Both the position numbers and the translations under genes were made by a program. The notes under the pieces are model-generated. The model did no database searches. It saw nothing but the letters and a program-made list of their open reading frames with translations, and was not told the origin of the DNA. Shown here one piece after another: positions 1 through 64,000 of a DNA stretch of 64,000 nt. Positions within the stretch are counted from its first letter, which is position 1. The number at the start of each line of letters is the position of its first letter. The DNA lies in contig CAUYUJ010000004.1 of the NCBI GenBank assembly GCA_963575745.1, positions 558,001 to 622,000 on the forward strand. Direction: 5' to 3'. The DNA comes from Prorocentrum cordatum. Its lineage: Eukaryota.

Positions 1-960
1 AGAGGGCGTAAGAACCTACGAATGGCTCATATCTCAAATTGAATGGATGATGTTGCGTGAGAAGGAAGAATGGAACATCAGTATGCATGAGGGTACTTTG
101 AACCAACGTGCTTGACAGACGCGGTTAGGCGGTGGTGGAGGCAACGGCAATGACAATCGTCGAGGTGCCAACGGCAAAGCCGCTGCGGCAGAAGTGGCAG
201 CCCGTCTCGGGAAGTCCACGGATCTCATGAAGAGCGGATTGACCAAGGGCGAGACGACGTGCAAATTTGTACGTAAGGGAGACACCTGCCCATATGCAGG
301 TCAGGGATGCCCGTTTAATCACAAGAAGCCCGAAGCCGCCGCACCGGCCCAGCCGGGTGCGGGGGCTAAGTCGAATGCTGCCCAGGTTCCGAAGTCGAGT
401 CCCAGAGGGAGGTTTGAGAAACCGAAAGGCGGAGGCCGAAAGGCCCAGAGCCGGTCACAGACCCCGACAGGTAGCCGTAGAAAGGTGCGCAGCAACGGAA
501 TAGGAGTCAATCCGACCGTTCAGGTAGAAAACAGAGCAAGATGCTGTGTTACCCTTACTCACGGGATCCCAAGAACTGCCGTGGACCTCCTGACGGTTGC
601 TACAGGGAACACAGAGCCTTGACCGACGCAGAAAAATTCAAGCGAGACAAGTATGAACAAGCGAAGCTTAATGCAGGTCAGACTCTAAAGTATGAGCGCA
701 CAATCAAACAGGCCAATGCCGCTGCCGCAAATGTTGCTTCGTCTGCAGGTGGCGGTGGCTCTAGGGCCTCCAGCACCAGTTCGGAAACACGAGAGAAAGA
801 TGGAGACAATAACAAAGGCAGAGGCAAAGGTAAAGCATGCTATGTCGCTCTTTCAAGGAAACGGGAAAGTGCACGCGTGGAAAGGAGTGTTGGTTCGCTC
901 AGACCACACCCAACCATCCGTGACACTGGCTCCGCACTGGCGGCCCAGCCGCCAGTGCAG
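1..960 (+). pseudogene. C-terminal part of Gag with CCCH-type zinc fingers
   Basis: TCKFVRKGDTCPYAGQGCPFNH (~257-322), CYPYSRDPKNCRGPPDGCYREH (~544-610) and a frameshifted third finger (ETGKCTRGKECWF, ~858-897). Homologous to 38900-39540. Confidence 0.7.
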
Positions 961-1599
961 GAATATTGATAGGAATAATTGTGTTAGGGGTGCTCTTTCT
1001 TGCCTTCCTCGCTAGACGGTTGCGGCGACGCCCGCGTCGGTCAAACCGAAAGTGGGGGGGCAGGGAGGTGCCCGCTGACCCAGTTAGCTTGGGCGTGATA
1101 GCATGCCCCGCCCCGTTCGTTCGGGGCCTCCCTGGGCAGAAGCAGGCCAGCCCACATTTTCCAAAGGCCTCTATAAATATAAATGGAGGAGTTGAAACAC
1201 GCCCCTCCGATGGAGAGCCCCTCCACGAGTGCAGGCAGCAAGTTGGAAGTCTTGTAAATATTGTCAATTTCCTGCATCCTCTTTCTCGGGGCGCTATCAA
1301 GATGCATTGGAGCGAGTCCCCTAACAAGAGTTGCATTCGATCTCAGACGAAGGATCGGTGCAAATTCCGCGTCCGATTTCACCCCTCGACTGCAGAGCCC
1401 GCCATCACTTGTAGGAAGGCGCGTCGCCACGACCTAAAAGAGTTGCCCTCAAGTGACGAAGACAAATGGAGGCCCCCAGCTAAAATGCGCCAGCAGTTGT
1501 CCACTCAGTGGAGAGCGTCTGCGGCGGAGGCCCTGATCAGGGCGTCAGACCTGCAAGATGACGTCTGGCACCTTTGGTTGAGGACTGAGGAGGGGGAAG

Positions 1600-1979
1600 A
1601 GGGCCCACGCGGATCTGGAGCGTATCTTGGAGCGCTGAGCTTTATAATTGATACAGGGTGTGGGTATAACCTCATAGCGGAAATGTATATTAAGAGTACA
1701 GGTGCAATGAGACTGATTCGAAAGCTTCCGCAATCGATCACTCTGAATACTGCCGGGGGAGAATCAAAAGCCTTCGGTTCAGTTCGCATCGCATTCCCTA
1801 AATTTAAGGGTGGTAGTTTTAACGCTTTGGTCATGCCGGAGACTCCGTGCGTGATCTCGGTAGAAGAGTGGTGCATGGACCACGGCTTTAGTTTCTTCTG
1901 GCCAGCAGGCCGAAGGCCCTACCTTTTGCTGCCGAACGGTCAAAGAGTGGACCTGATCGTTGAGGGCAAGATCCCATAA
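1600..1979 (+). pseudogene. Retroviral-type aspartic protease
   Basis: FIIDTGCGYNLI (D at 1650), followed by ITLNTAGG and PCVIS, typical of retrotransposon proteases. Confidence 0.8.
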
Positions 1980-2639
1980 TTGACCCTTTCAGGCAAAGAA
2001 GCGCTGGGTCAGTGGATGCGCGCGGTTGTCGCTGGAGAGGGTGAACCTCCCGAGCGGTGGTGTTGCGTGACGCCGGGCGCCAAGGCATTTCTGGACAATG
2101 TGGAATCGGCGGGTTGCCCTCCGCCCCGTACTGTTCAGACTCGCGTAACCATAGACTTGCATACGCATGAATTGATTGGCAACCGCAGCTACGTTGACGG
2201 ACGGCCGACTGAGCTCGCGCCTGTTTTTCCGTCCTCATTAGACTCTGCGGATACCATCACTTATTTTTACTATTCGCCTCGTAAGGCTAGCGAGAGCGGT
2301 TGGAGTCGGACACCGACCGGCGTTGCTGCCTCCAAATGTCCTTCGACTTTGCCCTGCCACGGCCAAGCCGCTGGTCAGACCGATGAGCAGCCCGGCAAAG
2401 TTGTGGCCCGCGCAGCCGCATATAAGAGCCCTTGTTGGTACGGGGTCTCTGGATACCTCCCCTACGACATGGATCGAGGGTTGGACTCCAATGCGCACGA
2501 CGCGGCCCCCGGGCCCGAGGAGGGCGAAGTTGGAGACGCTGACGGCGTCGACCTGGTCGACGCCGACGACCGTCAGAACCAGACCCAGACGATGCAGAGG
2601 TTGAGGTGTCGGGTTCCCTTGCCGAGCGGCTCAAAAAGG

Positions 2640-3420
2640 CCGCAGCCCCCCTGCCGCATCTTCTAACTCATACTCCCAAGAACCCGTATTGCTCAGTATG
2701 AAATTGGGCCAAAGCTATCAGACGACAGCAGCGCAAAGCGCGCAACAAAGGGCTGAAGGTTCCCCGCCCATACGCTAACCCCACTTCGTTTGGACACCTG
2801 ACGACGATGGACCATTGGTTTGCGATGGATGAACTCTCGCGGGGGCTCCACGATGAGACCGCGTGCGTGACTTTTCGCGACCGAGCAACTGATTTTTCCT
2901 CGCCGCTCAAGGTGTTCACGACAAGCCTGCGGCTCATCTTTCTAACTTTTTAGTGAACCTGAAGGCCCTGGGAGAAAAGTTAGAGTATTGTTACACAGAT
3001 GGCGCACGTGAGCTTGCAAGGGCATGTTACGAACTCAAGATTGCCCATGATCCTACCACCCCAGGAAATAAGAAACAAAACGCTGTTGCCGAGCGTGCGA
3101 ACGGCGTGGTACAGATGGGGGCCCGAGCGCTGCTCATGCAGGCCAGTCTCCCACCACCATATTGGACCTATGCCGTCAGATATTTTCGTATTTGCTACAA
3201 TGCAAGGACGCTTCGGGAAGGGAAGTCTAGTTGGGAACGTCGCTTCGGACACCCATTGAGGCGCCGCTTCTTCCCTTCGGGTCTCTCGCACGCTATGCGC
3301 CCCCGCCTGGATCGAGATTTCGGACAGCCAAGACTGGCGGAACGATGATCCCTGGGTTATACCTAGGGTATGTGCACAAAGCGGGGGGGACGGTTGGCCC
3401 AGAGAGCTACGTTGTGCCGC
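2640..3420 (+). pseudogene. Integrase (HHCC zinc finger and DDE core)
   Basis: HLLTHTPKNPYCSV* (last Cys mutated to stop), TMDHW, YTDGARELARAC, NAVAERANG, LPPPYWTYAVRY and PFGSL...PGLYLGY, spread over shifted frames. Confidence 0.85.
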
Positions 3421-4889
3421 TAAGACAGCCAAATGGGCTTAATATGGAATCAGGGCGCACGCCCGAGGGTAAGCGACCCGCCATAGAGAAGTCCGATCAG
3501 GTCTACAGCAACATCTTGGATGGCACTGCTGAGGATCAATCTCCTCGATTCCCTTTGAGGAAAGCGTGCGATCAGGCTATGACCGAAGTGCGCTCCGTTA
3601 CGATCCCCCCAGCCGGCGAGGCTGCGGCCGTCCCAGACGGTTCGGGGCAGGGGACAGGGGCGCAATCGGTCCATCCGTTTTGTGCAGAGGATCCCGCCAT
3701 AATTATGCCACCGCCTCCTCGAGGAGGCGAGGGCGCTCCACCGCCAGACTCCGAGGCCGATTCCGATGATGATGACGGTTCGGGGGGGTTATGCGTGGAT
3801 GACGAGCTTGTGGTGATTGACGGTCGGGGCCCGCAGCGAGACTCTCGCCCAGACGAAGATAAAGATCAGAAGTTCGGTCTCGCACATATCGAGTACCGTT
3901 TGGATCGACAATCTAATTTCTCAGCGGCCAAGCCGCGTGAGAAAGTTCCCAGGGAAGGGCAGCTCCTTGCTCGCGCGACCCAGAACCTTGACGCGATGGA
4001 AGACTATGAGGACAGGCGCATTGTCGTCGGCCTAACTAAAGAGGAATTAACACAGAAGCTCCCGTTCACAGGTCGTCGCAAGACGTGCAGCATGCGGGTT
4101 GTACTTTATTATGATCCCGACTGCGTTCCCGTGACCCGTGTGTGGGTCACCGATCCAGATCCTAAGCGCGGTGCTCAATGGCTGAAGAAATTGCCTGAAT
4201 CCACCAATCCTAGAATTCATCCCGGACGCTGGTTCAACATGAATCAGGCTCAACGCCGACAAGCCGTCGAGCAATACAAGGCCAAGAAGAGAGGATTCTT
4301 TGGAATAGACGATCCCGGTCCTTGTCTTGCCCTCCTGCGTGATATAGGCTTGGATGTGGAAGATCCACCAACTCCGCCCGCGCCCGCAGTGGCCCAGCCA
4401 CCCGCGGTTCGTCCTGTCTCTGAGGAGGACGCTGCCTACCTTGCGACGCATCCAAAGGCAAGAAGAGCCGCGCCGCGGGTTGTTGAGCGATTCCGTCGCC
4501 AGGCGGCACAGGGCGGCCAAGCCGCAGCTGTAGCCGCCGACCCCCCTGAGGAGGATGACTCCGACGACTATCTTTCGGATGATGAGGATGTATGGTGGAA
4601 GCAAACTTGGCGCGGTGGTACCATAGCACGTGACGGTGTTCCCTCCGGCCCAGCCGGCAGTGGCCTGTTATCCGATGTGGGTTCTGAGGTGACATAAGAG
4701 GCAAGCCTGGCCTTGAGTCCGGCGGCCGCCGCGTCGCGGCGAAGCGTGCCTCGAATGCCGTTGCAGCATAGCTCGGCCCCAATGCCTAGTCACCGTGAAA
4801 AGGAAAGATTTGATTTGGATTATTTATACAACCCTTTTACTGATCTCACGTCAATTGTTGACGAGCATTTTCAACTTCCCAGCGAATGG

Positions 4890-5157
4890 CAGCACGCTAG
4901 GATTGATGCCGCTGTAGCTCGCTCCGTTTCCAAAGTTGAGGCCCAGGCTAATCAAGATGCCCAGGCTGCTCCGAGAAAGGAATGGAACATATTGCGAGAC
5001 ATAGGTACATGGGGCGAGGAAGGCGCCATATGATATTCCGATGTCGTTGCAGAACTCAAAGGACAGACTGCCCACTTCGGTCGTCTGTTCGCAATCCTTG
5101 TCGAAAAGAACTCAGAGTTGCCACCCGGACACAAACGTCGTATATATACATATATAC

Positions 5158-5210
<53 letters not shown>

Positions 5211-6620
5211 AGTGGCACGTGTGTGCCCAGGCTCATACAACAAGCTGAAGGGGCGTTTGAAGCAGGAGTGACATGCAACAGCGAAGTCGCACTCGAGCGC
5301 AAGTGGGGTTGCCACACCTTGCGATGTGTGTACCAGGGCCCCCCAGGAAGCCTCAGGAGGCCCGACTTGGATACCAGGAGAGGCTCCAGGAGGCCCCAGG
5401 ATTGTGAGTGTTGTGTGTGTGTGATGTGTGCTTTGTGTGGTGCGTGCTTTTTGCGTGTTGTCGGTGTTGTGTGTGTGTGTATGTTATGTTTGTCTAGCGT
5501 GTGATGTGTTGGGCGTGATTTGTGTCTCTGTGTGTGCATGTAGTTCTGAAGCCCCAGGAGGCCCCAGGAGGCCCCAGGAGGCCCCAGGCGGCCTCAGCAG
5601 GCCCAGGAGAACTCCAGGAGGCTCCGAGGCGGGGTCTGGGGTACCAGAAGGTCCAGAAAGCCCCAGGAGGCCCCAGGAGGTTCCTGGAGGCCCCCAGGAG
5701 GCTCCGAGGAGGGGTCTGGGGCTCGATTTTGGGAGGATGTCTCAGGCGAAACCGCCATTCTCTGAGAATCGGAGTCAAAATCATTGAAATTACCATGTGT
5801 TTTTGAAGGTTTTATGATAAAATGTTGGAAATCCTATGTGTTTTTGGACCTCTCCTTCACGATCTGCGTGAGGGGTGCCACCGATTTTCAGAATTTTGAG
5901 GATGTCCCTAGCGAAACGGCCGGGAAAATCGAAGACGCACGCACGCACGGACGCACGGACGCATTAATCCCCTCTGAGCTCTACTCCCTCGGAGAGGTGC
6001 GTATGAGAATATATATATATATAAAGGTCGGGTAGTTTTCGATGGTTCAAGCGTGAGAGATCAGAATAAGGACGTTGCTTTATTTCAAGAACTTCCCAGC
6101 TGTCCTGCTACAATGCAGGCCAGCAAAGCAGCTGATACCTACGGGCTCTTGGAAGGCCATAGTATTGAACAAGTCGACGCCCGCCAGGCCTATACTCAGT
6201 CAAAGTTGGGTGGCACCGCGACGTGGGTATTCCTACCCTGTGATGAGTGGCCCGAGTCATGGTCGCATATGCGCAACCCCGTATGCCCGTTGATTTTATT
6301 TTTATACGGACACCCTGATTCAGGGGGGGATATCGGGGGCAACACAGCGAAGGGCACGTTACGGCTAAAGGATTTATAATATGTAGCCCGTGGCGCAGCT
6401 GCTACTTTCATACAGAGCTGAAGTTGTTATTGATAATTTACGTTGGCGATTTTAAGCTGGCTGGCCCTGCAGACAAGCTAGTTCAAGTTTGGATGTTGTT
6501 ACAACCCCCATCTCCCAATTGCTCGAAAGGCATAGAGATAGATCCTCCGACCGCGGTCGGACGATATTTGGGTTGTGAACATCGACTGTCCACGCAGTTT
6601 GTCGAGCGGCAAGGTGAGTT
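4890..6620 (+). pseudogene. Copia-type reverse transcriptase, interrupted by an insertion at ~5141-6020
   Basis: KEWNILRDIGTW, VEKNSELP, KRR|IYKGRVVFDG (rejoined across the insertion), QVDARQAYTQS, LYGHPDSGG, IYVGDFKLAG (YVDD mutated) and RYLGCEH. Confidence 0.9.
5141..6020. mobile_element. ~0.87-kb non-coding insertion flanked by (TA)n
   Basis: (TA)n at 5141-5208 and ~6009-6022. Removing the insert restores the RT peptide KRRIYKGRVVF. Contains a TG-rich tract and GGCCCCAGGAG-type repeats (5336-5710). Confidence 0.8.
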
Positions 6621-7049
6621 GCCCGCGACTTTGGACCCGCCGCCTCCTACAGCCAAGAAAAACGCCCCCGTCCCAGACGAGAGCGACGAGGAGGAAACGG
6701 GGGGTGACTCGGCGGCCCAGCCGCCTGAGCCATACCAACCGAGAGAACCCAAACGGGCCAGAGTTATATAATACGACATGATTGAATTATTCGAACCCTG
6801 TGTCACTTTATATGCACAACTCACAGATACTGACCCAGCTACTTAGCCCGCTGCAGGCACCCCGTTTGGCCCTGAACTTGCCGATCTCGAGGACGGCCAA
6901 GGCGGCCCTAGAGGTGAAGTTTGCTCTCCTGCAGAGGAAGCAATGACCTCAGCGTTGCAAATCAAAGTTGACGTAGGGCCCCCAGATCAGAAAATCGTTG
7001 TGCACGGCCTTGACGCCGCAGCGGCCAGCCCCAATGATCCGGAGCCGCC

Positions 7050-7817
7050 GACCCAGTCGGGAGTGCTCCAGCCCATCGCGGCGAAAGTCTTGATGAAGAT
7101 CCTTTACGGTGCGAGAATGGCTCGATGCGACCTGCTCCGCGCCGTGTGCCATACGGCCAGTTGCATTGCCAAATGGACAGAGCAACGAGACATGGATCTC
7201 TTCCGCTTCATTTGTTACATCAAGTGTACCTCTCACTACCGCATGTCTTCATGGGTAGGTGACAGAATGGAGGATGTCTGGTTGAAGCAATACTATGATG
7301 CGGATCCGGCCAGTGACATCCGAACACATAGGAGCACGAGTGCCAGTTATCAAGCAATTTGGGGCCCATACCTTAGGGCTGGGCAATCTACGGGATCTCA
7401 GAGACAGACAAGCGTTTCCCATAGTACTCTTGAGGCTGAAATTGTGGCTGCTGACCTTGCCCTGCGACAAGAGCTGCTAGCAGCCCTTCCGTTATGGGAA
7501 ATATTGCTTGGACGACAGATACGTTGTTTGTTCTTAGAGGACAACCAGGCAGTTTCAAGGTCATTAAAGCTGGAGGGTCCATGAAGCTAGTGCACCCACC
7601 GCGAACTCATCGCATTGGCGCTGCTGCAGTGTCTGAACAGTTTTCTCGAGGCATCGTCAAGCTTCAGTACGAACGGATTCAAAATGAGGCTGCCGACATT
7701 GGAACGAAGAGGTTCACAGACTCTTTGGCTTGGGTTAAGGTATTATATATTGTCAACGTTGCGACTCCTAAGTTCTGCACCGCCAAGCGGTGCCAAGACT
7801 ATTTATATTCGCTGTAA
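7050..7817 (+). pseudogene. RT tether and copia RNase H
   Basis: KVLMKILYGARMARCDLLRAV, YYDADPASDIRTHRSTS, SHSTLEAEIVA, LEDNQA, RTHRI and NEAADIGTK. Confidence 0.9.
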
Positions 7818-8689
7818 TCAGACGGCCCCCCCCTGAAACCCGGGGGGATTCTGAAGCCCCGCTTAGGTCCGAGTTCGGCTTTGCGGAGAGGAGATGTCGT
7901 ACCTAGCAAGAAGATGAACCAGAAAAAGAAGCGCCGTCAGCCCGCTGTGCATTCTCCAGACCCAGTAAATATCCCAGCGGCACCCAGCGGCGCTCAGCGC
8001 CCGGCTGCTACCGAGGCCGCCCCCGGCCAGGCCGCGGTGGCGAACGCCCCCGGCCAAGCCGCGGCGGCGAATGCGACCGGCCAAGCCGTGGAAGCAAGTA
8101 CAACTACTCTTGTTACGAAGGAAGAAGGTTCCAGGATAAGCTCCGACAAACCCAGGTCAATGGAGGAGATTGAGATGAGAGCGATGTTTGACATAACCGA
8201 CAGCGGAAGTGAATCTGATACATCGAATCTGTCAAAAGCGATGTGTGATGAACGATCGAGCGTTGAGCCAGTTAGTACCGAGCAGGGAGAAGACGTGCTC
8301 GGTTGCAACCTTCTTCTTCCTCACTTTCCGCCTGCTGCTGCTGCTGCTGCTGCTAATTTCCAGAATAGGAGGGATCAATGGACACAACACGGACAGAGTC
8401 TTAAACGATGGCACTTCGCTTCCAGCATTGTCGCGTTGACGCCCGCAAATACCGATTGCCCAGTTGACCCGAATAGGTTAGATGATCGGCGTCGTACCTA
8501 TGCAATCAATACCCGACATGGTTTGACTATTGACCGCACGGATAGTTGGCGCGACGAAGATAATAGATATCATCACCCCTTTGAGCAGAATTCGAATGGC
8601 GATTCCAGCGATGGCGACTATCACCCAAGTAGATGGACCGGCTGGGCGGAATTCTGGATCTGGGACGATTGTGCCCAGGCCACTCAGTG

Positions 8690-9360
8690 GACCCGGGATC
8701 GACTCTTGTTAGAATATTGTTGTGGCCCTCAGAGCAGGATCGGAAACCCAAGATTTGTCGATAATTCGTGTAAGGTAATACGGTACACGGAGAAGGAAGA
8801 TATGAGAACCGATAAGGGACGAATGTTGGCTCTCAGTGACATGAAGACGTTCAAAGGAAAACACATAACGTTATGGGGCTCTATGCCCTGTACAGGAGGT
8901 TTCCCCTGGCAATACGTGAACGAAGCCCATTATTTTCGTACTGGGAACCATAGAGCGATGCGTAGGCTTCGAGTTATTAGGACAGACCATAGATATCTGT
9001 TTTGGAATTTGCGCGAGATTGCCCGTGCTGTGCACAAAGCGGGGGGTACTGTTTGCCTTGAATGGCCGACTCAGTGTAACTATTGGAGGGATCCCCATGT
9101 GAAGGAGTTCGTGAGAGAGCTTGAGTTTGCCAAAACGGCTTTGCATGGATGTGCGTGTGGATTGAGGGACAGCAGAGGTAATTTCATGAAAAAGCCCTGG
9201 ACGATTGCATCCACATCTCACGACGTGACGGAGGGACGGACTCGAGCGCAAGTGTGATGGCACGCATGAGCATGTTGAGGCCAGAGGAAGGGAGTGTAAG
9301 TCAGCGGAAGATTACACGGATGCCTTCGCCAAACAGGTTCACATTGTTGTTGCTCGTGCC
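8690..9360 (+). pseudogene. C5 cytosine DNA methyltransferase-like domain
   Basis: LLLEYCCG (motif I-like), LWGSMPCTG (catalytic PC, motif IV), CLEWP (motif VI-like) and KKPWTIAS (motif VIII-like). After a frameshift at ~9250 it continues KCDGTHEH..G..SAEDYTDAFAKQV (motif X-like). Confidence 0.7.
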
Positions 9361-11689
9361 GCGGAGCGCATGTTGTCGTCTCATCGTCGTCCCGTCTCGT
9401 CCTCTGATTCCATATGTGCCGCTGCTGTTTTGTCTCCAGAGCTTGCGCGGGCTGCCCAGCGGCCGGCCCCCCCTCGGACCGCGGTGCCGCCTCGTTGCGG
9501 CTGCGCGGGCCTTGCCTGCCGCGGCCCCCGCGCGCCCGATTGGTCATCGGCCAAACCCATGTGTCAACCGCTGGGTACCCCAGCGGCTAAGCCGTAGAGG
9601 GAGGATATGACTTCGGTGTGCTCTGATGATATTATGTATGAACTCGCCTCTGAGTTGCCTGAGGAGGAAGGGCCCCCGATCGGGCCTAGAGGAAAGGCCC
9701 CTTCCAATTCAATTCGAAAGGCACCCCCATCGGCCCAGCCGAGTGGGGACGTCGCCCCATCGGCCCAGCCGAGTGGGGACGTCGCCCCGCCGGCCCAGCC
9801 GGCCGGGGAGACGGCTGACCCTTTTAGTCCGAGTGATGTCATGATGAATGTTGACATCGAAATGGAGGGTGGCGCTGAGGTTCACGCAGAAGAGATCGCA
9901 GCTCGCAAGAGAGCTGCCTCCGCTGCTATTGATGACAACAAGCCTGCCAAGAGGACAGCTGTCTCTTCGCAGTGGAAACATAGTCCCCGCGACGAGCGAC
10001 CCATCTTTCGTTGCTTGCCTGACAAGACCGAGTGGCCCAGGCCTAATTATGCCGGGAACATTAAGTTCGTACGCAAAAGGGGATGGAGTTGGCGCCTCAC
10101 GATGTGGAGACACGATATCTTGCACATGCGGGACGACCAAGTCGTTACCGCACTGAAGGCAGATTTGGCCGACGCGTCCCAGACGATCTTTGAGCGCCTA
10201 TTTTCTCGTGTCTCACAAGATCCGTGGGTCGCCCATTGGACGACATTCGTCAGAAGGGCAACGTGCCGTTTTGATTGTGCTCCCCCAAAAATTGACTAGA
10301 TTCTTGAGGGTATTTACTTTCAGTCATACCCTGATGAAATGACGAAGCTGGTCTGCAGATTGTACACGAATGCGCCGGGCCAGACTCGACGCCCTGCCCG
10401 AACTCTCGAAAAGGGAGAGGTCGTAGGCCCCACTGTTGGCCCAGCCATTCGGCGGAGGACGATATACGGCGACTTTGTGAGCGTCCCAGTGAGGGGCAGC
10501 AAGACAGAAGGTGCTCCCGTTTTGTGGCTGAACGTTTGGGGCCCTTCGCCACATGCACCGCCCCGCGGCAAAGCCACTGGGGGCGGCTGGGGTGCAATAT
10601 GTGCCCTGCCTGTTGCCAAGGGCCGACGTTACTTGCCTGCGCATGTTGTCGAGGAGGCCCTCGCCGATTCAGCCAGAACCAATTATTTTGAGTCTTCCCC
10701 TCAGCAGGCGGTGGCCTGGCGCAAGGCAGCTCCTTGGTGGACGCGCCCCTACGACTTCAAGGAATGGCTCGCGAGTGATGGCCTTGAAGACGGTGCTGGC
10801 TCGACTGAAAAGCCGCACCCCCCGCCAGACGCAGAGGCTGAGGCTGACCAGCGCGACCCAGTCGTTGCTGGAGAGAGGCCACCTTTGCCCGAAGGTCCTG
10901 AACAGCGACGCCCTGAGGCGCCCTCTGCGGGCCCTCTTAACTACAAAGAGGAGGGCCCCGCCAAGGCGCCGAAAAGGCCACGCTTGGGAGCGGAGATGTC
11001 GACCGACCCAGTCGGCTCAGCAAGCTACCAAGCGAACATTGCCATGACGCATCCTTTGGATAGATCTGCCCAACAAAAGCTTTTGGGCAACCCTGGGGCT
11101 GGTCGGCAGGCGGCCGGCGGATCATCCGCTGGGTCGGCCTCGAATCCGGCTGCCCCGCCCGGCCAAGCCGAAGGCGGGGCGGGCGGCGGCTCTCCTCCCG
11201 GCCCAGCCGGCGGTGGAGGTGCCCCTTCCGGCCCAGGCGGTTCTCCAACTGGAAACCCTCCGCCGTCCGGTAACCACCCTGGGGGAGGCGGCGGGGGTGG
11301 GCCCCCGGATGCGGGGTCGACGGCAGTGGGTGACGAAGGAAATGACCCGCCCTACTTTGGGCGGGGCCCCTGGAACGCCCTCGACTACCATTGGATAAAG
11401 GGAGAGTTTGCTGCGGACCCCAAGCCGCCGCCACACGAATGGGACTCTCGAGTGTCCGAGATTCTGCAGCTTTATGTTGATATTACAGACCCTCGGTTGA
11501 GGGCCTGGGCGTGCAAATTGTCGTCCCTTGAGAAGTGTCAGGCTATAACTGAGATTGCCCGCAAGAATGGACATTCATGGATTCCTTTTGTTGGCGAGGA
11601 CATTGCGGCCATGATGGCCACAGGCAAATCTATTAAAGACTGTTTCCACCCTTTGTGCTTGATTGATTTTCAGCAATGCAAGTTTTGGT

Positions 11690-12400
11690 TTTGTTCCATC
11701 CATATTGTCTCTGATTCTACGATCGCGTGTCGGAATGCGGCCGGGAAAGCCACGAATAGCCATTTCCCTCAATACGATCACGTTCATGGCATTTCCTCTA
11801 AGATCATGAGTGGCCGCATGGCCCCCGATCTTCGGGAAGCGGCACGGAACCACAAATGGTCAGAGCACCAGTACTATCATAAAGGGATTCATACGCCAGT
11901 GCGTTTCATATTCTGGAATTTTCACGACATTGCTGATTGTTCGACAGGTGACTTGCTTGGAGTTTGCGCGGAGGGGAAGCGAGAGGAAAATCCAATCCTA
12001 TTCGCTGGAGCCCTCCGAGTAATGGTGGAGGCAGCTGAGCGCCGTGTAGACGATGCAGTCTCTCGCTCGCCTGATGGAGCGATTGAGATCATGTGCATTG
12101 GCGGTGACCACAGGTGCTGGAGGTCAGACGGAGGCTGCGTTAACCGTATGTGGGACGACGTTGCCACCCTTGTCCGGGCTCGAATAAACCGTCGGATTGA
12201 AGGCTACAAAGCCGCGGGAACATTTCCGCGCACCATGATTCTTGACGGTGCTTGCCTTTATCGCAAATTGCAGCACCCACAACGAGATGTTTTATCATTT
12301 TCTGTCGGAACATGGTGACTAGAAGGTGGACAGGGACGGACAGATGGTGAAAGCTAAGGCGGCCGAGATGTGCGTCGAGCACATGTTCAAGGCCGCTAAA
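11690..12400 (+). pseudogene. SGNH/GDSL hydrolase-like domain
   Basis: IHIVSDSTIA (block I GDS-like), KIMSGRMAPDL (block II), FIFWNFHD (block III-like) and RDVLSF where DxxH is expected (His absent). Confidence 0.4.
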
Positions 12401-13639
12401 CTCGCCGTATTGTTCTTCTGCCAACCCTCCGGCGGCCAAGCCGTACAGAGGGGTACCCCATCGACGAAGAAAAGAGCCGATGGGTATACGATGGAAGAGG
12501 CTACCATTGATGAGCTAGTCATGCACTGGCAAGGCTGGAGCCCCACAGAGAACAATGTGCCCAAGTCTGTGCTTAACACTCGTCCGTTCGCGAAACCTTT
12601 GGACCCCATTTTGTTCCCTGCCGTCCAAGACGGGTCAGGGGACGGGGCAATTCATTCCAATTATTCTGCTGCGTTCATTGGGTTTCTTAAGCGAGGAAAT
12701 GCACATGCAGACTTCTGCCCGTGGCAAGATAATCATTATTTCTTGCCGCGATGTCAGCCCTTTTGTCCGGGAATGCCCCCGAAGGGAAAACGCTTTCGAT
12801 TGCCAAATTAAGGAGTGCAAAATGATCAACATATGCGCCCAGCCGTAGAGGAGTTGAAGAAGGCAGCATCTGTTGCCGTGCCCAGCGGCCCAGCCGCCTC
12901 GGGTGACGTTACTGCGGCGTGGGCGGCCCAGCCGTCCCGCGGTCCCGCTCTTGCTCCTGCGAAGTGCGTAAAGGACGCTGAGACGCCTGGTGAAGCGGCG
13001 GAGGAAGCTCTCCGTTTGAAATGCCCTGGTTGGCCGTGGAACCAAGCTCAGCGGTAATCACAGATTCCCACAGCGCGTTAAAGCAGGTGGCAATCCCGAT
13101 GTCCCTGCTGATTGGGAACACGATTGGCTGGTGCATCAGCTATATCAGAAGGTTAAGAAGTTGCCCTATAGTAGTGCGCTGAACACGGAACCAGTTCATT
13201 ATAACTTCCTCCGACCATTCACTGTAGCGAGCGGTGAGCTCTACAGACCTATGATGCCTTGGAACAGTTACCCAGGGGAGTCAGGCCGTGTTGCACTAGT
13301 GGCGAAAGGAGAAAATCCGACCCGCAGCAAAGAGTTCGGCATGATCCAAGTTCACGCCACTGGAGAGGCGTGGTTCGGTTTCCAGATGCTGCGCACGTCC
13401 ACGAAGACCCCGGTCTTGGAACCCAGTTATTTGGTTCCCAATTGGGCACGTTTCTTTGTGATTAAGGCCGATCGGTCACGTGAAGACCCAAAAGATACCG
13501 TTGCTGATCGCCTAAGTTGGGCGAAGTTGTCGACGAAGACCCACAGGGCGGGCAACAATCACTGCGTACAGCTCACTTTGACTTTCTAGGTACCGGATGA
13601 AAAGCTTTTGGAGGTCCAAGACCCATCCTCAGGTCTGAG

Positions 13640-13925
13640 CAGACAATCTCATGGTACGTCTGCGACCGCTCTCCATTCGATTTTGGAGGGCCATCAGTTG
13701 CTTACATTAAGCAAAAAAAGTTTGGTGTGTATTCTTTTTCTTGTACCAATAATCCTTCCACGCGTACTGCATATTCTGTTGCGGAAGAGACTTTTGGAGG
13801 TGGCATTTGGGCAACTGCGGAGATCATTTTGTATGCGAAGCCTATATGCATCAAGGGCTCGCCCGATCAGTTTGTCAGTGAACCATCCCAGATGGTGTTA
13901 TACGAACTTCGCCTCTACCATTGGA
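13640..13925 (+). pseudogene. PARP-like ADP-ribosyltransferase-fold domain
   Basis: SHGTSATALHSILEG, then a frameshift in the A-run at ~13713-13719, then FGVYSFS...RTAYS...WATAEIILY...DQFV. Spacing matches the HGT...GxY...Y pattern of H-Y-E clade ARTs. Confidence 0.5.
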
Positions 13926-16599
13926 CTCCTGCAGCACTTCATGTCACCCCAGCTTATGCCTTCTTGCAACATGTCGCTCGACAAAACGGATGGCCCTTGG
14001 AGCAAGACTTCGGGGTCGAGCGGCATCGCGACAAGGAGAGAGAGGCTGCCGCGGACCAAGTCCGAAAGGCACAGAGCCAGTGGGTCCCAAATTTAGGGCC
14101 CATTCTTTGGCAGAAGGATCGAATCCCCTACCATGAGCATCGTAGCGAGGTTGATGACATTTGGCCATGGCTCCAGGATAAAGGAGCCAGACCCCCTAAG
14201 ATCAATCCGTTACACAAAGACGAGGCCTCGGAAGCATCCAAGGCGCTTGTCCTGGCCAACAGGGAGAGCGAAGAGGAGGCCAAAGCCAAGTCGTCAACGG
14301 GTGTTCAGGTGCAGGCGCCGGCGGCAAAGCCGTCGGATGCGTCTTTTTCGCTAGATACCGAGAACTTCCCACCTGTGGGGCAGCCTGTGTTCCAGGTCGA
14401 GAGAGCGCCCCAGTCTCCGCCCGGCAAAGCCGTGGCGGAGGCGGTGCCTCCTCCTCCCAAAGCAGATGCAATTGCGAATGCACCTGTGCCTCCTCCCCCG
14501 CCGAGGGAGGCGCCGTCATCGGATAGGACAGCGGATGACGCGCCGAAAAAGCTTCCGCCACCATATAATAAGACGACGGCGCCGCCCCCGGCCAAGTCGC
14601 CGAACGTTGCACCGATGAAGGATTCACTTCCACGTAGGCCGGAGGACGATTTGCCGAAGAAGTTCCCGCCCCCATTTCATCCGAGCCCAGATGCACGAGC
14701 GCCGAAGCCTCCACCGGCTAAGGTGGCTCGCCTCGACACTGGAGCTGACTACCCTTCCGTTCGCCCGGCCGGCAGCGAGATCACTGGGGAGAGAACGTCG
14801 GCGAAGCCCGCTGATGCTGCACCCAAGGCTGCGCAGCCACCGGCCAAGCTGGCGGGCTTAGAGACGGCGAAAGGCCAGCCCCAGGCTTGGCCTGCGCCTC
14901 CAGGTACGCCGACTTGGTCACCAAGCCTCTGCGCGCCTGAGCTCCCCCCCCGGGCCAAGAGGTGGAACATTGAGCGTTCGCCGCGCTCTGGCCGCGGACT
15001 CCAGCAAGCTGATGCCGCGCCCAAGGCGGCACCGCAGCAACAGCATTTTAAAGCTTATCCGGGGCCTTCCCAGCCTGCCCAAGGCGGCACTGGGATGGGC
15101 CCGGCTGCGCGGGCCGAGAGGTCCGTCGCAAAGGCTGTGGCAACTGAGACAGAAGCCAAGACTGCCTAGGACCTAGGATGTGGGCTCTGATTGCCCCGGA
15201 GGCAATGACAGGCCGGACACTCTTGCGGCGTCTCTCCCGAATCAGACGGACGGAGATCCCTCGTCAGAGGAGCCCTTGTCCCCAGAGGGAGAAGACGCTG
15301 CATCCAATATCGTCCGAGTCATCAAATGCATCTCACATCGCCACTTCGAAGGCGCGCAAGCACGTAACGCGCTCAAGAACGAGCGCGATTTCTTCCTTCA
15401 ATGGCATCGTGCAAATGCTGCTCAGCCGACAGTTACCGAGGATCCTGATAATTCGCAAAGAGGAGACACGAGCTGGCTGAGAGAAAGGGGAAACACGAGC
15501 CAGGAAAGGATTCAGATTCTTGGAAGAAGTTTGCAGCCACTGTTGTAGAACAGATCCAGAGTGCAACACCAGATTTCCTTCCTATTCCTGTGATCGCCGC
15601 CAAGAGCAAGCGTTCACAGCCTCGCATTGAAGGCGAAACTGTTGCAAGTGGAAACAGGCTGCCCACTCCCCCTGCGCCGCCGTCCGGCCCAGCCGTGACG
15701 GCGAGCGCACTTAAGCCTCCGCCTGGCCCAGCCAGAGCGGAGGCCACGCCGACGCAGGGAGACCAGATGATAGTCGATTCAGGCGTTGCTGCTGCTTCAC
15801 ACGCTGCGCTTCATGAGGTTGCCGAATCGTCCCCTACCAAAGATGTTCCGAGCTCTTCTGATGAGGAGGCTGCGCCCGCTGCAGAGGCACCGCCACCAGC
15901 CGTCGCTTCGAGTGGACAGAACGCGGCGGAGCCTTCCTCTGCGGACAGAACCCGGGTGTCCCAGACACACCGGGGTCCCTTGAGGCCAGCCCAGATCTTG
16001 CCCAACTCAATGACTTCCCGTGCCCAGGGGATCCTGAACTTATCCACCTTGAGGAGGAACATTATCGATCTGGCCCAGCCTCTGCCAACTTTTTCTGCAG
16101 AGCAAGGCTGCCGCCTTCCCCCGATAAGCGGCAGCATAAACCGACGGACGGTTCGCCCCGAGAGGGCGATCAGGAGACTAATGTCGGGCATGCTTACCAT
16201 GCCAGGGGCAAAGAGCTTTATCTTTCGCTGGAAGACCGCACTCGAATTATTAACCATGCGCCCATCGATCTGACGCGGAGGGTTCGAGAGGCCCACACTA
16301 CCGGTCCTGCCCCCTCGGGTAGAGGCCCTTCGCAATCAGACGCTTGGCACGCTCAAACACATTGCGGAGCTCGTTGAAGATCCCATATTTGCATTATTGG
16401 GCGAGCTTTCCGTAGACGTGGGCACTTTTGAGCAGGTGCGAGATTTTCTCCGTGCTGAATTTCATTCTGATGATGTTCCCAGCGGATTTGATCCTCAGTC
16501 GTTTAAGGCCTTGACCCCATTGGTTGTGGGGGTCACTGACCGTGAGAATCCGGCGGCCCTAGGCTGCACGGAATTTCGGCGACCCCAAAGTTGTCGAGT

Positions 16600-17480
16600 A
16601 GATGGGTTTGCCGAGCGGATTTGTGATTTCGCGACGTATCTCGCGAGACATTGTTCTGATTATGCGAGGTCCTCGGGAGGCTGGGTCTATTTTGGAGACC
16701 TGGTCGAGAAGATGGACGAGGATGTTTTTCAATGCCAAACATGCGCACTTGCTGCACACGGCCTAGCCGCGCTGCAGCCGGGGACCGTGGAAGTCCGTGG
16801 TGCGCTCCCTGAAGGCGCTGCCCATATCAGGGAGACGGTCGTTCACAAACGGTGGCGTGACTGCAAAGCCTGGCCCCCTCAAGGGGACGAGCGGGCTAAA
16901 TGCCCCATTCCTGTTTTCTATCGAGCGTGCCAGGGACATTCCACGCTTGTTGCTTCAATTGAGAGGATGTATGTGCCCTATGGCCCTGGCCTAGCCAGGT
17001 GTCATGGGCCCCTCCTCCATATCACTGACATGGGGACGTTGGTGGAATCCGTGGTCGGAGAAGTTCAGTTCCCAAAAAGCGCCCCAGGGCTTTGCCTCGA
17101 GGCGGACTACGAATTGTTGAGGCTTCTTCGGACCAAGAAGGATCCGAGCATGCAAAGTTCAGACCATTTTCCCTCTTGGCTAAGCCAGCGAAAGGATGGA
17201 GAGCTTGCTCCTGTGAAGAAGCACCATGCCATGGGCAAAGACCTACAGCCGGGAGAGCCTCCATCGATTGGAGCATGGCCCGCAGTGGGCACAGTCCGTC
17301 TGTGGGACCAGCTTCCAACTCACCGAGACTCCTGGCCATTAGTTCTTGTTTTCAATGGCCGTGTGCTCACCCGCTTTTCGTACCGGGTCTGCCAAGACGG
17401 GACTCTCGTGTCCCGTGAGGTGCCGAGGTTCACTGACATCGACAAAGCCGCCATTCTTGCCAAAGTCAGCGACTGGTGGG
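16600..17480 (+). CDS. Tpt1/KptA (NAD-dependent RNA 2'-phosphotransferase)-like domain within ORF 16397-17536
   Basis: FATYLARH...GGWVYFGDLV, FYRACQGHS, LLHITD..L..SV and LVLVFNG...YRVCQDGTLVSREVP correspond in order to the KptA motifs LRH, GW, IRAxQGHS, LYHGT and S/ENGVWL. Confidence 0.7.
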
Positions 17481-20232
17481 AACAAGACGAAAAGCGAATG
17501 TCGTGGTCAATTGTCTTTAATCAGGAGTGGACTTAATATGAGGTAAATGTTGATAATGCCTCGATGTTCGGTTGGATTTACACCGACGAGACTTTGACGT
17601 TGCTCCCAGAATATAGGCATACGTTGCCTGGTAGGGCAGACGCATTCATTCAGTTTGTTCCCTGGGAGGACGACGGTCGGTTCCTCTGTGCTGGATTGCA
17701 CTGGGTGCGACCTGGTTTTGGCCGTTGCCCCTCTTGTAATAAAACAGTAAAGTAGAAGTACATGGTTGCCCATGATTATTTGCTTCAGTCACTCAGACAC
17801 AGGATCATTCGAGACTCGCTGTGGAACAATGGCATTGTGTTGCATGTTGTTGATCATGAGACGCTGCCTTGGGCGCATGATCGCTACGTTGGTGAGCGAC
17901 TACAACGACAACGGAGAGCTGCGGCAGACGTACTGACGAACATAAGCAACAATCTGAAGATGGAGCGCAAATGGGCAACACATAATCAGCACCTTATCTT
18001 GGCTGCTTCAGGTCAAACCTTTGGAAACAGCCGCCCGGGTATTGCTCCTGCCTGGGTTTCCGAGCACGTCGCTGCCCAGCCGCCGGCGCGCCGCGGCCCT
18101 TTCTTTCAGCATCTTGAACCTCTGAAGAGGAGGTTCATAACATGGCTTGCACATTTGGCTGCGAGAGAAGGGATTCAGGCCCCACCGCTCTCCGAGCGGT
18201 GGCCTCTGCTTTGGGCAACAGAAATTGATCAGCATGCGCGTCCCTTGTCTTGTCCCGCTCTGGCTGCCTTCGAATGGCCAGAAGCATCTGACTCGTACAT
18301 CGAACCCATTGAAGGTTGGATTGAATGGGAACACAGCATGCAGGTGACGAACACTTTTGCGCCAACTCTTCGGACGTTGCGCGACGCAAAAACGGGAGCA
18401 GCACCCTGGCTGCCCGTTGCCCAGGGCACCGCTATGGACGCCACAGGGCCCAGCCTTCGTGGACGTCCACCGGTTGCTTGGGCAGATGATTTTGTGGCAC
18501 GTCCTCCTCGTGCTTCCCAGTTCGTCAGCAGGCGCAACGAAATGCGTTCTAAACGCCCTCTCAGTTCGGTGAAACCTGCCGCCGGTCAAACCGCGACGAC
18601 AGGTGATGAGAGAAACGTAGATATGACCCTTGATTTCACCGCTGTCTGCGGGTCCCAGACCCAGCAGATGCTCGACGGGAGGATCGATTTCGATCGGGCC
18701 AATGGACTAGTGTACTCTCGCCGCGATGACAAATCGTTGAGCATCACGTTGACCAAGAATGGAGCTCTTGATGTGGCGGCTCAATATGTCATGGAATACA
18801 TCTGCTATCGCCCGGACACGAACGAGACTGAGAGGTTACGACTGACGGGTGAAGTAACGCATGATGTTCCGGAAGACGTGCGGCAGACCATTGAATGGAT
18901 GTGGAGAGTTAGACCTTGAGCTGGGTCTCCGCATCATTCGCGAGATTGCAGTTGTCCGTGAGTTCATTAGTTGTTTCATTGATGGGGGATTTTATATTGC
19001 ATACAATTCGGCAAATTTTCTTGCCCGCGGCACAGGCGTTGGGTGCGATGATGACAAGCGTCTGACGGATGCATGCGCGCTTGATTGCGGCATTCGGGCG
19101 GCGATCGAGACAGATGACCTTATCGAAGAATGGGCCCATGATTTGGGCAGACAGGGTCGTGCATATATCCGTCGTCAGGGCATGAAGCTGCAAGGGGCTA
19201 TCCACTGCTTATATCCAGACGTGGAAGCAACTCAGCTCCAAGATGCAGATGAAGGCCCCTTTCGCACTGCCCGTGGTATTTGTGGTACTTTTATCGCTGC
19301 CGCCGCAAGGGGTATTATCAGATATGCTAAACTGCAGCAAGAGACGAGTGTTCGTGAAAGGGGAGACGCTGATGGGCCCTCCGACGGCCAAGCCGTTACG
19401 GAAGGGATTCCTCCGGCGAAAGCGAGGCCCAGCCCAGCTGTTCGCCCCGATCCGCCCCTTTCCCCTCGTAGACCCGACGTCCAAGACGATCGGGCCAACG
19501 ATGACGTCGCTGAGTCCCCATGCTCTGCCGTCGGTCAAACCGGCGCGGCAGGAGAAGAGTATTCGTGGTATTCTTCGGATAGGGACACATGGGATTGGTC
19601 GAGGCCCGCGCGCGCGCGGCGGGGACATGGCTGCTGGGCGCGCGGATGGCGGCTACAACCCCAACGTCCACTAGCCGTGCTACACGGGCGACGAGTTGCA
19701 GGGATATTGGATCCGTCAGACCGCAATTCGCTGGATGTCCCGCGAGGACAACGAGCGTCGGACGCGGCATTTGGCGCTTCCCAGTGACTACGAGTACCAC
19801 TTTCGGAGACCGAAAGGCAAGGGATACTCCAGGAACAAGGACAAGGACAAGTACGACAGGCCAGCTCCCTATGCTGGCCGTGGTAAGGGAGGCAGGTCAG
19901 CCTCGCCTTATTGGGCTGCTGACCAGACGAGAGGTTCGTCATCTTCGCATCCGAGACCTCCGTCTCCGCCTTCGGGGCGATACCCATAGCACAAGAGGTG
20001 AGAACAGGCAAGGACCGTGCGACAAAGTCGCCACGGCAGCGCCCGAGCGACAAAGTCGTTTCGGCAGAGAGTTTTTATTTAACTATTGGTGGGATTCGTC
20101 GGGTCTCTCCGGCCCTCAGCCCCCTGGCAGCCACCGTTGAGCGGTAAAGTGCTTTTGGGGTTCGCTCCGGTGGCTGTATATATGTGCAGGCCAGGCGGGC
20201 TGTGGCTGGTTGGACTCTACAAAACCCGCCGC

Positions 20233-20432
20233 GGGGGGGGTAAATGTGCCCCTCTCCGCCTCATTCTGCACCTGCCTCTTCTGCTGCCTGCCTTGCCCTA
20301 CCTTGACACTGATCTGCAGCTGTTTGCTGCTCAAGCGAGAAAGATGCGCGCCGGCCTTCGGCCTGCGCCCGTCGTCGGTCGTCGGCCGGCCGGACCTCCT
20401 CCCTTCCTATACTTGAGTGCAGTTGCTTAACG
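20233..20432 (+). repeat. Putative polypurine tract (G8) and short 3' LTR
   Basis: Shares GT.AA..GCCCCT..CCGC at the start and CGTCGGCCGGC...CCTC.TCCC..CTAT..TTGAGTG...TGCTT.ACG at the end with 35056-35268. Its end GCTTAAC is the reverse complement of the GTTAAGC start of the second copy. Confidence 0.55.
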
Positions 20433-20479
20433 GATAGGTTCATCGATGTCTCATCCTGCATCCCCTACCACTGAGCAGA

Positions 20480-21021
20480 CACCTCCCCTAGCAGACCCTT
20501 CTCGGAAGCCCGCAAAAAAATCATAGTAGTACCAAGGCGGTCTTCCATCGAAGTCGCAGCCGAAGGCGCGGACCCAGTCAGGACAAGCCGAGCAGCGACT
20601 TCCCGCATAGCGTCCTTCAGGAAGCCAAGGTGTTCGATGTTCGTAGCATTGGGGCTGTCCTTGATCTTGCCGTAATAGTTGAGGGCGACCTGTCGGGGAA
20701 AATCCGGATGTTGTATCGCCAGCTCCGGGAGCGGCCTCTCCCCTTCGCTAACCCTCTGAGGGGCTTGACGTGCAAAGAAGACCGCCCGATGGGCAGACAG
20801 CCCTGGCTTCCACTCGAGTGCCGAGGCTTGCATGTGCCTGTCTAGCTGCTCCGCGGTGCGCTGGTTACAATAAATTATATCCAAGCGGGGCCGCGCGGAG
20901 GCTGAGGCATGAGAGAGATCAGGCTGGCACATGTCATGCAACTCAAAGGGGCGACCAATGACCTGCTGAAAATGTCGCTCTCCCGCTGCATGCCGGCGGC
21001 CTGAAGTACTGGAAGTGCCAA
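20480..21021 (-). pseudogene. Inverted LINE ORF2 segment: APE endonuclease C-terminus and linker
   Basis: RPRLDIIYCN...LSAHRAVFF (RLDxxY and SDH-like motifs). The segment ends ...GLLGEVSA, which continues into the forward ORF start VSACITRC. Confidence 0.8.
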
Positions 21022-23634
21022 GTGTCCGCGTGCATTACGCGATGCCCGTATTCGAAAGAGCTCGTCGCCAACCCGTACGACGTCGAGGGGAACCCCGCGA
21101 TCCGGCTCCGGAAGGTGAAGGACCACGCTCTGGATCTTGCCCGTGACCATGCCCTCGACGAGCCCGGCAAGGCGAACGAGAACCTCCACGAGAGCGACCG
21201 CGCTCGGGCCGTCCATCGCCGTCAGAAGTACACGCGACTCCTTTTCAAATTGGCGCCAGGCCCGTCTGGCTCCGCAAGTGCTGTTATGAACAGCCGTGGG
21301 GAGGTCTTGATTGACAGCGGCCGCATGGCCACGGAGCTCGGGAAGCATTGGGAGGACGTCCTCAAGGCCCGGGGAGTCGACGCAACTCTGCTGAATCAGC
21401 GGATTGAAGATGAAATTGCCCTCCGACCTGCCTCCGACCTCCTCCCTTTCCCGGCAGAGGAGTTCCGGCTCCGCCGCCGACGTATCAGATTAGCGATTCG
21501 TTTGTCGAACAAGTCGTCGCCGGGCCCCGACGGCACCCCATTCTCAGCATGGCGCCGTCTGGATATATTTGCCGTCGACGTTCTGCCCGACGCTTTCACA
21601 GATATGGTATCAGAGGACGGGGCTGCCCAGATGGCGGAATTATGCGGGGATTTCACTTGTAGTTTGTTGCATTGCCTTCCCAAGAAAGTGGCTGGATCTC
21701 TGGGGGACGGCACGAGTTATTACAAGGTGGACTCGGTCAGGCCACTAAACGTCACAAATGCTGATAATCGGGTATTGGCGAGTGCCGTCCGCCTCCTCAT
21801 CGAGTCCTGGCTGGCCCCCCGCATCTCGCCCTCCCAGCGCGGTTTCATCACCGGTCGGTCTATACTCGCGAACTTGGTGGACATCGACGAAGCCATGGCC
21901 ACCGCTCTCCTAGAGGGCGACTCGGCTTCCGCTTCATTATTCGACTTCGCCGCCGCCTTCCCCTCGGTGGAGCAGGAGATGATGCACGAGCTCTTCGAGT
22001 CGCTCGGGTGGCCGGCGTGGCTCCTCCGCTTTATCCGCATTCTGCACCAGAACAATTGGCGCCACATCGCGTTGGGGGGATCTCGCCACGCAGGCTTTTC
22101 ACTGACGCGGGGAATGCGCCAAGGGTGTCCTTTGTCACCCCTGCTATTCGCCGTTGCTTCCGACTTTCTTCTCTGGCGGTTGGAAAGATTGTTCCCGCGG
22201 GCGTGCGCGAGGGCTTGCGCAGACGACCTTGCCATGGTGCTCCGTGGATTCGCGATGCACATCAGGGCCCCCCAGGAGTTGTTCTCCGAATATGGGCGAC
22301 TTTCTGGCTTATGTTTGAGCTTGCAGAAGACGGTGATGGTCCCGTTGTTCTCTGCCCAGACTTCAGAGCTGCGTGCCCAGCTCGCTGCGGAGGCGCTGGC
22401 TTGGGGGTGTTTGGCTATCGACAGCAAGGCCAAGTACCTCGGGATGGTCATCGGCCCCGCCTGTGGGACATCATCTTGGCTTGGACCTCTTCGCAAGTAC
22501 TTTGAACGTGCCCAGCTTTGGGGGCGATTGGGCATCGGGTTCTTCCTCGCGCTGCATGCTTATGGTATATTCGTGGCTCCTGTCTTGTCGTTCGTGGGTC
22601 AACTTGCTGAACTCCCCGAAGAGTTCGTGGCTGTCGAGCAGCGGGCGTGCAGGGCGCTCTTCCGAGGTCCGAATGGATGGATCACGCCAGGCTGTTTGAC
22701 GCACCTGAAAGATTTTGCATTTCCTACCGAACCGGTCGACGTGCCATCCCGCTGTTTGGCGGCCCGGGCGCGGGCGTTTCGTCGCGAAGACTCTGCCCAT
22801 GGAGGTCTGCGGGTGCGGGGGCGCGCCAGAAGAGCTCCCCGAGCAAACCTCAACCAAAGTGCCAATGAGGTCAAGGCGCGGGAACACAGGACGTGGTTCG
22901 CGCCCAACTTCCTCTTCCAGCTCGAGGCCGCTGCAGACCAGCTCCGGCATTCTGAGGGCCTCCAAAACTGTTCGACTTCGCTGCTAGGCGCAGATGGTTC
23001 CGAGTCGCAGCTTCCGGAGGGCTGGCAAGAACGCGCAGCAGCAGTGTTGCGCGTTCGCCAACCGCGCGCTTTTCACCACCTCCGGAGAAAGTTGGACAAG
23101 TGGCAGTTGCCTATTCTGCCCAGGCACAGGCCTGGCCGATTTCTCAGTTCAATGCAGTCTCTGTCTGGCGTAGTGCCGCCGCGGGTTCAAGCGGCTGTTT
23201 TGCGGCATGCTTTCAACGGTTGGACGACCGCAAGGCGTTTTCAAGGCCGAGGCGGCTGCATCTTCGGATGCGCACGGGGCGAAGATAGCATCCAGCACTA
23301 CGCATTCTGTGCCTCATTCCACCCCTGTTGCTCGCAGCACGCCGGGCTGCAAACGCCGCCCGTCGAATGTAGGTTGAGCGATTTTCTGCGCGTGAGCCCA
23401 CGCACGAATGCATTGCCTGCGCACCTCCGCTCGGAGGGGGCCAGGGTGAACGCCGCAGCACTTCGTGCCATATGTGTGTACGCTTTGTACAGACTCCATG
23501 GCAGCGTCACACACGGTTCGTTAAGCCGGGCTGAAGCTCGAGAGGCGTTTGGGACTTTTGTGCGCGAGGGTGTCCGCGGCTGCCCGCGCGCCACGTCGCT
23601 AGTGTTCGGCGCCAGCGCACGCTTCAGGACCTAA
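21022..23634 (+). CDS. Non-LTR retrotransposon reverse transcriptase with C-terminal CCHC motif
   Basis: SSPGPDG, VRPLNV, SQRGFI, FDFAAAFPSV, GMRQGCPLSPLLF, CADD (YADD variant), KYLG and CIFGC...EDSIQHYAFC. Confidence 0.92.
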   Translation: MSACITRCPYSKELVANPYDVEGNPAIRLRKVKDHALDLARDHALDEPGKANENLHESDRARAVHRRQKYTRLLFKLAPGPSGSASAVMNSRGEVLIDSGRMATELGKHWEDVLKARGVDATLLNQRIEDEIALRPASDLLPFPAEEFRLRRRRIRLAIRLSNKSSPGPDGTPFSAWRRLDIFAVDVLPDAFTDMVSEDGAAQMAELCGDFTCSLLHCLPKKVAGSLGDGTSYYKVDSVRPLNVTNADNRVLASAVRLLIESWLAPRISPSQRGFITGRSILANLVDIDEAMATALLEGDSASASLFDFAAAFPSVEQEMMHELFESLGWPAWLLRFIRILHQNNWRHIALGGSRHAGFSLTRGMRQGCPLSPLLFAVASDFLLWRLERLFPRACARACADDLAMVLRGFAMHIRAPQELFSEYGRLSGLCLSLQKTVMVPLFSAQTSELRAQLAAEALAWGCLAIDSKAKYLGMVIGPACGTSSWLGPLRKYFERAQLWGRLGIGFFLALHAYGIFVAPVLSFVGQLAELPEEFVAVEQRACRALFRGPNGWITPGCLTHLKDFAFPTEPVDVPSRCLAARARAFRREDSAHGGLRVRGRARRAPRANLNQSANEVKAREHRTWFAPNFLFQLEAAADQLRHSEGLQNCSTSLLGADGSESQLPEGWQERAAAVLRVRQPRAFHHLRRKLDKWQLPILPRHRPGRFLSSMQSLSGVVPPRVQAAVLRHAFNGWTTARRFQGRGGCIFGCARGEDSIQHYAFCASFHPCCSQHAGLQTPPVECRLSDFLRVSPRTNALPAHLRSEGARVNAAALRAICVYALYRLHGSVTHGSLSRAEAREAFGTFVREGVRGCPRATSLVFGASARFRT

Positions 23635-24894
23635 TTGTTCTCGCTCTTCTCCCCTCCCCTCCACTCGTCCGCTTTTTTCCCCTTCTCCCTCCTTGTGCGG
23701 TTTTTGCGGCATGTTGTCCAGTTCTCCTCAGGCCTGTCGGCGGCACTGTCTGTTTTCCTACGTTCATGCGCCAAGCTGCGCACTCGTCGTCTTGAAATGC
23801 CGTGGGCGGTGTTTTAATCGTATGCTCGTGTTCTTTCGTGCCACGGTGAATGTATTGCCAGGCCGTCGAGGCTGTTCAATACGTTCTGTCCAACAACAGC
23901 TTGGCAGGCAAGGGTTGATACGTTTTAGGGTTAATTCGCATCCTTCGCCGTTTGGAACACATCAAGTTTATATACCGATTTTGGATGTACCGGCCTATCC
24001 TCGCTTTGAGGCCGGTCCCCGTAGCTGCTCCTTCCTCTCCTCGTCTCCTTCCCCATCCCGGCACCGAAATTCGTGGCATTTTCGTTGCGCCTTGGTCTGG
24101 GGTGCGATTTATTGTTTCCGGGTTCTCATTTTACTTGCTTTGCTGGAGTGAGTTCGTTATGGCCCCCTGGCAAGGTCGGCGGATTGCTCGTGTTCCGGCG
24201 TGCTCCGTTCCAGCTGCCGCTGAGGGCTGACAGATATTGGAGTTCCTCTGCAGTGGAGATTGGCTGATGCGTTTTTTTTTTCTCAAAAAAAAACAAAACA
24301 AAAAAATCCTCTACCACTGAGCAGAGTCAACATGAGACTTTAGTCCCTTTGGCATCTTACCCCGATTCTCAGAGGAAAGATTAGAGAGCGCGGTCTTGAT
24401 ATGCGCGCGATGTTGGGCCAATTCCTTGGCCCCTGTGGGGGGCTCTACCCAGCACTCGTGTGCCTTGGCCGTCTCGGGCGAGGCGGGGAGGAAGGACAAT
24501 GTAGAAAACAGGGTCCCTGCTTCCGATGTAACACCTCCTGGCTGAACAGCTGTCGTGGGTGACCTGGTCGGCGGCTCCTCCTGGCTCCCTGGAGGCTCAG
24601 CGCGTTGGGCGAGTGGCTGCGTCTCGGTCCCTTTGGCCTGAGCGGCGAGTCGGCTGCTGTGAATGTCCGCCACGAAGTCGCGACCCCCGTTGAGGAGGAA
24701 AACGCCAGTGGCAGAGTTGCGATGATGGCCAGTTGGATGTACCACGTTGCGTACAACGCCAGTTGGCAGCATTTGGTGGTGCTGACTGGCGCCCGTTGGA
24801 TTCGGCGTCGGTTGCCCATGGTAGCGTCTTGGGCATCGAACTGTGGTGCGCGTCGAGAAGAGTTCGAACTGTGGTGCGCGTCGAGGATGAGGGA

Positions 24895-25376
24895 GTAGGA
24901 GGGAGGGAGGGAAGGAGGGAGAGGAGAGGATTGGAAGGAGGGTTGGAAGGAGGGAGGGAGGGAGGGAGGGAGGGAGGGAGGGGGAGGGAGGGAGGGAGGG
25001 AGGAGGGGGGAGGGAGGGAGGGAGGGAGGGAGGGAGGGAGGGAGGGAGGAGGGAGGAGGGTGGTGGTGGTGGGTGGTGGTGGTGGTGGGTGGTGGTGGGG
25101 GGTGGTGGTGGTGGTGGTGGTGGTGTGGTGGTGGTGGTGGTGGTGGGTGGTGGTGGTGGTGTGGTGGTGTGGTGTGGTGGTGGTGGTGGTGGTGGTGGTG
25201 GTGGTGGTGGTGGTGGTGGTGGTGGTGGTGGTGGTGGTGGTGGTGGTGGTGGTGGTGGTGGTGGTGGTGGTGGTGGTTGGTGTTGGTGTTGGTGTTGGTG
25301 TTGGTGGTGTTGGTGGTGGGGGTGGGGGTGGTGGTTTTGGTGGTGGTGGTGGTGGTGGTGGTGGTGGTGGTGGTGG
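24895..25376. repeat. (GGGA)n followed by (GGT)n microsatellite
   Basis: Directly visible in the sequence. Confidence 0.95.
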
Positions 25377-25675
25377 CATGGGAAGGCGTTTGGTGGCGCC
25401 TCCCGTGCAGGGATGGCTGGGGGACAGCTCGCCACCTGTCGCGGGGGTCCCGCGCCAGCAGCGTTACGGCGCAACTCGGTCCAAGAGACAATCAGGAGTG
25501 CTCCTCCCTGGGACGACCCCAGCTCGTCCGCCTCGCCCACAGGAAGGACCGCCTGCGCCCCCTCTACAGTCTGCGGAGCGGGCACCCACAGAGAAAAAAA
25601 AAAAAAAACGAGACTGCAGCTGGGCTCCCCTCCCAGCGCCAGCTGTATTTGCCGAGTTCGTGGTGGTAGCCAGTG

Positions 25676-25992
25676 GTAGTAGCCTGTGGTATTCCGCCGA
25701 GCCTGGGATATTAGCCGTTTGTATGAGCCTATGGGCTTGGCTCCGCGCAGTACTAGCCTGGGATATTCCACCCAAGTCGGTGGTGTTAGCCTGCGGGCCT
25801 GGCTCCACCGAGCGATAATGAGGTGGTGGGTTTAGCCTGTGGTTTTCGCTGGCGGGATTATAGTGAGCTTGTGGCCTTAATAGCTTGTGTGGTATTTCGC
25901 CGAGCCTGTGGTATTAGCTTGTTGTGTTAACCTATGGACCTGGTTCCGCCGAGCGCCTGTGGTATTAGCTTGTGGTATTAGCCTGTGGTACT
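25676..25992. repeat. Degenerate AGCCTGTGGTATT-motif repeats
   Basis: The motif recurs many times with variation. Confidence 0.7.
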
Positions 25993-26058
25993 TGCATGGG
26001 CTGTCGCCGCCGCCGTCGCCGCCCGCTCCCGCGCGCTGGTTCGGCAGGGGGGGAGATG

Positions 26059-26300
26059 CGGAGGAGGAGGAGGAGGAGGAGGAGGAGGAGGAGGAGGAGG
26101 AGGAGGAGGAGGAGGAGGAGGAGGAGGAGGAGGAGGAGGAGGAGGAGGAGGAGGAGGAGGAGGAGGAGGAGGAGGAGCAGCTGACAGAGGAGGAGGACGA
26201 GGAGGAGGAGGAGGAGGAGGAGAAAGGAGGGGGAGGAGGAGGGGGAGGAGGAGGAGGAGGAGGAGGAGGAGGAGGAGGAGGAGGAGGAGGAGGAGGAGGA
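26059..26300. repeat. (GAG)n microsatellite at the 3' end of the minus-strand LINE
   Basis: Directly visible in the sequence. Confidence 0.95.
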
Positions 26301-29154
26301 AAAGGTCGGCCCCCAACTCGGCCGGCCCGCGCGCCGGCCCGTATGCTGGCTCGGTTTGCTCAGACGAGGAGGAGGACGAGGATTTGTTTGACATCCACGG
26401 CCAAGGACCCTGGCGACATGGCGTAAAAGGGCGGCAAAAGCGAAAACCGCTCATGCCCGCCTCGAAAGAGCTCTCGACACGGTTAGTCGGAGGAGCCAGA
26501 CTCTTCACCCGCATCCAGAACGGGGGATGACATTGCCTGGCTCTTGACTACCGTGCGGGCTCTGACTCGCAGAGACCCTCTCTCGGGCGAGGAGGCTGCG
26601 GCCGCGGCTCCCGCTCTGACAGCGGGGGGGCACGCGGCCTCTGCGAGAAGACGAGGGGAGGCTTCCTCCTCTGCGTCGAAATCAGGGCCATCCGCGGAAG
26701 GCGGAGGCGGACCTGATGCGTCCGATATTCCCTTCCCCCCAAGCCGCTCACCCCCGACTCCCCCTCCCACAGGTAGGCAAGGCAGCACAGAGGAGGCAGG
26801 GCGATCCTCGGCAGGGAAACCAACTCTCGCGGCGGCCTCCGACGTCGGCGACCTGCCGATCGGCATGACCGTCTCGAGGTCGGCGCGGACTCCCTTCTTC
26901 TTGTGGTCAGGGTGTAGTCCGCGGCCCAATCTGGACAAAACTTCGCTGCGCTTTGGCGGGTGTTCAAGACATTGCTTGGCAAGGCCTCGGAGCTGCACTC
27001 CAGAGGTAAAACAATGGCAGGACTGGCAGACACACGCAAAGCTGCCGTCCGAGAAATCAACCACCGCGCAGCGGTGGCCCAACTGGCGTAGCAGAGCAGG
27101 GTCCACCTTCAAGACCCTGCTGCAGACACCGTCGGGAGGTTTCGAATTACAACGTGAGACCCTGAGGCAATGGGGGCACTGCCAGAAGCTGCCTACCCAA
27201 CTCCATTCATGGGCGGGACCCGAGCTCCTCTGAGGTCGAGCTGCAGCGGGTGTGCGCTCAACTCCCGTGAGGTCCGTGCGAGGCCACAAACGCAAAACTT
27301 TAGCCGCAAGTTTGGTGACAGCCTTCGAGACAGAGATGAGGAAAGAAAAGCTATCTCGCTCCTCGTCACTGAAATCTGGGTGGAGAAGCGCGCCCGCCTT
27401 GGCCGCCTCATCTGCGGCGTTGTTGCCGATGATGTGAGCACGCTCGGCTGCTGGCAGATCTGCGTCATCTTCCCGATGCACCTTCACCTTTGTGATGGCA
27501 CGCAACATATTGCCAGCGTAAAAATCACATTGTATGACGAGACCACTGTACGGGCGTCGCAAAGAGAGTCTCTTTTCGCGGCTCTTGCCGTGTTGGTTCA
27601 CAACCACTTGGCAGTCACTGAAAAACTCGGCTGGACCACTGAGCACGCTGGCCGCGGACGTGGGGGCTGCGAACTCAGCCGCGACACTGGTCTGGGGGAA
27701 ATAGCTGCCTAGGGCCCCATACATGCGGGCAAGGACCTGCCCCGAATCTCCAACCAAAGCGGCACCCCACCCAGCTCTGGAAAGGTCCTTGATCACATGG
27801 CGGGTGCACGAGCCATCCAGATATATAGCCCCCTCAAGGCCCTCTCCCCAACGGGCGGAACTTCTAAACCTTCGGCCTCGAAGGCCTCGGGGTAGGTCTG
27901 GAAAACCACATTTTCCAAAGCATGCTCGAGGCTCATGGGCCCAGGGAGGCTCACGGCAGGGTGCGGAAATAAACCAGTCTCACAAACTGAAGCCAGGCCA
28001 GGCGTGGTGCCTTCGCCTAAATCCGAGCGGATACGATCTAAAAGCTTGGCCCCAACAACTTCTACTCTGATGTCCTCGCACGCAGTGCAAAACCACAGGC
28101 GGTGGAGGACGGTGTCTCCAGGTAGGCCGCACAGCGGGCAGGAATCCTCGATGATGTAGCCAGCCTGAGCAGCTCGGCTACGAGGCCAAACGGCCTGGCA
28201 AGTCAGAGCTTTGATGGGCCCTTTTGCTTTCCCGGAGAACTTCGAGGAGGCCAGCGCGGCTTCCACCACGTCAAAGCAGAGTCGGCGCCCGTCGCTGTAT
28301 TTGATACCAGCTTCCATCTCAAGTTCTCAGAGGACCGAGCTTTTCAAAATCTTTTTTCAGAAGAGCGGGGGAGGTGAGGGAGAGAGGGGTGATGATGTTC
28401 TGGTCGTTAATCATGGTAAACGGATCCAACATCCTCCAGCCCAGCCTCAGAAGAGAAAGGTACATGGCCCCGATCGGGCCCCTGCAAGATCTCCAAGAGC
28501 GGGGGGGGAGTTCCCATACAGCATCCCAAGCGGATCTAATCATATCCCAGCTCAAGGACCTAGGGGCCCTCGTCTGCAACAACCATAACTCCTTGCTGTA
28601 GCGGATGATAGGAGCTATAGAACCATACCACGCGGGGTCCTTCTCGAGCCTCGTGAGGATGGTAAGGGACCTGGAGCCAGCAGTGGGTTTCATGGTCGCA
28701 GCAGCCACTCTGCGAATCTTAAGCACCTCTCCGTCCGACATGCCGTGCACCTCGGCCCCGTACTGGGCCCCTGCCAGAGGGCCAGACATAAAAACCTGAG
28801 TGGCTCGGGCGCCAAGCACGCCTCGCTGTCGAACTAAGCGCTTGGTGCGTCGGGCTGCCGCACTCATGCGCTGCTTGGCCTTAGCGTTACGGCCCTTCAC
28901 TCGTCTACTGGTCCCTGGGGTGTGGTCGATGCCCAAGTAGACCGTGGAATACCGGTGAGGCCCCACAAGGTCACCGAAAATTATCCCGGCAAAGCAACCT
29001 AACAGCGATGTGTAGAAGCATATCTGAAAGCATTCCCCTTAAGATTCAGATGAAAATCCAGTTGTCGAATTCTGCTGTTCTCGCAGTCGTAGTCGCATTC
29101 GCGATGACAGTCGCAGCGGCAACGGCAGTCGCAGTCACAGCCTCAGCTTCAGCC

Positions 29155-29885
29155 TGCCTCCTCCTCCTCCTCCTCTTTTCTCCTCCTCCTCCTCCTCCTC
29201 CTCCTCCTCCTCTCTTCCTGGTCGTCCTCGTTCTCGTCCTCCTCGTCTTGCTCGTCCTCCTCCTCCTGGTGCTCTCCTCCTCCTCCTCCTCCTCCTCTCC
29301 TCCTCCCTCCTCCTCCTCCTGGTGCTCTCCCCCCCCCTCCTCCTCCTCGTCCTCCTCCTCCTCCTCCTCGTCCTCCTCCTCCTCTTCCTCCTCCTCCTCC
29401 CTCTCCTCCTCCTGGTAGTCCTCCTCCCCTCCTCCTCCTCCTCCTCCTCCTCCTCCTCTTCCTGGTCGTCCTCGTTCTCGTCCTCCTCGTCTTGCTCGTC
29501 CTCCTCCTCCTGGTGTCTCTCCTCCTCCTCCTCCTCCTCCTCCTCCTCCTCCTCCTCCTCCTCCTGGTGGTCCTCGTTCTCCTCCTCCTGGTACTCTCCC
29601 CCCCCCCTCCTCCTCCTCCTCCTCGTCCTCGCCTCCTCCTCCTCCTCCTCCTCCTCCTCCTCCTCCTCCTCCTCCTCCTCCTCCTCCTCCTCCTGGTACT
29701 CCTCCCCCTCCCCTCCTCCTCCTCCTCCTCCTCCTCTTCCTGGTCGTCCTCCTCCTCCTGGTCGTCCTCCTCCTCCTGCTCGTCCTCCTCCTCCTCCTGC
29801 TCGTCCTTCTTCTCCTGCTCCTCCTGCTCCTCGTCCTGCTCCTGCTCGTCCTCGTCCTCCTGGTCTTGCTCGTCCTCCTCCTCGT
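29155..29885. repeat. Cryptic (CCT)n microsatellite
   Basis: Directly visible in the sequence. Confidence 0.95.
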
Positions 29886-29904
29886 CGTGCTCTTGCCCCT
29901 GCTG

Positions 29905-30402
29905 AAAATGTGGCCCAGGAATGGGAGTTCTGGGAAGTCGAAGAGCACGAAGTTGCCTACAGTTGGCTACGGGCATTCAAAATGTGGCCCGGGAATGGAG
30001 TTCTGGGAACTCGAAGAGCACGAAGTGGCCTACAGTTGGCTCCGGGCATTCAAAATGTGGCCCGGGAATGGAGTTCTGGGAACTCGAAGAGCACGAAGTG
30101 GCCTACAGTTGGCTCCGGGCATCCAAAATGTGGCCCGGGAATGGAGTTCTGGGAAGTCGAAGAGCACGAAGTGGCCTACAGTTGGCTCCGGGCATCCAAA
30201 ATGTGGCCCGGGAATGGCGTTCTGGGAACTCGAAGAGCACGAAGTGTGTGACTGTTGCATCCGGCCCCCCAGAATGTGGCCCGGGAATGGCGTTCTGGGA
30301 TGTCGAAGAGCACTTTGTGTGTGACTGTTGCATCCGGCCCCCCAGAATGTGGCCTGGGAATGGAGTTCTGGGAAGGCGAAGAGCACGAAGTGTGTGACTG
30401 TT
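29905..30402. repeat. 73-bp minisatellite, ~7 copies
   Basis: Unit AAAATGTGGCCCGGGAATGGAGTTCTGGGAA... starts at 29905, 29979, 30052, 30125, 30198, 30271 and 30344. Confidence 0.95.
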
Positions 30403-33120
30403 GGTGAAAAACGAGCCCGGTTCATGCCGCCCGGAAACGCCCCAACACCTGCCCGGACCCCCCTGTGGAGTGATCTGTGAGCTCTTTTGAGACCACTAGA
30501 AACCTATCAGTCTTCGCTGTTAGGTAAAAAACGGCCAAGACGGACCGAAATGCTTTTCTTCGAGCACGCCATCGCGATTTTGTCCAAGGAAATCTGGGCC
30601 TTCATCATAACTGTGATCGCATGCTGCAGAGTCTGGGCGCCGAGCGTGAAACTCTGCACTACGCCATCGGCGGTGCCAGTGGAGTTCAGGCCAGAGTCAT
30701 CAATGTAAACGTTACGAGTGGTAGAGGGGTTCAAAACCACGGAATCGAAAGCCACTATACCGAAAACTTTGATCATGGTCGTAGCGATCGAACACCCAGC
30801 GAACACTCCATGTTCAGCAAATTGCGCCGTCGAAGCGACCCCGCAGAGAACCATGAAACGGGCCGATCGGTAGCCTGCCATGCAGACGGCCATCAGCGCG
30901 GGAGGGAAGTTAAGCCTGTGGCCCCTTGCCTCCAGCAAAGCCAGGGGGATCTGCTCGTAATACTTGAGCAGGTCGTAAAAAATCGATCCAGCTTCATTGC
31001 CTGAGGTCGTGGAGCGCTCTGCAGCCACAGCCCGCCTCCAGACAACGTCCGTCGCAGCACGGTTGCGCCCAGCAGCCCAGTAGGGCTTATCGTTGGCTTC
31101 TTCCCAGGCCACCGCAAAGGGCCGTCGGATCCTCCCCCAGATTCTAAAAGAGCTGGAGAAGACCCCGATGGGGCGGAAGCCAGGGACCGATTTCGGGATC
31201 ATGGCCACAATCAGGGCCCTGAGCTGGGGGGGGGTGAATCCCAGACATCCCGGCGATCTGGAGGAGGCGGCCGAAGCAAAGGAGGGCCTCGTCCTCTAAG
31301 AACTGGTAGTGGCGGAGGTGGAACCCGTCGAGCCCTATCGCTGAGCGTCTGGAGTAGGACCTGGGCGCCGATCTAAGCTGATCCGCAGAAATTAGGGGAA
31401 GGGTCTCCAACCTCGAGCGCCGCAAACGAGGGGGACTGTCCACCGCGTGCCAGAGCTTCCCGAAGCGGTCGCGTTCCTGCTCGAGAAGAGCTTGCGGGTC
31501 ACTGACCAGGCTCCCGAAGCGGCCGAGGGTCGAGGTAGGCCTCCAGGCGGCGGGGTCTCGAGAGACCTGGTGGGCCCTGCGGGCCCCTCGGTTGATCCCT
31601 TCCAAGAGCCAACAGGACCAGTCAGAGCGAGCCCGCTTCGTGAATCTGGCCGTGCACGCCTCGAGAGAATCCTGTAAAACGGCGAGAGCGTCGTCGGCCG
31701 TGATGCGGGCGAAGTCGGGGTCTCCACATCGAGCCGCCACCGCGGCCGCCGCCTGCTTGAAAGCTTCTGCACATTCGCCTTGGTTGTCTGCCACGGCCTG
31801 AGGCGGACAGCTGATGGCGCGGCAGGCCGCTTCAAACGCGTAGCTGTGACGACCTGTGTCCAAGGGCGTAAAGCCATCTCTGCGGGCGGCGTACCTAGCG
31901 AGCAGCACTCGATAAACAAAATCTGATATTCGGCCCACAGCCACCTCATGCTGCGAAGCTCGGGGTAGCGGACGGCCCCATGGTCGCGCCCCAACACAGG
32001 GCGCCACCGCAAGACCGCCCCCCTCCCAGGTGCCCCACAGTACGGGATGGAGCAGCCCATGACGTTACATAACTCCAGCTCCGCAGTGTTAGCCCACTGC
32101 TTATAGGCCGGTCCCAAGAGCGAGTCCAAGACGTCTCCTTCCCCCCTTTGGGCCCTAGCTAAGGCCTTGTCCAAAAGCGCCGAGACCTTGCAGTGCCTGA
32201 GAGGCTCGGGGGGCGGACCGATCGGGGCATCCACACCGATCGGGGGGGCCTTGCGGATCGACAGGACATGGAGATCAGCAATCCCAGCGTGGAACTGGAT
32301 CTTGACTGGGACATGGGGGTGAAAGATCCAGAGGGGTCGATAGCCACTGAGCTGACAGCCTGAGCGAGGCCCCCCGAGAGGACGAAGAAATCGCACTTCT
32401 TGGGCTCGCCTGAGCCGTAGCACGTCGGCCCCTCCGCCGCGACCAGTTGGCCCCTCAGGTTGTGTGCGAACTCGCGCTGGTGAAGGGCGGACGGCTGCAT
32501 GTTGAGATCGCCGCCAGCTAGAAAAGGCTCGCCGCAGGTGGAAAGTCTCGCGCCGACGGCGCTGAGGATATCGATGTTGGCTTCGCTCAGCCCTTCCGAG
32601 TCACGGAGGTAGAGAGAGGCGAGGAGGAAGGACTGTCCCCCTGGGGGGTGAACGATGGCGGCGACAGCACGGCGGGGCCAGATTTCGTGAGCACCCTCTG
32701 GGTGCAGCCCGAGCCGGGAGCGGGCAAGAATCGAAACACCGCTCGAAGGGCCTCTGCCATTCCCGATGGCCCCAGGGAGCCAAATGGATTTCCATCCATG
32801 GCTGAGGCACCATGCAGCCGCAGAGTCGACTGGATCTCCAGCCTGAAGTTTATGCCCTTGCACTAACAGCACGTGCGCAGCACAGAGGGGAAGCCGCACC
32901 TTAACTGAGGCCCAGGCGTTCCCGTTTATAGCCTCGACAATCAGGCTGAAATCTTCCGAAGGGGGGGCCGCGGGGGGGACTGGGTGGCTCGGGGCGGAGG
33001 CTCTTGGGGGGCGCACTAAAGAACTGCAGCTGGCAAGGTCTCTGACCTGGCCCTGATCCTCGGCAACGAGCATCAGACTGAGAAAAAGACTGGCACTTAA
33101 TGATGTGCAAGCCCCATTTT

Positions 33121-34458
33121 TCACATACCTCCGTCAGAAGGGGGGGGGGGCCTCCGTTGCGATGCTGGCCTGCAGCCAGCTCGCGCGCGCGAGCGCGGAC
33201 CTGGTCCAAGATGTCCGCGGGGGCCGCGGCCGCAGCCGATGCAGAGTCCTGGGGGCCCGTGTCCCCCAATGACCGCATCGGGGGCCACGGCCCCAGCCCC
33301 GCCTGCACCTGCCTGCGCCCCCTGGCCCTCGCCCGTATCTCCTCCAGCAGCGGCGCCTCCGCCCTCGTCGACTCGACGCTTCTTGGCCGCCAAGCGTGTG
33401 CGCAGCTTCTGGTGCGCCGCCTTGGCCTGCTCGGCCTGGCCCACGGCCTTGGCGAAGAGGTCCTTTGCCAACCCGCGGATTGAGGCCGTGAGCTCCTCCT
33501 TGCGCTTTGCAGCCTCGGCGGCGTCCTGCTCCTCCATGGAATCGTCGGGGCCAATGTCCAGCAGGTCGCCCGCGTCGAGGTTGAAGCCGTCCACCTTGTC
33601 CTCCAAGAGGTCGGCCAGGGCGACGGCGGGGCAGCTGCCAGCCGTGCCGTCAGAGGCCTTGGGCTTGATGGCCTCGACCTTGTCGGTGAGCTCCGCATGC
33701 GCCTTGTCGAGGCCCTCGAGCTCTCGAGCCATGGTGAGAATGAGGGCCTCTTGAGCACGCAGCTTGGCCTGCGTGTTCTCCATGACCTGGAACTCATGCT
33801 GCGCCCGTTTGGTAATCTTGTTCCCCCCCCGCTGAGTGCGGGCGAGCTGCTCCCCCAGCGGCTCGTCGCGCTTGGCGGGAGGCCTGCGGGCGTCAAGCAT
33901 GCGCTGGAAGCGGCGCGCCTCAGAGAAGTTGCCGACCTTTTGGTGCGGCGCCAGGAGCGACTCCAGCTCAGCGATGGACAGCTCGTGCTCGCGGGGGGCG
34001 GCCGATGGGCCGCCAGGCCCAGGGCCGCCCTGGACGGGCCCCGGCGGCAACGCTTGACGTTGGAATTGGCTTGCGAGGGGGGGGGGGGGGGGGCGCAGCC
34101 CCTTACCACCACCGTCGGGCCAGCCGCCCCCCTTGCACTTGCCCTTGCCCTTGCCGCCCTTGAAGTCTCCAGCGCCCGAGCCCTTGCCCCCGCCGCCTCC
34201 GAAGCCCCCGAGCATGGCGGGAGGTTGCGGGCCAGGGGAACGAGCAGGGAGAGCACCGCGACCAGCCCAAACGCCAGCAGGCGGGCGAGCTGGAGAGGTC
34301 GCGGGGGCCGCCCACGTCGTGCCGCAGCGCTTGCACCACGGAGTAGATGTTTTGTTTCTCCTGCAGCCGCATGCGCTGCACTTCCATGTCGTGACGCGCT
34401 GGAAAGGGCGGCCCGTGCGCCAGGGGGGCGTCTCGCCCTCTGCCGGGTAGCCATCCAT
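33121..34458 (-). CDS. LINE ORF1 with RanBP2-like zinc finger and coiled coil
   Basis: Intact 445-aa ORF: TWKCSACG...WCKRCG, a GKG-rich tract and heptad-rich helices. Lies immediately upstream of the APE domain. Confidence 0.75.
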   Translation of the reverse strand: MDGYPAEGETPPWRTGRPFQRVTTWKCSACGCRRNKTSTPWCKRCGTTWAAPATSPARPPAGVWAGRGALPARSPGPQPPAMLGGFGGGGGKGSGAGDFKGGKGKGKCKGGGWPDGGGKGLRPPPPPLASQFQRQALPPGPVQGGPGPGGPSAAPREHELSIAELESLLAPHQKVGNFSEARRFQRMLDARRPPAKRDEPLGEQLARTQRGGNKITKRAQHEFQVMENTQAKLRAQEALILTMARELEGLDKAHAELTDKVEAIKPKASDGTAGSCPAVALADLLEDKVDGFNLDAGDLLDIGPDDSMEEQDAAEAAKRKEELTASIRGLAKDLFAKAVGQAEQAKAAHQKLRTRLAAKKRRVDEGGGAAAGGDTGEGQGAQAGAGGAGAVAPDAVIGGHGPPGLCIGCGRGPRGHLGPGPRSRARAGCRPASQRRPPPPSDGGM

Positions 34459-34588
34459 CAGCGCGCTGATGGAAGGAGGTCCCTCAACCTGAGTGGGAAG
34501 CGGAAAGCGGTGTCACGTGCCAATGGCCCGCAACAGCGCAGCCGTACTGAAGCTCGCTGCTGCAAGCCCTGAACGGGCCAGAACGGCT

Positions 34589-34610
34589 CTTGAGCCAAAA
34601 TGGCCACGGA
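34589..34610 (-). other. Dinoflagellate spliced-leader (SL) relict
   Basis: Minus strand reads TCCGTGGCCATTTTGGCTCAAG versus DinoSL DCCGTAGCCATTTTGGCTCAAG (21/22). Confidence 0.92.
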
Positions 34611-35055
34611 GGAGGAGGACGAGGAGGAGGAGGATAAGGAGGAGGAGGACGAGGAGGAGGAGGGGGGAGGAGGAAGAGGAGGGCGACGAGGAGGAGGAGG
34701 AGGAGGGGGAGGATGAGTGCAAACGCAAGAGTCCTCAGCGGCGTTGGAATGAACGCTTCCTCCTCGCTGCATTGTCATTTCTCCTATAAGGATTCATTTC
34801 CACTGAGGGAATTGCCTCGATGGAAGACAGCCGTTCGAAGACCCTGGAGCATGCCGAGATATTATGTTCGGGATTCCAACTCTACAGATGAATCTGACTG
34901 TTATGTTTTTACGATCCTGAATCGTGCCAAAACGCCATTCCTGGGAATTCAACACCGCGAATCAACATAATTGTTGCGCCCTCATAATATTGAGTCTCTC
35001 TAAAACACAATGTCTGGTACGTTGACCATGGGAATCCGTGAAACTTTGTAATTTT

Positions 35056-38000
35056 AGTTAAGCGCCCCTTCCGCGCCACCAATATTTCGCCCTGTCTGCT
35101 CTCTCCCTCTCTCCTTGCGCGCGCTGTCCGCCTGACTACTTGTGCTCCCGCAACTATATAACTTTGGCTTTAGGGAAGCAGAAAAGGGGCGAGCCTGCGG
35201 CGCGCGCGCGTGCGTCGGCCGGCGGGCCGGCCTCATCCCCTTAGTGCTATTTGAGTGTATGCTTGACGTCGCTATCCCTTCTGACCCATGTTATCTGCGG
35301 AGCCCACTGACCATGATAAATAATCGGAACATATTGCAGGGATTATGAATATCCAGGCAAAAGATTGGTTATCATCCGAAACGACGGCACAGCCGTTCGC
35401 TTCGCAGAGCATGGGGTCGCAAGAAGGAGCGCTCGGGCGAAAATACCGAATGCCTTCCGAGCGTAACACAAGTATAGGCGCCTCAACGAGGCGACAACAT
35501 ATTCTTAGCCTTCCCAGTAAGAAAGCATCAAAGACTGTCTTTGACTTAACAGAAGGGGATTCAGCGGTTGATTCGGCGACAAGGTCAAGAGAACAACACT
35601 CGAGCGGAAGGTATGGCGCAGTCAAAATGTCTGCCGAGGGGCCGTCTGAGTTGGTGTCGGCACAGCTTGGCCTTCAGTCATCGGCCGACATAGATCTCGA
35701 CATTGAAACGTTGTTGGATCACATCCCCATCGAAACGCCAGGCGCCGAAAGCCAAGGCGCCGAGCGCGCAGCGCAGTATACGTTGCATGGACAGAGTGGG
35801 GATGTGGGCGACTTACAATCTGAAGGGGATAGCTCCCATTCGATAGAAAAGAACGAAGAATATGCCCGATTCCACACCTCGTCTGGTCCGTCGCGTCATC
35901 CCGATCCTCTCCCTGACCGGTGTGTCGGTCTCGCCCCTGACCGTATAACGATTGAGGTTAGTCAGAAACCCATCCTTGATTCGGACGATGACCTCGAAGA
36001 CGGAGAGAGCCCAAAGCAAAGTGGATGCTCGTCGGCACAGCCGATGTCGAGCTACCCCGACGCAGTGCGTGCAGTGAGAAATACGCGAGAAACTACAAGC
36101 ATGATTCCCCATCCGCTAACGAAGAAACCGAAGGATGAGGACGACGACTTGAACATCTCGCCCTTACTGCAGGGCTTTTACAGACCAGACTTCTCACTGC
36201 CCAGGCCAAACAGAGATAGGGTACCAGAACTTGATGAGCTCGTAATGCAGGACGAAAGAGACGACGTAGCAAGGAGCATGGACGTTGACGCCATCAAGAG
36301 AGGCGTAAGAACGAGAGAACAACACGCGCCTACTCCCAGCAGTGAAAGGGGGCGCTCCAGTGAGGCCCCCAGGGCCGGGCGCTCCAGTTCCAGAGGGTTT
36401 AATGTTTTTGATTCGCCGCGAATGTCATCGAATAGAACCGCCGGCAGCTTCTCGATGCGGGGGGGTCGCTGGAACGCCGGGCCAACGTGCCCCACTCGGG
36501 CGGGGAATTTGCGCCCGGGGAGAGCGCGCAGACCGGGGGGGTCACGTCGAGGGCCCGCGTGTTCTCAATGTTCGAATGTTTGCCCCAAATGTAGTCCAGC
36601 AAGGCTTTGCGAAGAGTGCGTCGCGATAGAAGAGCACAATTGCCATCGTATCGCGATCCAAGAGTGGGCGGAAAGAAACAGACAGGATCGGGCACAGCTT
36701 GGGACTGCGAGTGCACATATGCAACATATCATCTCTGAGGCGCAGGAAAATAAGAAGGCCGCCGAAGAGGCTCAACGACGGCTTGCGGTTTCCGAGGCTG
36801 AGAGACAAGCAATTGCACACAAGATGGATCATAAGAAAACCATCGTTGTGGAAGACGCGCAGAAACTGATGCAGCATGCTGAGGCCAACGTAGCAGGCGT
36901 TCCAGACGAAGCACGCCGGCGCCTTGCTCAAGAGGAGATTGAATGATTGAGAATCCAGAGCATAGCTGAGCAACCAGCGTCGGACTCTCAGCAGAAGGCC
37001 GAAAGAGAGAAAGCTGAATACAGAGAGAACGCTGATGCTGCGAGGAGGGAAGGAGAGAAAGAAGCCCGAGGAAAAGCAGCGCGAGAAAATCAGTGGCCCC
37101 GCAATCAACTTGAAGCCGCTGGACTCGCGACCGAAAGAGTGAAATCTGAGGCCCTGCGAGCCCTTCGAGAATAAGATCAGAAGACCCAGGCAACCAGAGG
37201 AGGGCCAGAGAAGAATGGCCGGTGCCCGGGGCCGTCTGAAGGGGCGCGCAAGAGAACATATAAGAAACAACGCCCTTGCAACTCGGGCCGCGAGCGAGGA
37301 GAGCAGGAGGCTGAGGTCTGACCTCGAGCAACGACGGATGGACAAAGAGGTCGAATCAACTCCCACGCGGCCGGCGCACGTCGAGCCGCCTCCTCGCCCA
37401 ATCGCTGCTCGCTCGCCCAATTATGGCGCCTGGCACCTCGCAAGCCCAAGCGCGATCAGGCGCTCCGAATTAGACCTGTCGAATTTGCACAAAACCTGCG
37501 ACCGAAGCGCGCAGGGGCTGTTTGAAGCACGCGCGCAGGGACCACCTGGATATGGGCACCAAACGCTGCGATGAATGCGCTCGGAGGACAACGCTAGGAT
37601 ATCAGGATGACCGCGAGAAGAGGGAAGAACCCCGAGGCATGCCTGATGACCGGCGGGCAGGCAATGATCCTGATGGAAAGGCACCGAGACACTCGGCCCC
37701 ACCTCAGGATTATGAACCCGAACGCCAGATGAGCAATCTGGCCGATATCATGGGCGTGCCAGTTTTCAAATCAGAAAGTCGGATCTTAGTAAGATGCCGA
37801 TGTTGACTGCTCCGTCGATGCCAGCGCTTCTTCTCGCAAAATCGCATTTGATTCCTGGACCGGCTATCGAGGATACCTCGGGAGCGAGCGAAGGTCCGAT
37901 GCGGGGGGGCGCCCGAGGAACGAACCCTGGAAATGCCCCTTTCAATGCGGAGATATCGGATTATCCTAACAACCTCGACTTGCCCGGGCACCTTCCCTTC

Positions 38001-39545
38001 ACCATCGGCCCAGCCGTTTCTGGCGAAGGAGGCGGAGGCCCGGGAGGCCGCGACGACGATCAGAGAGATGATCAGAGCACAGCCCCCAGCACAGGCATTA
38101 CTGTTGCGTTACAGTTTGATGAGACGGATATGTCCAAGCCACCTAGGGGCCCCCCAGGGGGTCCTGGTGGCGACGGCGACCCAGACGGAGATGGGGGTGG
38201 GGGGCCGAATGATCACGGCGAACTTACCTGGCGGCCATTTCACGCCAACCAGACGGACATACATTGGATAAGTTTTGGGAACAAGAAAGAAATAAACTTA
38301 CCCGATATACCGAGTGTCCAGACGCTCCGAGAATGGGGGCAACATTGCATGAGACGGTAGCGGGATCATGGCATGACGTTCACGCGGCACATACATGGGT
38401 CAGCGAAGCAATGGGCCCTGGCGTGCCCGGGAGAATCTTAGAAACTCAAAAGCACTGATGCGCCTTAATATGGTGATCGCCAGAAACCTGCTCGAGAAAT
38501 TCGCAAAGATGAAGCGCAACCAGCGTCTGTCAGTGCAACGTATCCATTTAGTGTCGCAGATCAATCGCATGGAACCTTCGGGTCAGATAGAAGGACGTCT
38601 CCTAACGGGCCGAGAAATGATGCGAACAATATGCGCGTGGTGTTCTGTCAGGTCGGAGAGCGGACAACACTGGATATGCCGGGACCCTCTAACTGACCAT
38701 AGATCGACAAAAGCCCAATCAGGACTCATATTATTTCTATAGTGAATGGATGGAGCGGTACCAAAATGGCACGGTGCCAGGGAACCGTCGGATGAAGTGA
38801 AGGCTTCAATACATGCGCATTTCTATGAACAGATCAGACAGGTCCCTAGGTTTGAGTCTGCCATGCAGTGGTATGGATTGTCGGCAGATCCTCCGGGCAC
38901 GGGAGTGCGCGCTTATCAATGGCTCTTGCTCCAAGTAGAATCTCTCATGCTGCGGGACAGAGAGCAGTGGGCAATCTCCGACCATGAGTCGACCCTCAAT
39001 TCCAGAAATAGACAGACCCGTCTGACAGGTGGGGCGAACGAGGGCGGGGGGGGCGGAAGAAGAGCCTCTGCTATGGCAGCGACAGTCCACCTACTAGGAC
39101 TGCCCACGGATAAGTTGGCAAGCGGAAGAACGAAAGGTGAGACAACCTGCAAGTTCGCGAAGCAAATAAATAATTGCCCCGAAGCAGGACAAGGTTGCCC
39201 CCATAATCGCAAGAAGCCCAAGACACCTGCCGCGCTGGCGCAGCCGGGAGCGGGCGGTGATACGAGAGCTGCCAGCGGAAAGACTGATCGCAGAGGCAGG
39301 AATGATAGGTCTGGGAGTAGAGGCCCGAAAGGAAGGGACAGGCCTCGCTCCTCGACTCCATCAAACAAATTCGGCAACTCGAATGCGACGCAGTCGCGAA
39401 CGAGGAGTCAGTCGGAGGTGTCGTGAGAACGCGAGCAGGATGGTGCGCTACGCATGGCCGCGAGACCCTCGCAACTGCAGGGGCCCTCAGAGTGGGCGCT
39501 ATAAGCAGCGCAGAGGCTTGGCCGATGCTGAGGAAAGGAGGAGGA
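35056..39545 (+). mobile_element. 5' part (putative LTR and decayed gag) of a second, related copia element, truncated before pol
   Basis: LTR-like 35056-35268 (GTTAAGC...GCTTGAC) and broken ORFs at 35345-39540. GVRAYQWLL..LRDREQW and TKGETTCKF..CP.AGQGCP align by eye with window positions 1-640. Confidence 0.8.
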
Positions 39546-39561
39546 GGGGCCTCTTCCTCCT

Positions 39562-39810
39562 GGGGTCAGTTGGGTCAGTTGGGCCAGTCGGGTCGATTGG
39601 GACAGTTGGGTCAGTTGAGCCAGTTGGGTCGGTTGGGCCATTTGGGCCAGTTGGGCCAAGTGGGTCAGCTGGGTCAGTTGGGGCAGATGCGCGCTCCGCT
39701 TGGCCCGCAGCATTCCGCCTGGCCTAGACTAACCCCGACTGACCCCGACTGGTCCAACTGACCCAACGGACCCCGACTGGCGCAACTGACCCAACTGACC
39801 CTGACTGGTG
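39562..39810. repeat. Foldback of 9-bp CAGTTGGGT/C repeats and their inverse
   Basis: Forward array at 39562-39682 and inverse ACCCAACTG-type array at ~39728-39810. Confidence 0.75.
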
Positions 39811-40575
39811 CAAACGATTACCGGCCCATCCTTTTTTTTTATTTTTTGCATCCGCGACTTCAAGTGGTCCAATTGACCCCAACTAGTGTAATCAGTTATC
39901 GGTCCCCTTTGGCGCCCACACTATCTGGTTGCCCCATGCTGGCTACCTTCTTTTTGGCGGGGTGGCGATGCTATCTATGTACGCGTTACCACATGCCTGG
40001 CCATGGTCATTTTGTGCCCCGCTTTGCAGGCCCTCCTGGCCTCGGCCAGGACGGGCGTATACCAGGGTGGCCCTAGCCAAGTATGGTGGTGGTGGTGGTG
40101 GAACGATGCGTTCTTCGCAGAACATTCCTCAGGTATGGGGGGCCTTGTATTTTAGAGGGGACGCTCCTCTCGTAGAGTCGCCTCGCGCTCTGGAGGCTCC
40201 CTCCCTGCCCTCGGCCCCCGCTGCTCGCCTGCTCGCCGCCAGCCCTTCTCGGCACCATCCTGGCCAGCTCTGTCGCCATCCCCCCCCGGCCACCTACCGT
40301 CGCCATCGCCGTCGTCGCCTTCGCCGCCTTCGCTGCCGTCGCAGTCGCCGCAGCCTTCGCCGCCGCCGCCGTAGTTGCGCCGCCGTCGCCACCGTTGCCG
40401 CCGTGGCCCTGGCCATCGCTGGTCGTGGCTGGCGTGGCTCGAGCACCTGCGAGCGGGAGTGCGGAGCCATGGCCTCGGGTACCGCGGCGGCACACAGGAG
40501 GCCGGCGTCGCGTGTGCCGATGTGGCCCCGTTGGCCGAGAGGGAGAGAGGGGAACGAGGAGCGCGTGGAGGGGGA

Positions 40576-40633
<58 letters not shown>

Positions 40634-40784
40634 CTGATGCTGATGCTGATGCTGATGATGATGATGGTGATGGTGATGGTGATGGTGATGGTGATGATGA
40701 TGATGATGATGATGGTGATGGTGATGGTGATGATGGTGATGGTGATGGTGATGGTGATGGTGATGGTGATGATGTGATGGTGAT

Positions 40785-40819
<35 letters not shown>

Positions 40820-41214
40820 GTGATGGTGATGGTGATGGTGATGATGATGATGATGATGATTACGATGATGATGACAATGATAATGATAATGATGATGCTG
40901 ATGCTGATGCTGATGCTGATGCTGATACTGATGATGATGACGATGATGATGATGCTGATGCTGATGTTGATGCTGATGCTGATAATGATGATTCTGATGA
41001 TGATGGTGATGATGATGATAATGATGATCCTGATAGTGATGATGATGGTGGTGGTGATGATGATGATGATGATGGTGACGGTGATGGTGATGGTCATGGT
41101 GATGGTGGTGGTGATTTCGATGATGCTGATGCTGATTCTGATAGTGATGATGATGCCGATGACGATGATGACGATGATGATGACGATGCTGATGATGATG
41201 ACGATGATGATGAC

Positions 41215-41246
<32 letters not shown>

Positions 41247-41384
41247 GAATGATGGTATCTGATGGTGCTGATGATGAATGGCGATGATGGTGATGATGAT
41301 GACGATGATGCTGATGATGGTGCTGCTCATGACGACAATGATGAGGATAATGACGATGATGATGATGATGATGATGACGATGAC

Positions 41385-41423
<39 letters not shown>

Positions 41424-41424
41424 A

Positions 41425-41461
<37 letters not shown>

Positions 41462-41468
41462 CGATGAC

Positions 41469-41503
<35 letters not shown>

Positions 41504-41796
41504 CTACGATGATGCATGTATGATGCTGCTGATGATGATGGTGATGATGGTGATGATAGTGATACTGGAGGAGGAGGAGGAGGAGGAGGGCGGATGGAGA
41601 CAAGATGGGGGAGGAGGAGGAGGAGGAGGAGGAGGAAGAGGAGAAAAAGGAGGAGGAGGCGGGATGGAGGAGGGAGGGCGATGGTGAAGGGATGGAGAAG
41701 CGATGCTGGTGAGTTTGGTGATACTTTTATTGATGGTGATGGTGATGGTGATGGTGATGGTGATGATGATGGTGGTGCTGATGATGATGATGATAT

Positions 41797-41831
<35 letters not shown>

Positions 41832-42790
41832 GTGATGGTGATGGTGATGGTGATGGTGATGGTGATGATGATGATGATGGTTATAATGATTAGAGTATGA
41901 CGATGATGATGATCAGCATCATCACCATGATGGTAATACTGCTTATTATGATGATGCTGATGCTGCTGCTCATGATGAAATGTATGTTGATGTTGATGGG
42001 AAATTCGGATGGTGGTGACGATGCTGATGATCATTGTTCTGATTATGGTGGTAATGATGTTGATGATGATTATGATGATTACTACTGTCCTGCTGCTGAT
42101 GGTGATGGTGATGACGATGGCGATAACGGCGATGATTCCGATTCCGATTCCGATTGTGATGGTGATGGTCTCGACGTTGATGCTGGTGATGATTATGACA
42201 CCGATGACTGTGATAATGACGATGCTGATGACGATGTTGACGATTATGGCGATGATGATGAGGAGGATGATGAGGATGTTGCGGATGACGAGGATGATGA
42301 TGACGATTAGGATGATGATTATGATGATGATGACGATGCTGATGCTGATGATGATGATGACTACTGCGATGTTGTTGCTGCTGATGATGAGGGTGATGAC
42401 CATGGTGCTGCTCTTGTTGCTGTTGGTGATGTTCATGATTATTATTATGATGATGACGATGACGATGATGATGCTGTTGCTGATGATGATACTGCTGCTG
42501 CAGATGATGCCAAATACGATTGTTGTGGGCTGGTTGAGATAATGACGGAGGCGGCGGCGGTGGTGATGATGATGATAATGATGATGGCGACGACGTCGAT
42601 GATGATGATGATGATGATGATGAGGAGGAGGAGGAGGAGGAGGAGGACGACGACGACGAAGATGACGACGACGACGACGATTACGATATTGTTATTGCTG
42701 TGGAGGGTGGTGGCGATTACGAGGACGAGGATGAGGAGGAGGAGGATCAGGAGGAGCTGGAGGAGGAGCAGGAGGAAGAGGATGGGGAGG
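40576..42790. repeat. Long cryptic (GAT)n microsatellite with GAG/GAC patches
   Basis: Directly visible in the sequence. Confidence 0.95.
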
Positions 42791-43987
42791 GGTGCGCTGG
42801 AGGTGACGGAGCATGGAAGGATGAGTCGGAGAAGGATGCCGGGGGGGGGGGGAGGGGGAGGCCTCAGGCGGCCGCGGAGGAGCACGTCGGTATCACGGGG
42901 CGGCGGCCTCCCGGCGTGGGCGGCTCGACGTCAGCGGCTGGCCGCCGCCACGGGGGCGCGGAGCTGCTGCTGGAGGCGGCCGCCGCCCGCCGCCGCGGCG
43001 GGGGCCTCCGCCTCCGCCTGCCCGCGCGTCGCGTCCTCTGCGGCCTCGGCCGCCTTCTTCCTTGTCCGCCCCGGCCTCGGCCTCGGCCTCTTGATGCGGT
43101 GCAGAGGCACCGTGTCAAGAGGACGAGGGAGGGCAAGCCACCGCGACAGTGGCTGATTTTGTCATCCCCTCCCCCTCCCTCCGTGTCATCTAGCGTTCGC
43201 GTTCGGGCGACTTGGACGCTTTCCCGCTTGTCTCTCTCTCCCCCTCTCTCTCCCTCACGCTCCTCCACCAGCCGCCGCTGCTCGCCGAGGGCCGCCCGCC
43301 CTCCTGGGGCGGGTGGGGCCTCCCGCAGGGAGGGGCGCCGCGCCCCGTGCCCACAGGCGGCCAGGAGTTGGAGACCCCCTGGGCGCAGTGCAGGACGGAG
43401 CAGCACGGCGGGCCCCTGAGCTTCTCACCGGTCGGTCCAGCTCGACGAAGAGCGTATGCATTGCAAGGGATGGTACCGAGAGCTCCGAGCGTGTTTTCGT
43501 TCACGATGCAGTGTCCCTCTACGACGTCGGATCTCGAGTTGGAGAGACCCATTGGGCGCCGTGCGGAACAAAGCATCACGACGGGCCCCTGAGCTGCTCA
43601 CCGATCGGTCCAGCTCGACTAAATACAGTCGGCCCAGATTTGTAGGTCGACCCTGCCAAATCAAGGGTACCCTTGTGTCCTGTGTTTTCGCGACCCATGA
43701 TTCCTACATTCCTGTGGCAATGTGGCCTTCGGAAGGGTCTTGTGTCCTCTCGCGTGTCCTGTCCAATCGAGTCCGACTGTTGCGTATACGTTGTAACGGA
43801 TGGTGCCGAGAGCTCCAACCTTTTTTTCCCAACCCTCCTGCGTTGGGTACTCGTTTTGAATAGAGCACTGCGGTCTCCACTCCTTCCTCCCGCCTCCCTC
43901 CACCTCTCTTCCCTCCTCCTCTCCCCTCTCTTGCTTCCCTTCTCCTATCTTCCCTCCTCCTCTCCTCCCTTGCTCCTCTCTTCCCTC

Positions 43988-45017
43988 CACCTCGCCATCC
44001 CTGGGTGGCTGCGATCTGTGAAACTGTCACTTTCGAGGGCTGCTGCGGGGCGAGCAGAGTGACGTCTTACGGGGCTTCAGATTAGACCTCGCCATCGCTG
44101 GGGGGCTGCGATCCGTGAAACTGTCGCCACTTTCGAGGGCTGGTGAGGGGTCCAGCACAGTGGGTACTCACCGCAGACTCAGATTAGACCTCGCCATCCC
44201 TGGGGGGTTGCGATCTGTGAAACTGTCGCCACTTTCGAGGGCTGCTGAGGGGCACAGCACAGTGGGTACTCACCGCAGACTCAAATTAGACCTCGCCATC
44301 CCTGTGGGGCTGCGATTTGTGAAGCTGTCGCCACTTTCGAGGGATGCTGAAGGGGCCCAGCACAGTGGGTACTCACCGCAGACTCAGATTAGACCTCGCC
44401 ATCCTTGGGGGGCTGCGATCTGTGGAACTGTCGCCACTTTCGAGGGCTGCTGAGGAGCCCAGCACAGTGGGTACTCACCGCAGACTCAAATTAGACCTCG
44501 CCATCCCGGGGGGGCTGCGATCTGCGAAACTGTCGCCACTTTCGAGGGCTGCTGAGGGGTCCAGCACACTGGGTACTCACCGCAGATTCAGATTAGACCT
44601 CGCCATCCTTGGGGGGCTGCGATCTGTGAAATTGTCGCCACTTTCGAGGGATGCTGAAGGGGCCCAGCACAGTGGGTACTCACCGCAGACTCAAATTAGA
44701 CCTCGCCATCCTTGGGGGGCTGCGATCTGTGAAGCTCGAGGGCTGCTGAGGGGCCCAGCACAGTGGGTACTCACCGCAGACTCAGATTAGACCTCGCCAT
44801 CCTTGGGGGGCTGCGATCTGTGGAACTGTCGCCACTTTCGAGGGCTGCTGAGGGGCCCAGCACAGTGGGTACTCACCGCAGATTCAGATTAGACCTCGCC
44901 ATCCCTGGGGGGCTGCGATTTGTGGAATTGTCGCCAATTTCGAGGGCTACTGAGGGGCCCAGCACAGTGGGTACTCACCGCAGATTCAGATTAGACCTCG
45001 CCATCCCTGGGGGGCTG
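43988..45017. repeat. ~102-bp minisatellite, ~10 copies
   Basis: ATTAGACCTCGCCATCC... recurs at 44081, 44183, 44285, 44388 and onward. Confidence 0.95.
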
Positions 45018-45829
45018 TTGGGTTCTCGTTTTGAATAGAGCAGTGCGGTCGCGTCTCCTCCTCCTCCTCCTCCTTCTCCCGCCCCCTCTCCGCTCTCCTC
45101 CCTTCTCCCCTCCTCCTCTACTCTCCCCTCCTGCATCGTACCTCGCTCGTCGCTGCGTGCCAGCTTAACAAGCCTTGAGACCTACTCCTCGTCTTATCGA
45201 TTGCTGTTCTGTGAGTCGTGCAACATTACGCATCCCATGTAGGTCGCACTACAAATCGCCGCGCCTGCACTGTCACGGTTCCTGCTAATGTTTCCCTGCT
45301 CCGCTTGCCACTTGATTCCATTGGGTTGGGTACGTCGCAGGGTAATTGTTCACAATGCATTGTCCCTTTACGACGTCGGATCTCGAGCGGGTTGAGCAGA
45401 TCGATGCGGGGTGGGGTGGGGGTCTCCACGAGATTATCAGCGTTCCGATCAGAGCCTTTGGTTTCCCTATCGCCAACTTTCTTACCGACAGACGTAAGGC
45501 GAAGCTCAGGGGCTTCAGGGTAAAGCAGTTCTGGTTAGGGGCATGAGAACTATTTCATTGATAGTTCCGCTCCTTGCGCCTTGATCTCCCTCGGTGAGGT
45601 AATTGGCTGGAATGTGCTCTACCTGAAGGTGCCCATCGAACCAGTCAATGGCGCACGATTTCGAGCTTCTGCGGCAGTGCGGGAGCGATTAATTCATGGC
45701 TTGATCAACCTGTGCAAGAGCGAATGGTGAAAGGTGCCCAGTGCCACGCGGAAAGCAGTAGCGTGCCAGCAGAGCGCACGGCCTCGAACGACGAATTTGT
45801 CAGCACCGAGTGGACGCGCCGCATCGCTG

Positions 45830-46002
45830 CGGTCTGAGTAGATGGGGTCGGAGGATCGCTTCGCATCGGCAATGCATCGGCGATCCGGCTCGAAGTGGAG
45901 CCCGATTTTCTCCACGCCGGCGTCGTCGATACATCGCCGACGTCGCCGATGTGGCGCGATCCTCCGACCCCATCTGCTCGGACCCCATCTAGGGGGCCTC
46001 TA
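45830..46002. mobile_element. MITE-like palindromic element, copy 1
   Basis: AGATGGGGTCGGAGGATCGC ... GCGATCCTCCGACCCCATCT inverted repeats; related copy at 49449-49641. Confidence 0.75.
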
Positions 46003-46175
46003 TGCTGCAGCTGCTCTCGAATTACTGGTGTGGGCGGGCAGGGCCATAGCCCTGTCGGTTCAAGGGCTGCCTGCCTTCGTTGCCCTGCTCGTGCCTCTCC
46101 TGGCTGGCGCGGGCTCGGCGCGCATGCGCGCGGCGCCTGCCCTGCGCACCGGCGGAGGCCCCCCTTTGAGGCTCA

Positions 46176-47628
46176 GGGGCAACGACAGGGGGGGATAGGC
46201 ATACCAAGGGATGCATCGAGGCAACCGCTGGTTTCGCCGACGGCTGGTTTCGCCGCAGGGCGAAACCAGCTGCCGTCGGCGAAATCAGCTTCCGTCGACG
46301 AAACCAGCTGCCGTCGGCGAAACCAGCTGCCGGCGAAACGAGCTGCCGTTGGCGAAACTGCCCGATCCGACCGGCCCGCTAGGGTCCGCCCGCCCGACCC
46401 AACCCGCCCGTTAGGGTTCGCGCGTGCTGGGTCGAGCGTCGCCCCACACACTTTATTGTCCCGCCTGCCCGACCCGACCCGCCCGTTAGGGTTCGCCCGC
46501 CCGGCCCGACCCGACCCGCCCGCTAGGGTCCGCCCGACCCGACCCGACCCGCCCGCTAGGATCCGCCCGCCCGACCCGACCCGCCCGTTATGATTCGGGC
46601 GTGTTCGGTCGAACGTGCCCCCCACACTTCAATGTCCCGCCCGACCCGACCCGCCCGTTAGGGTCCGCCCGCCCGACCCGACCCGACTCGCTTGCTGGGG
46701 TCCGCTCGCCCGACCCAACCCGCTCGCGCGTGCTCGGTCGAGCGTGCCATGCACTGATGTCCCGCCCGCTCTACCCGCCCGTGAAGGTCCGCCCGACCCG
46801 ACCCGACCCGACCCGACCCGCTCGTTAGGGTCCGCCCGCCCGACCCGACCCGCCCGTTAGGGTCCGCGCGCGAACTCGGTCGAGCGCTCCCCGCAGTTTA
46901 ATGTCCCGCCCGCCCGACCCGACCCGTTAGGGTCCGCCCGCCCGACCCGACCCGCTCGCGCGTGCTCGGTCGAGTTTGCCCTACACTTCAATGTCCCGCC
47001 GGCCCGACCCGACCCGTCCGTTAGAAGGGTCCGCCCGCCCGACCCGACCCGACCCGCTCGCTAGGGTCCGCCCGCCCGACCCGACCCGCCCGTTAGGGTT
47101 CGCGCGTGCTCGGTTGAGCGCGCCCCACACTTTAATGTCCCGCCCGACCTGACCCGCTCGTTAGGGTCCGACACCCGACGCCCGACGACGACGGCGATGA
47201 CGACGCCGACGACGACGGCGGCGGTGGTGGCGGTGACGCCGACGCGAACGGCGACAACGGCGTCGGCAAAAGCAGCGCCAGCGAAACCAGCGCCGGCAAA
47301 ACCAGCCGCCGGCGAAACCAACGAGGCGAAACCAACTGGGCGAAACCATCGCCAGCGAAACCAGCGCCAGCGAAACCAGCCGTCGGCGAAACCAGCGGGG
47401 CGAAACCAGCGCCAGCGGCACCAGCGCCAGCGAAACCAGCGCCAGCGAAACCAGCTCATGCCTGCATCGACCGATCGCCCATTGATCGCTGATAGGGGCC
47501 CGATAGCTCCAAATTGCACAGGAAGGTGCGAATTCACTACCAGGGGCGAAGCGGCGATCTATCGGCGATGTATCGCTGATTCCAGGTCGATGCTTCCCCC
47601 CTATGCCAGTCCCCCCCATCGTTGCCCC
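46176..47628. mobile_element. Non-autonomous TIR element (PIF/Harbinger-like ends) filled with tandem repeats
   Basis: ~45-bp imperfect TIRs GGGGCAACGA..GGGGGGA..GGCATA....GGGA.GCATCGA, with TCA/TTA flanks. Internal GCGAAACCA repeats and CCCGACCCGACCCGCCCGTTAGGGTCCG repeats. Confidence 0.75.
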
Positions 47629-47649
47629 TTAGAGGCGGTGCTCGACGGG

Positions 47650-48663
47650 ATGGACCTGCAGGCCAACCCCGTCAACGAGATCCTGTACTGCAGCTTCAAC
47701 CAGGATTTCACCTGCTTCGTCTGCGGCACCGAGACTGGCTTCCGCGTCTACGCGACGGACCCGTTCCGTCTGACCCACAAGCGGGATTTCGAGAGTGGGG
47801 GCACCGGGGTCATCGCGATGCTCTTCCGCACCAATATTCTTGCTTTCGCTGGGGGCGGAAAAAACCCACGTGTGCAGCCGCACAAGGTCGTGCTGTGGGA
47901 CGACCGTGAAGCGAGGGCCATCGCGGAACTCAGCTTCCGGCACCCGGTTAAGTCGGTTAGGCTCCGAAGAGACCTAATCGTCATCGTGGTGGAGAACAAG
48001 GTCTTCGTCTATGGTTTCCGCAGTTTGAGTTTGCTGGACTCCATTGAGACCGCTAGCAACCCGAAGGGTCTGTGCTGCTTATCTGTGGGCGCCGACAGGG
48101 TCGTGCTCGTGTGCCCTGGGGCGCAGCAGGGCAAGGCCCTCGTGGTGCTGTACCCGCGGGGGCTGGGCGACATGCACGCGCCCGTGCCGCGCGAGAGGAC
48201 CGTAAACATCTCCGCGCACGAGTCGGCGATCGCTGCCATGGTCACGGACTACGACGGTACCATGCTCGCTACGGCCTCTGGCAAGGGCACCGTCCTCCGC
48301 GTCTACGATACAGCGGCAGCCTCGGCCGCGTCCCAGCCTCTGCAGGAGCTTCGTCGCGGTGCTGATCGGGCGGAGATCCATTCGTTGTGTTTCAGCCCCT
48401 GCGGGGACTTTCTTGCCGTGGCCTCCGACAAGGGAACTGTGCACATATTCGCGGTGAGCGCACAGGCGCGCAGCGTGCAGGTCCAGGCGGCGGGGAGCAA
48501 CGCGAAGTCGAGCCTGCACCACCTGTCCAGCGTCCTCCCCTCTTACTTCTCCAGCGAGTGGAGCCTGGCGCGGTTCCGCGTCCCAGACTACCGGTGCATC
48601 GCTGCCTTCGGGAGGGACCCGAACACAGTGGTGGTGCTGTGCGCCAACGGGTCCTACTACAAG
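47650..48663 (+). CDS. ATG18: Autophagy PROPPIN ATG18/WIPI3-like WD40 protein, main exon
   Basis: SFNQDFTCFVCGTETGFRVY, MLFRTNILAF, ETASNPKGLC, LATASGKGTVLRVYD, ELRRGAD (phosphoinositide-binding L/FRRG), SDKGTVHIF and LPSYFSSEWS. The start could alternatively be an acceptor just upstream. Confidence 0.93.
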
Positions 48664-49255
48664 GCGCGCGATCGGCTGGCCCAGGGCCCCACGGCGGGCC
48701 CATGACCAAGCCCCAGCCTTCCAGAGGGCAAGGAGCAGCCCGCCGAGTCGGCTGACTCGACGTTTCTGCTTGTCTGTTTGCTTGCTCCTGGAGGTTCCAG
48801 TGGGCTGTTCCAAGGCCCCCCTGTCCCCTCCGCGGAGCCGCCCACCTCAGCCTCTCACAACTCGCAGGATGGAGGAGGAGGAGGAGGAGAAGGAGGAGGA
48901 GGAGGAGCGAAACGCGCATAGCGGGAAAAGAGCGTCTGGAGTGGAGGTCGAGACCTCCATTTCGTAGAGTTCTCGGAGGTCGGTACTTCCGATTTGGGAG
49001 GCCCGCCCGCGGTCGGACGCGGCCAGGACGAGGATGAATCCGCTCCAGAGCGTCATGCAACGCTGTCAGAGCGTTCCAGCACGTTCTGCCAAGGCCGCGG
49101 CGACCGATACATCCTCCAGAGCCGCCGGATCTCGGAGATTCTCAACGTATCCTCACCCGAATTTATCCTCGCCCTGGCTTCGTCTCTTGCCTGGGGTGGC
49201 GCTTAAGCGCCTGGGTTGACGACATCGTACCGTCGGAGATCTGGGCCCAGAAGAG
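48664..49255 (+). other. 592-bp GC-AG intron of ATG18
   Basis: AAG|GCGCGC...AAGAG|GCGCGG. Splicing gives the in-frame peptide GSYYK-ARFDPARGGEMVREDF, as expected for an ATG18 C-terminus. Confidence 0.8.
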
Positions 49256-49363
49256 GCGCGGTTCGACCCGGCCCGGGGCGGCGAGATGGTCCGCGAGGAC
49301 TTCGCCCACTTCGATGCCGCGCACGAGGCCGCCCTGGACGACCAGGGCGACGCGGCCGCGCAG
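49256..49363 (+). CDS. ATG18: ATG18 second exon (3' boundary uncertain)
   Basis: ARFDPARGGEMVREDFAHFD matches the conserved F-D-P-x-x-G-G-E C-terminus of this family. Confidence 0.75.
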
Positions 49364-49448
49364 GACCCTCTCGCCCTCCGCCTTCTTTTGCCCTCGTCTG
49401 CTGATTGGGTCCTCTTGTCTCCTCCACCCTCTATAGTTCTACGGACCG

Positions 49449-49641
49449 TAGGCCTCCCAGATGGGGTCGGAGTAAATGGGGTCGGAGGATCGCGCCGTAT
49501 TGCCGATGCATCGGCGATGCGGCTCGATGTGGAGCCCGCTTTTCTCCACGCCGACGTCGCCGATGCATCGCCGTTGTCGCGGGTGCATCGCCAATGCCTC
49601 GGCGATGCATCGCCGATTCGGCGCGATCTTCCGACCCCATC
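49449..49641. mobile_element. MITE-like palindromic element, copy 2
   Basis: Same ATGGGGTCGGAGGATCGC arms and TGGAGCCCG.TTTTCTCCACGCCG core as 45830-46002. Confidence 0.75.
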
Positions 49642-49737
49642 CTGGCTTGATTTAGGGCGGATTTCAGTTGAGTCAGTTGAGTGTTTTTGTGTTTTGATGC
49701 CGACGACGATTGTAATGATGGTGGTTATCAAATCGTA

Positions 49738-49861
49738 GTGCTGATGGTGGTGGCGATGGTGATGGTGATGGTGGTGGTGCTCATCACATCCAGAATCACC
49801 ATCATCACCATCACCATCATCACCATCACAACCGCCCTCACCATACCATCATCACCATCCC

Positions 49862-49917
<56 letters not shown>

Positions 49918-49918
49918 G

Positions 49919-49965
<47 letters not shown>

Positions 49966-50052
49966 CCATCACCATCACCATCACCATCACCATCACCATC
50001 ACCATCACCATCCATACCATCAGCATCGCCATCACCATCACCATCATCACCA
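49738..50052. repeat. (GAT/GGT)n then (CAT/CAC)n microsatellite
   Basis: Directly visible in the sequence. Confidence 0.9.
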
Positions 50053-50054
50053 TT

Positions 50055-53000
50055 GTGGTCCGTAGGACTTGGCTCAAAATAGTGTCGTCGTCCGCTGGGG
50101 CGGTTTCCCCGAGCCCTCCAGCCTCATCGTCCTCTCCTTCTTCGAGGGCAGCTTCGCCGAGCCATGCTTCTTCTTCGAGGGCAGCTTCGCCGAGCCCTGC
50201 TTCTTCTTCAAGGGCAGCTTCGCCGAGCCCTGCTTCTTCTTCGAGGGCAGCTCCGCCGAGCCCGAGCCCGAGCCCTGCGGCCTCGTCGAGGGCAGCTTCG
50301 CCAAGCCGTGGCAGCTGCAACAGCTCGGACGCCGATGCTGACGTAGGGTCCGACGCCGACGGCGCCGACGGCGCCGACGGAGTTGCCGACGCAGCGGGCT
50401 CGGAAGAGGACAGCGGCTCCAACAGCGGCTCCGACAGCGGCTCCGAAGAGGGCAGCGGCTCCAGCAGCGAGGCAGCCGCGGCTGCAAGAGCGAAGGCGAA
50501 GGCCGCCCCGAGCAAAGTAGTCGAGAAGTTCCCGCCTTCGTTGCCCATGACCCTGGAGGAGCACGTCGCCAGCCACGACTACCCAAAGCACGTCTCCACC
50601 TGCGGCGCTTGCAAATTTTGGAAGATCAAGGAGAAGTGGAACGCCTCGATGTCTGCGACGAATCCAGTAACACTGAAGTGTGAAACTTGGATAGGCTGCG
50701 TTGGTGGTAGATTTGCAGTCTGCTCGTTCTGCTCGGCGTTCGAGGGCGCTCGTTGCAAATCCACCATGGGCCAGGGGCCCGCGAGTTTCCAACGCAATGA
50801 AAACTTCGCGCGCCATGCACAGTGCGAGGAGCACCAGGCAGCAGAAGCGGCGTGGAAAAGGCGGATTCGAGCGGAAGGTGCGCACCAGGGTCTCCCCGTG
50901 ACTGCGTTCTCCACAACGGCTGCATCAGCTGCAGCAGCTGCAACAGCCGTGGCGCCTGCGCCCGCCGTCGTCCGCAACGCCGACCAGCGCCCTGGTTGCC
51001 GCGCAGTGGTCGCCGCCCGTGCAATGTTGGAGACAACCAGTTCCTTCAGTAGTTTCGACGCGTGGCGGGATGCGTTCGTTGGGGGCGACCGCCAAGTTTT
51101 GGAGTCTAGTCGGCAGCGCCGAAGGCTGGTGACCACCATGGCTCAGCACGAGAAGATCATCACGCAGAGGATCCTCAAACATGGTGCTGTTTTTCGTTTG
51201 GCTGCGGACGGCCCCGACCGCACGTGTCAGGTCGAAATTGGCACCGTGCTGTGGTCGATCCCGAAGGCTTTGGACTTTCTCCCAAGCTACGGTCTCAGGG
51301 CAGGCTGGCTGGAACAGCTGGGCCCCAGAGGGCCCTGGATCGTAGATCGGGTGATCGGGATGCGGGAGTTCCCGCGGGGCATGGACTGCGACGGCAAGGC
51401 TTCCATGCTGGGGGAGTGCGTCCGTCGCGCGTGCCAGACGGCAGGCGGGGAGCTGGACGGGGACTTGCACAAGCATGTGCGACAGGGGACTCGGGCATGG
51501 CGCAGCGATGGGGCGGATCTAAGTGCACCCCTGGCTGCAACAGCTACGTTCCCTGGGCTGGCGTTTCACGCGTGGGACGAGTCTCACTCGCCCCAGAAGG
51601 TTCTGGCCAATTCGATGAAAGGAGACAGCGAAATAACGACCACGGACGAGCTGCTGGTAACGGGTAAGAAGCCGCCAAGTCTGGCCAAGTTCCCGACTAC
51701 CTCCACCGTGTTCCGCAACGCACTCGGGGAGCAGCAGCTGGTGGAAGACGGCGTTGCGTTCGTCAAAAACTTCGGCTGGGCCCCCCAGCGTTTCAACAGT
51801 TGGGCGAGGCCCTGTGCGCGGGAAAGTCGGCGTTGGGAAGTCATTTTCGAGGCGCTCGGAGCGGAGTCCCAGGGGAATGACAAAGATCGGCGCGTTCTCG
51901 CCCGACATATTCTGGAAGGGCTCGGGGGCGAGAACAGTTCGCGCCTGCTCCTGGGGGGGTTGCTGGTCGACTTGAGCGCGGAGCACCACTCCTGGGTCGC
52001 CACCGGAGACAAGAGCAACCCCGACGCTGCCGGCGTTCAATCCAGGGCCGCCGCTTTCCTCTCCAAGCTGGATACATTGTTCGTCCAGGGGAATATTCTG
52101 GCCATCCCCGACACGTTTACTGGCGTCACCCTCAAGTTTCTGAAGGCCACGAAGCGGTTCGCGTGCGGCACTGGCGCCCAGACCGTTGGTATCGGCGATT
52201 GGGGCACGGGGCCCCGAGCCCGCGAAGCCGTCCACGCGGCTCTTCGACGAGCGCAGGGGATCGTGGCCAATGTGAAGGAGAACATGAAGCTATATCGGCC
52301 AGAGCATTCTTGGTTGCACGCCTTTACAGCCTTTCGCTTGCCTTCCCCCCTGTCCCCGTCTGCAACTGCAGAGCATGCAGCGGAAGCCGAGGCCTGTTTG
52401 AAGCGCATCTGCCGGGCGGCTGACCTCCCCGAGCAGAAGGCAATCTCCCAGCTGCGGCAAATGTTGCCCCGTGCCGAGGTGCATCATCGAAACGGGGGCA
52501 CCACGCGGCAGGCTTGGGGCCGCGCTGCGGTGGAGTGGCCCGAGCTCCCCAGCGGCCGTCGCCTCGTGGAGCTCTTCCTTGTATGGAAAACGAGCACGGG
52601 CAACTTGGAGAAGCGATTCCGCCGTTTCTCGGAGGTGCATTGCCCCGAGAGGGCGCGGCCCCTCGACGTGTCCGTCGAGGAGTGCACGCTCGTGGACCAG
52701 GCGCCCTCCAGCAGGTTGCTGCGCACGTGGCTGGGCGGCAACGACGAGAGCAGCTCTGCCGCCAGTCGTTGGCACAGGCATGTGCTCAAGCTACATGAGG
52801 TCGCGCAGGGGAAGATCGCGCCGCTGAGAAGGGCCGAGAGGCGCGACAAGGGAAGCGCGCGGGAGCCTGGGGCAGCACGTCGGACAGAGGTAGGCTTCGG
52901 GCGCAGGCGAGCAGCTGCCGTCGACGCCATGGTGGCCGCTTCCCCGAGCAAGCGCGCCCGCCTTCTCGCGGAGGGCGCCCCCGATCTCGCTGCGCTGGCT

Positions 53001-53834
53001 CAGGAGGCGGCCCAGGCGAGCGGCGCAGATCCAGTCGGGCCCGCTGCAAAAGTCGTCGCCGCCGTCGCCAAGCGGGAGGCCAAGATCCGAGAGCGCAATC
53101 TTGGAGGGGCGAAGGCCGCCGCCAAGGCCAGGAGTACCCGAGAGAAGAAAGTCCTGCGCAGTGCCAGGCCAGCTGCGGGCCGCGACGCTTACTTGCTGCC
53201 CCCCCCCGCGCCCCGCTGGGCTCATGCTGGCTCGCATGGTAGATGGGGGCGCTCGCAACAAGGCGCAGCGCCTGCGTTCCAAGGCGTTTCAGGACCCCGT
53301 GGACTTCCTGGACTATCTTGCCAGTCATACGGCCCAGGGGAAGAAGAAGGGGAACGTAGTCTTGGCGCCAACAGCTGACACCGACTATTGCATCGCCGCC
53401 CAGGTCGCAGCAGCGCTCACGGGAGTTTTTTTTATATTTACAAAAAAACAACGCCGACTGACTTTGCACGGGAGGACTCCCCAAAAGGCATCCAGTACAC
53501 GGAGAAGCTTCGGAACTCGAGCAAGAGCTACCACGTGGCTGTAACAGAGGCTATCGCGGAAGACTTGCCTACACTGCCCCACGTTTTGCGAGCGCTTGCC
53601 CAGACGCCGAGTGGGTGTGTGATATATTACAAGAGCCCCAAGAAGCTCTGCAAGTTCTTCAAGAGGCAGGCCAACCCCCGCCTGGCGCAGCGAACTTGCG
53701 TGCTGTGCCGCTCGGGAGAAGAAGCGGGCGTCGACAGAGCCGTCAAACAGATCTACAACAGCCCGAGGAACTGGGTTCTGCGTTTCGACGCGACGGTCGC
53801 AGCACTGTGCCCAGGCACCAAGGCCGTGCCATAG
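50055..53834 (+). CDS. hAT-like DDE transposase (ORF 50055-53378; C-terminus continues through frameshifts to 53834)
   Basis: TTF-like finger VCSFC...NFARHAQCEEH, LAADG (D at 51207), SDGAD (D at 51507), WDESH (C/DxxH), QRFNSW (RW-like) and STGNLEKRF (SxxxERxF-like). Confidence 0.65.
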
Positions 53835-54134
53835 TTTGTTGAAAAAGAGCGCCGCCCAACGTCGTCCGACCTTACCTCCCCCCCTGCGCCCCTCAGTGGG
53901 CGCCGCTGCCGCGGGCGGCGCTGCCCGCCGCTGGGGACCTGAAGGTCGCCGATGGGGGGGGGGGGGCTGCTGTTGCCCGTGGCGGCGGTTGTCGGCGGCG
54001 AGGGTGGGAGGGCGGGGGTGGGAAGCATCGGGCGCCCAGGGCCGCCCTCAGGAGGAGGGGGATGAGGGGGGTGATGGGGCTGAAGGAGGAGGGGGGAGCA
54101 GGACGAGGCAGGAGCAGCGACGAGGCCGTCTTCC

Positions 54135-54830
54135 CCGCTGCAACAGCCGCTGCAACAGCCGCTGCAACAGCCGCTGCAACAGCCGCTGCAACAGCCGCGC
54201 AACAGCCGCTGCAACAGCCGCCGCAACAGCCGCTGCAACAGCCGCTGCAACAGCCGCTGCAACAGCCGCTGCAACAGCCGCTGCAACAGCCGCTGCAACA
54301 GCCGCCGCAACAGCCGCTGCAACAGCCGCTGCGACAGCCGCTGCGACAGCCGCTGCAGTAGTAGAGCACACCCAGCTTTCCTGTAGCGCAAGCACCTCGG
54401 CTCAAGGCATGTCTTGCAGCGCCTGCAGGCTGCCATGCCAGGAATGGGGCGCAAGGGCAAGGGCAAAGGGCGCCAGGTCAGACCAGCCAAATCTGGGCTA
54501 GCTGTAGTACCCCCCCCCCCCCCCTGTGTGATAAGAGCTCCCATGGAGCTCTAACATGCCATGTTAGAGCTCCCATGGGGCTCTAACGTGGCAGGCTAGA
54601 GGATGTTAGAGCTACATTGGAGCTCGAACATGCCATGTTAGAGCTCACCTGGAGCTCTAACATGCCATGTTCGAGCTCCCTGGGAGCTCTAACATGGCAT
54701 GTTAGAGGGTGTTAGAGCTCCATTGGAGCTCTAACATACCATGTTAGAGCTCCCGTGGAGATCTAACATGGCATGCTAGAGGATGTTAGAGCTCCCAGGG
54801 AGCTCTGACATGGGATGTTAGTAGAGCTTC
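54135..54830. repeat. Composite block copy A: (GCCGCTGCAACA)n, ~170-bp unique segment and GAGCTC satellite
   Basis: Repeated at 55264-55855 and in part at 60335-60815. Confidence 0.9.
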
Positions 54831-55263
54831 CATCTTCAGGTCGGCACCTGGGAGTACTTGCTCAACCAGCGCAAAGGCTTGCGGAGCCAGAGGGGGCGGT
54901 GCGAGTTGAATATCAAGTTAGCGCGTCAAGAGGGCGAACACGATGAGGCGTTGGATCATGAGCGCCGCCTGCGCTGGGTCCAACATAAGCAGCAGCAGTT
55001 GGGCAATGACGGCATGATGATCTTCGACCGTCCAGGAGTCTGGGAGGGCCAGGAGAGACCCTACGGATGCCTGGACGCGACCGCACGGAGGCAGTTGAGC
55101 GATGGGGAGACCAGGTGGAACACTCAGATGATAGACTGGGAGCGTCGGAACCCGCCAGGGGCGACTGGGACCGAAGACTGTGTACGGTACCACTGGGATC
55201 TGCAGCGGTGGGTGAGGCAGCAGCGGCGCCTGTCAAACGCCCAGAGTCGCCAGAGAGAGGCGT

Positions 55264-55855
55264 CGCTGCAACAGCCGCTGCAACAGCCGCTGCAACAGCC
55301 GCTGCAACAGCCGCTGCAACAGCCGCTGCGACAGCCGCTGCGACAGCCGCTGCGACAGCCGCTGCAGTAGTAGAGCACACCCAGCTTTCCTGTAGCGCAA
55401 GCACCCCGGCTCAAGGCATCTCTTGCAGCGCCTGCAGGCTGCCATGCCAGAAATGGGGCGCAAGGGCAAGGGCAAGCAAAGGGCGCCAGGTCAGACCAGC
55501 CAAATCTGGGCTAGCTGTAGTACCCCCCCCCCCTGTCTGACAAGAGCTCCCATGGAGCTCTAACAAACCATGTTAGAGCTCCCATTGGGGGGGCTCTAAC
55601 ATGGCAGGCTAGATGATGTTAGAGCTACATGGGAGCTCTAACATGCCATGTTAGAGCTCACCTGGAGCTCTAACATGGCATGCTACATGATGTTAGCGCT
55701 CACGGGGAGCTCTAACATGGCATGTTAGAGGGTGTTAGAGCTCCATTGGAGCTCTAACATACCATGTTGAGCTCCCATGGAGATCGAACATGGCATGCTC
55801 GAGGATGTTAGAGCTCCCAGCGAGCTCTGACATACCATGTTGTTAGAGCTCCCAC
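55264..55855. repeat. Composite block copy B
   Basis: Collinear with 54135-54830. Confidence 0.9.
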
Positions 55856-58679
55856 GCAGCTCCTTCCTACTATCCAAAACCGGAGGAGCTGTAGTACAAT
55901 GCGACGTCTAACTTGGTATGGTACACCTCCCTGGGAGGTGTAACATATCAAGTTAGCTGTAACAGCTGGGCCCTCAGGCAACCCGAACGACATGGTGCCC
56001 GACGACGCCGAGGAGCCCCGCGACGCGGCGCCCGAGGGGGGCGCTCTTCCAGCCGCGCACGTCGGACCTCGTCCGAGCCGCGTTGGGACGAGCCGCGCTC
56101 GGAGCCGACCTCGTCCGAGCCGCGCTCCTCCAGCGCCACATGAGAAGGCGCATGAGGAGAGCCCGATGGATGAGGGCGACGGCGCTACCCCTGAGGAGGA
56201 GGACGAGTTTGCCGAGGAAGACGGCGTGACATCCAGTCGCTCGGGCCCGCCATCAGACTGGGGCTGCGGCGATATCCAGTACTACGCCTACCAGTACGAG
56301 TACATGCGCCAGCAGGCGGGCGGGGAACGTGATCCTCAGCTCGCCCAGGAGGAAATGCGCGAGCAGGCGGAGGCGCTGGGGAGAGCCATGCGAGAGCCGA
56401 TGGCGCGGATGCAGGCGTGGGCAGTGTCGGCTGAAGCATCGGCTGCAACAGTTCCTGGTGACGTGCTGGTGGCTGCCAGGCTGCGTGATGAGCCTGCGCT
56501 CTCGATGCCTGGAGCGGCCTCTGGTGCTCCTGTCACGCCACCTATTCCAGGATCACCGTCGGCTGCACCATCTGCAGATCATCGGGATTGGCAGGCAACC
56601 GCGCCGCGGCGGGAGAAGAAGAGGGGCCAGCAGGACTTAGTCCCTGAGGATTACGGCCTCCCCAGGACGAAGCCGAAGACGCCTGAGCCGCCTGGCCAAA
56701 TGCGTGCTCCAGGCCAGGGGCCATCGCAGCGGAAGCTGTAACAGCGGAAGCGGGCCCTGGCTGCGCCGCGAAGGAGGCGTCCACCGTGCAGAAAGGAGAC
56801 ATCGCCTTCTGCCTGGTGCAACCGCAGCACCAATACTACGCGCACATTGTGCTCAAGGCAGAATGGGACTTCCACAGGCGCGAGTACAAGTACTGGATCG
56901 GCGGCATGGGGCAGAACATCAATGGCTATTGCTTTTTTTAGAGCCGCGCCCATGTATTACACGCACCCTGACGAGGCAACGCAACTCTGTGAGCCTCGGT
57001 GGGACCAGCCCGCGTCTGGGAGCAGCTGGCAGCTTGCACAGACTGTCACAGTAAATCGCGGGGCCTCTCCGAGCGGGCTTCTGGTAGACTGCAACAGTCG
57101 ACTGCGACGCGCCAGCTCTGGTTTAGGCATTGCTTCTGTCAGCGCCAGTTTTGGCCGACCTGCACAGATGCGCCTCTCGGATGAGCCCTGCCTTCCGCTA
57201 TGCAACAGATGCGCACACAATTCGAGTACGCGGCACCCTCGCACACATTTCGAGTGGGGTTGTGGGCGGCTAGCATGATGACTGAACACCGCAAGTTCTC
57301 GAGCGCCTGACCCGGTCGGCGAAGTGCTTCCAGTCGCGTCGGGTGGTGACTGTCTGTCAGATACCCTTCGGCGCGGGTGACCTGAAGTTTGCCTTCTACT
57401 GTAACAGTCGCACGCCTGTGCGGCCCACCGCATACGCTTTGACGCTGTGCGGACTGGGTTTGTCTTGCGGTTTTCTTTGGTGCTGAGCCGGCTGCGCGAC
57501 TGAGGTGTGTGCGTGTGTTTGTATATGATTAGCACACATATCAGCACGAAGTACATGTATTGTGTGTGGTGTTGTCCTCTCGCGCGTCTCATCTTAGGAG
57601 CGTGCCCCTCGTTCAGGGACCCTGGCATCCAGCTCGCTGGCCTCAGGTTGCCAGTTGACTTACTCAGGGGGATGGCAGTGGTGAGGGGAATGGGAAGGGG
57701 CTGGGATGGGGACGGTTGCGCGGAATCGGCAGGGTCTTTGTGGCCAGCGCTCCGCTGCAACAGCGCCTCCGCTCGGCGTGCCGCCGTTGTCGTGCTGGAG
57801 GCAGGTAATTTGCAGTTTCCCTTTCAAGCTCTCCCCAGAGGGGCGCCGCCCTCCGTCTCTCGGCGCGCAGAAGCCTGTCCACTGGGCTCCTGGTGATAGG
57901 CATGCGGGTGTGCGCCCGAGGTTCGATAGGCCCAGGCATCGTAGGAACAGCTGTTTATGCAGAGAAGCGTGACAACAAAACGGCGAGCTTTCTCCGACTC
58001 GTCTCCTCTCGCCGTCTGCTGCGCCTCCGCTGCAACAGCTCCTGCGCCTCCCCACCCCCCAGGTCCCTGGTGGCGGGCGGCGCTGCCGCGGGCGGCCGCG
58101 GCGCCCCCGCAGGCCCACGCGGGGGAACCAGGATGACGACGACGAGGAGGACGAGGCTAGGAGGAGGAGCAGGAGGAGGAGTCCAGGTGGGAGGAGGGGG
58201 GTGGAGCGCATCACGCCCTGAGCTAAGGTGCCCACGAGAGCATCTGTTACTGGCGCGAGTGGGAATGGGCCCACGATGGGACTCTGCGCGCGTGCTGCGC
58301 ATGGCTGGAACAGCGAGCGCAGGCGCTCCCATGCATCCCTGAGCTCAGAGATGAGGAGAAAGACGCCCATATTCAGATCAACTGCATTCCTTATGCAGAT
58401 TGTCTCACTCTCCAGGCCGCTAGGCGCTAGGCGCTTGGATGCTTGGGCTGCCTGGTTCGAATTGTTCTAGCCTCTAGCCTTCGGTTTTCTGGTGCCCAGT
58501 ACCTCCCTGGTCGCCACCAGCTGGGCGCAGCAAGCGAGGATGAAGAGGCCACCAGGGAGGGCCCTAGGGCCCTAGGGCACCACACCCAGGACCCCACAGA
58601 GCCCCGAGCACCCCAGCAGATCCGCGACAGGATTCGCATCCTTACATCATCTTGGCATATTGGCCCAAGCTAGTTCCCC

Positions 58680-59903
58680 ATGGCTGGGGCAAGAGCCATG
58701 GGGGATCCGTTATTCAGCACCTCATCCCAGGGGTCTCCCAGCGCGGACTCGCAGTCGGTGTCTGCCTGCCTTATGCGAGACATGTTCGGCGGCTCGGATG
58801 ACGAGGCCACTGAAGGTATGACGCTCTATGTTGAAGCCAGAGTTGCCGTGGACGTTCGGACCGTGGCCGCCGCCGCTGCGAGTCCGCAACAAGCCAACCA
58901 GGGAGGTTTTGCAGCGGGCGTGGGCGCCGCTGGCGGCACCCGCAGAGCAGCGCGAGGTCCAGACAGCATCGCTTCCTCCAGACATAAGGGCTTGCAAGAG
59001 CCGTCGGCATCGCCTCCAGAGATCAGGGCCGGCGAGATCCAGACAGCATCGCCCTCTCCAGCACAGGTGCATCCAGCATCAGCATCGTCGCTTCCGCCAG
59101 GGGGCGTCGGAGACGGCGGAGCAGCTCGAGGGCCTTGCGGCGTGAACGTCAAGGTCAAGGTCATGGCCAATGACACCATCAGCGCCGATGGCATGGGCAA
59201 TGGGAACAACGACACATTTTCGTTCATCACAGATCGCCTGGGGCTCGACCTTTCACGCGGGGGACCGCCTACCGACGCTGTCGAGGGCCGAGCAGGATGC
59301 GGCGACGGTGGCGACAAGGCCTCTGGAGTTCGGAGCCCGAGGGCCTTTGCAGGGGTCGATGGCGGCAGCGCACTTCAGTTCGCGAAGGTCGCTTGTTTCC
59401 ACGACAACGGCAAAAGAGTGACAGCGCCTGTCAGGCGTCGCATGCGCTCGCGCAGCCGAGAGACGCGGCTTAAGATGATGTGGGAAGGCGCCCGGGAGGA
59501 CGCTCGACAGGTGCTTAGTGATTGTCGCGGCATACAGTCGATGTTTGTACACCAGCCCTGCGTCGACATCGACGTTGGTCTAGTGATGAAGCGCGTGCGG
59601 CACCTCCACGATCGCGCCATCGCCTCTGGGCGCTCCGTCTACACCGGCACGACGAGCGACCCTTCATGGCGATGGAATGGAGGATGGGGGTGGCGAGGAA
59701 ACGACCGAAGCTTCATGCGCGGGCACAAGCTCAGCTACGATGAGATGCAAGTGGTCGCGTCCTTCCCCGACAAACAATGCGGAGAGGTTGGGGAGCATGT
59801 GATCGCGCACTTCCCCCGTGCTGACAACAAGGTCGCGTCGCAGCAGGGGCTTGCGGCCAGGCACTGCGCATACAGCTTTCTATATGTCTGTAGGACATTA
59901 TGA
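58680..59903 (+). CDS. ORF with C-terminal GIY-YIG-like nuclease domain
   Basis: SVYTGTTSDPSWRW...GH..Y..M.V...EVGEHVI...DNK...FLYVC at ~59630-59900 shows YxG, R, H, E, N spacing like the GIY-YIG fold. The N-terminal part is low complexity. Confidence 0.55.
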   Translation: MAGARAMGDPLFSTSSQGSPSADSQSVSACLMRDMFGGSDDEATEGMTLYVEARVAVDVRTVAAAAASPQQANQGGFAAGVGAAGGTRRAARGPDSIASSRHKGLQEPSASPPEIRAGEIQTASPSPAQVHPASASSLPPGGVGDGGAARGPCGVNVKVKVMANDTISADGMGNGNNDTFSFITDRLGLDLSRGGPPTDAVEGRAGCGDGGDKASGVRSPRAFAGVDGGSALQFAKVACFHDNGKRVTAPVRRRMRSRSRETRLKMMWEGAREDARQVLSDCRGIQSMFVHQPCVDIDVGLVMKRVRHLHDRAIASGRSVYTGTTSDPSWRWNGGWGWRGNDRSFMRGHKLSYDEMQVVASFPDKQCGEVGEHVIAHFPRADNKVASQQGLAARHCAYSFLYVCRTL

Positions 59904-59979
59904 GCGCCATTTGCGAAGCTGCCCAGCTCCGCTGCCTTGTGCGTGCAGTGGCCACTACCCAGACGTGGTACGTGGTGGG

Positions 59980-60815
59980 GACGACTGAGGCTGCGATGCA
60001 GAAGTGACAGAATCGCCCGTACGCTGCAACAGCCGCTGCAACAGCCGCTGCAACAGCCGCTGCAGTAGTAGAGCTCAACCCAGAAACTGGCGAGCGTGAG
60101 GACGATCTCTCGTTTCGACCTCACCTCTGGGACGACTGAGGCTGCGATGCAGAAGTGACAGAATCGCCAGTGCGCTGCAACAGCCGCTGCAACAGCCGCT
60201 GCAACAGCCGCTGCAACAGCCGCTGCAGTAGTAGAGCTCAACCCAGAAACTGGCGAGCGCGAGGACGATCTCTCGTTTCGACCTCACCACTGAGACGACT
60301 GAGGCTGCGATGCAGAAGTGACAGAATCGCCCGTGCGCTGCAACAGCCGCTGCAACAGCCGCTGCAACAGCCGCTGCAACAGCCGCTGCAACAACCGCTG
60401 CAACAGCCGCTGCAACAGCCGCTGCAACAGCCGCTGCAACAGCCGCTGCAACAGCAGCTGCAACAGCCGCTGCAACAGCCGCTGCGACAGCCGCTGCAAC
60501 AGCCGCTGCAACCGCCGCTGCAACAGCCGCTGCAACAGCCGCTGCAACAGCCGCTGCAACAACCGCTGCAACAGCCGCTGCAACAGCCGCTGCAACAGCC
60601 GCTGCAACAGCCGCTGCAACAGCCGCTGCAACAGCCGCTGCAACAGCCGCTGCAACAGCCGCTGCAGCAGCCGCTGCAACAGCCGCTGCCGCTGCAACAG
60701 CCGCTGCAACAGCCGCTGCGGCAGCCGCTGCAGTAGTAGAGCACACCCAGCTTTCCTGTAGCGCAAGCACCTCGACTCACGGCATTTCTTGCAGCGCCTG
60801 CAGGCTGCCATGTCA
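59980..60815. repeat. Higher-order tandem units containing expanding 12-bp GCCGCTGCAACA arrays
   Basis: GACGACTGAGGCTGCGATGCAGAAGTGACAGAATCGCC recurs at ~59980, ~60131 and ~60294; the last array has ~30 copies of the 12-mer. Confidence 0.92.
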
Positions 60816-60870
60816 GACATGGGAGCCAGCGCAGGGGGGGCATCCTGGCCCATGTCCAGAAACCGTCATC

Positions 60871-61900
60871 ATGGACCCTGATGACAACACTGGGCGCATT
60901 GATGCCCCATGGCAACAAGTTAAGGAGTACGTTTCGAAGACGAGTGGAGAAGCTAATGAGCCCTGGTGGCATTGCGCACCGTGCGACAAATGGGCAGCCC
61001 CGACGCACCAGATTTCGCAGGACCACATTAAGAACGTACAGAATAAGTATCTCTGGTTCCATGAGGCTTGTCCACAGGGTTCTGATGAAGAAAAGGCCGC
61101 ATGGTGCTCTACCATCATGGACACCGTGGAGCTCCACCCGAGCTACGTCCAGAGGAAGCGGGAAGACGATGAAGCGGAGGACTCGAGGTCGACGAGGAAG
61201 GCCAAGGTCAACAAGGCCAGAGATGGCAGAGGAGAGCAATGGCAAAGTGAAGGCAATCAGCAAGAAGCTGGAACAGCTGCAGGAGCTCTACACAACTGGA
61301 AAAGCTGGAACAGCTCAAGAGCTGCGTCATCAGGAGTTGCAACAGCAGGAGCTGATACATGGCGAGCACAGCAGTGGCAGCAGCAGGACGGGCTAACCAC
61401 CGTTATCACCACGATGCTCAATTTCTTGACCAACGCACAGAGCAACAAGGACGAGAAGATGGATGCGATTCTGGCTCTCCTGCGGGCACAGGGACATATG
61501 CTCATGCACCCCCAGCGGGCACAGGGCAACCTGCAGAATAAAGTCGAGGAGCTCGATCGAAAGTGGAGGAGCTCAAGCAGAAGGACAAACAGCAGCACCA
61601 GTGAGCTCAGCAGCAGGACAAGTGACCTCGCATGGGCGTCTGGTAGCCGATGTCGGAGGCGCGCAGCCTGGCTTGCGTGCTGGCTCTTTTTTTCGCCGCG
61701 CTGACGCGGCGCAGGGGGCTGGGATATCTATGGCTCCTGAAGTTTTGGGAGGCTCTGGATTTGTTCACCAAGTGAGTATGCTCCTTATGGCCCCCACAGC
61801 GCCCACCTGTCGGAGCCCCACCTCGAGCTCGATCCTCGACTACTTCGTTTTGGGAGCAGGTGTTGCTATATTGATTTCAGGCGCTGACTTCGTGCGTCCA
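60871..61900 (+). pseudogene. Possible LINE remnant: zinc-finger ORF followed by an APE C-terminal fragment
   Basis: WHCAPCDKWA...HQISQDHIKN (matrin-like C2H2), a coiled coil, then APTCRSPTSSSILDYFVL (PT..IDYF motif). Confidence 0.45.
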
Positions 61901-64000
61901 CGGGAGTTCTAACATATCATGTTAGAGCTCCCACGGAGCTCTAACATACGATGTTAGAGCTCCATTGGGGCTCTACCATAACTCTAACATGCTATGTATG
62001 TTAGAGCTCCACTGGAGCTCTAACATGCCATGTTAGAGCTTCCAGGAGGGAGCTCTAATATAATCTAACGTGCTATGTTAGAGCTCCGTTGGAGCTCTAA
62101 CATGCAATGTTAGAGCTCCCTGGGAGGTCTAACATGCAAGGTTAGAGGTGCCAGGGAGTTCCCTGGCATCACATGGTTCAGCTCCCAGGGAGCTATATAT
62201 AATAACATGACATGTTAGAGGTCCCACGGAGTTCTAACATACGATGTTAGAACTCCCAAGGAGCTCCAACATATCTAACTTGCTATGTTAACAGCATGTT
62301 AGAGTTGCCTCCCATACTCGATGGGACCTCTAACATAGCATGTTAGAGCTCCCATCGAGCCGTCCCGCCCCGTCGTCGTCGTCGTCGTCGTCGTCGTCCC
62401 ATTGGGCACGTCCGCATGCCGTCCCCCCGCCATCGTCGTCGTCGTCGTCGTGATGATGATGGTGGTGATGATGGTGATGATGGTGATGGATGATGGCTGT
62501 ATATCTACGATCGGATATCGCCATTCGAAATTATCATTATCATCGTCATAAACATCGTCATCATGAAAAACATGACATCGCCATAATCACAATCAAAAAA
62601 CCAGCAAAAAACAGGAAAGACCATAATCACATCAAAAACACATCAAAAACATCAACCTAAACCAGCCCGTATCCCAGCCAGTCGAGGGGCCGCTTCCGAC
62701 GAGGAGGCCGGGAGCTCTAACATGCCATGTTAGAGCTCCCACCGAGCTCTAACATACCATGTTAGAGCTCCCAGTGAGCTCTAACATACTCTAACATGCT
62801 ATGTTGGAGCTCCGTCGGAGCTCGAACAAGCCATGTTAGAGCATCCCAGGAGCTCTAACATAGCATGTTGGAGCATTTTAGAGCTCCCACGGAGCTCTAA
62901 CATACCATGTGAGAGCTCCCAGGGAGCTCTAACATACTCTAACATGCTATGTTAGAGCTCCGTTGGAGCTCGGTATGTTAGAGCTCCCAGGGAGCTCTAA
63001 TATGGGAGCTCTAGCGTAGCATGTTAGAGCTCCCTGGGAGCTCTAACATGCTATGTTAGAGCTCCCTGGTCGCTCTAACCTACCCGCCGCCACCCGCCGC
63101 CGCCGTGTTCGAGCTCCCACGGAGCTCTAACATACCATGTTGGAGCTCCCAGGGAGCTCTAGCATACTCTTAACTTGCTACGTTAGAGCTCCACTGGAGC
63201 TCTAACATACGATGTTAGAGCTCCCAGGGAGCTCAAACATGCCATGTTAGAGCTCCCACGGAGCTCTAACATACCACGTTAGAGCTCCCAGGGAGCTCTA
63301 ACATACTCTAACATGCTACGTTAGAGCTCCGTTGGAGCTCGGTATGTTAGAGCTCCCAGGGAGCTCTAATATGGGAGCTCTAACCTGCCCGCCGCCACTG
63401 CCGCCGCCGTGTTAGAGCTCCCACGGAGCTCTAACATGCGATGCTAGAGCTTCCAGGGGGCTCTAGCATAATCTAACATGCTATGTTAGAGCTCCATTGG
63501 AGCTCTAATGGAGCTCTAACATACGATGTTAGAGCTCCCAGGGAGCTCTAACATACTCTAACATGCTATGTTAGAGCTCCGTTGGCGCTCTAACATGCCA
63601 TGTTAGAGCTCCCTGGGGGTGCCAACATAACATGTTAGAACTTCCTGGAGCTCTACCATGCCATGTTAGAGCTCCCTGTGAGGTCTAATATGCTAGGTTA
63701 GAGGTGCCAGGGAGTTCCCTGGGAGCTCTTACATGACATGTTTCAGCTCCCAGGGAGCTATAACATGACATGTTAGAGGTCCCACGGAGTTCTAACATAC
63801 GATGTTAGATATCCCGCGGAGCTCTAACATACGATGTTAGAGCTCTTAAGGAGCTCGCACATACGAGAACATGCTATGTTAGAGCTCCATTGGAGCTCTA
63901 ACATACTCTGACTTGCTATGTTAGAGCCCCTGGGAGCTCTAACATAGCATGTTAGAGCTCCCACGGAGCTCTAACATACGATGTTAGAGCTCCCAGGGAG
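61900..64000. repeat. Palindromic satellite of alternating ATGTTAGAGCTC / GAGCTCTAACAT units
   Basis: Directly visible; interrupted by low-complexity sequence at ~62360-62710; runs off the window end. Confidence 0.95.

What the first reader, a model, noticed from the sequence alone, without database searches (positions are those of the whole stretch)
1..20432. Giant copia retrotransposon carrying nucleic-acid-modifying cargo (DNMT, SGNH, ART and Tpt1-like domains)
Seen: after RNase H the + strand stays coding for ~12 kb, with motifs of a C5 methyltransferase, an SGNH-like domain, a PARP-like ART and a Tpt1/KptA domain, and ends at a G-tract plus an LTR-like segment. Established: typical copia elements are roughly 5-10 kb with gag-pol only. 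Inference: using the paralogue (LTR ~3.8 kb upstream of the point equivalent to base 1), the element would be ~23-24 kb. It may encode its own SAM- and NAD-dependent enzymes for modifying cDNA/RNA or countering host defence. I am not aware of this combination being described.
Basis: partly seen in the sequence, partly recalled or inferred. Interest (0 to 1): 0.92.

Follow-up and report, generated by a model that had tools for sequence, protein, structure and literature searches.

The report
Giant copia-like retrotransposon with Tpt1-like cargo
This is a decayed copy of an unusually large (about 24 kb) copia-type jumping gene whose polymerase gene runs on for about 12 kb into extra conserved protein modules, one of which resembles an enzyme that modifies RNA and DNA ends.

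Summary
The observation largely holds. Bases 1-7814 (+) are a very divergent Ty1/copia-like gag-pol in the order PR-IN-RT-RH. It is collinear at 40-76% aa identity with an almost intact metagenome relative, L001, which has an open frame of at least 4055 codons with one stop. After RNase H, a stop-poor frame track continues to about 19990. It ends at a G8 tract and a 192-nt LTR (20241-20432). That LTR aligns end to end with the segment just upstream of the gag of a paralogue in the same window (35059-35268).

The stop at 7815 is private to this copy. In 3 independent relatives (P0010, L001, L002), RNase H is fused in frame to the next conserved Cys-rich domain (8691-9530). The whole 20 kb is multi-copy in one public DNA run (11,724 contigs laid).

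The domain names fare unevenly:
- **Tpt1/KptA-like (16613-17014):** supported. hhalign gives 89-91% probability, 0 of 100 shuffles reach the score, and the N-lobe folds as a winged helix.
- **DNMT:** not supported; scores are at null level.
- **SGNH:** only a short local match.
- **PARP:** not located.

This window copy is dead: at least 20 in-frame stops, several frameshifts and an 884-nt insertion. I rate it a new variant of a known kind. The function of the cargo is inferred, not shown.

The parts
1..920 (+). C-terminal part of gag, with a CCCH zinc knuckle (CKFVRKGDTCPYAGQGCPFNH, about 287-350). The element's 5' end lies outside the window.
   Evidence: Weak zf-CCCH hits in the window and at the end of L001 ORF1. 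Collinear with L001 2660-3532. Paralogue at 38902-39544 with 41-60% aa identity.
924..2663 (+). Start of pol: aspartic protease region (IIDTGCG), frame 3, broken by TAA at 1977.
   Evidence: 61% aa identity to L001 4298-4735. Weak gag-asp_proteas / Asp_protease_2 hits.
2570..4400 (+). Integrase region, with frameshifts near 2890-3255.
   Evidence: 54-58% aa identity to L001 5240-6184. Weak rve hit in the matching L001 tile. Nearly all other genomic copies carry an extra T at 3255 (9 contigs).
4700..6770 (+). Reverse transcriptase (YVGDFKLAG), interrupted by a secondary insertion.
   Evidence: 58-77% aa identity to L001 7412-8308. RVT_2 hit E 3.8e-4 in the L001 tile, below the cut-off.
5136..6019 (.). 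884-nt secondary insertion inside RT: a microsatellite plus a very high-copy repeat. Not part of the ancestral element.
   Evidence: Absent from L001 (window 5132->6020 corresponds to L001 7642->7654). 2 contigs of run X1 join 5135 to 6020. Depth 9,000-68,000 in three runs.
6847..7814 (+). RNase H and the canonical end of copia pol (TLEAEIVAA, EDNQA, ADIGTKRF), with a frameshift near 7570.
   Evidence: 59-66% aa identity to L001 8933-9877. Also aligned to P0010 and L002.
7815..7817 (+). TAA stop between pol and the extension. It is private to this copy or lineage.
   Evidence: P0010 reads F at this position, and L001 and L002 are open through it.
7818..8690 (+). Variable, low-complexity linker, much shorter in L001.
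   Evidence: Window 7937-8691 corresponds to L001 9877-10001. Alignment A2.
8691..9530 (+). Conserved Cys-rich domain fused to pol, with a CxGxHxH tail. Motifs: EYCCxPxS, LWSSIPCTGGSPWQYVNE, CIEWP, HGCAYGL, KCDGTHEHEEARG. Fold unknown. Frameshift at about 9245.
   Evidence: 7-sequence alignment A7 with 18 invariant columns. Found in P0009, P0010 and L001-L004. No match to DNMT profiles or to PDB sequences.
9598..12315 (+). Frame-1 ORF track (233 + 672 aa, TAG at 10297). It holds a Gly/Pro-rich stretch, a DPPY motif at 11344, and a short SGNH block-V-like stretch at about 11545-11655.
   Evidence: hhalign against SGNH: score 25.3, against a shuffle maximum of 20.3. hhalign against Dam: score 18.1, reached by 1 of 100 shuffles. 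No homologue found in the one length-limited search. Covered by multi-copy contigs.
12323..15166 (+). ORF pieces in frames 2/3/2 (12323-13054, 13020-13586, 13601-15166). The last is Pro-rich. No family assigned.
   Evidence: Lowest contig depth of the element (45-60) at 14340-15673.
15294..18955 (+). Conserved cargo block that is a single ORF in relatives. The window copy has frameshifts at about 15445, 15950, 16115 and 16310, and stops at 16271, 17534, 17753 and 18917.
   Evidence: 157 database proteins with E <= 1e-3. 13 cross each of the stops at query positions 695 and 768. P0012, P0100, P0126, P0145 and P0153 bridge the frameshifts.
16613..17014 (+). Tpt1/KptA-like module: a winged-helix RNA lobe carrying ARH...GGW and YRACQGHS, then HGP at the start of the would-be NAD+ lobe.
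   Evidence: hhalign against a 22-sequence KptA profile: probability 89%, E 2.3e-6, 97 columns, score 49.3 against shuffles with mean 14.5 and maximum 29.8. 91% with a query-anchored MSA. Model N-lobe pLDDT about 80. KptA chains are the top Foldseek rows at E about 1. VIA Z 7.0 and 6.9 to KptA/Tpt1 N-lobes.
18858..19986 (+). Last ORF pieces (frames 3 and 1) before the 3' untranslated end.
   Evidence: P0097 aligns to 18791-18955.
20233..20240 (+). G8 run directly before the LTR; polypurine-tract-like.
   Evidence: Read directly from the sequence.
20241..20432 (+). 3' LTR (192 nt, TAAATGTG...GCTTAACG).
   Evidence: End-to-end alignment with 35059-35268: score 96, against a control maximum of 48 (local version). 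Contig depth falls from 329 to 76 in the next bin.
35059..39544 (+). Truncated paralogue of a related family: 5' LTR (35059-35268), leader, long gag ORFs (35324-36943, 37716-38357, 38746-39423). It is used here only to place the LTR.

Best explanation
Bases 1-20432 are the 3' five-sixths of one dead copy of a high-copy, roughly 24-kb LTR retrotransposon family of the Ty1/copia type, in a GC-rich eukaryote.

Intact members carry a very long gag (at least 1178 aa in L001). A single stop separates it from a pol frame that encodes protease, integrase, reverse transcriptase and RNase H. That frame does not end there. It continues into a conserved Cys-rich domain and, in this lineage, about 10 kb more of coding sequence before a G-rich tract and the 3' LTR.

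One block of that extension (16613-17014) is a homologue of the RNA-binding lobe of Tpt1/KptA, the NAD+-dependent RNA 2'-phosphotransferase / nucleic-acid 5'-phosphate ADP-ribosyltransferase. It keeps the Arg-His and Arg residues that hold the substrate phosphates.

Shown: the element's architecture, the in-frame fusion of the first extra domain, conservation and multi-copy status of the cargo, and the Tpt1 homology.

Inferred: the element replicates like any LTR retrotransposon (LTR-to-LTR RNA, gag-pol particles, reverse transcription, integration). The extension would be made as part of the pol polyprotein and cut out by the protease. The Tpt1-like module would act on a phosphorylated end or branch of the element's own RNA, cDNA or primer tRNA. 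The other modules remain unassigned.
For: - **Copia type.** Window 1-9400 is collinear with one frame of L001 at 40-76% aa identity. L001 tiles give Asp_protease_2 (E 0.18), rve (E 0.17) and RVT_2 (E 3.8e-4) in the order PR-IN-RT.
- **Pol runs on.** P0010, L001 and L002 read from RNase H (ADIGTKRF) into the Cys-rich domain in one open frame. L001 is open over 2-3538 plus 3539-12169.
- **One element.** The frame track has no non-coding gap from 7818 to about 19990. No internal LTR or TIR pair exists in 1-21500. The 3' LTR at 20241-20432 is homologous to the 5' LTR of a paralogue.
- **Multi-copy.** 11,724 contigs of run X1 were laid at >= 85% identity, and all 30 bins are covered. Some contigs lack the 884-nt insertion, and others carry bases that undo this copy's frameshifts at 3255 and 15950.
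- **Cargo is a real gene.** 157 proteins match the 15452-18916 read-through at E <= 1e-3 (94 at <= 1e-10). 13 cross each of two of its stops, and 5 bridge its frameshifts.
- **Tpt1.** hhalign probability is 89-91%, with 0 of 100 shuffles reaching the score. The other 34 of 35 segment-by-family comparisons in that script were at null level. The N-lobe is a winged helix, with KptA/Tpt1 at Z 7.0/6.9 and the highest sequence identity among the top rows. The R-H, R and HG[PT] positions align with those described for Tpt1 (passages of PMC6333775).
Against: - The 5' LTR and TSD of this copy cannot be seen.
- No single contig or protein was shown to bridge pol to the distal cargo (9600-15300). The one protein search of that part found nothing (length-limited).
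- L001, L003 and L004 carry a different tail after the Cys-rich domain.
- Summed contig depth over the cargo (45-350) is about a third of that over pol (300-1760), so many copies or subfamilies may lack it. Depth from contigs is a poor measure.
- All Pfam hits for pol are below the curated cut-offs.
- For Tpt1: Pfam PTS_2-RNA gives no hit at E <= 1, and PDB sequence searches find nothing. Foldseek E is about 1, and VIA Z is tied with generic winged helices. The NAD+ lobe is not recognisable: pLDDT is below 50, and alignment confidence is near zero beyond HGT. The fourth tetrad Arg is not placed, and one relative (P0007) has Q for the first Arg. Catalytic activity is therefore doubtful.
Confidence: 0.72

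Rival explanations
1. Composite locus. A copia element of about 13 kb ends soon after the Cys-rich domain (about 9.5 kb in the window), and 9600-20200 is a different repeated unit (another mobile element or a multi-copy gene) that lies beside it or inserted into its 3' part. On this reading only the outer LTR belongs to the copia.
For: The L001, L003 and L004 tails diverge from the window exactly after about 9530. Contig depth over 9.6-19.7 kb is about one third of that over pol. No bridging record was shown. No homologue was found for 11.4-12.3 kb.
Against: There is no stop-rich, non-coding gap, no polypurine tract and no LTR-like segment at 9.4-9.7 kb. Frame 1 simply continues from the Cys-rich domain's tail (9229) to 12315 with two stops. 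No LTR or TIR pair flanks 9.6-20.2 kb. No RT, transposase or other mobile-element family was detected there. L001 also keeps an open frame for at least 1.6 kb beyond the domain, so long post-RNase H extensions are a trait of the clade. A nested insertion would have to share the strand and leave no ends.
Confidence: 0.15
2. The extension is real but not enzymatic. It would be rapidly evolving structural or accessory protein (env-like, nucleic-acid chaperone or host-factor decoy), and the Tpt1-like part would be only a winged-helix RNA-binding domain derived from Tpt1 that has lost catalysis.
For: Only the RNA lobe through HGT aligns. The C-lobe is unmodelled. The fourth Arg was not found, and R is replaced by Q in P0007. 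Large parts are low-complexity. No other enzyme family was detected in 35 profile comparisons or by Pfam.
Against: The residues that contact the substrate phosphates in Tpt1 (R-H, and the R of RAxQGHS) and the GHS and HG motifs are invariant or nearly so across relatives at 43-51% identity. That pattern is expected for a site under selection. The failure to model the C-lobe may only reflect shallow, fragmentary alignments.
Confidence: 0.3
3. The first post-RNase H domain is a minimal C5 cytosine methyltransferase, too divergent for profile methods.
For: By eye, the order and spacing of EYCCGPQS / YTExED / SxPCTGGS / CIEWP / HGCAYGL resemble DNMT motifs I, II, IV, VI and VIII (my reading; the motif definitions are recalled, not from a call). 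Retrotransposon-borne DNMTs are known in other classes (passages of PMC5890265).
Against: hhalign against Dcm alone gives 0.17%. Against a 31-sequence PF00145 profile it gives 0.1-0.3%, scores 13-17, which is null level. The only local match puts EYCCxPxS on motif IV, not motif I. There is no Pfam hit in the window or in 3 relatives. The domain has no Gly-rich SAM loop, no TRD, and no motifs IX or X. The 2018 paper states that Symbiodinium Copia elements lack DNMT.
Confidence: 0.08

Closest known systems
Ty1/copia (Pseudoviridae-type) LTR retrotransposons
   Same: LTR-bounded. gag with a zinc knuckle. Pol in the order protease-integrase-RT-RNase H. Copia-style RT and RNase H motifs, and the ADIxTK end of pol.
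   Different: About 24 kb, against the usual 5-10 kb (the usual size is my general knowledge). gag is at least 1178 aa in L001. Pol continues for thousands of codons after RNase H. The sequences are so divergent that RVT_2 and rve stay below Pfam cut-offs.
Retrotransposons that captured nucleic-acid-modifying enzymes: SymbioLINE-DNMT, SymbioDIRS-DNMT3, Gypsy-DNMT3 (PMC5890265, passages); DAM-LTRs and EpiLTRs (bioRxiv 10.64898/2026.05.21.726589, abstract and passages); an m6A demethylase domain in orchid Ty3/gypsy (PMC9289625, listing and start of abstract only)
   Same: Extra enzyme-like domains are encoded inside the element's own polyprotein, conserved across copies and relatives.
   Different: Those are LINE, DIRS or Ty3-like elements. 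The passages I read name no copia carrier, and the 2018 paper says the abundant Symbiodinium Copia lack DNMT. The captured domains there are recognisable by standard family models. Here the only assignable module is Tpt1/KptA-like, a family that no paper in the library links to retrotransposons (3 papers hold all three terms, all genome reports with 1-2 mentions each). The extension is also far longer.
Tpt1/KptA/TRPT1 (Pfam PTS_2-RNA)
   Same: A winged-helix RNA lobe with the LRH...GW and RAxQGHS motifs, followed by HG(T/P), collinear over 97 columns.
   Different: It is embedded in a multi-thousand-residue polyprotein and has a roughly 25-residue insertion in the lobe. The NAD+ lobe is unrecognisable, the fourth catalytic Arg is not identified, and it scores below all curated thresholds.
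Other giant retroelements with accessory ORFs (plant Ogre-type Ty3/gypsy; rotifer Terminons with GDSL esterase). Recalled; no paper read here.
   Same: Size above 20 kb reached by adding coding sequence to a standard retroelement core.
   Different: A different superfamily (copia), different cargo, and the extension is apparently in frame with pol.

Membership tests
Ty1/copia LTR retrotransposon | Pol domain order protease - integrase - RT - RNase H (integrase before RT) | tested here: met
   In the collinear relative L001: Asp_protease_2 at about nt 4310, rve at about 5514, RVT_2 at about 7649. The window is collinear with it. RNase H and ADIGTKRF follow. All three Pfam hits are weak (E 0.18, 0.17, 3.8e-4).
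Ty1/copia LTR retrotransposon | RT belongs to the copia-type family (Pfam RVT_2) above the curated threshold | tested here: inconclusive
   20.6 bits against a cut-off of 31.6 in the L001 tile. No hit in the broken window copy.
Ty1/copia LTR retrotransposon | Two long terminal repeats flanking the internal region | tested here: inconclusive
   A 3' LTR is present and homologous to the 5' LTR of a paralogue. This copy's own 5' LTR lies outside the window, and no genome is held.
Ty1/copia LTR retrotransposon | Target-site duplication and primer-binding site | not testable with these tools
   The 5' end is not in the window. A G8 polypurine-like run precedes the 3' LTR.
Tpt1/KptA (PF01885 PTS_2-RNA) | Match to the family model at the curated threshold | tested here: not met
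   No PF01885 hit at E <= 1 in the window, or at E <= 0.1 in 20 relatives. PDB sequence searches with profiles A1 and A5 found no Tpt1.
Tpt1/KptA (PF01885 PTS_2-RNA) | Profile-profile homology over the RNA lobe | tested here: met
   hhalign gives 89% (E 2.3e-6, 97 columns) and 91% with a second MSA. 0 of 100 column shuffles reach the score (maximum 29.8 against 49.3). The reversed control scored 15.
Tpt1/KptA (PF01885 PTS_2-RNA) | Winged-helix N-terminal lobe | tested here: met
   Model residues 2-118, pLDDT about 80. VIA Z 7.0 (rmsd 2.6, 73 aligned, 22% id) to KptA 9ld3_A and Z 6.9 to Tpt1 7kw9_A, tied with other winged helices (top Z 8.3). KptA chains are the top Foldseek rows at E about 1.
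Tpt1/KptA (PF01885 PTS_2-RNA) | Arg-His-Arg-Arg catalytic tetrad (PMC6333775, passages) | tested here: inconclusive
   R-H (ARH) and the third Arg (YRACQGHS) align and are conserved. P0007 has Q for the first Arg. The fourth Arg, in the NAD+ lobe, could not be placed.
Tpt1/KptA (PF01885 PTS_2-RNA) | C-terminal NAD+-binding ADP-ribosyltransferase lobe | tested here: inconclusive
   pLDDT is below 50 after residue 117. Alignment confidence is near zero beyond HGT.
C5 DNA methyltransferase (PF00145) | Sequence or profile similarity to the family with collinear motifs I, IV, VI | tested here: not met
   No Pfam hit. hhalign gives 0.1-0.3%, scores 13-17, equal to null. The only local match is non-collinear.
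SGNH/GDSL hydrolase (PF13472) | Blocks I, III and V carrying the Ser, Asn and Asp-x-x-His residues | tested here: inconclusive
   Only a block-V-like stretch (KDCFHP, nt about 11545-11655) matches: score 25.3, against a shuffle maximum of 20.3. The IVSDST...FWNFHD part scores 14.5, which is null. No Pfam hit. The query was a single sequence, so power was low.
PARP-like ADP-ribosyltransferase | H-Y-E type catalytic domain | not tested
No Pfam PARP/ART hit in any ORF.
Dam-type N6-adenine methyltransferase (PF02086), as in DAM-LTRs | (D/N)PPY catalytic motif within a Dam-like catalytic subdomain | tested here: inconclusive
   DPPY at nt 11344 aligns to the Dam motif, but the score is 18.1 and 1 of 100 shuffles reaches it. 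No Pfam hit.

The most novel reading that the evidence does not exclude
Intact members of this clade translate a gag-pol-cargo polyprotein of more than 6,000 residues. They carry their own active NAD+-dependent Tpt1-type enzyme, and further unrecognised enzymes, that chemically edit phosphorylated ends or branches of the element's RNA, cDNA or primer tRNA. This would be a retrotransposon-encoded nucleic-acid end-modification toolkit with no described counterpart, in the copia superfamily, which has been regarded as cargo-poor.
Probability: 0.3. Interest if true: 0.85.

Novelty: new variant of a known kind. Interest (0 to 1): 0.7.

Why it matters
LTR retrotransposons rarely fix new protein domains. 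The known cases (DNMT, Dam, AlkB-type demethylase, chromodomain) have each shown how elements deal with host chromatin or RNA marks.

Here a copia-type lineage, abundant in its host and present in marine metagenomes, has more than doubled its coding capacity. It includes a relative of Tpt1/KptA, an enzyme family whose role outside fungal tRNA splicing is still an open question.

If the module is active, the element offers a natural setting for asking what Tpt1-type chemistry does for a replicating nucleic acid. It also shows that standard domain scans miss large parts of the mobile-element proteome: no Pfam hit reached threshold anywhere in 20 kb of conserved coding sequence.

Tried and rejected
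- **Stop-codon reassignment.** Considered as the cause of the in-frame stops and rejected. All three stop codons occur, relatives read sense codons there, and other genomic copies differ at such sites.
- **In-window DNA paralogue or LTR by BLAST.** Nothing at E < 1e-10 or with short words. Only dedicated pairwise alignment found the LTR pair.
- **Whole genome.** Not held.
- **Earlier scan notes.** None.
- **First structure job.** The 420-aa ORF with 4 sequences failed at pLDDT 33. That left no fold for the Cys-rich, 9.6-15 kb or 17.5-19 kb parts.
- **148-sequence MAFFT alignment of fragments.** Unusable (tests).
- **ESM Atlas.** Unreachable, or the sequences are not stored.
- **Homologue search for 11.4-12.3 kb.** None among 3706 candidates, limited to lengths 369-1176 aa.
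- **Viral contig scans.** Scans with A3, A1 and 11401-12315 found no relatives.
- **PDB sequence searches.** Searches with A1, A5 and A7 gave nothing relevant.
- **Foldseek against PDB.** No match at E <= 0.001.
- **Profile tests of every cargo segment.** Tested against Macro, 2H phosphoesterase, SGNH, DNMT and KptA. All were null except KptA on 380-694 of the read-through, plus the local SGNH stretch.
- **Dam.** At null level.
- **RNA evidence.** No RNA holder was listed by the look-up of sequencing runs.
- **Runs X2 and X3.** They hold only the high-copy insert.
- **Joint 2375->14415.** Seen in 2 contigs with a short side of 22 letters. Too weak to interpret.
- **GC3 periodicity.** Did not mark the coding frame in this element.
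- **A first shuffle script** timed out and was rerun.

Full report
**What is in the sequence.** The window is GC-rich (50-68%) eukaryotic DNA, and no genome is held for it.

On the + strand of 1-20000, stop-to-stop ORFs follow one another closely. They are separated by single in-frame stops of all three kinds (TAA, TAG, TGA) or by overlaps in a neighbouring frame. In 300-nt windows one + frame has 0-1 stops while the others have 3-10, from about 900 to about 19800. A reassigned genetic code does not explain this. All three stops occur, relatives read sense codons at those places, and other genomic copies differ at some of them.

None of the 29 ORFs examined within 1-20432 has a Pfam family at E <= 0.01; the 30th ORF in that scan, 20962-23634, is a separate element with an RVT_1 hit. 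The 15 read-through translations gave only noise-level hits.

**The pol part is a very divergent copia.** Translations show several pol motifs:
- IIDTGCG (protease)
- an integrase C-end
- YVGDFKLAG (RT)
- TLEAEIVAA and EDNQA (RNase H)
- ADIGTKRF, about 30 residues before a TAA at 7815

That these are copia signatures is my recall. The test is the comparison with metagenome locus L001, which holds 12,169 nt of a 13,967-nt contig.

L001's frame 2 is open from 2 to 3538 and again from 3539 to the end of the locus. That is at least 4055 codons with one stop. Window 1-9400 is collinear with that single frame at 40-76% amino-acid identity.

Tiles of the L001 ORF give three Pfam hits, in this order:

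| Pfam family | E-value |
|---|---|
| Asp_protease_2 | 0.18 |
| rve | 0.17 |
| RVT_2 | 3.8e-4 |

The order is that of Ty1/copia, although every score is below Pfam's cut-off. The first L001 ORF (at least 1178 aa) ends in a CCCH knuckle, like window 287-350. gag is therefore also oversized.

**Pol does not end at RNase H.**
- Protein P0010 (380 aa) reads HLPRTHRI...ADIGTKRF...YLSSMFSDGLPLKPGG and continues into the next conserved domain. It has F where the window has TAA.
- L001 and L002 do the same in one open frame. L002 is a 2066-nt contig that is one ORF from end to end.
- L003 and L004 cover the domain and what follows it.

The domain (window 8691-9530) has 18 invariant columns among 7 sequences, among them LW..PCTGG.PWQYVNEA. 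It is followed by a KCDGTHEHEEARG...Y...A..VH tail.

The tests do not support that:
- hhalign gives 0.17% against E. coli Dcm.
- It gives 0.1-0.3% (scores 13-17) against a 31-sequence PF00145 profile, which is the level of shuffled controls in the parallel tests.
- The only local match puts EYCCxPxS on DNMT motif IV, so the order is not kept.
- A PDB sequence search found nothing relevant.

**The distal 10 kb.** Frame 1 continues from the domain's tail (9229) to 12315 with two stops. Pieces then follow in frames 2, 3, 2, 3, 2 and 3 up to about 19990.

For 15452-18916 I searched the 1.8-billion-protein representative library with the read-through:
- 157 proteins match at E <= 1e-3, 94 at <= 1e-10 and 28 at <= 1e-30. 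Nearly all are short fragments, 30-82% identical.
- 13 of them cross the stop at query position 695 and 13 cross the one at 768.
- None crosses position 274. There, however, P0012 and P0100 (with P0126, P0145 and P0153) align across changes of frame.

In relatives, one ORF therefore spans at least 15294-18955, and the window copy carries frameshifts.

None of the 20 longer relatives has a Pfam hit at threshold. For 11.4-12.3 kb, the one length-limited search found nothing among 3706 candidates. After about 9530 the tails of L001, L003 and L004 resemble each other but not the window. The distal cargo is therefore specific to a sub-lineage.

**Tpt1/KptA-like module.**

*Motifs and conservation.* The ORF 16274-17533 has three relatives at 43-51% identity. 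The motifs ARHCSDYARSSGGWV, PVFYRACQGHS and HGPLLH.T are invariant or nearly so.

*What found nothing.* Pfam and PDB sequence searches see no match.

*Structure.* A fold from 4 sequences failed at pLDDT 33. A second, using 59 sequences for 16589-17533, gave pLDDT about 80 for residues 1-116 and below 50 for the rest.
- Foldseek's top rows are KptA chains, but at E about 1.
- VIA-align against 48,161 chains shows a winged helix. KptA 9ld3_A scores Z 7.0 (rmsd 2.6, 73 aligned, 22% id) and Tpt1 7kw9_A scores Z 6.9.
- These values are tied with many unrelated winged helices, the top being Z 8.3.

*The decisive test is profile-profile comparison.*

| KptA profile | Probability | Score | Column-shuffle controls |
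|---|---|---|---|
| 5 sequences | 11.8% | 29.0 | 100 shuffles: mean 14.0, max 21.8; reversed 15.0 |
| 22 sequences (from unnamed bacterial genomes and E. coli) | 89% (E 2.3e-6) | 49.3 | 100 shuffles: mean 14.5, sd 3.0, max 29.8 |
| 22 sequences, query-anchored 70-sequence MSA | 91% | 50.3 | not run |

The 22-sequence alignment covers 97 columns, KptA positions 8-107. In the same script as the 91% result, the other 34 of 35 segment-by-family comparisons (KptA, DNMT, SGNH, Macro, 2H) scored 10-21.

*What aligns.* The aligned residues include the Arg-His of LRH, the Arg of RAxQGHS and the HG of HGT. According to passages of PMC6333775, Arg18, His19 and Arg68 sit in the winged-helix RNA lobe and bind the substrate phosphates.

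*What stays open.* Beyond HGT the alignment has no confidence. The NAD+ lobe and the fourth Arg are unresolved. I conclude homology to the Tpt1 RNA lobe with good confidence, and catalytic competence with much less.

**Other named domains.**
- **SGNH.** The single sequence 11401-12315 was compared with a 15-sequence PF13472 profile. It gives one local match of 35 columns (ITEIARKNGHSWIPFV...KDCFHP on block V). The score is 25.3, against shuffles with mean 12.7 and maximum 20.3. The part that the eye reads as blocks I and III (IVSDST, FWNFHD) scores 14.5, which is null.
- **Dam.** A DPPY motif at 11344 aligns to the Dam catalytic motif, but at score 18.1, reached by 1 of 100 shuffles. It is a lead only.
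- **PARP.** I found no PARP-like domain and built no PARP profile.

**One element, and its end.**
- A G8 run (20233-20240) precedes a 192-nt segment, TAAATGTG...GCTTAACG.
- That segment aligns from first to last base with 35059-35268. The score is 96, with 144 of 173 aligned columns identical. The maximum is 48 in 593 other windows and 47 in 300 shuffles.
- The similarity stops exactly at 20432 / 35268.
- 35268 lies 55 nt before a 540-aa ORF that opens a gag-like region. That region's 3' part matches window 5-645 (41-60% aa) and L001 gag (27%).
- So 20241-20432 is a 3' LTR of the kind that starts a sister element. The missing 5' part of this copy is about 3.6 kb plus an LTR, giving about 24 kb in all.
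- No LTR or TIR pair lies inside 1-21500.

**Copy number and decay.** One public DNA run (X1, coded organism A) holds a third of the sampled words of 7400-17399. Of its contigs, 11,724 lay on 1000-20999 at >= 85% identity:

| Identity to the window | Contigs |
|---|---|
| >= 99% | 1357 |
| 95-99% | 2587 |
| 90-95% | 4750 |
| < 90% | 3030 |

All 30 bins are covered. Differences are mostly transitions. Summed depth varies along the element:

| Region | Summed depth |
|---|---|
| pol | 300-1760 |
| cargo | 45-350 |
| bin with the LTR | 329 |
| bin after the LTR | 76 |

These figures are rough, but they show that the cargo is repeated DNA, not a single-copy gene. They also show that the cargo is rarer, or more diverged, than pol.

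Two contigs join 5135 to 6020. That matches the 884-nt insertion inferred from L001. The inserted repeat is extremely abundant in three runs.

Other copies carry an extra T at 3255 and an extra C at 15950, where this copy is frameshifted, and C for T in the TAG at 14859. This copy is therefore a pseudogene of a family that has, or had, intact members.

**Literature.**
- Passages of PMC5890265 describe DNMT capture by LINE and other elements. They state that the abundant Symbiodinium Copia lack DNMT.
- The 2026 preprint (abstract and passages) describes Dam capture by Ty3-like LTR and DIRS elements. 'Copia' and 'Ty1' do not occur in its main text.
- A search for Tpt1, KptA and retrotransposon found 3 papers holding all three terms, all genome reports with 1-2 mentions of each. 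The remaining listed papers concern Tpt1 enzymology.
- A search for giant copia elements with additional domains listed nothing comparable.
- I did not read supplements.

**Verdict.** The finding is a real and unusual element. The architecture (giant copia, pol fused to extra domains, LTR after the cargo) is well supported, as is one of the four domain names. The other three are unsupported or weak, and function is inferred.

Noticed in passing
window 5136-6019: An 884-nt insertion inside the RT. It holds a (TA/CA)-type microsatellite (read as IYIYIY in translation) and an approximately 80-nt tandem pair (5564-5641 / 5644-5721). Contig depth is 9,000-68,000 in three runs of different coded organisms, so it is a very abundant, widely shared repeat.
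   Followed up: partly
window 20962-23631 (+): An intact 890-aa ORF with an RVT_1 reverse transcriptase domain (E 5e-19) starts about 530 nt after the LTR. It is a separate, non-copia retroelement.
   Followed up: no
window 30510-33133 (-): ORFs with weak RVT_1 (E 4.5e-4) and Exo_endo_phos (E 1.9e-4) hits. Probably a decayed LINE.
   Followed up: no
window 47065-48702 (+): A 546-aa uninterrupted ORF with a PROPPIN/WD40 beta-propeller (E 1.4e-25). It looks like an intron-less host gene.
   Followed up: no
window 49719-53375 (+): A 1219-aa ORF without any Pfam hit. It begins in a (CAT)n/(CAC)n His-rich repeat (49811-50060).
   Followed up: no
window 54500-55900 and 61890-64000: Arrays of a 32/42-nt palindromic unit (GAGCTCTAACATGCCATGTTAGAGCTCC-like) in both orientations, beside (GCAACAGCCGCT)n 12-mer arrays at 54140-54360, 55260-55370 and 60330-60840.
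   Followed up: no
L001 2-3538: The gag-like first ORF of the intact relative is at least 1178 aa (5' open). Apart from the terminal CCCH knuckle it has no recognisable family, so the 5' half of these elements also carries unexplained coding capacity.
   Followed up: partly
window 11344-11415: NDPPYFGRGPWNALDYHWIKGEF aligns on the DPPY...F..Y catalytic motif of Dam-type adenine methyltransferases, but not above chance (score 18.1; 1 of 100 shuffles reaches it). Worth a fold, given the recent report of Dam capture by LTR elements.
   Followed up: partly
window 2375 / 14415: Two contigs of run X1 join 2375 to 14415 (skipping 12,039 nt) with only 22 letters on the shorter side. This is either a deletion derivative or an artefact.
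   Followed up: no
window 17640-17750: A conserved C..H...CP.C pattern (FLCAGLHWVRPGFGRCPSCNK; in relative P0029 YICGHLLYFRSGWPACPECQ) suggests a small zinc-binding module downstream of the Tpt1-like block.
   Followed up: no

What the first reader, a model, noticed from the sequence alone, without database searches (positions are those of the whole stretch)
7494..10340. DNMT-like domain in frame with RNase H; frame continuity suggests one very large polyprotein
Seen: the RNase H ORF (7494-7817) and the DNMT ORF (7881-9257) are in the same frame, separated only by TAA at 7815. The DNMT C-terminal frame (from 9250) is also the frame of ORFs 9607 and 10339, separated by single TAGs at 9595 and 10297. 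Established: dinoflagellate retrotransposons are known to carry DNMTs. Inference: here the DNMT is a C-terminal Pol fusion in a copia element, and possibly the whole cargo is one >6,000-aa polyprotein; alternatively the TAG at 9595 is a true ORF boundary or readthrough site.
Basis: partly seen in the sequence, partly recalled or inferred. Interest (0 to 1): 0.8.

Follow-up and report, generated by a model that had tools for sequence, protein, structure and literature searches.

The report
Giant copia retrotransposon with methyltransferase-like domain
This stretch is a broken copy of a very large copia-type jumping gene whose replication protein carries an extra, previously unnamed domain shaped like a cytosine methyltransferase, followed in an intact relative by thousands more residues in one reading frame.

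Summary
In detail: frame 3 runs 7455-7814 | TAA | 7818-9254, and frame 1 runs 9229-9594 | TAG | 9598-10296 | TAG | 10300-12315.

Window ~843 to at least 17,746 is a decayed copy of a high-copy Ty1/copia-type element (gag-like CCCH finger, PR, IN, RT, RH). After RNase H comes a ~230-aa domain, then a long cargo of unknown function.

An intact metagenome relative, two contigs overlapping at 99.7%, carries PR-IN-RT-RH-domain-cargo in one open frame of at least 5,669 codons.

- TAA 7815 is F in 3 of 3 spanning relatives.
- TAG 10297 is L in the one spanning fragment.
- The frame change at 9234 is a 4-bp duplication.
- All three are lesions of this copy. TAG 9595 is unresolved.

The domain matches no Pfam family (0 of 111 members hit PF00145), and profile comparison with DNMTs finds nothing. 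It folds confidently (pLDDT 91) into a Rossmann fold. Cytosine-C5 methyltransferases are its best matches in three structure libraries, by a modest margin. It keeps near-invariant PC and E-W-P motifs but lacks the glycine-rich SAM loop.

The Pol fusion and the giant polyprotein are supported. Enzymatic identity is only inferred.

The parts
843..920 (+). CCCH zinc finger at the C-terminal end of the gag-like frame (frame 3)
   Evidence: tblastn of L001a residues 1152-1177: 59% identity, E 0.003. Sequences compared. CCCH Pfam matches occur at the equivalent place in relatives.
921..923 (+). In-frame TGA between the gag-like frame and Pol, conserved in position with relative L001 (candidate readthrough site)
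   Evidence: both read ...TTPNHP(Q) TGA C..., and a hydrophobic plus poly-basic stretch follows in both.
1320..2324 (+). Pol N-terminal part with aspartic-protease-like motif IIDTGCG at 1644-1664; nonsense TAA at 1977
   Evidence: Collinear with L001b residues 141-492, 45% identity, E 1e-76. Motif located. The stop aligns with Y in L001b and L013. Calling the motif a protease motif rests on recall.
2624..4349 (+). Integrase (HHCC finger at 2657-2701, DDE core, C-terminal part), spread over frames 2, 1 and 3; stop at 2699 replaces a zinc-finger Cys
   Evidence: A profile of the relatives' integrase region hits PDB 7z0h_W 'Integrase' at E 4e-6, and then retroviral integrases.
5135..6020 (+). 884-bp low-complexity insertion (TA microsatellite, 10-bp and 80-bp tandem repeats) between IN and RT, specific to some copies
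   Evidence: Tandem repeats. A read laying joint 5135->6020 skips 884 bases in 2 contigs. The L001b alignment jumps from 5132 to 6020.
6020..6618 (+). Copia-type reverse transcriptase (frame 2, then frame 1 at about 6326); active-site YVDD is YVGD here
   Evidence: Custom RT HMM built from relatives: E 6e-52 and 1e-31. The same region of relatives matches Pfam RVT_2: L007 32.8 bits (cut-off 31.6), L005 30.4, L013 28.7. YVGD against YVDD in 4 of 4 relatives.
6760..7760 (+). Connection and RNase H (frame 1 to about 7578, then frame 3 from 7557); stops at 6769 and 6844
   Evidence: RH HMM E 2e-73 and 1e-21; DADPAS, STLEAEI, LEDNQA, AADIGTK. Naming these as copia RNase H motifs rests on recall; no PDB or Pfam hit was found.
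7815..7817 (+). TAA nonsense codon, specific to this copy or its close kin
   Evidence: The aligned residue is F in 3 of 3 relatives that span it: P0018, L001 and L002.
7818..8690 (+). Low-complexity linker between RNase H and the domain, with a 27-bp tandem repeat at 8018-8088
8691..9233 (+). C5-methyltransferase-fold domain, main part (frame 3): CCGPQS 8718-8735, MPCTGG 8883-8900, LEWPTQC 9057-9077, HGCACGL 9144-9164, KKPWT 9189-9203
   Evidence: (MT HMM E 3.5e-124).
9234..9237 (+). 4-bp tandem duplication (GGAC GGAC) that shifts the domain from frame 3 to frame 1
   Evidence: Sequence. Seven EukProt fragments plus P0019 read straight through. Seven contigs of run X1 lack 4 bases at 9234.
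9238..9381 (+). C-terminal part of the domain (frame 1): C-x-G-T-H-E-H ... EDYTDAFAKQV
   Evidence: E 7e-18.
9595..9597 (+). TAG of unresolved status (probably a nonsense mutation of this copy)
   Evidence: Same frame on both sides. Homology to the continuous L011 frame runs to 9513. No fragment spanning the TAG was found. P0168 starts at the ATG 9607 equivalent.
10297..10299 (+). TAG nonsense codon, copy-specific
   Evidence: P0167 (60% identical) reads L there and continues on both sides.
9598..12315 (+). Cargo, first part (frame 1); conserved block 11347-12270
   Evidence: L011 residues 1256-1571, 29% identity, E 2e-31. No Pfam family.
13203..13942 (+). Cargo, conserved blocks in frames 3 and 2; stop at 13587
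   Evidence: L011 residues 1889-2158, E 1e-6. The stop aligns with R.
16307..17746 (+). Cargo, conserved block (frame 2); stop at 17534
   Evidence: L011 residues 2737-3199, 24% identity, E 2e-18. The stop aligns with N.

Best explanation
Window ~843 to at least 17,746 (repeat cover to 20,500) is a dead copy of a giant Ty1/copia-type retrotransposon; the window's start cuts its 5' end. The ancestral element encoded a gag-like protein ending in a CCCH finger, then an in-frame TGA, then one enormous Pol frame. That frame holds protease, Ty1-like integrase, RVT_2-type reverse transcriptase, RNase H, a ~230-residue domain with the fold of a cytosine-C5 methyltransferase, and more than 3,000 residues of cargo with no recognisable family. 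The TAA at 7815, the TAG at 10297 and the 3-to-1 frame change at 9234 are lesions of this copy. The copy also carries at least five further nonsense codons and six further frame changes in Pol, a YVDD-to-YVGD change and an 884-bp insertion. The TAG at 9595 is most likely another such lesion (about 0.7). Shown: the architecture and its continuity in an intact relative. Inferred: the domain derives from, or converges on, C5-pyrimidine methyltransferases and uses the invariant PC cysteine and the E of E-W-P on a nucleic acid made during replication (nascent cDNA, or the element's RNA or primer). I put active methyl transfer at about 0.4.
For: Stops and frames.

Collinearity with the intact relative: L001 3539-12169 (2,877 codons, running off the contig) matches window 1320-9381 in 11 pieces, including across 7815 and 9234. 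L001 and L011 overlap by 1,906 nt at 99.7% identity. L011 is one frame of 3,427 codons open at both ends, so the continuous frame is 2,877 + 3,427 - 635 = 5,669 codons. L011 is collinear with window 8958-9513, 11347-12270, 13203-13942 and 16307-17746.

Copy-specific lesions: F at 7815 in 3 of 3 spanning relatives; L at 10297 in P0167; a GGAC duplication at 9234, with 7 fragments reading through and 7 contigs lacking the 4 bases; other stops at 1977, 2699, 5031, 6769 and 6844 against sense residues.

High copy number: 13,166 contigs of run X1 lie on 900-20500, with depth in all 30 bins.

Copia identity: RVT_2 in relatives; integrase profile hits PDB 7z0h_W at E 4e-6; order IN before RT.

Domain family: 3,055 representatives at E<=1e-3 and 1,434 at E<=1e-10. 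RH-then-domain in 21 of 147 representatives and domain-then-RT in 4 of 147.

Conservation in 111 sequences: C38 100%, S43 98%, R59 93%, T61 97%, D65 95%, P94 97%, C95 100%, E152 98%, W153 97%, P154 99%, W160 100%, K196 100%.
Against: No sequence-level link to DNMTs. PF00145 hits 0 of 111 members at E<=10 and 0 of 41 long relatives. The family profile against all PDB sequences gives 0 hits at E<=10. hhalign against E. coli Dcm gives E 0.2, probability 0.3; the only aligned piece does pair the two PC motifs. hhalign against a 6-sequence DNMT profile gives nothing meaningful.

The glycine-rich SAM loop is replaced by E-[FY]-C-C-[GS]-x-x-S, ENV is E-W-P, and there is no target-recognition domain (the comparison with DNMT motifs is from recall).

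Six conserved cysteines line the strand ends, which would also fit a metal or redox site.

The giant frame is shown in a relative about 50% identical, not in the window's own subfamily. In other relatives the frame ends just after the domain (L013, L012). No LTRs were found in the window. TAG 9595 was not bridged by any sequence.
Confidence: 0.75

Rival explanations
1. The stops are real gene boundaries or programmed readthrough sites. RNase H, the 'DNMT' and the downstream ORFs would then be separate products of a multi-ORF element.
For: In some relatives the frame does end about 10-50 codons after the domain (L013, L012, L017-L019). P0168 begins at the methionine that corresponds to ATG 9607, four codons after TAG 9595. 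No sequence spanning 9595 was found. A conserved in-frame TGA does exist elsewhere, at the gag/Pol junction 921-923.
Against: 7815 is F in 3 of 3 spanning relatives and 10297 is L in the one spanning fragment. The copy is riddled with other nonsense codons and frame changes inside conserved enzyme domains. In L001/L011 the homologous parts form one frame. The stops are a mix of TAA, TAG and TGA, so no recoding pattern is visible. The EukProt fragments often start at internal methionines (MRTD..., MRRLRG...), so P0168's start says little.
Confidence: 0.1
2. The domain is a Rossmann-fold module with another chemistry, not a methyltransferase. It might be a nucleotide-binding, metal- or thiol-dependent enzyme, or an inactive structural module. 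Its likeness to C5-methyltransferases would then be only the common Rossmann arrangement.
Against: In three independent libraries the best matches are cytosine-C5 methyltransferases: 12 of the top 12, the top ranks, and ranks 1, 2 and 4. The nearest named Atlas cluster carries PF00145, though at a score of 0.84 that is only a lead. The invariant P-C-x-G-G-S after a strand, the E after the next strand and the G-x-P-x-K-K before the next come in the order of DNMT motifs IV, VI and VIII (motif comparison from recall). The only hhalign pairing with Dcm aligns PC with PC.
Confidence: 0.3
3. It is a bona fide member of the known DNMT family (PF00145, for example a Dnmt3 capture like those of SymbioDIRS or KnitGypsy), merely degraded in this copy.
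For: DNMT3A and DNMT3B are the top structural matches. Dinoflagellate retrotransposons are known to carry DNMTs (PMC5890265, passages read).
Against: Intact relatives fail PF00145 as well (0 of 111), so the miss is not due to decay. The family is large and internally conserved with its own motifs. PMC5890265 reports that Symbiodinium Copia elements lack any DNMT domain (passage read).
Confidence: 0.05
4. The juxtaposition is an accident of this locus: a host gene, or another element, inserted next to a copia Pol.
For: The window copy is heavily rearranged (884-bp insertion, many frame changes).
Against: The same RH-domain junction recurs in 21 of 147 representatives and in loci L001, L002, L012, L013 and P0018. 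It lies in one intact frame in L001 and L013.
Confidence: 0.02

Closest known systems
DNMT-bearing retrotransposons (SymbioLINE-Dnmt, SymbioDIRS-Dnmt3, KnitGypsy-Dnmt3; de Mendoza et al. 2018, PMC5890265, passages read)
   Same: A cytosine-methyltransferase-type domain sits inside a retrotransposon coding region, within the Pol polyprotein in the DIRS and Gypsy cases. Two domain orders coexist, as reported for SymbioDIRS. It is multi-copy in a probable dinoflagellate.
   Different: Those domains are recognisable DNMTs (found by hmmsearch with PF00145, assigned to Dnmt3 or a Symbiodinium-specific clade) in LINE, DIRS and Gypsy elements. That paper states that Symbiodinium Copia elements lack a DNMT domain. 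Here the host element is copia-type. The domain is invisible to PF00145, is much shorter (about 230 aa, no target-recognition domain) and has E-W-P in place of ENV.
Ty1/copia LTR retrotransposons (e.g. SmTCL1-4 of Symbiodinium microadriaticum, PMC5776459, passages read)
   Same: Order PR-IN-RT-RH with integrase upstream of RT, an RVT_2-type RT, a Ty1-like integrase, and high copy number.
   Different: SmTCLs are about 10 kb with the standard domains only. Here the coding region is at least 20.5 kb in the intact relative. It has a CCCH (not CCHC) finger, an in-frame TGA before Pol, and an extra domain plus more than 3,000 residues after RNase H. No LTRs were seen here.
Giant retrotransposons: Burro (gypsy-like, planarians), Ogre, Terminons (Arkhipova and Yushenova 2019, PMC6431247, passages read)
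   Same: An internal coding region above 20 kb, and many accessory domains joined into one huge polyprotein.
   Different: Burro's ORF1 is given as 4,873 aa (5,140 aa in Dugesia) and is gypsy-like. Here the open frame is at least 5,669 codons, it is copia-type, and the cargo has no recognisable domains. The word 'copia' does not occur in that review.
Cytosine-C5 methyltransferases (M.HhaI 10mh, DNMT3A 4u7t, DNMT3B 6u8p) and short viral 'putative cytosine DNA methyltransferases' of about 210-220 aa (Tetraselmis virus 1, Lactococcus phage P087 in BFVD)
   Different: No detectable sequence similarity. The glycine-rich SAM loop is missing, ENV is E-W-P, R-x-R is K-K-P, and there is no target-recognition domain. 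Six conserved cysteines are present.

Membership tests
C5 cytosine DNA methyltransferase (Pfam PF00145 DNA_methylase) | Sequence match to the family profile above its cut-off | tested here: not met
   0 of 111 family members (window piece included) match PF00145 at E<=10, and 0 of 41 long relatives at E<=1e-3. The control with E. coli dcm gives 260 bits.
C5 cytosine DNA methyltransferase (Pfam PF00145 DNA_methylase) | Class I Rossmann methyltransferase fold closest to solved C5-methyltransferases | tested here: met
C5 cytosine DNA methyltransferase (Pfam PF00145 DNA_methylase) | Motif IV Pro-Cys with the catalytic cysteine | tested here: inconclusive
   P94 97% and C95 100% directly after a strand. 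The only hhalign pairing with Dcm aligns LWGSMPCT with LLAGFPCQ, but at E 0.2. Residue-level superposition could not be obtained.
C5 cytosine DNA methyltransferase (Pfam PF00145 DNA_methylase) | Motif VI Glu-Asn-Val | tested here: inconclusive
   E152 is conserved at 98% after the next strand, but it is followed by W (97%) and P (99%), not N-V. The motif definition is from recall.
C5 cytosine DNA methyltransferase (Pfam PF00145 DNA_methylase) | Motif I F-x-G-x-G SAM-binding loop | tested here: not met
   The loop reads E-[FYW]-C(100%)-C(83%)-[G 44%/S 41%]-x-x-S(98%). The motif definition is from recall.
C5 cytosine DNA methyltransferase (Pfam PF00145 DNA_methylase) | Methyl transfer to cytosine C5 | not testable with these tools
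   Needs a biochemical assay.
Ty1/copia (RVT_2) LTR retrotransposon | RVT_2-type reverse transcriptase | tested here: met
   The window pieces alone give no Pfam hit. They match an HMM of the relatives' RT at E 6e-52, and those relatives match RVT_2: L007 32.8 bits (cut-off 31.6), L005 30.4, L013 28.7, P0057 53.8.
Ty1/copia (RVT_2) LTR retrotransposon | Integrase upstream of RT (PR-IN-RT-RH order) | tested here: met
   Collinearity. HHCC and D..D..E seen. The integrase profile hits PDB 7z0h_W 'Integrase' at E 4e-6.
Ty1/copia (RVT_2) LTR retrotransposon | Long terminal repeats | tested here: inconclusive
   No direct repeat pairs 1-20,500 with the rest of the window, but the window begins inside the element. 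L005 has a 139-nt direct repeat at a spacing of 10,320, cut by the contig end.
Giant retrotransposons (internal coding region above 20 kb, criterion of PMC6431247) | Internal coding region above 20 kb | tested here: met
   In the relative, 12,169 + 10,283 - 1,906 = 20,546 nt, open in one frame apart from one TGA, and cut at both ends. In the window, homology spans 843-17,746.

The most novel reading that the evidence does not exclude
An unrecognised, very large family of compact pyrimidine-C5 methyltransferases (more than 3,000 clusters at 50% identity, no Pfam model) is carried by copia-type retrotransposons of marine protists, the one retrotransposon class reported to lack DNMTs. The enzyme would mark the element's own cDNA or RNA. 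Its carrier would encode the largest retrotransposon polyprotein seen so far: at least 5,669 residues, or at least 6,848 if the conserved gag-Pol TGA is read through.
Probability: 0.3. Interest if true: 0.85.

Novelty: new variant of a known kind. Interest (0 to 1): 0.7.

Why it matters
Retrotransposons carrying cytosine methyltransferases are known from LINE, DIRS and Gypsy elements. The abundant Copia elements of Symbiodinium were reported to have none (PMC5890265, passage read).

Here a copia lineage carries a domain that standard profiles cannot see but that folds like a C5-methyltransferase. It recurs in thousands of sequence clusters and in two domain orders. If it is active, it offers a direct way to test whether elements modify their own replication intermediates in organisms with heavily modified DNA.

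Separately, the intact relative's single frame of at least 5,669 codons exceeds the 4,873-5,140-aa Burro ORF1 cited as the record (PMC6431247, passage read). More than 3,000 of those residues have no recognisable family, which raises the question of what limits retroelement size.

My paper searches found no description of a copia-methyltransferase fusion. The library lacks most subscription journals and Repbase.

Tried and rejected
- **Pfam on window pieces:** all 20 pieces between 924 and 19,784 gave no family, even at E<=10 for eight of them. Cargo pieces and L011 cut into 600-aa pieces also gave nothing of note.
- **PDB by sequence:** L011 and L001b gave 0 hits. The RNase H region profile gave only a spurious xylanase hit at E 0.23.
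- **Tpt1/KptA guess for window 16274-17533** (from a CQGHS motif seen by eye): not supported. No Pfam hit, no usable Atlas hit, and no similarity to the L005 ORF that does carry PTS_2-RNA.
- **hhalign in global mode:** failed outright.
- **tblastn of P0027 against 50,697 phage records:** no match at E<=1.
- **Viral contigs:** no relative found.
- **RNA runs:** no RNA holder is listed for 7400-12400.
- **Read laying:** the table kept only the best-supported differences and showed no row at 7815, 9595 or 10297, so it does not bear on them.
- **Codons open after the domain, counted across 19 loci:** this proved unreliable for decayed copies, because L003 and L004 are frameshifted.
- **TAG reassignment:** rejected, because the in-frame stops are a mix of TAA, TAG and TGA.
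- **Phylogeny against LINE, DIRS and Gypsy DNMTs:** not attempted, because no alignable similarity exists.

Full report
**1.

A stop-to-stop map shows two runs:
- Frame 3: open 7455-7814, TAA, open 7818-9254.
- Frame 1: open 9229-9594, TAG, open 9598-10296, TAG, open 10300-12315.

Two stops in 1,029 codons of frame 1 is far below what I would expect by chance, roughly 36 at this base composition (my own estimate).

One correction is needed. The 'RNase H ORF' is only the last third of RNase H. The first two thirds lie in frame 1, about 7230-7578, before a frame change.

**2. What the region is**

None of the 20 translated pieces between 924 and 19,784 matches a Pfam family, even at E<=10 for eight of them. 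So I looked for relatives.

The domain piece 8607-9254 finds 17 proteins at E<=1e-3. Fifteen are short EukProt fragments labelled Pyramimonas_sp (55-84% identical) and two come from ENA. Among proteins of 379-2,000 residues it finds two more: P0018 (380 aa) and P0019 (1,340 aa). A scan of metagenome contigs gave 19 loci.

L001 holds an uninterrupted frame of 2,877 codons that runs off the contig. It is collinear with window 1320-9381 in 11 pieces that switch among all three window frames.

The parts of that frame can be named as follows.
- **Protease-like motif.** IIDTGCG sits at window 1644-1664. Naming it a protease motif rests on recall.
- **Integrase.** It has an HHCC finger and D..D..E. 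Its profile hits the PDB chain 7z0h_W 'Integrase' at E 4e-6, followed by retroviral integrases.
- **Reverse transcriptase.** In relatives it matches Pfam RVT_2: L007 32.8 bits against a cut-off of 31.6, L005 30.4, L013 28.7.
- **RNase H region.** It carries DAD, STPEAE, EDN and ADI-TK motifs. Naming these as copia RNase H motifs rests on recall.

Integrase lies before RT, so this is the Ty1/copia order.

Upstream, window 843-920 matches the CCCH finger that ends L001's 1,178-codon upstream frame.

**3. This copy is dead**

Against intact relatives, the window has stops where they have sense residues:

| Window position | Residue in relatives |
|---|---|
| 1977 | Y |
| 2699 | a zinc-finger C |
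| 5031 | E |
| 6769 | E or K |
| 6844 | Y or L |
| 7815 | F |
| 13587 | R |
| 17534 | N |

It also has:
- seven frame changes between 1320 and 9381;
- YVGD where 4 of 4 relatives have YVDD;
- an 884-bp low-complexity insertion at 5135-6020, which two contigs of run X1 lack.

Run X1 lays 13,166 contigs at 80-100% identity over all of 900-20,500. The whole stretch therefore belongs to a high-copy family.

**4. The three stops and the frame change**

- **TAA 7815.** The aligned residue is F in P0018, L001 and L002, which is 3 of 3 that span it.
- **Frame change at 9234.** The DNA reads GGACGGAC where an in-frame copy needs GGAC. Seven EukProt fragments and P0019 read ...TEGLERKCDGTHEH... without a break. 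Seven X1 contigs lack 4 bases at 9234.
- **TAG 10297.** P0167 reads L and continues on both sides. It is the only spanning sequence found.
- **TAG 9595.** Nothing spanning it was found.

Points for 9595 being a lesion:
- It is in the same frame on both sides.
- Homology to the continuous L011 frame runs to 9513.
- The copy as a whole is decayed.

Points against:
- P0168 starts at the ATG 9607 equivalent.
- In some relatives the frame ends just after the domain, as in L013 and L012.

I put a copy-specific lesion at about 0.7.

**5. The giant frame**

L011 is one frame of 3,427 codons, open at both ends, that begins inside the domain. L001 10264-12169 equals L011 1-1906 at 99.7% nucleotide identity, so the two contigs sample the same element.

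- Together they give 2,877 + 3,427 - 635 = 5,669 codons with no stop, still unfinished at the 3' end.
- With the upstream 1,178 codons, separated by one TGA, the total is at least 6,848 codons over 20,546 nt.

L011 is collinear with the window at 8958-9513, 11347-12270, 13203-13718, 13724-13942 and 16307-17746. The window's cargo is therefore the decayed counterpart of that frame.

The cargo has no Pfam or PDB sequence match.

It is not demonstrated for the window's own subfamily.

**6. The domain: family and conservation**

A profile search of 1.84 billion representatives gives 3,055 hits at E<=1e-3 and 1,434 at E<=1e-10. I looked at the 147 newly returned best representatives with custom HMMs built from 4-5 sequences each:
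- 21 have RNase H directly upstream of the domain.
- 4 have the domain upstream of RT (as in loci L005 and L007).
- 122 show the domain alone, mostly in short proteins.

On a tree of the domain, the two orders need three changes. Well-supported branches force only one.

No member matches PF00145 (0 of 111; 0 of 41). The family profile finds no PDB sequence at E<=10.

hhalign against E. coli Dcm gives only E 0.2, although the aligned piece pairs the two PC motifs. A six-sequence DNMT profile gives nothing.

Conservation across 111 sequences:
- a near-invariant R...E-x-C-C-[G/S]-x-x-S-x-L-G after strand 1;
- C-V-I-R-L-T-x-x-x-D around strand 2;
- L-W-x-S-x-P-C-T-G-G-S-P-W-Q-x-x-N after the next strand;
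- G-G-x-V-x-I-E-W-P-x-x-C-x-Y-W;
- G-C-x-x-G-L;
- G-x-P-I-K-K-P-W.

By my recollection of DNMT motifs, this is the order IV (PC), VI (E..) and VIII (basic pair). However, motif I lacks its glycines, ENV is E-W-P, and there is no target-recognition domain.

**7. The domain: fold evidence**

The fold is confidently predicted: relative P0027 has pLDDT 91.3 and pTM 0.85, and the window's own piece has pLDDT 88.2.

- **Foldseek against PDB.** DNMT3A/3B come top at E 6.7e-4, but TM is only 0.36.
- **BFVD.** The best matches are short putative cytosine methylases: Lactococcus phage P087 (212 aa) and Tetraselmis virus 1 (218 aa, TM 0.52/0.62).
- **VIA-align, window's truncated model.** FtsJ 10.1, DNMT3A 10.0 and dehydrogenases 9.1 are tied.

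My reading is a C5-methyltransferase-like Rossmann domain of a new sequence family. I put relatedness to C5-methyltransferases at about 0.6-0.7 and active methyl transfer at about 0.4.

**8. Mechanism, inferred**

After readthrough of the gag-Pol TGA, the polyprotein would bring the domain next to RT-RNase H inside the replication particle. There the invariant cysteine (C95) and glutamate (E152) would attack a pyrimidine C6 and activate C5 on nascent cDNA, the RNA template or the primer. De Mendoza et al. proposed the same for Pol-borne Dnmt3 (PMC5890265, Discussion passage read).

Nothing here shows activity.

**9. Organism**

The nearest protein fragments carry the label Pyramimonas_sp. However, the window holds a 21-base match with one mismatch to the dinoflagellate spliced leader at 34589-34609 on the minus strand. 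The chance expectation is 0.01 (the leader sequence was typed from recall).

The source is therefore probably a dinoflagellate, but I leave this open.

**10. Comparison with what is in print**

- **PMC5890265** (passages read) describes DNMTs in LINE, DIRS and Gypsy elements, and states that Symbiodinium Copia elements lack a DNMT domain.
- **PMC5776459** (passages read) describes about 10-kb SmTCL copia elements with standard domains.
- **PMC6431247** (passages read) gives 4,873 and 5,140 aa for Burro ORF1 and does not mention copia.

Five searches turned up no copia-methyltransferase fusion. Repbase and most subscription journals are not in the library.

**11. Verdict**

A real feature, correctly observed and largely correctly interpreted. 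It is a new variant of a known kind. The window's own copy is a wreck, and the interest lies in the family it reveals.

Noticed in passing
window 921-923 and L001 3536-3538: An in-frame TGA followed by C sits directly after the CCCH finger (...TTPNHP) at the same place in the window and in the intact relative. A hydrophobic stretch and a run of R follow in both. It is a candidate gag-Pol stop-codon readthrough signal, which to my recollection is unusual for copia-type elements. Relative L013 instead has overlapping frames, and L005 is fused.
   Followed up: partly
window 34589-34609 (-): CCGTGGCCATTTTGGCTCAAG is one mismatch from the dinoflagellate spliced leader (chance expectation 0.01). It lies 77 nt upstream of the minus-strand open frame 33124-34512, so it looks like a relic of a retroposed mRNA.
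   Followed up: partly
window 20962-23631 (+): An 890-codon open frame with RVT_1 (E 5e-19): a separate LINE-type element just downstream of the copia-type element.
   Followed up: no
window 47065-48702 (+): A 546-codon open frame with a PROPPIN/WD40 beta-propeller (E 1e-25), presumably a host gene.
   Followed up: no
window 38455-39216 (+): A stretch 27% identical to residues 733-993 of L001's gag-like upstream frame (E 3e-17), with two stops. It is probably a fragment of a second, related element.
   Followed up: no
L005 723-2909 and P0140: Relatives of this element family carry an RNA 2'-phosphotransferase (Tpt1/KptA, PF01885) domain: 31.5 bits (cut-off 26) in an ORF upstream of L005's Pol, and a weak match in P0140. 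The window's cargo showed no such match.
   Followed up: partly
L005, L007, P0034, P0057, P0085, P0035: A second architecture in which the methyltransferase-like domain lies between integrase and RT rather than after RNase H.
   Followed up: partly
window 43989-45017, 59978-60732, 62708-64000: Long tandem arrays (self-matches of 70-90% at offsets of about 100-150 bases), not examined.
   Followed up: no
window 49719-53375 (+): A 1,219-codon open frame with no Pfam family.
   Followed up: no
L012 1-77 and 6315-6391: An identical 77-nt stretch at both ends of this metagenome contig, plus arrays of a GGGACTACTAATTAGTAGTCCC palindrome-like unit. This may be a circularised assembly of a repeat-flanked element.
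   Followed up: no
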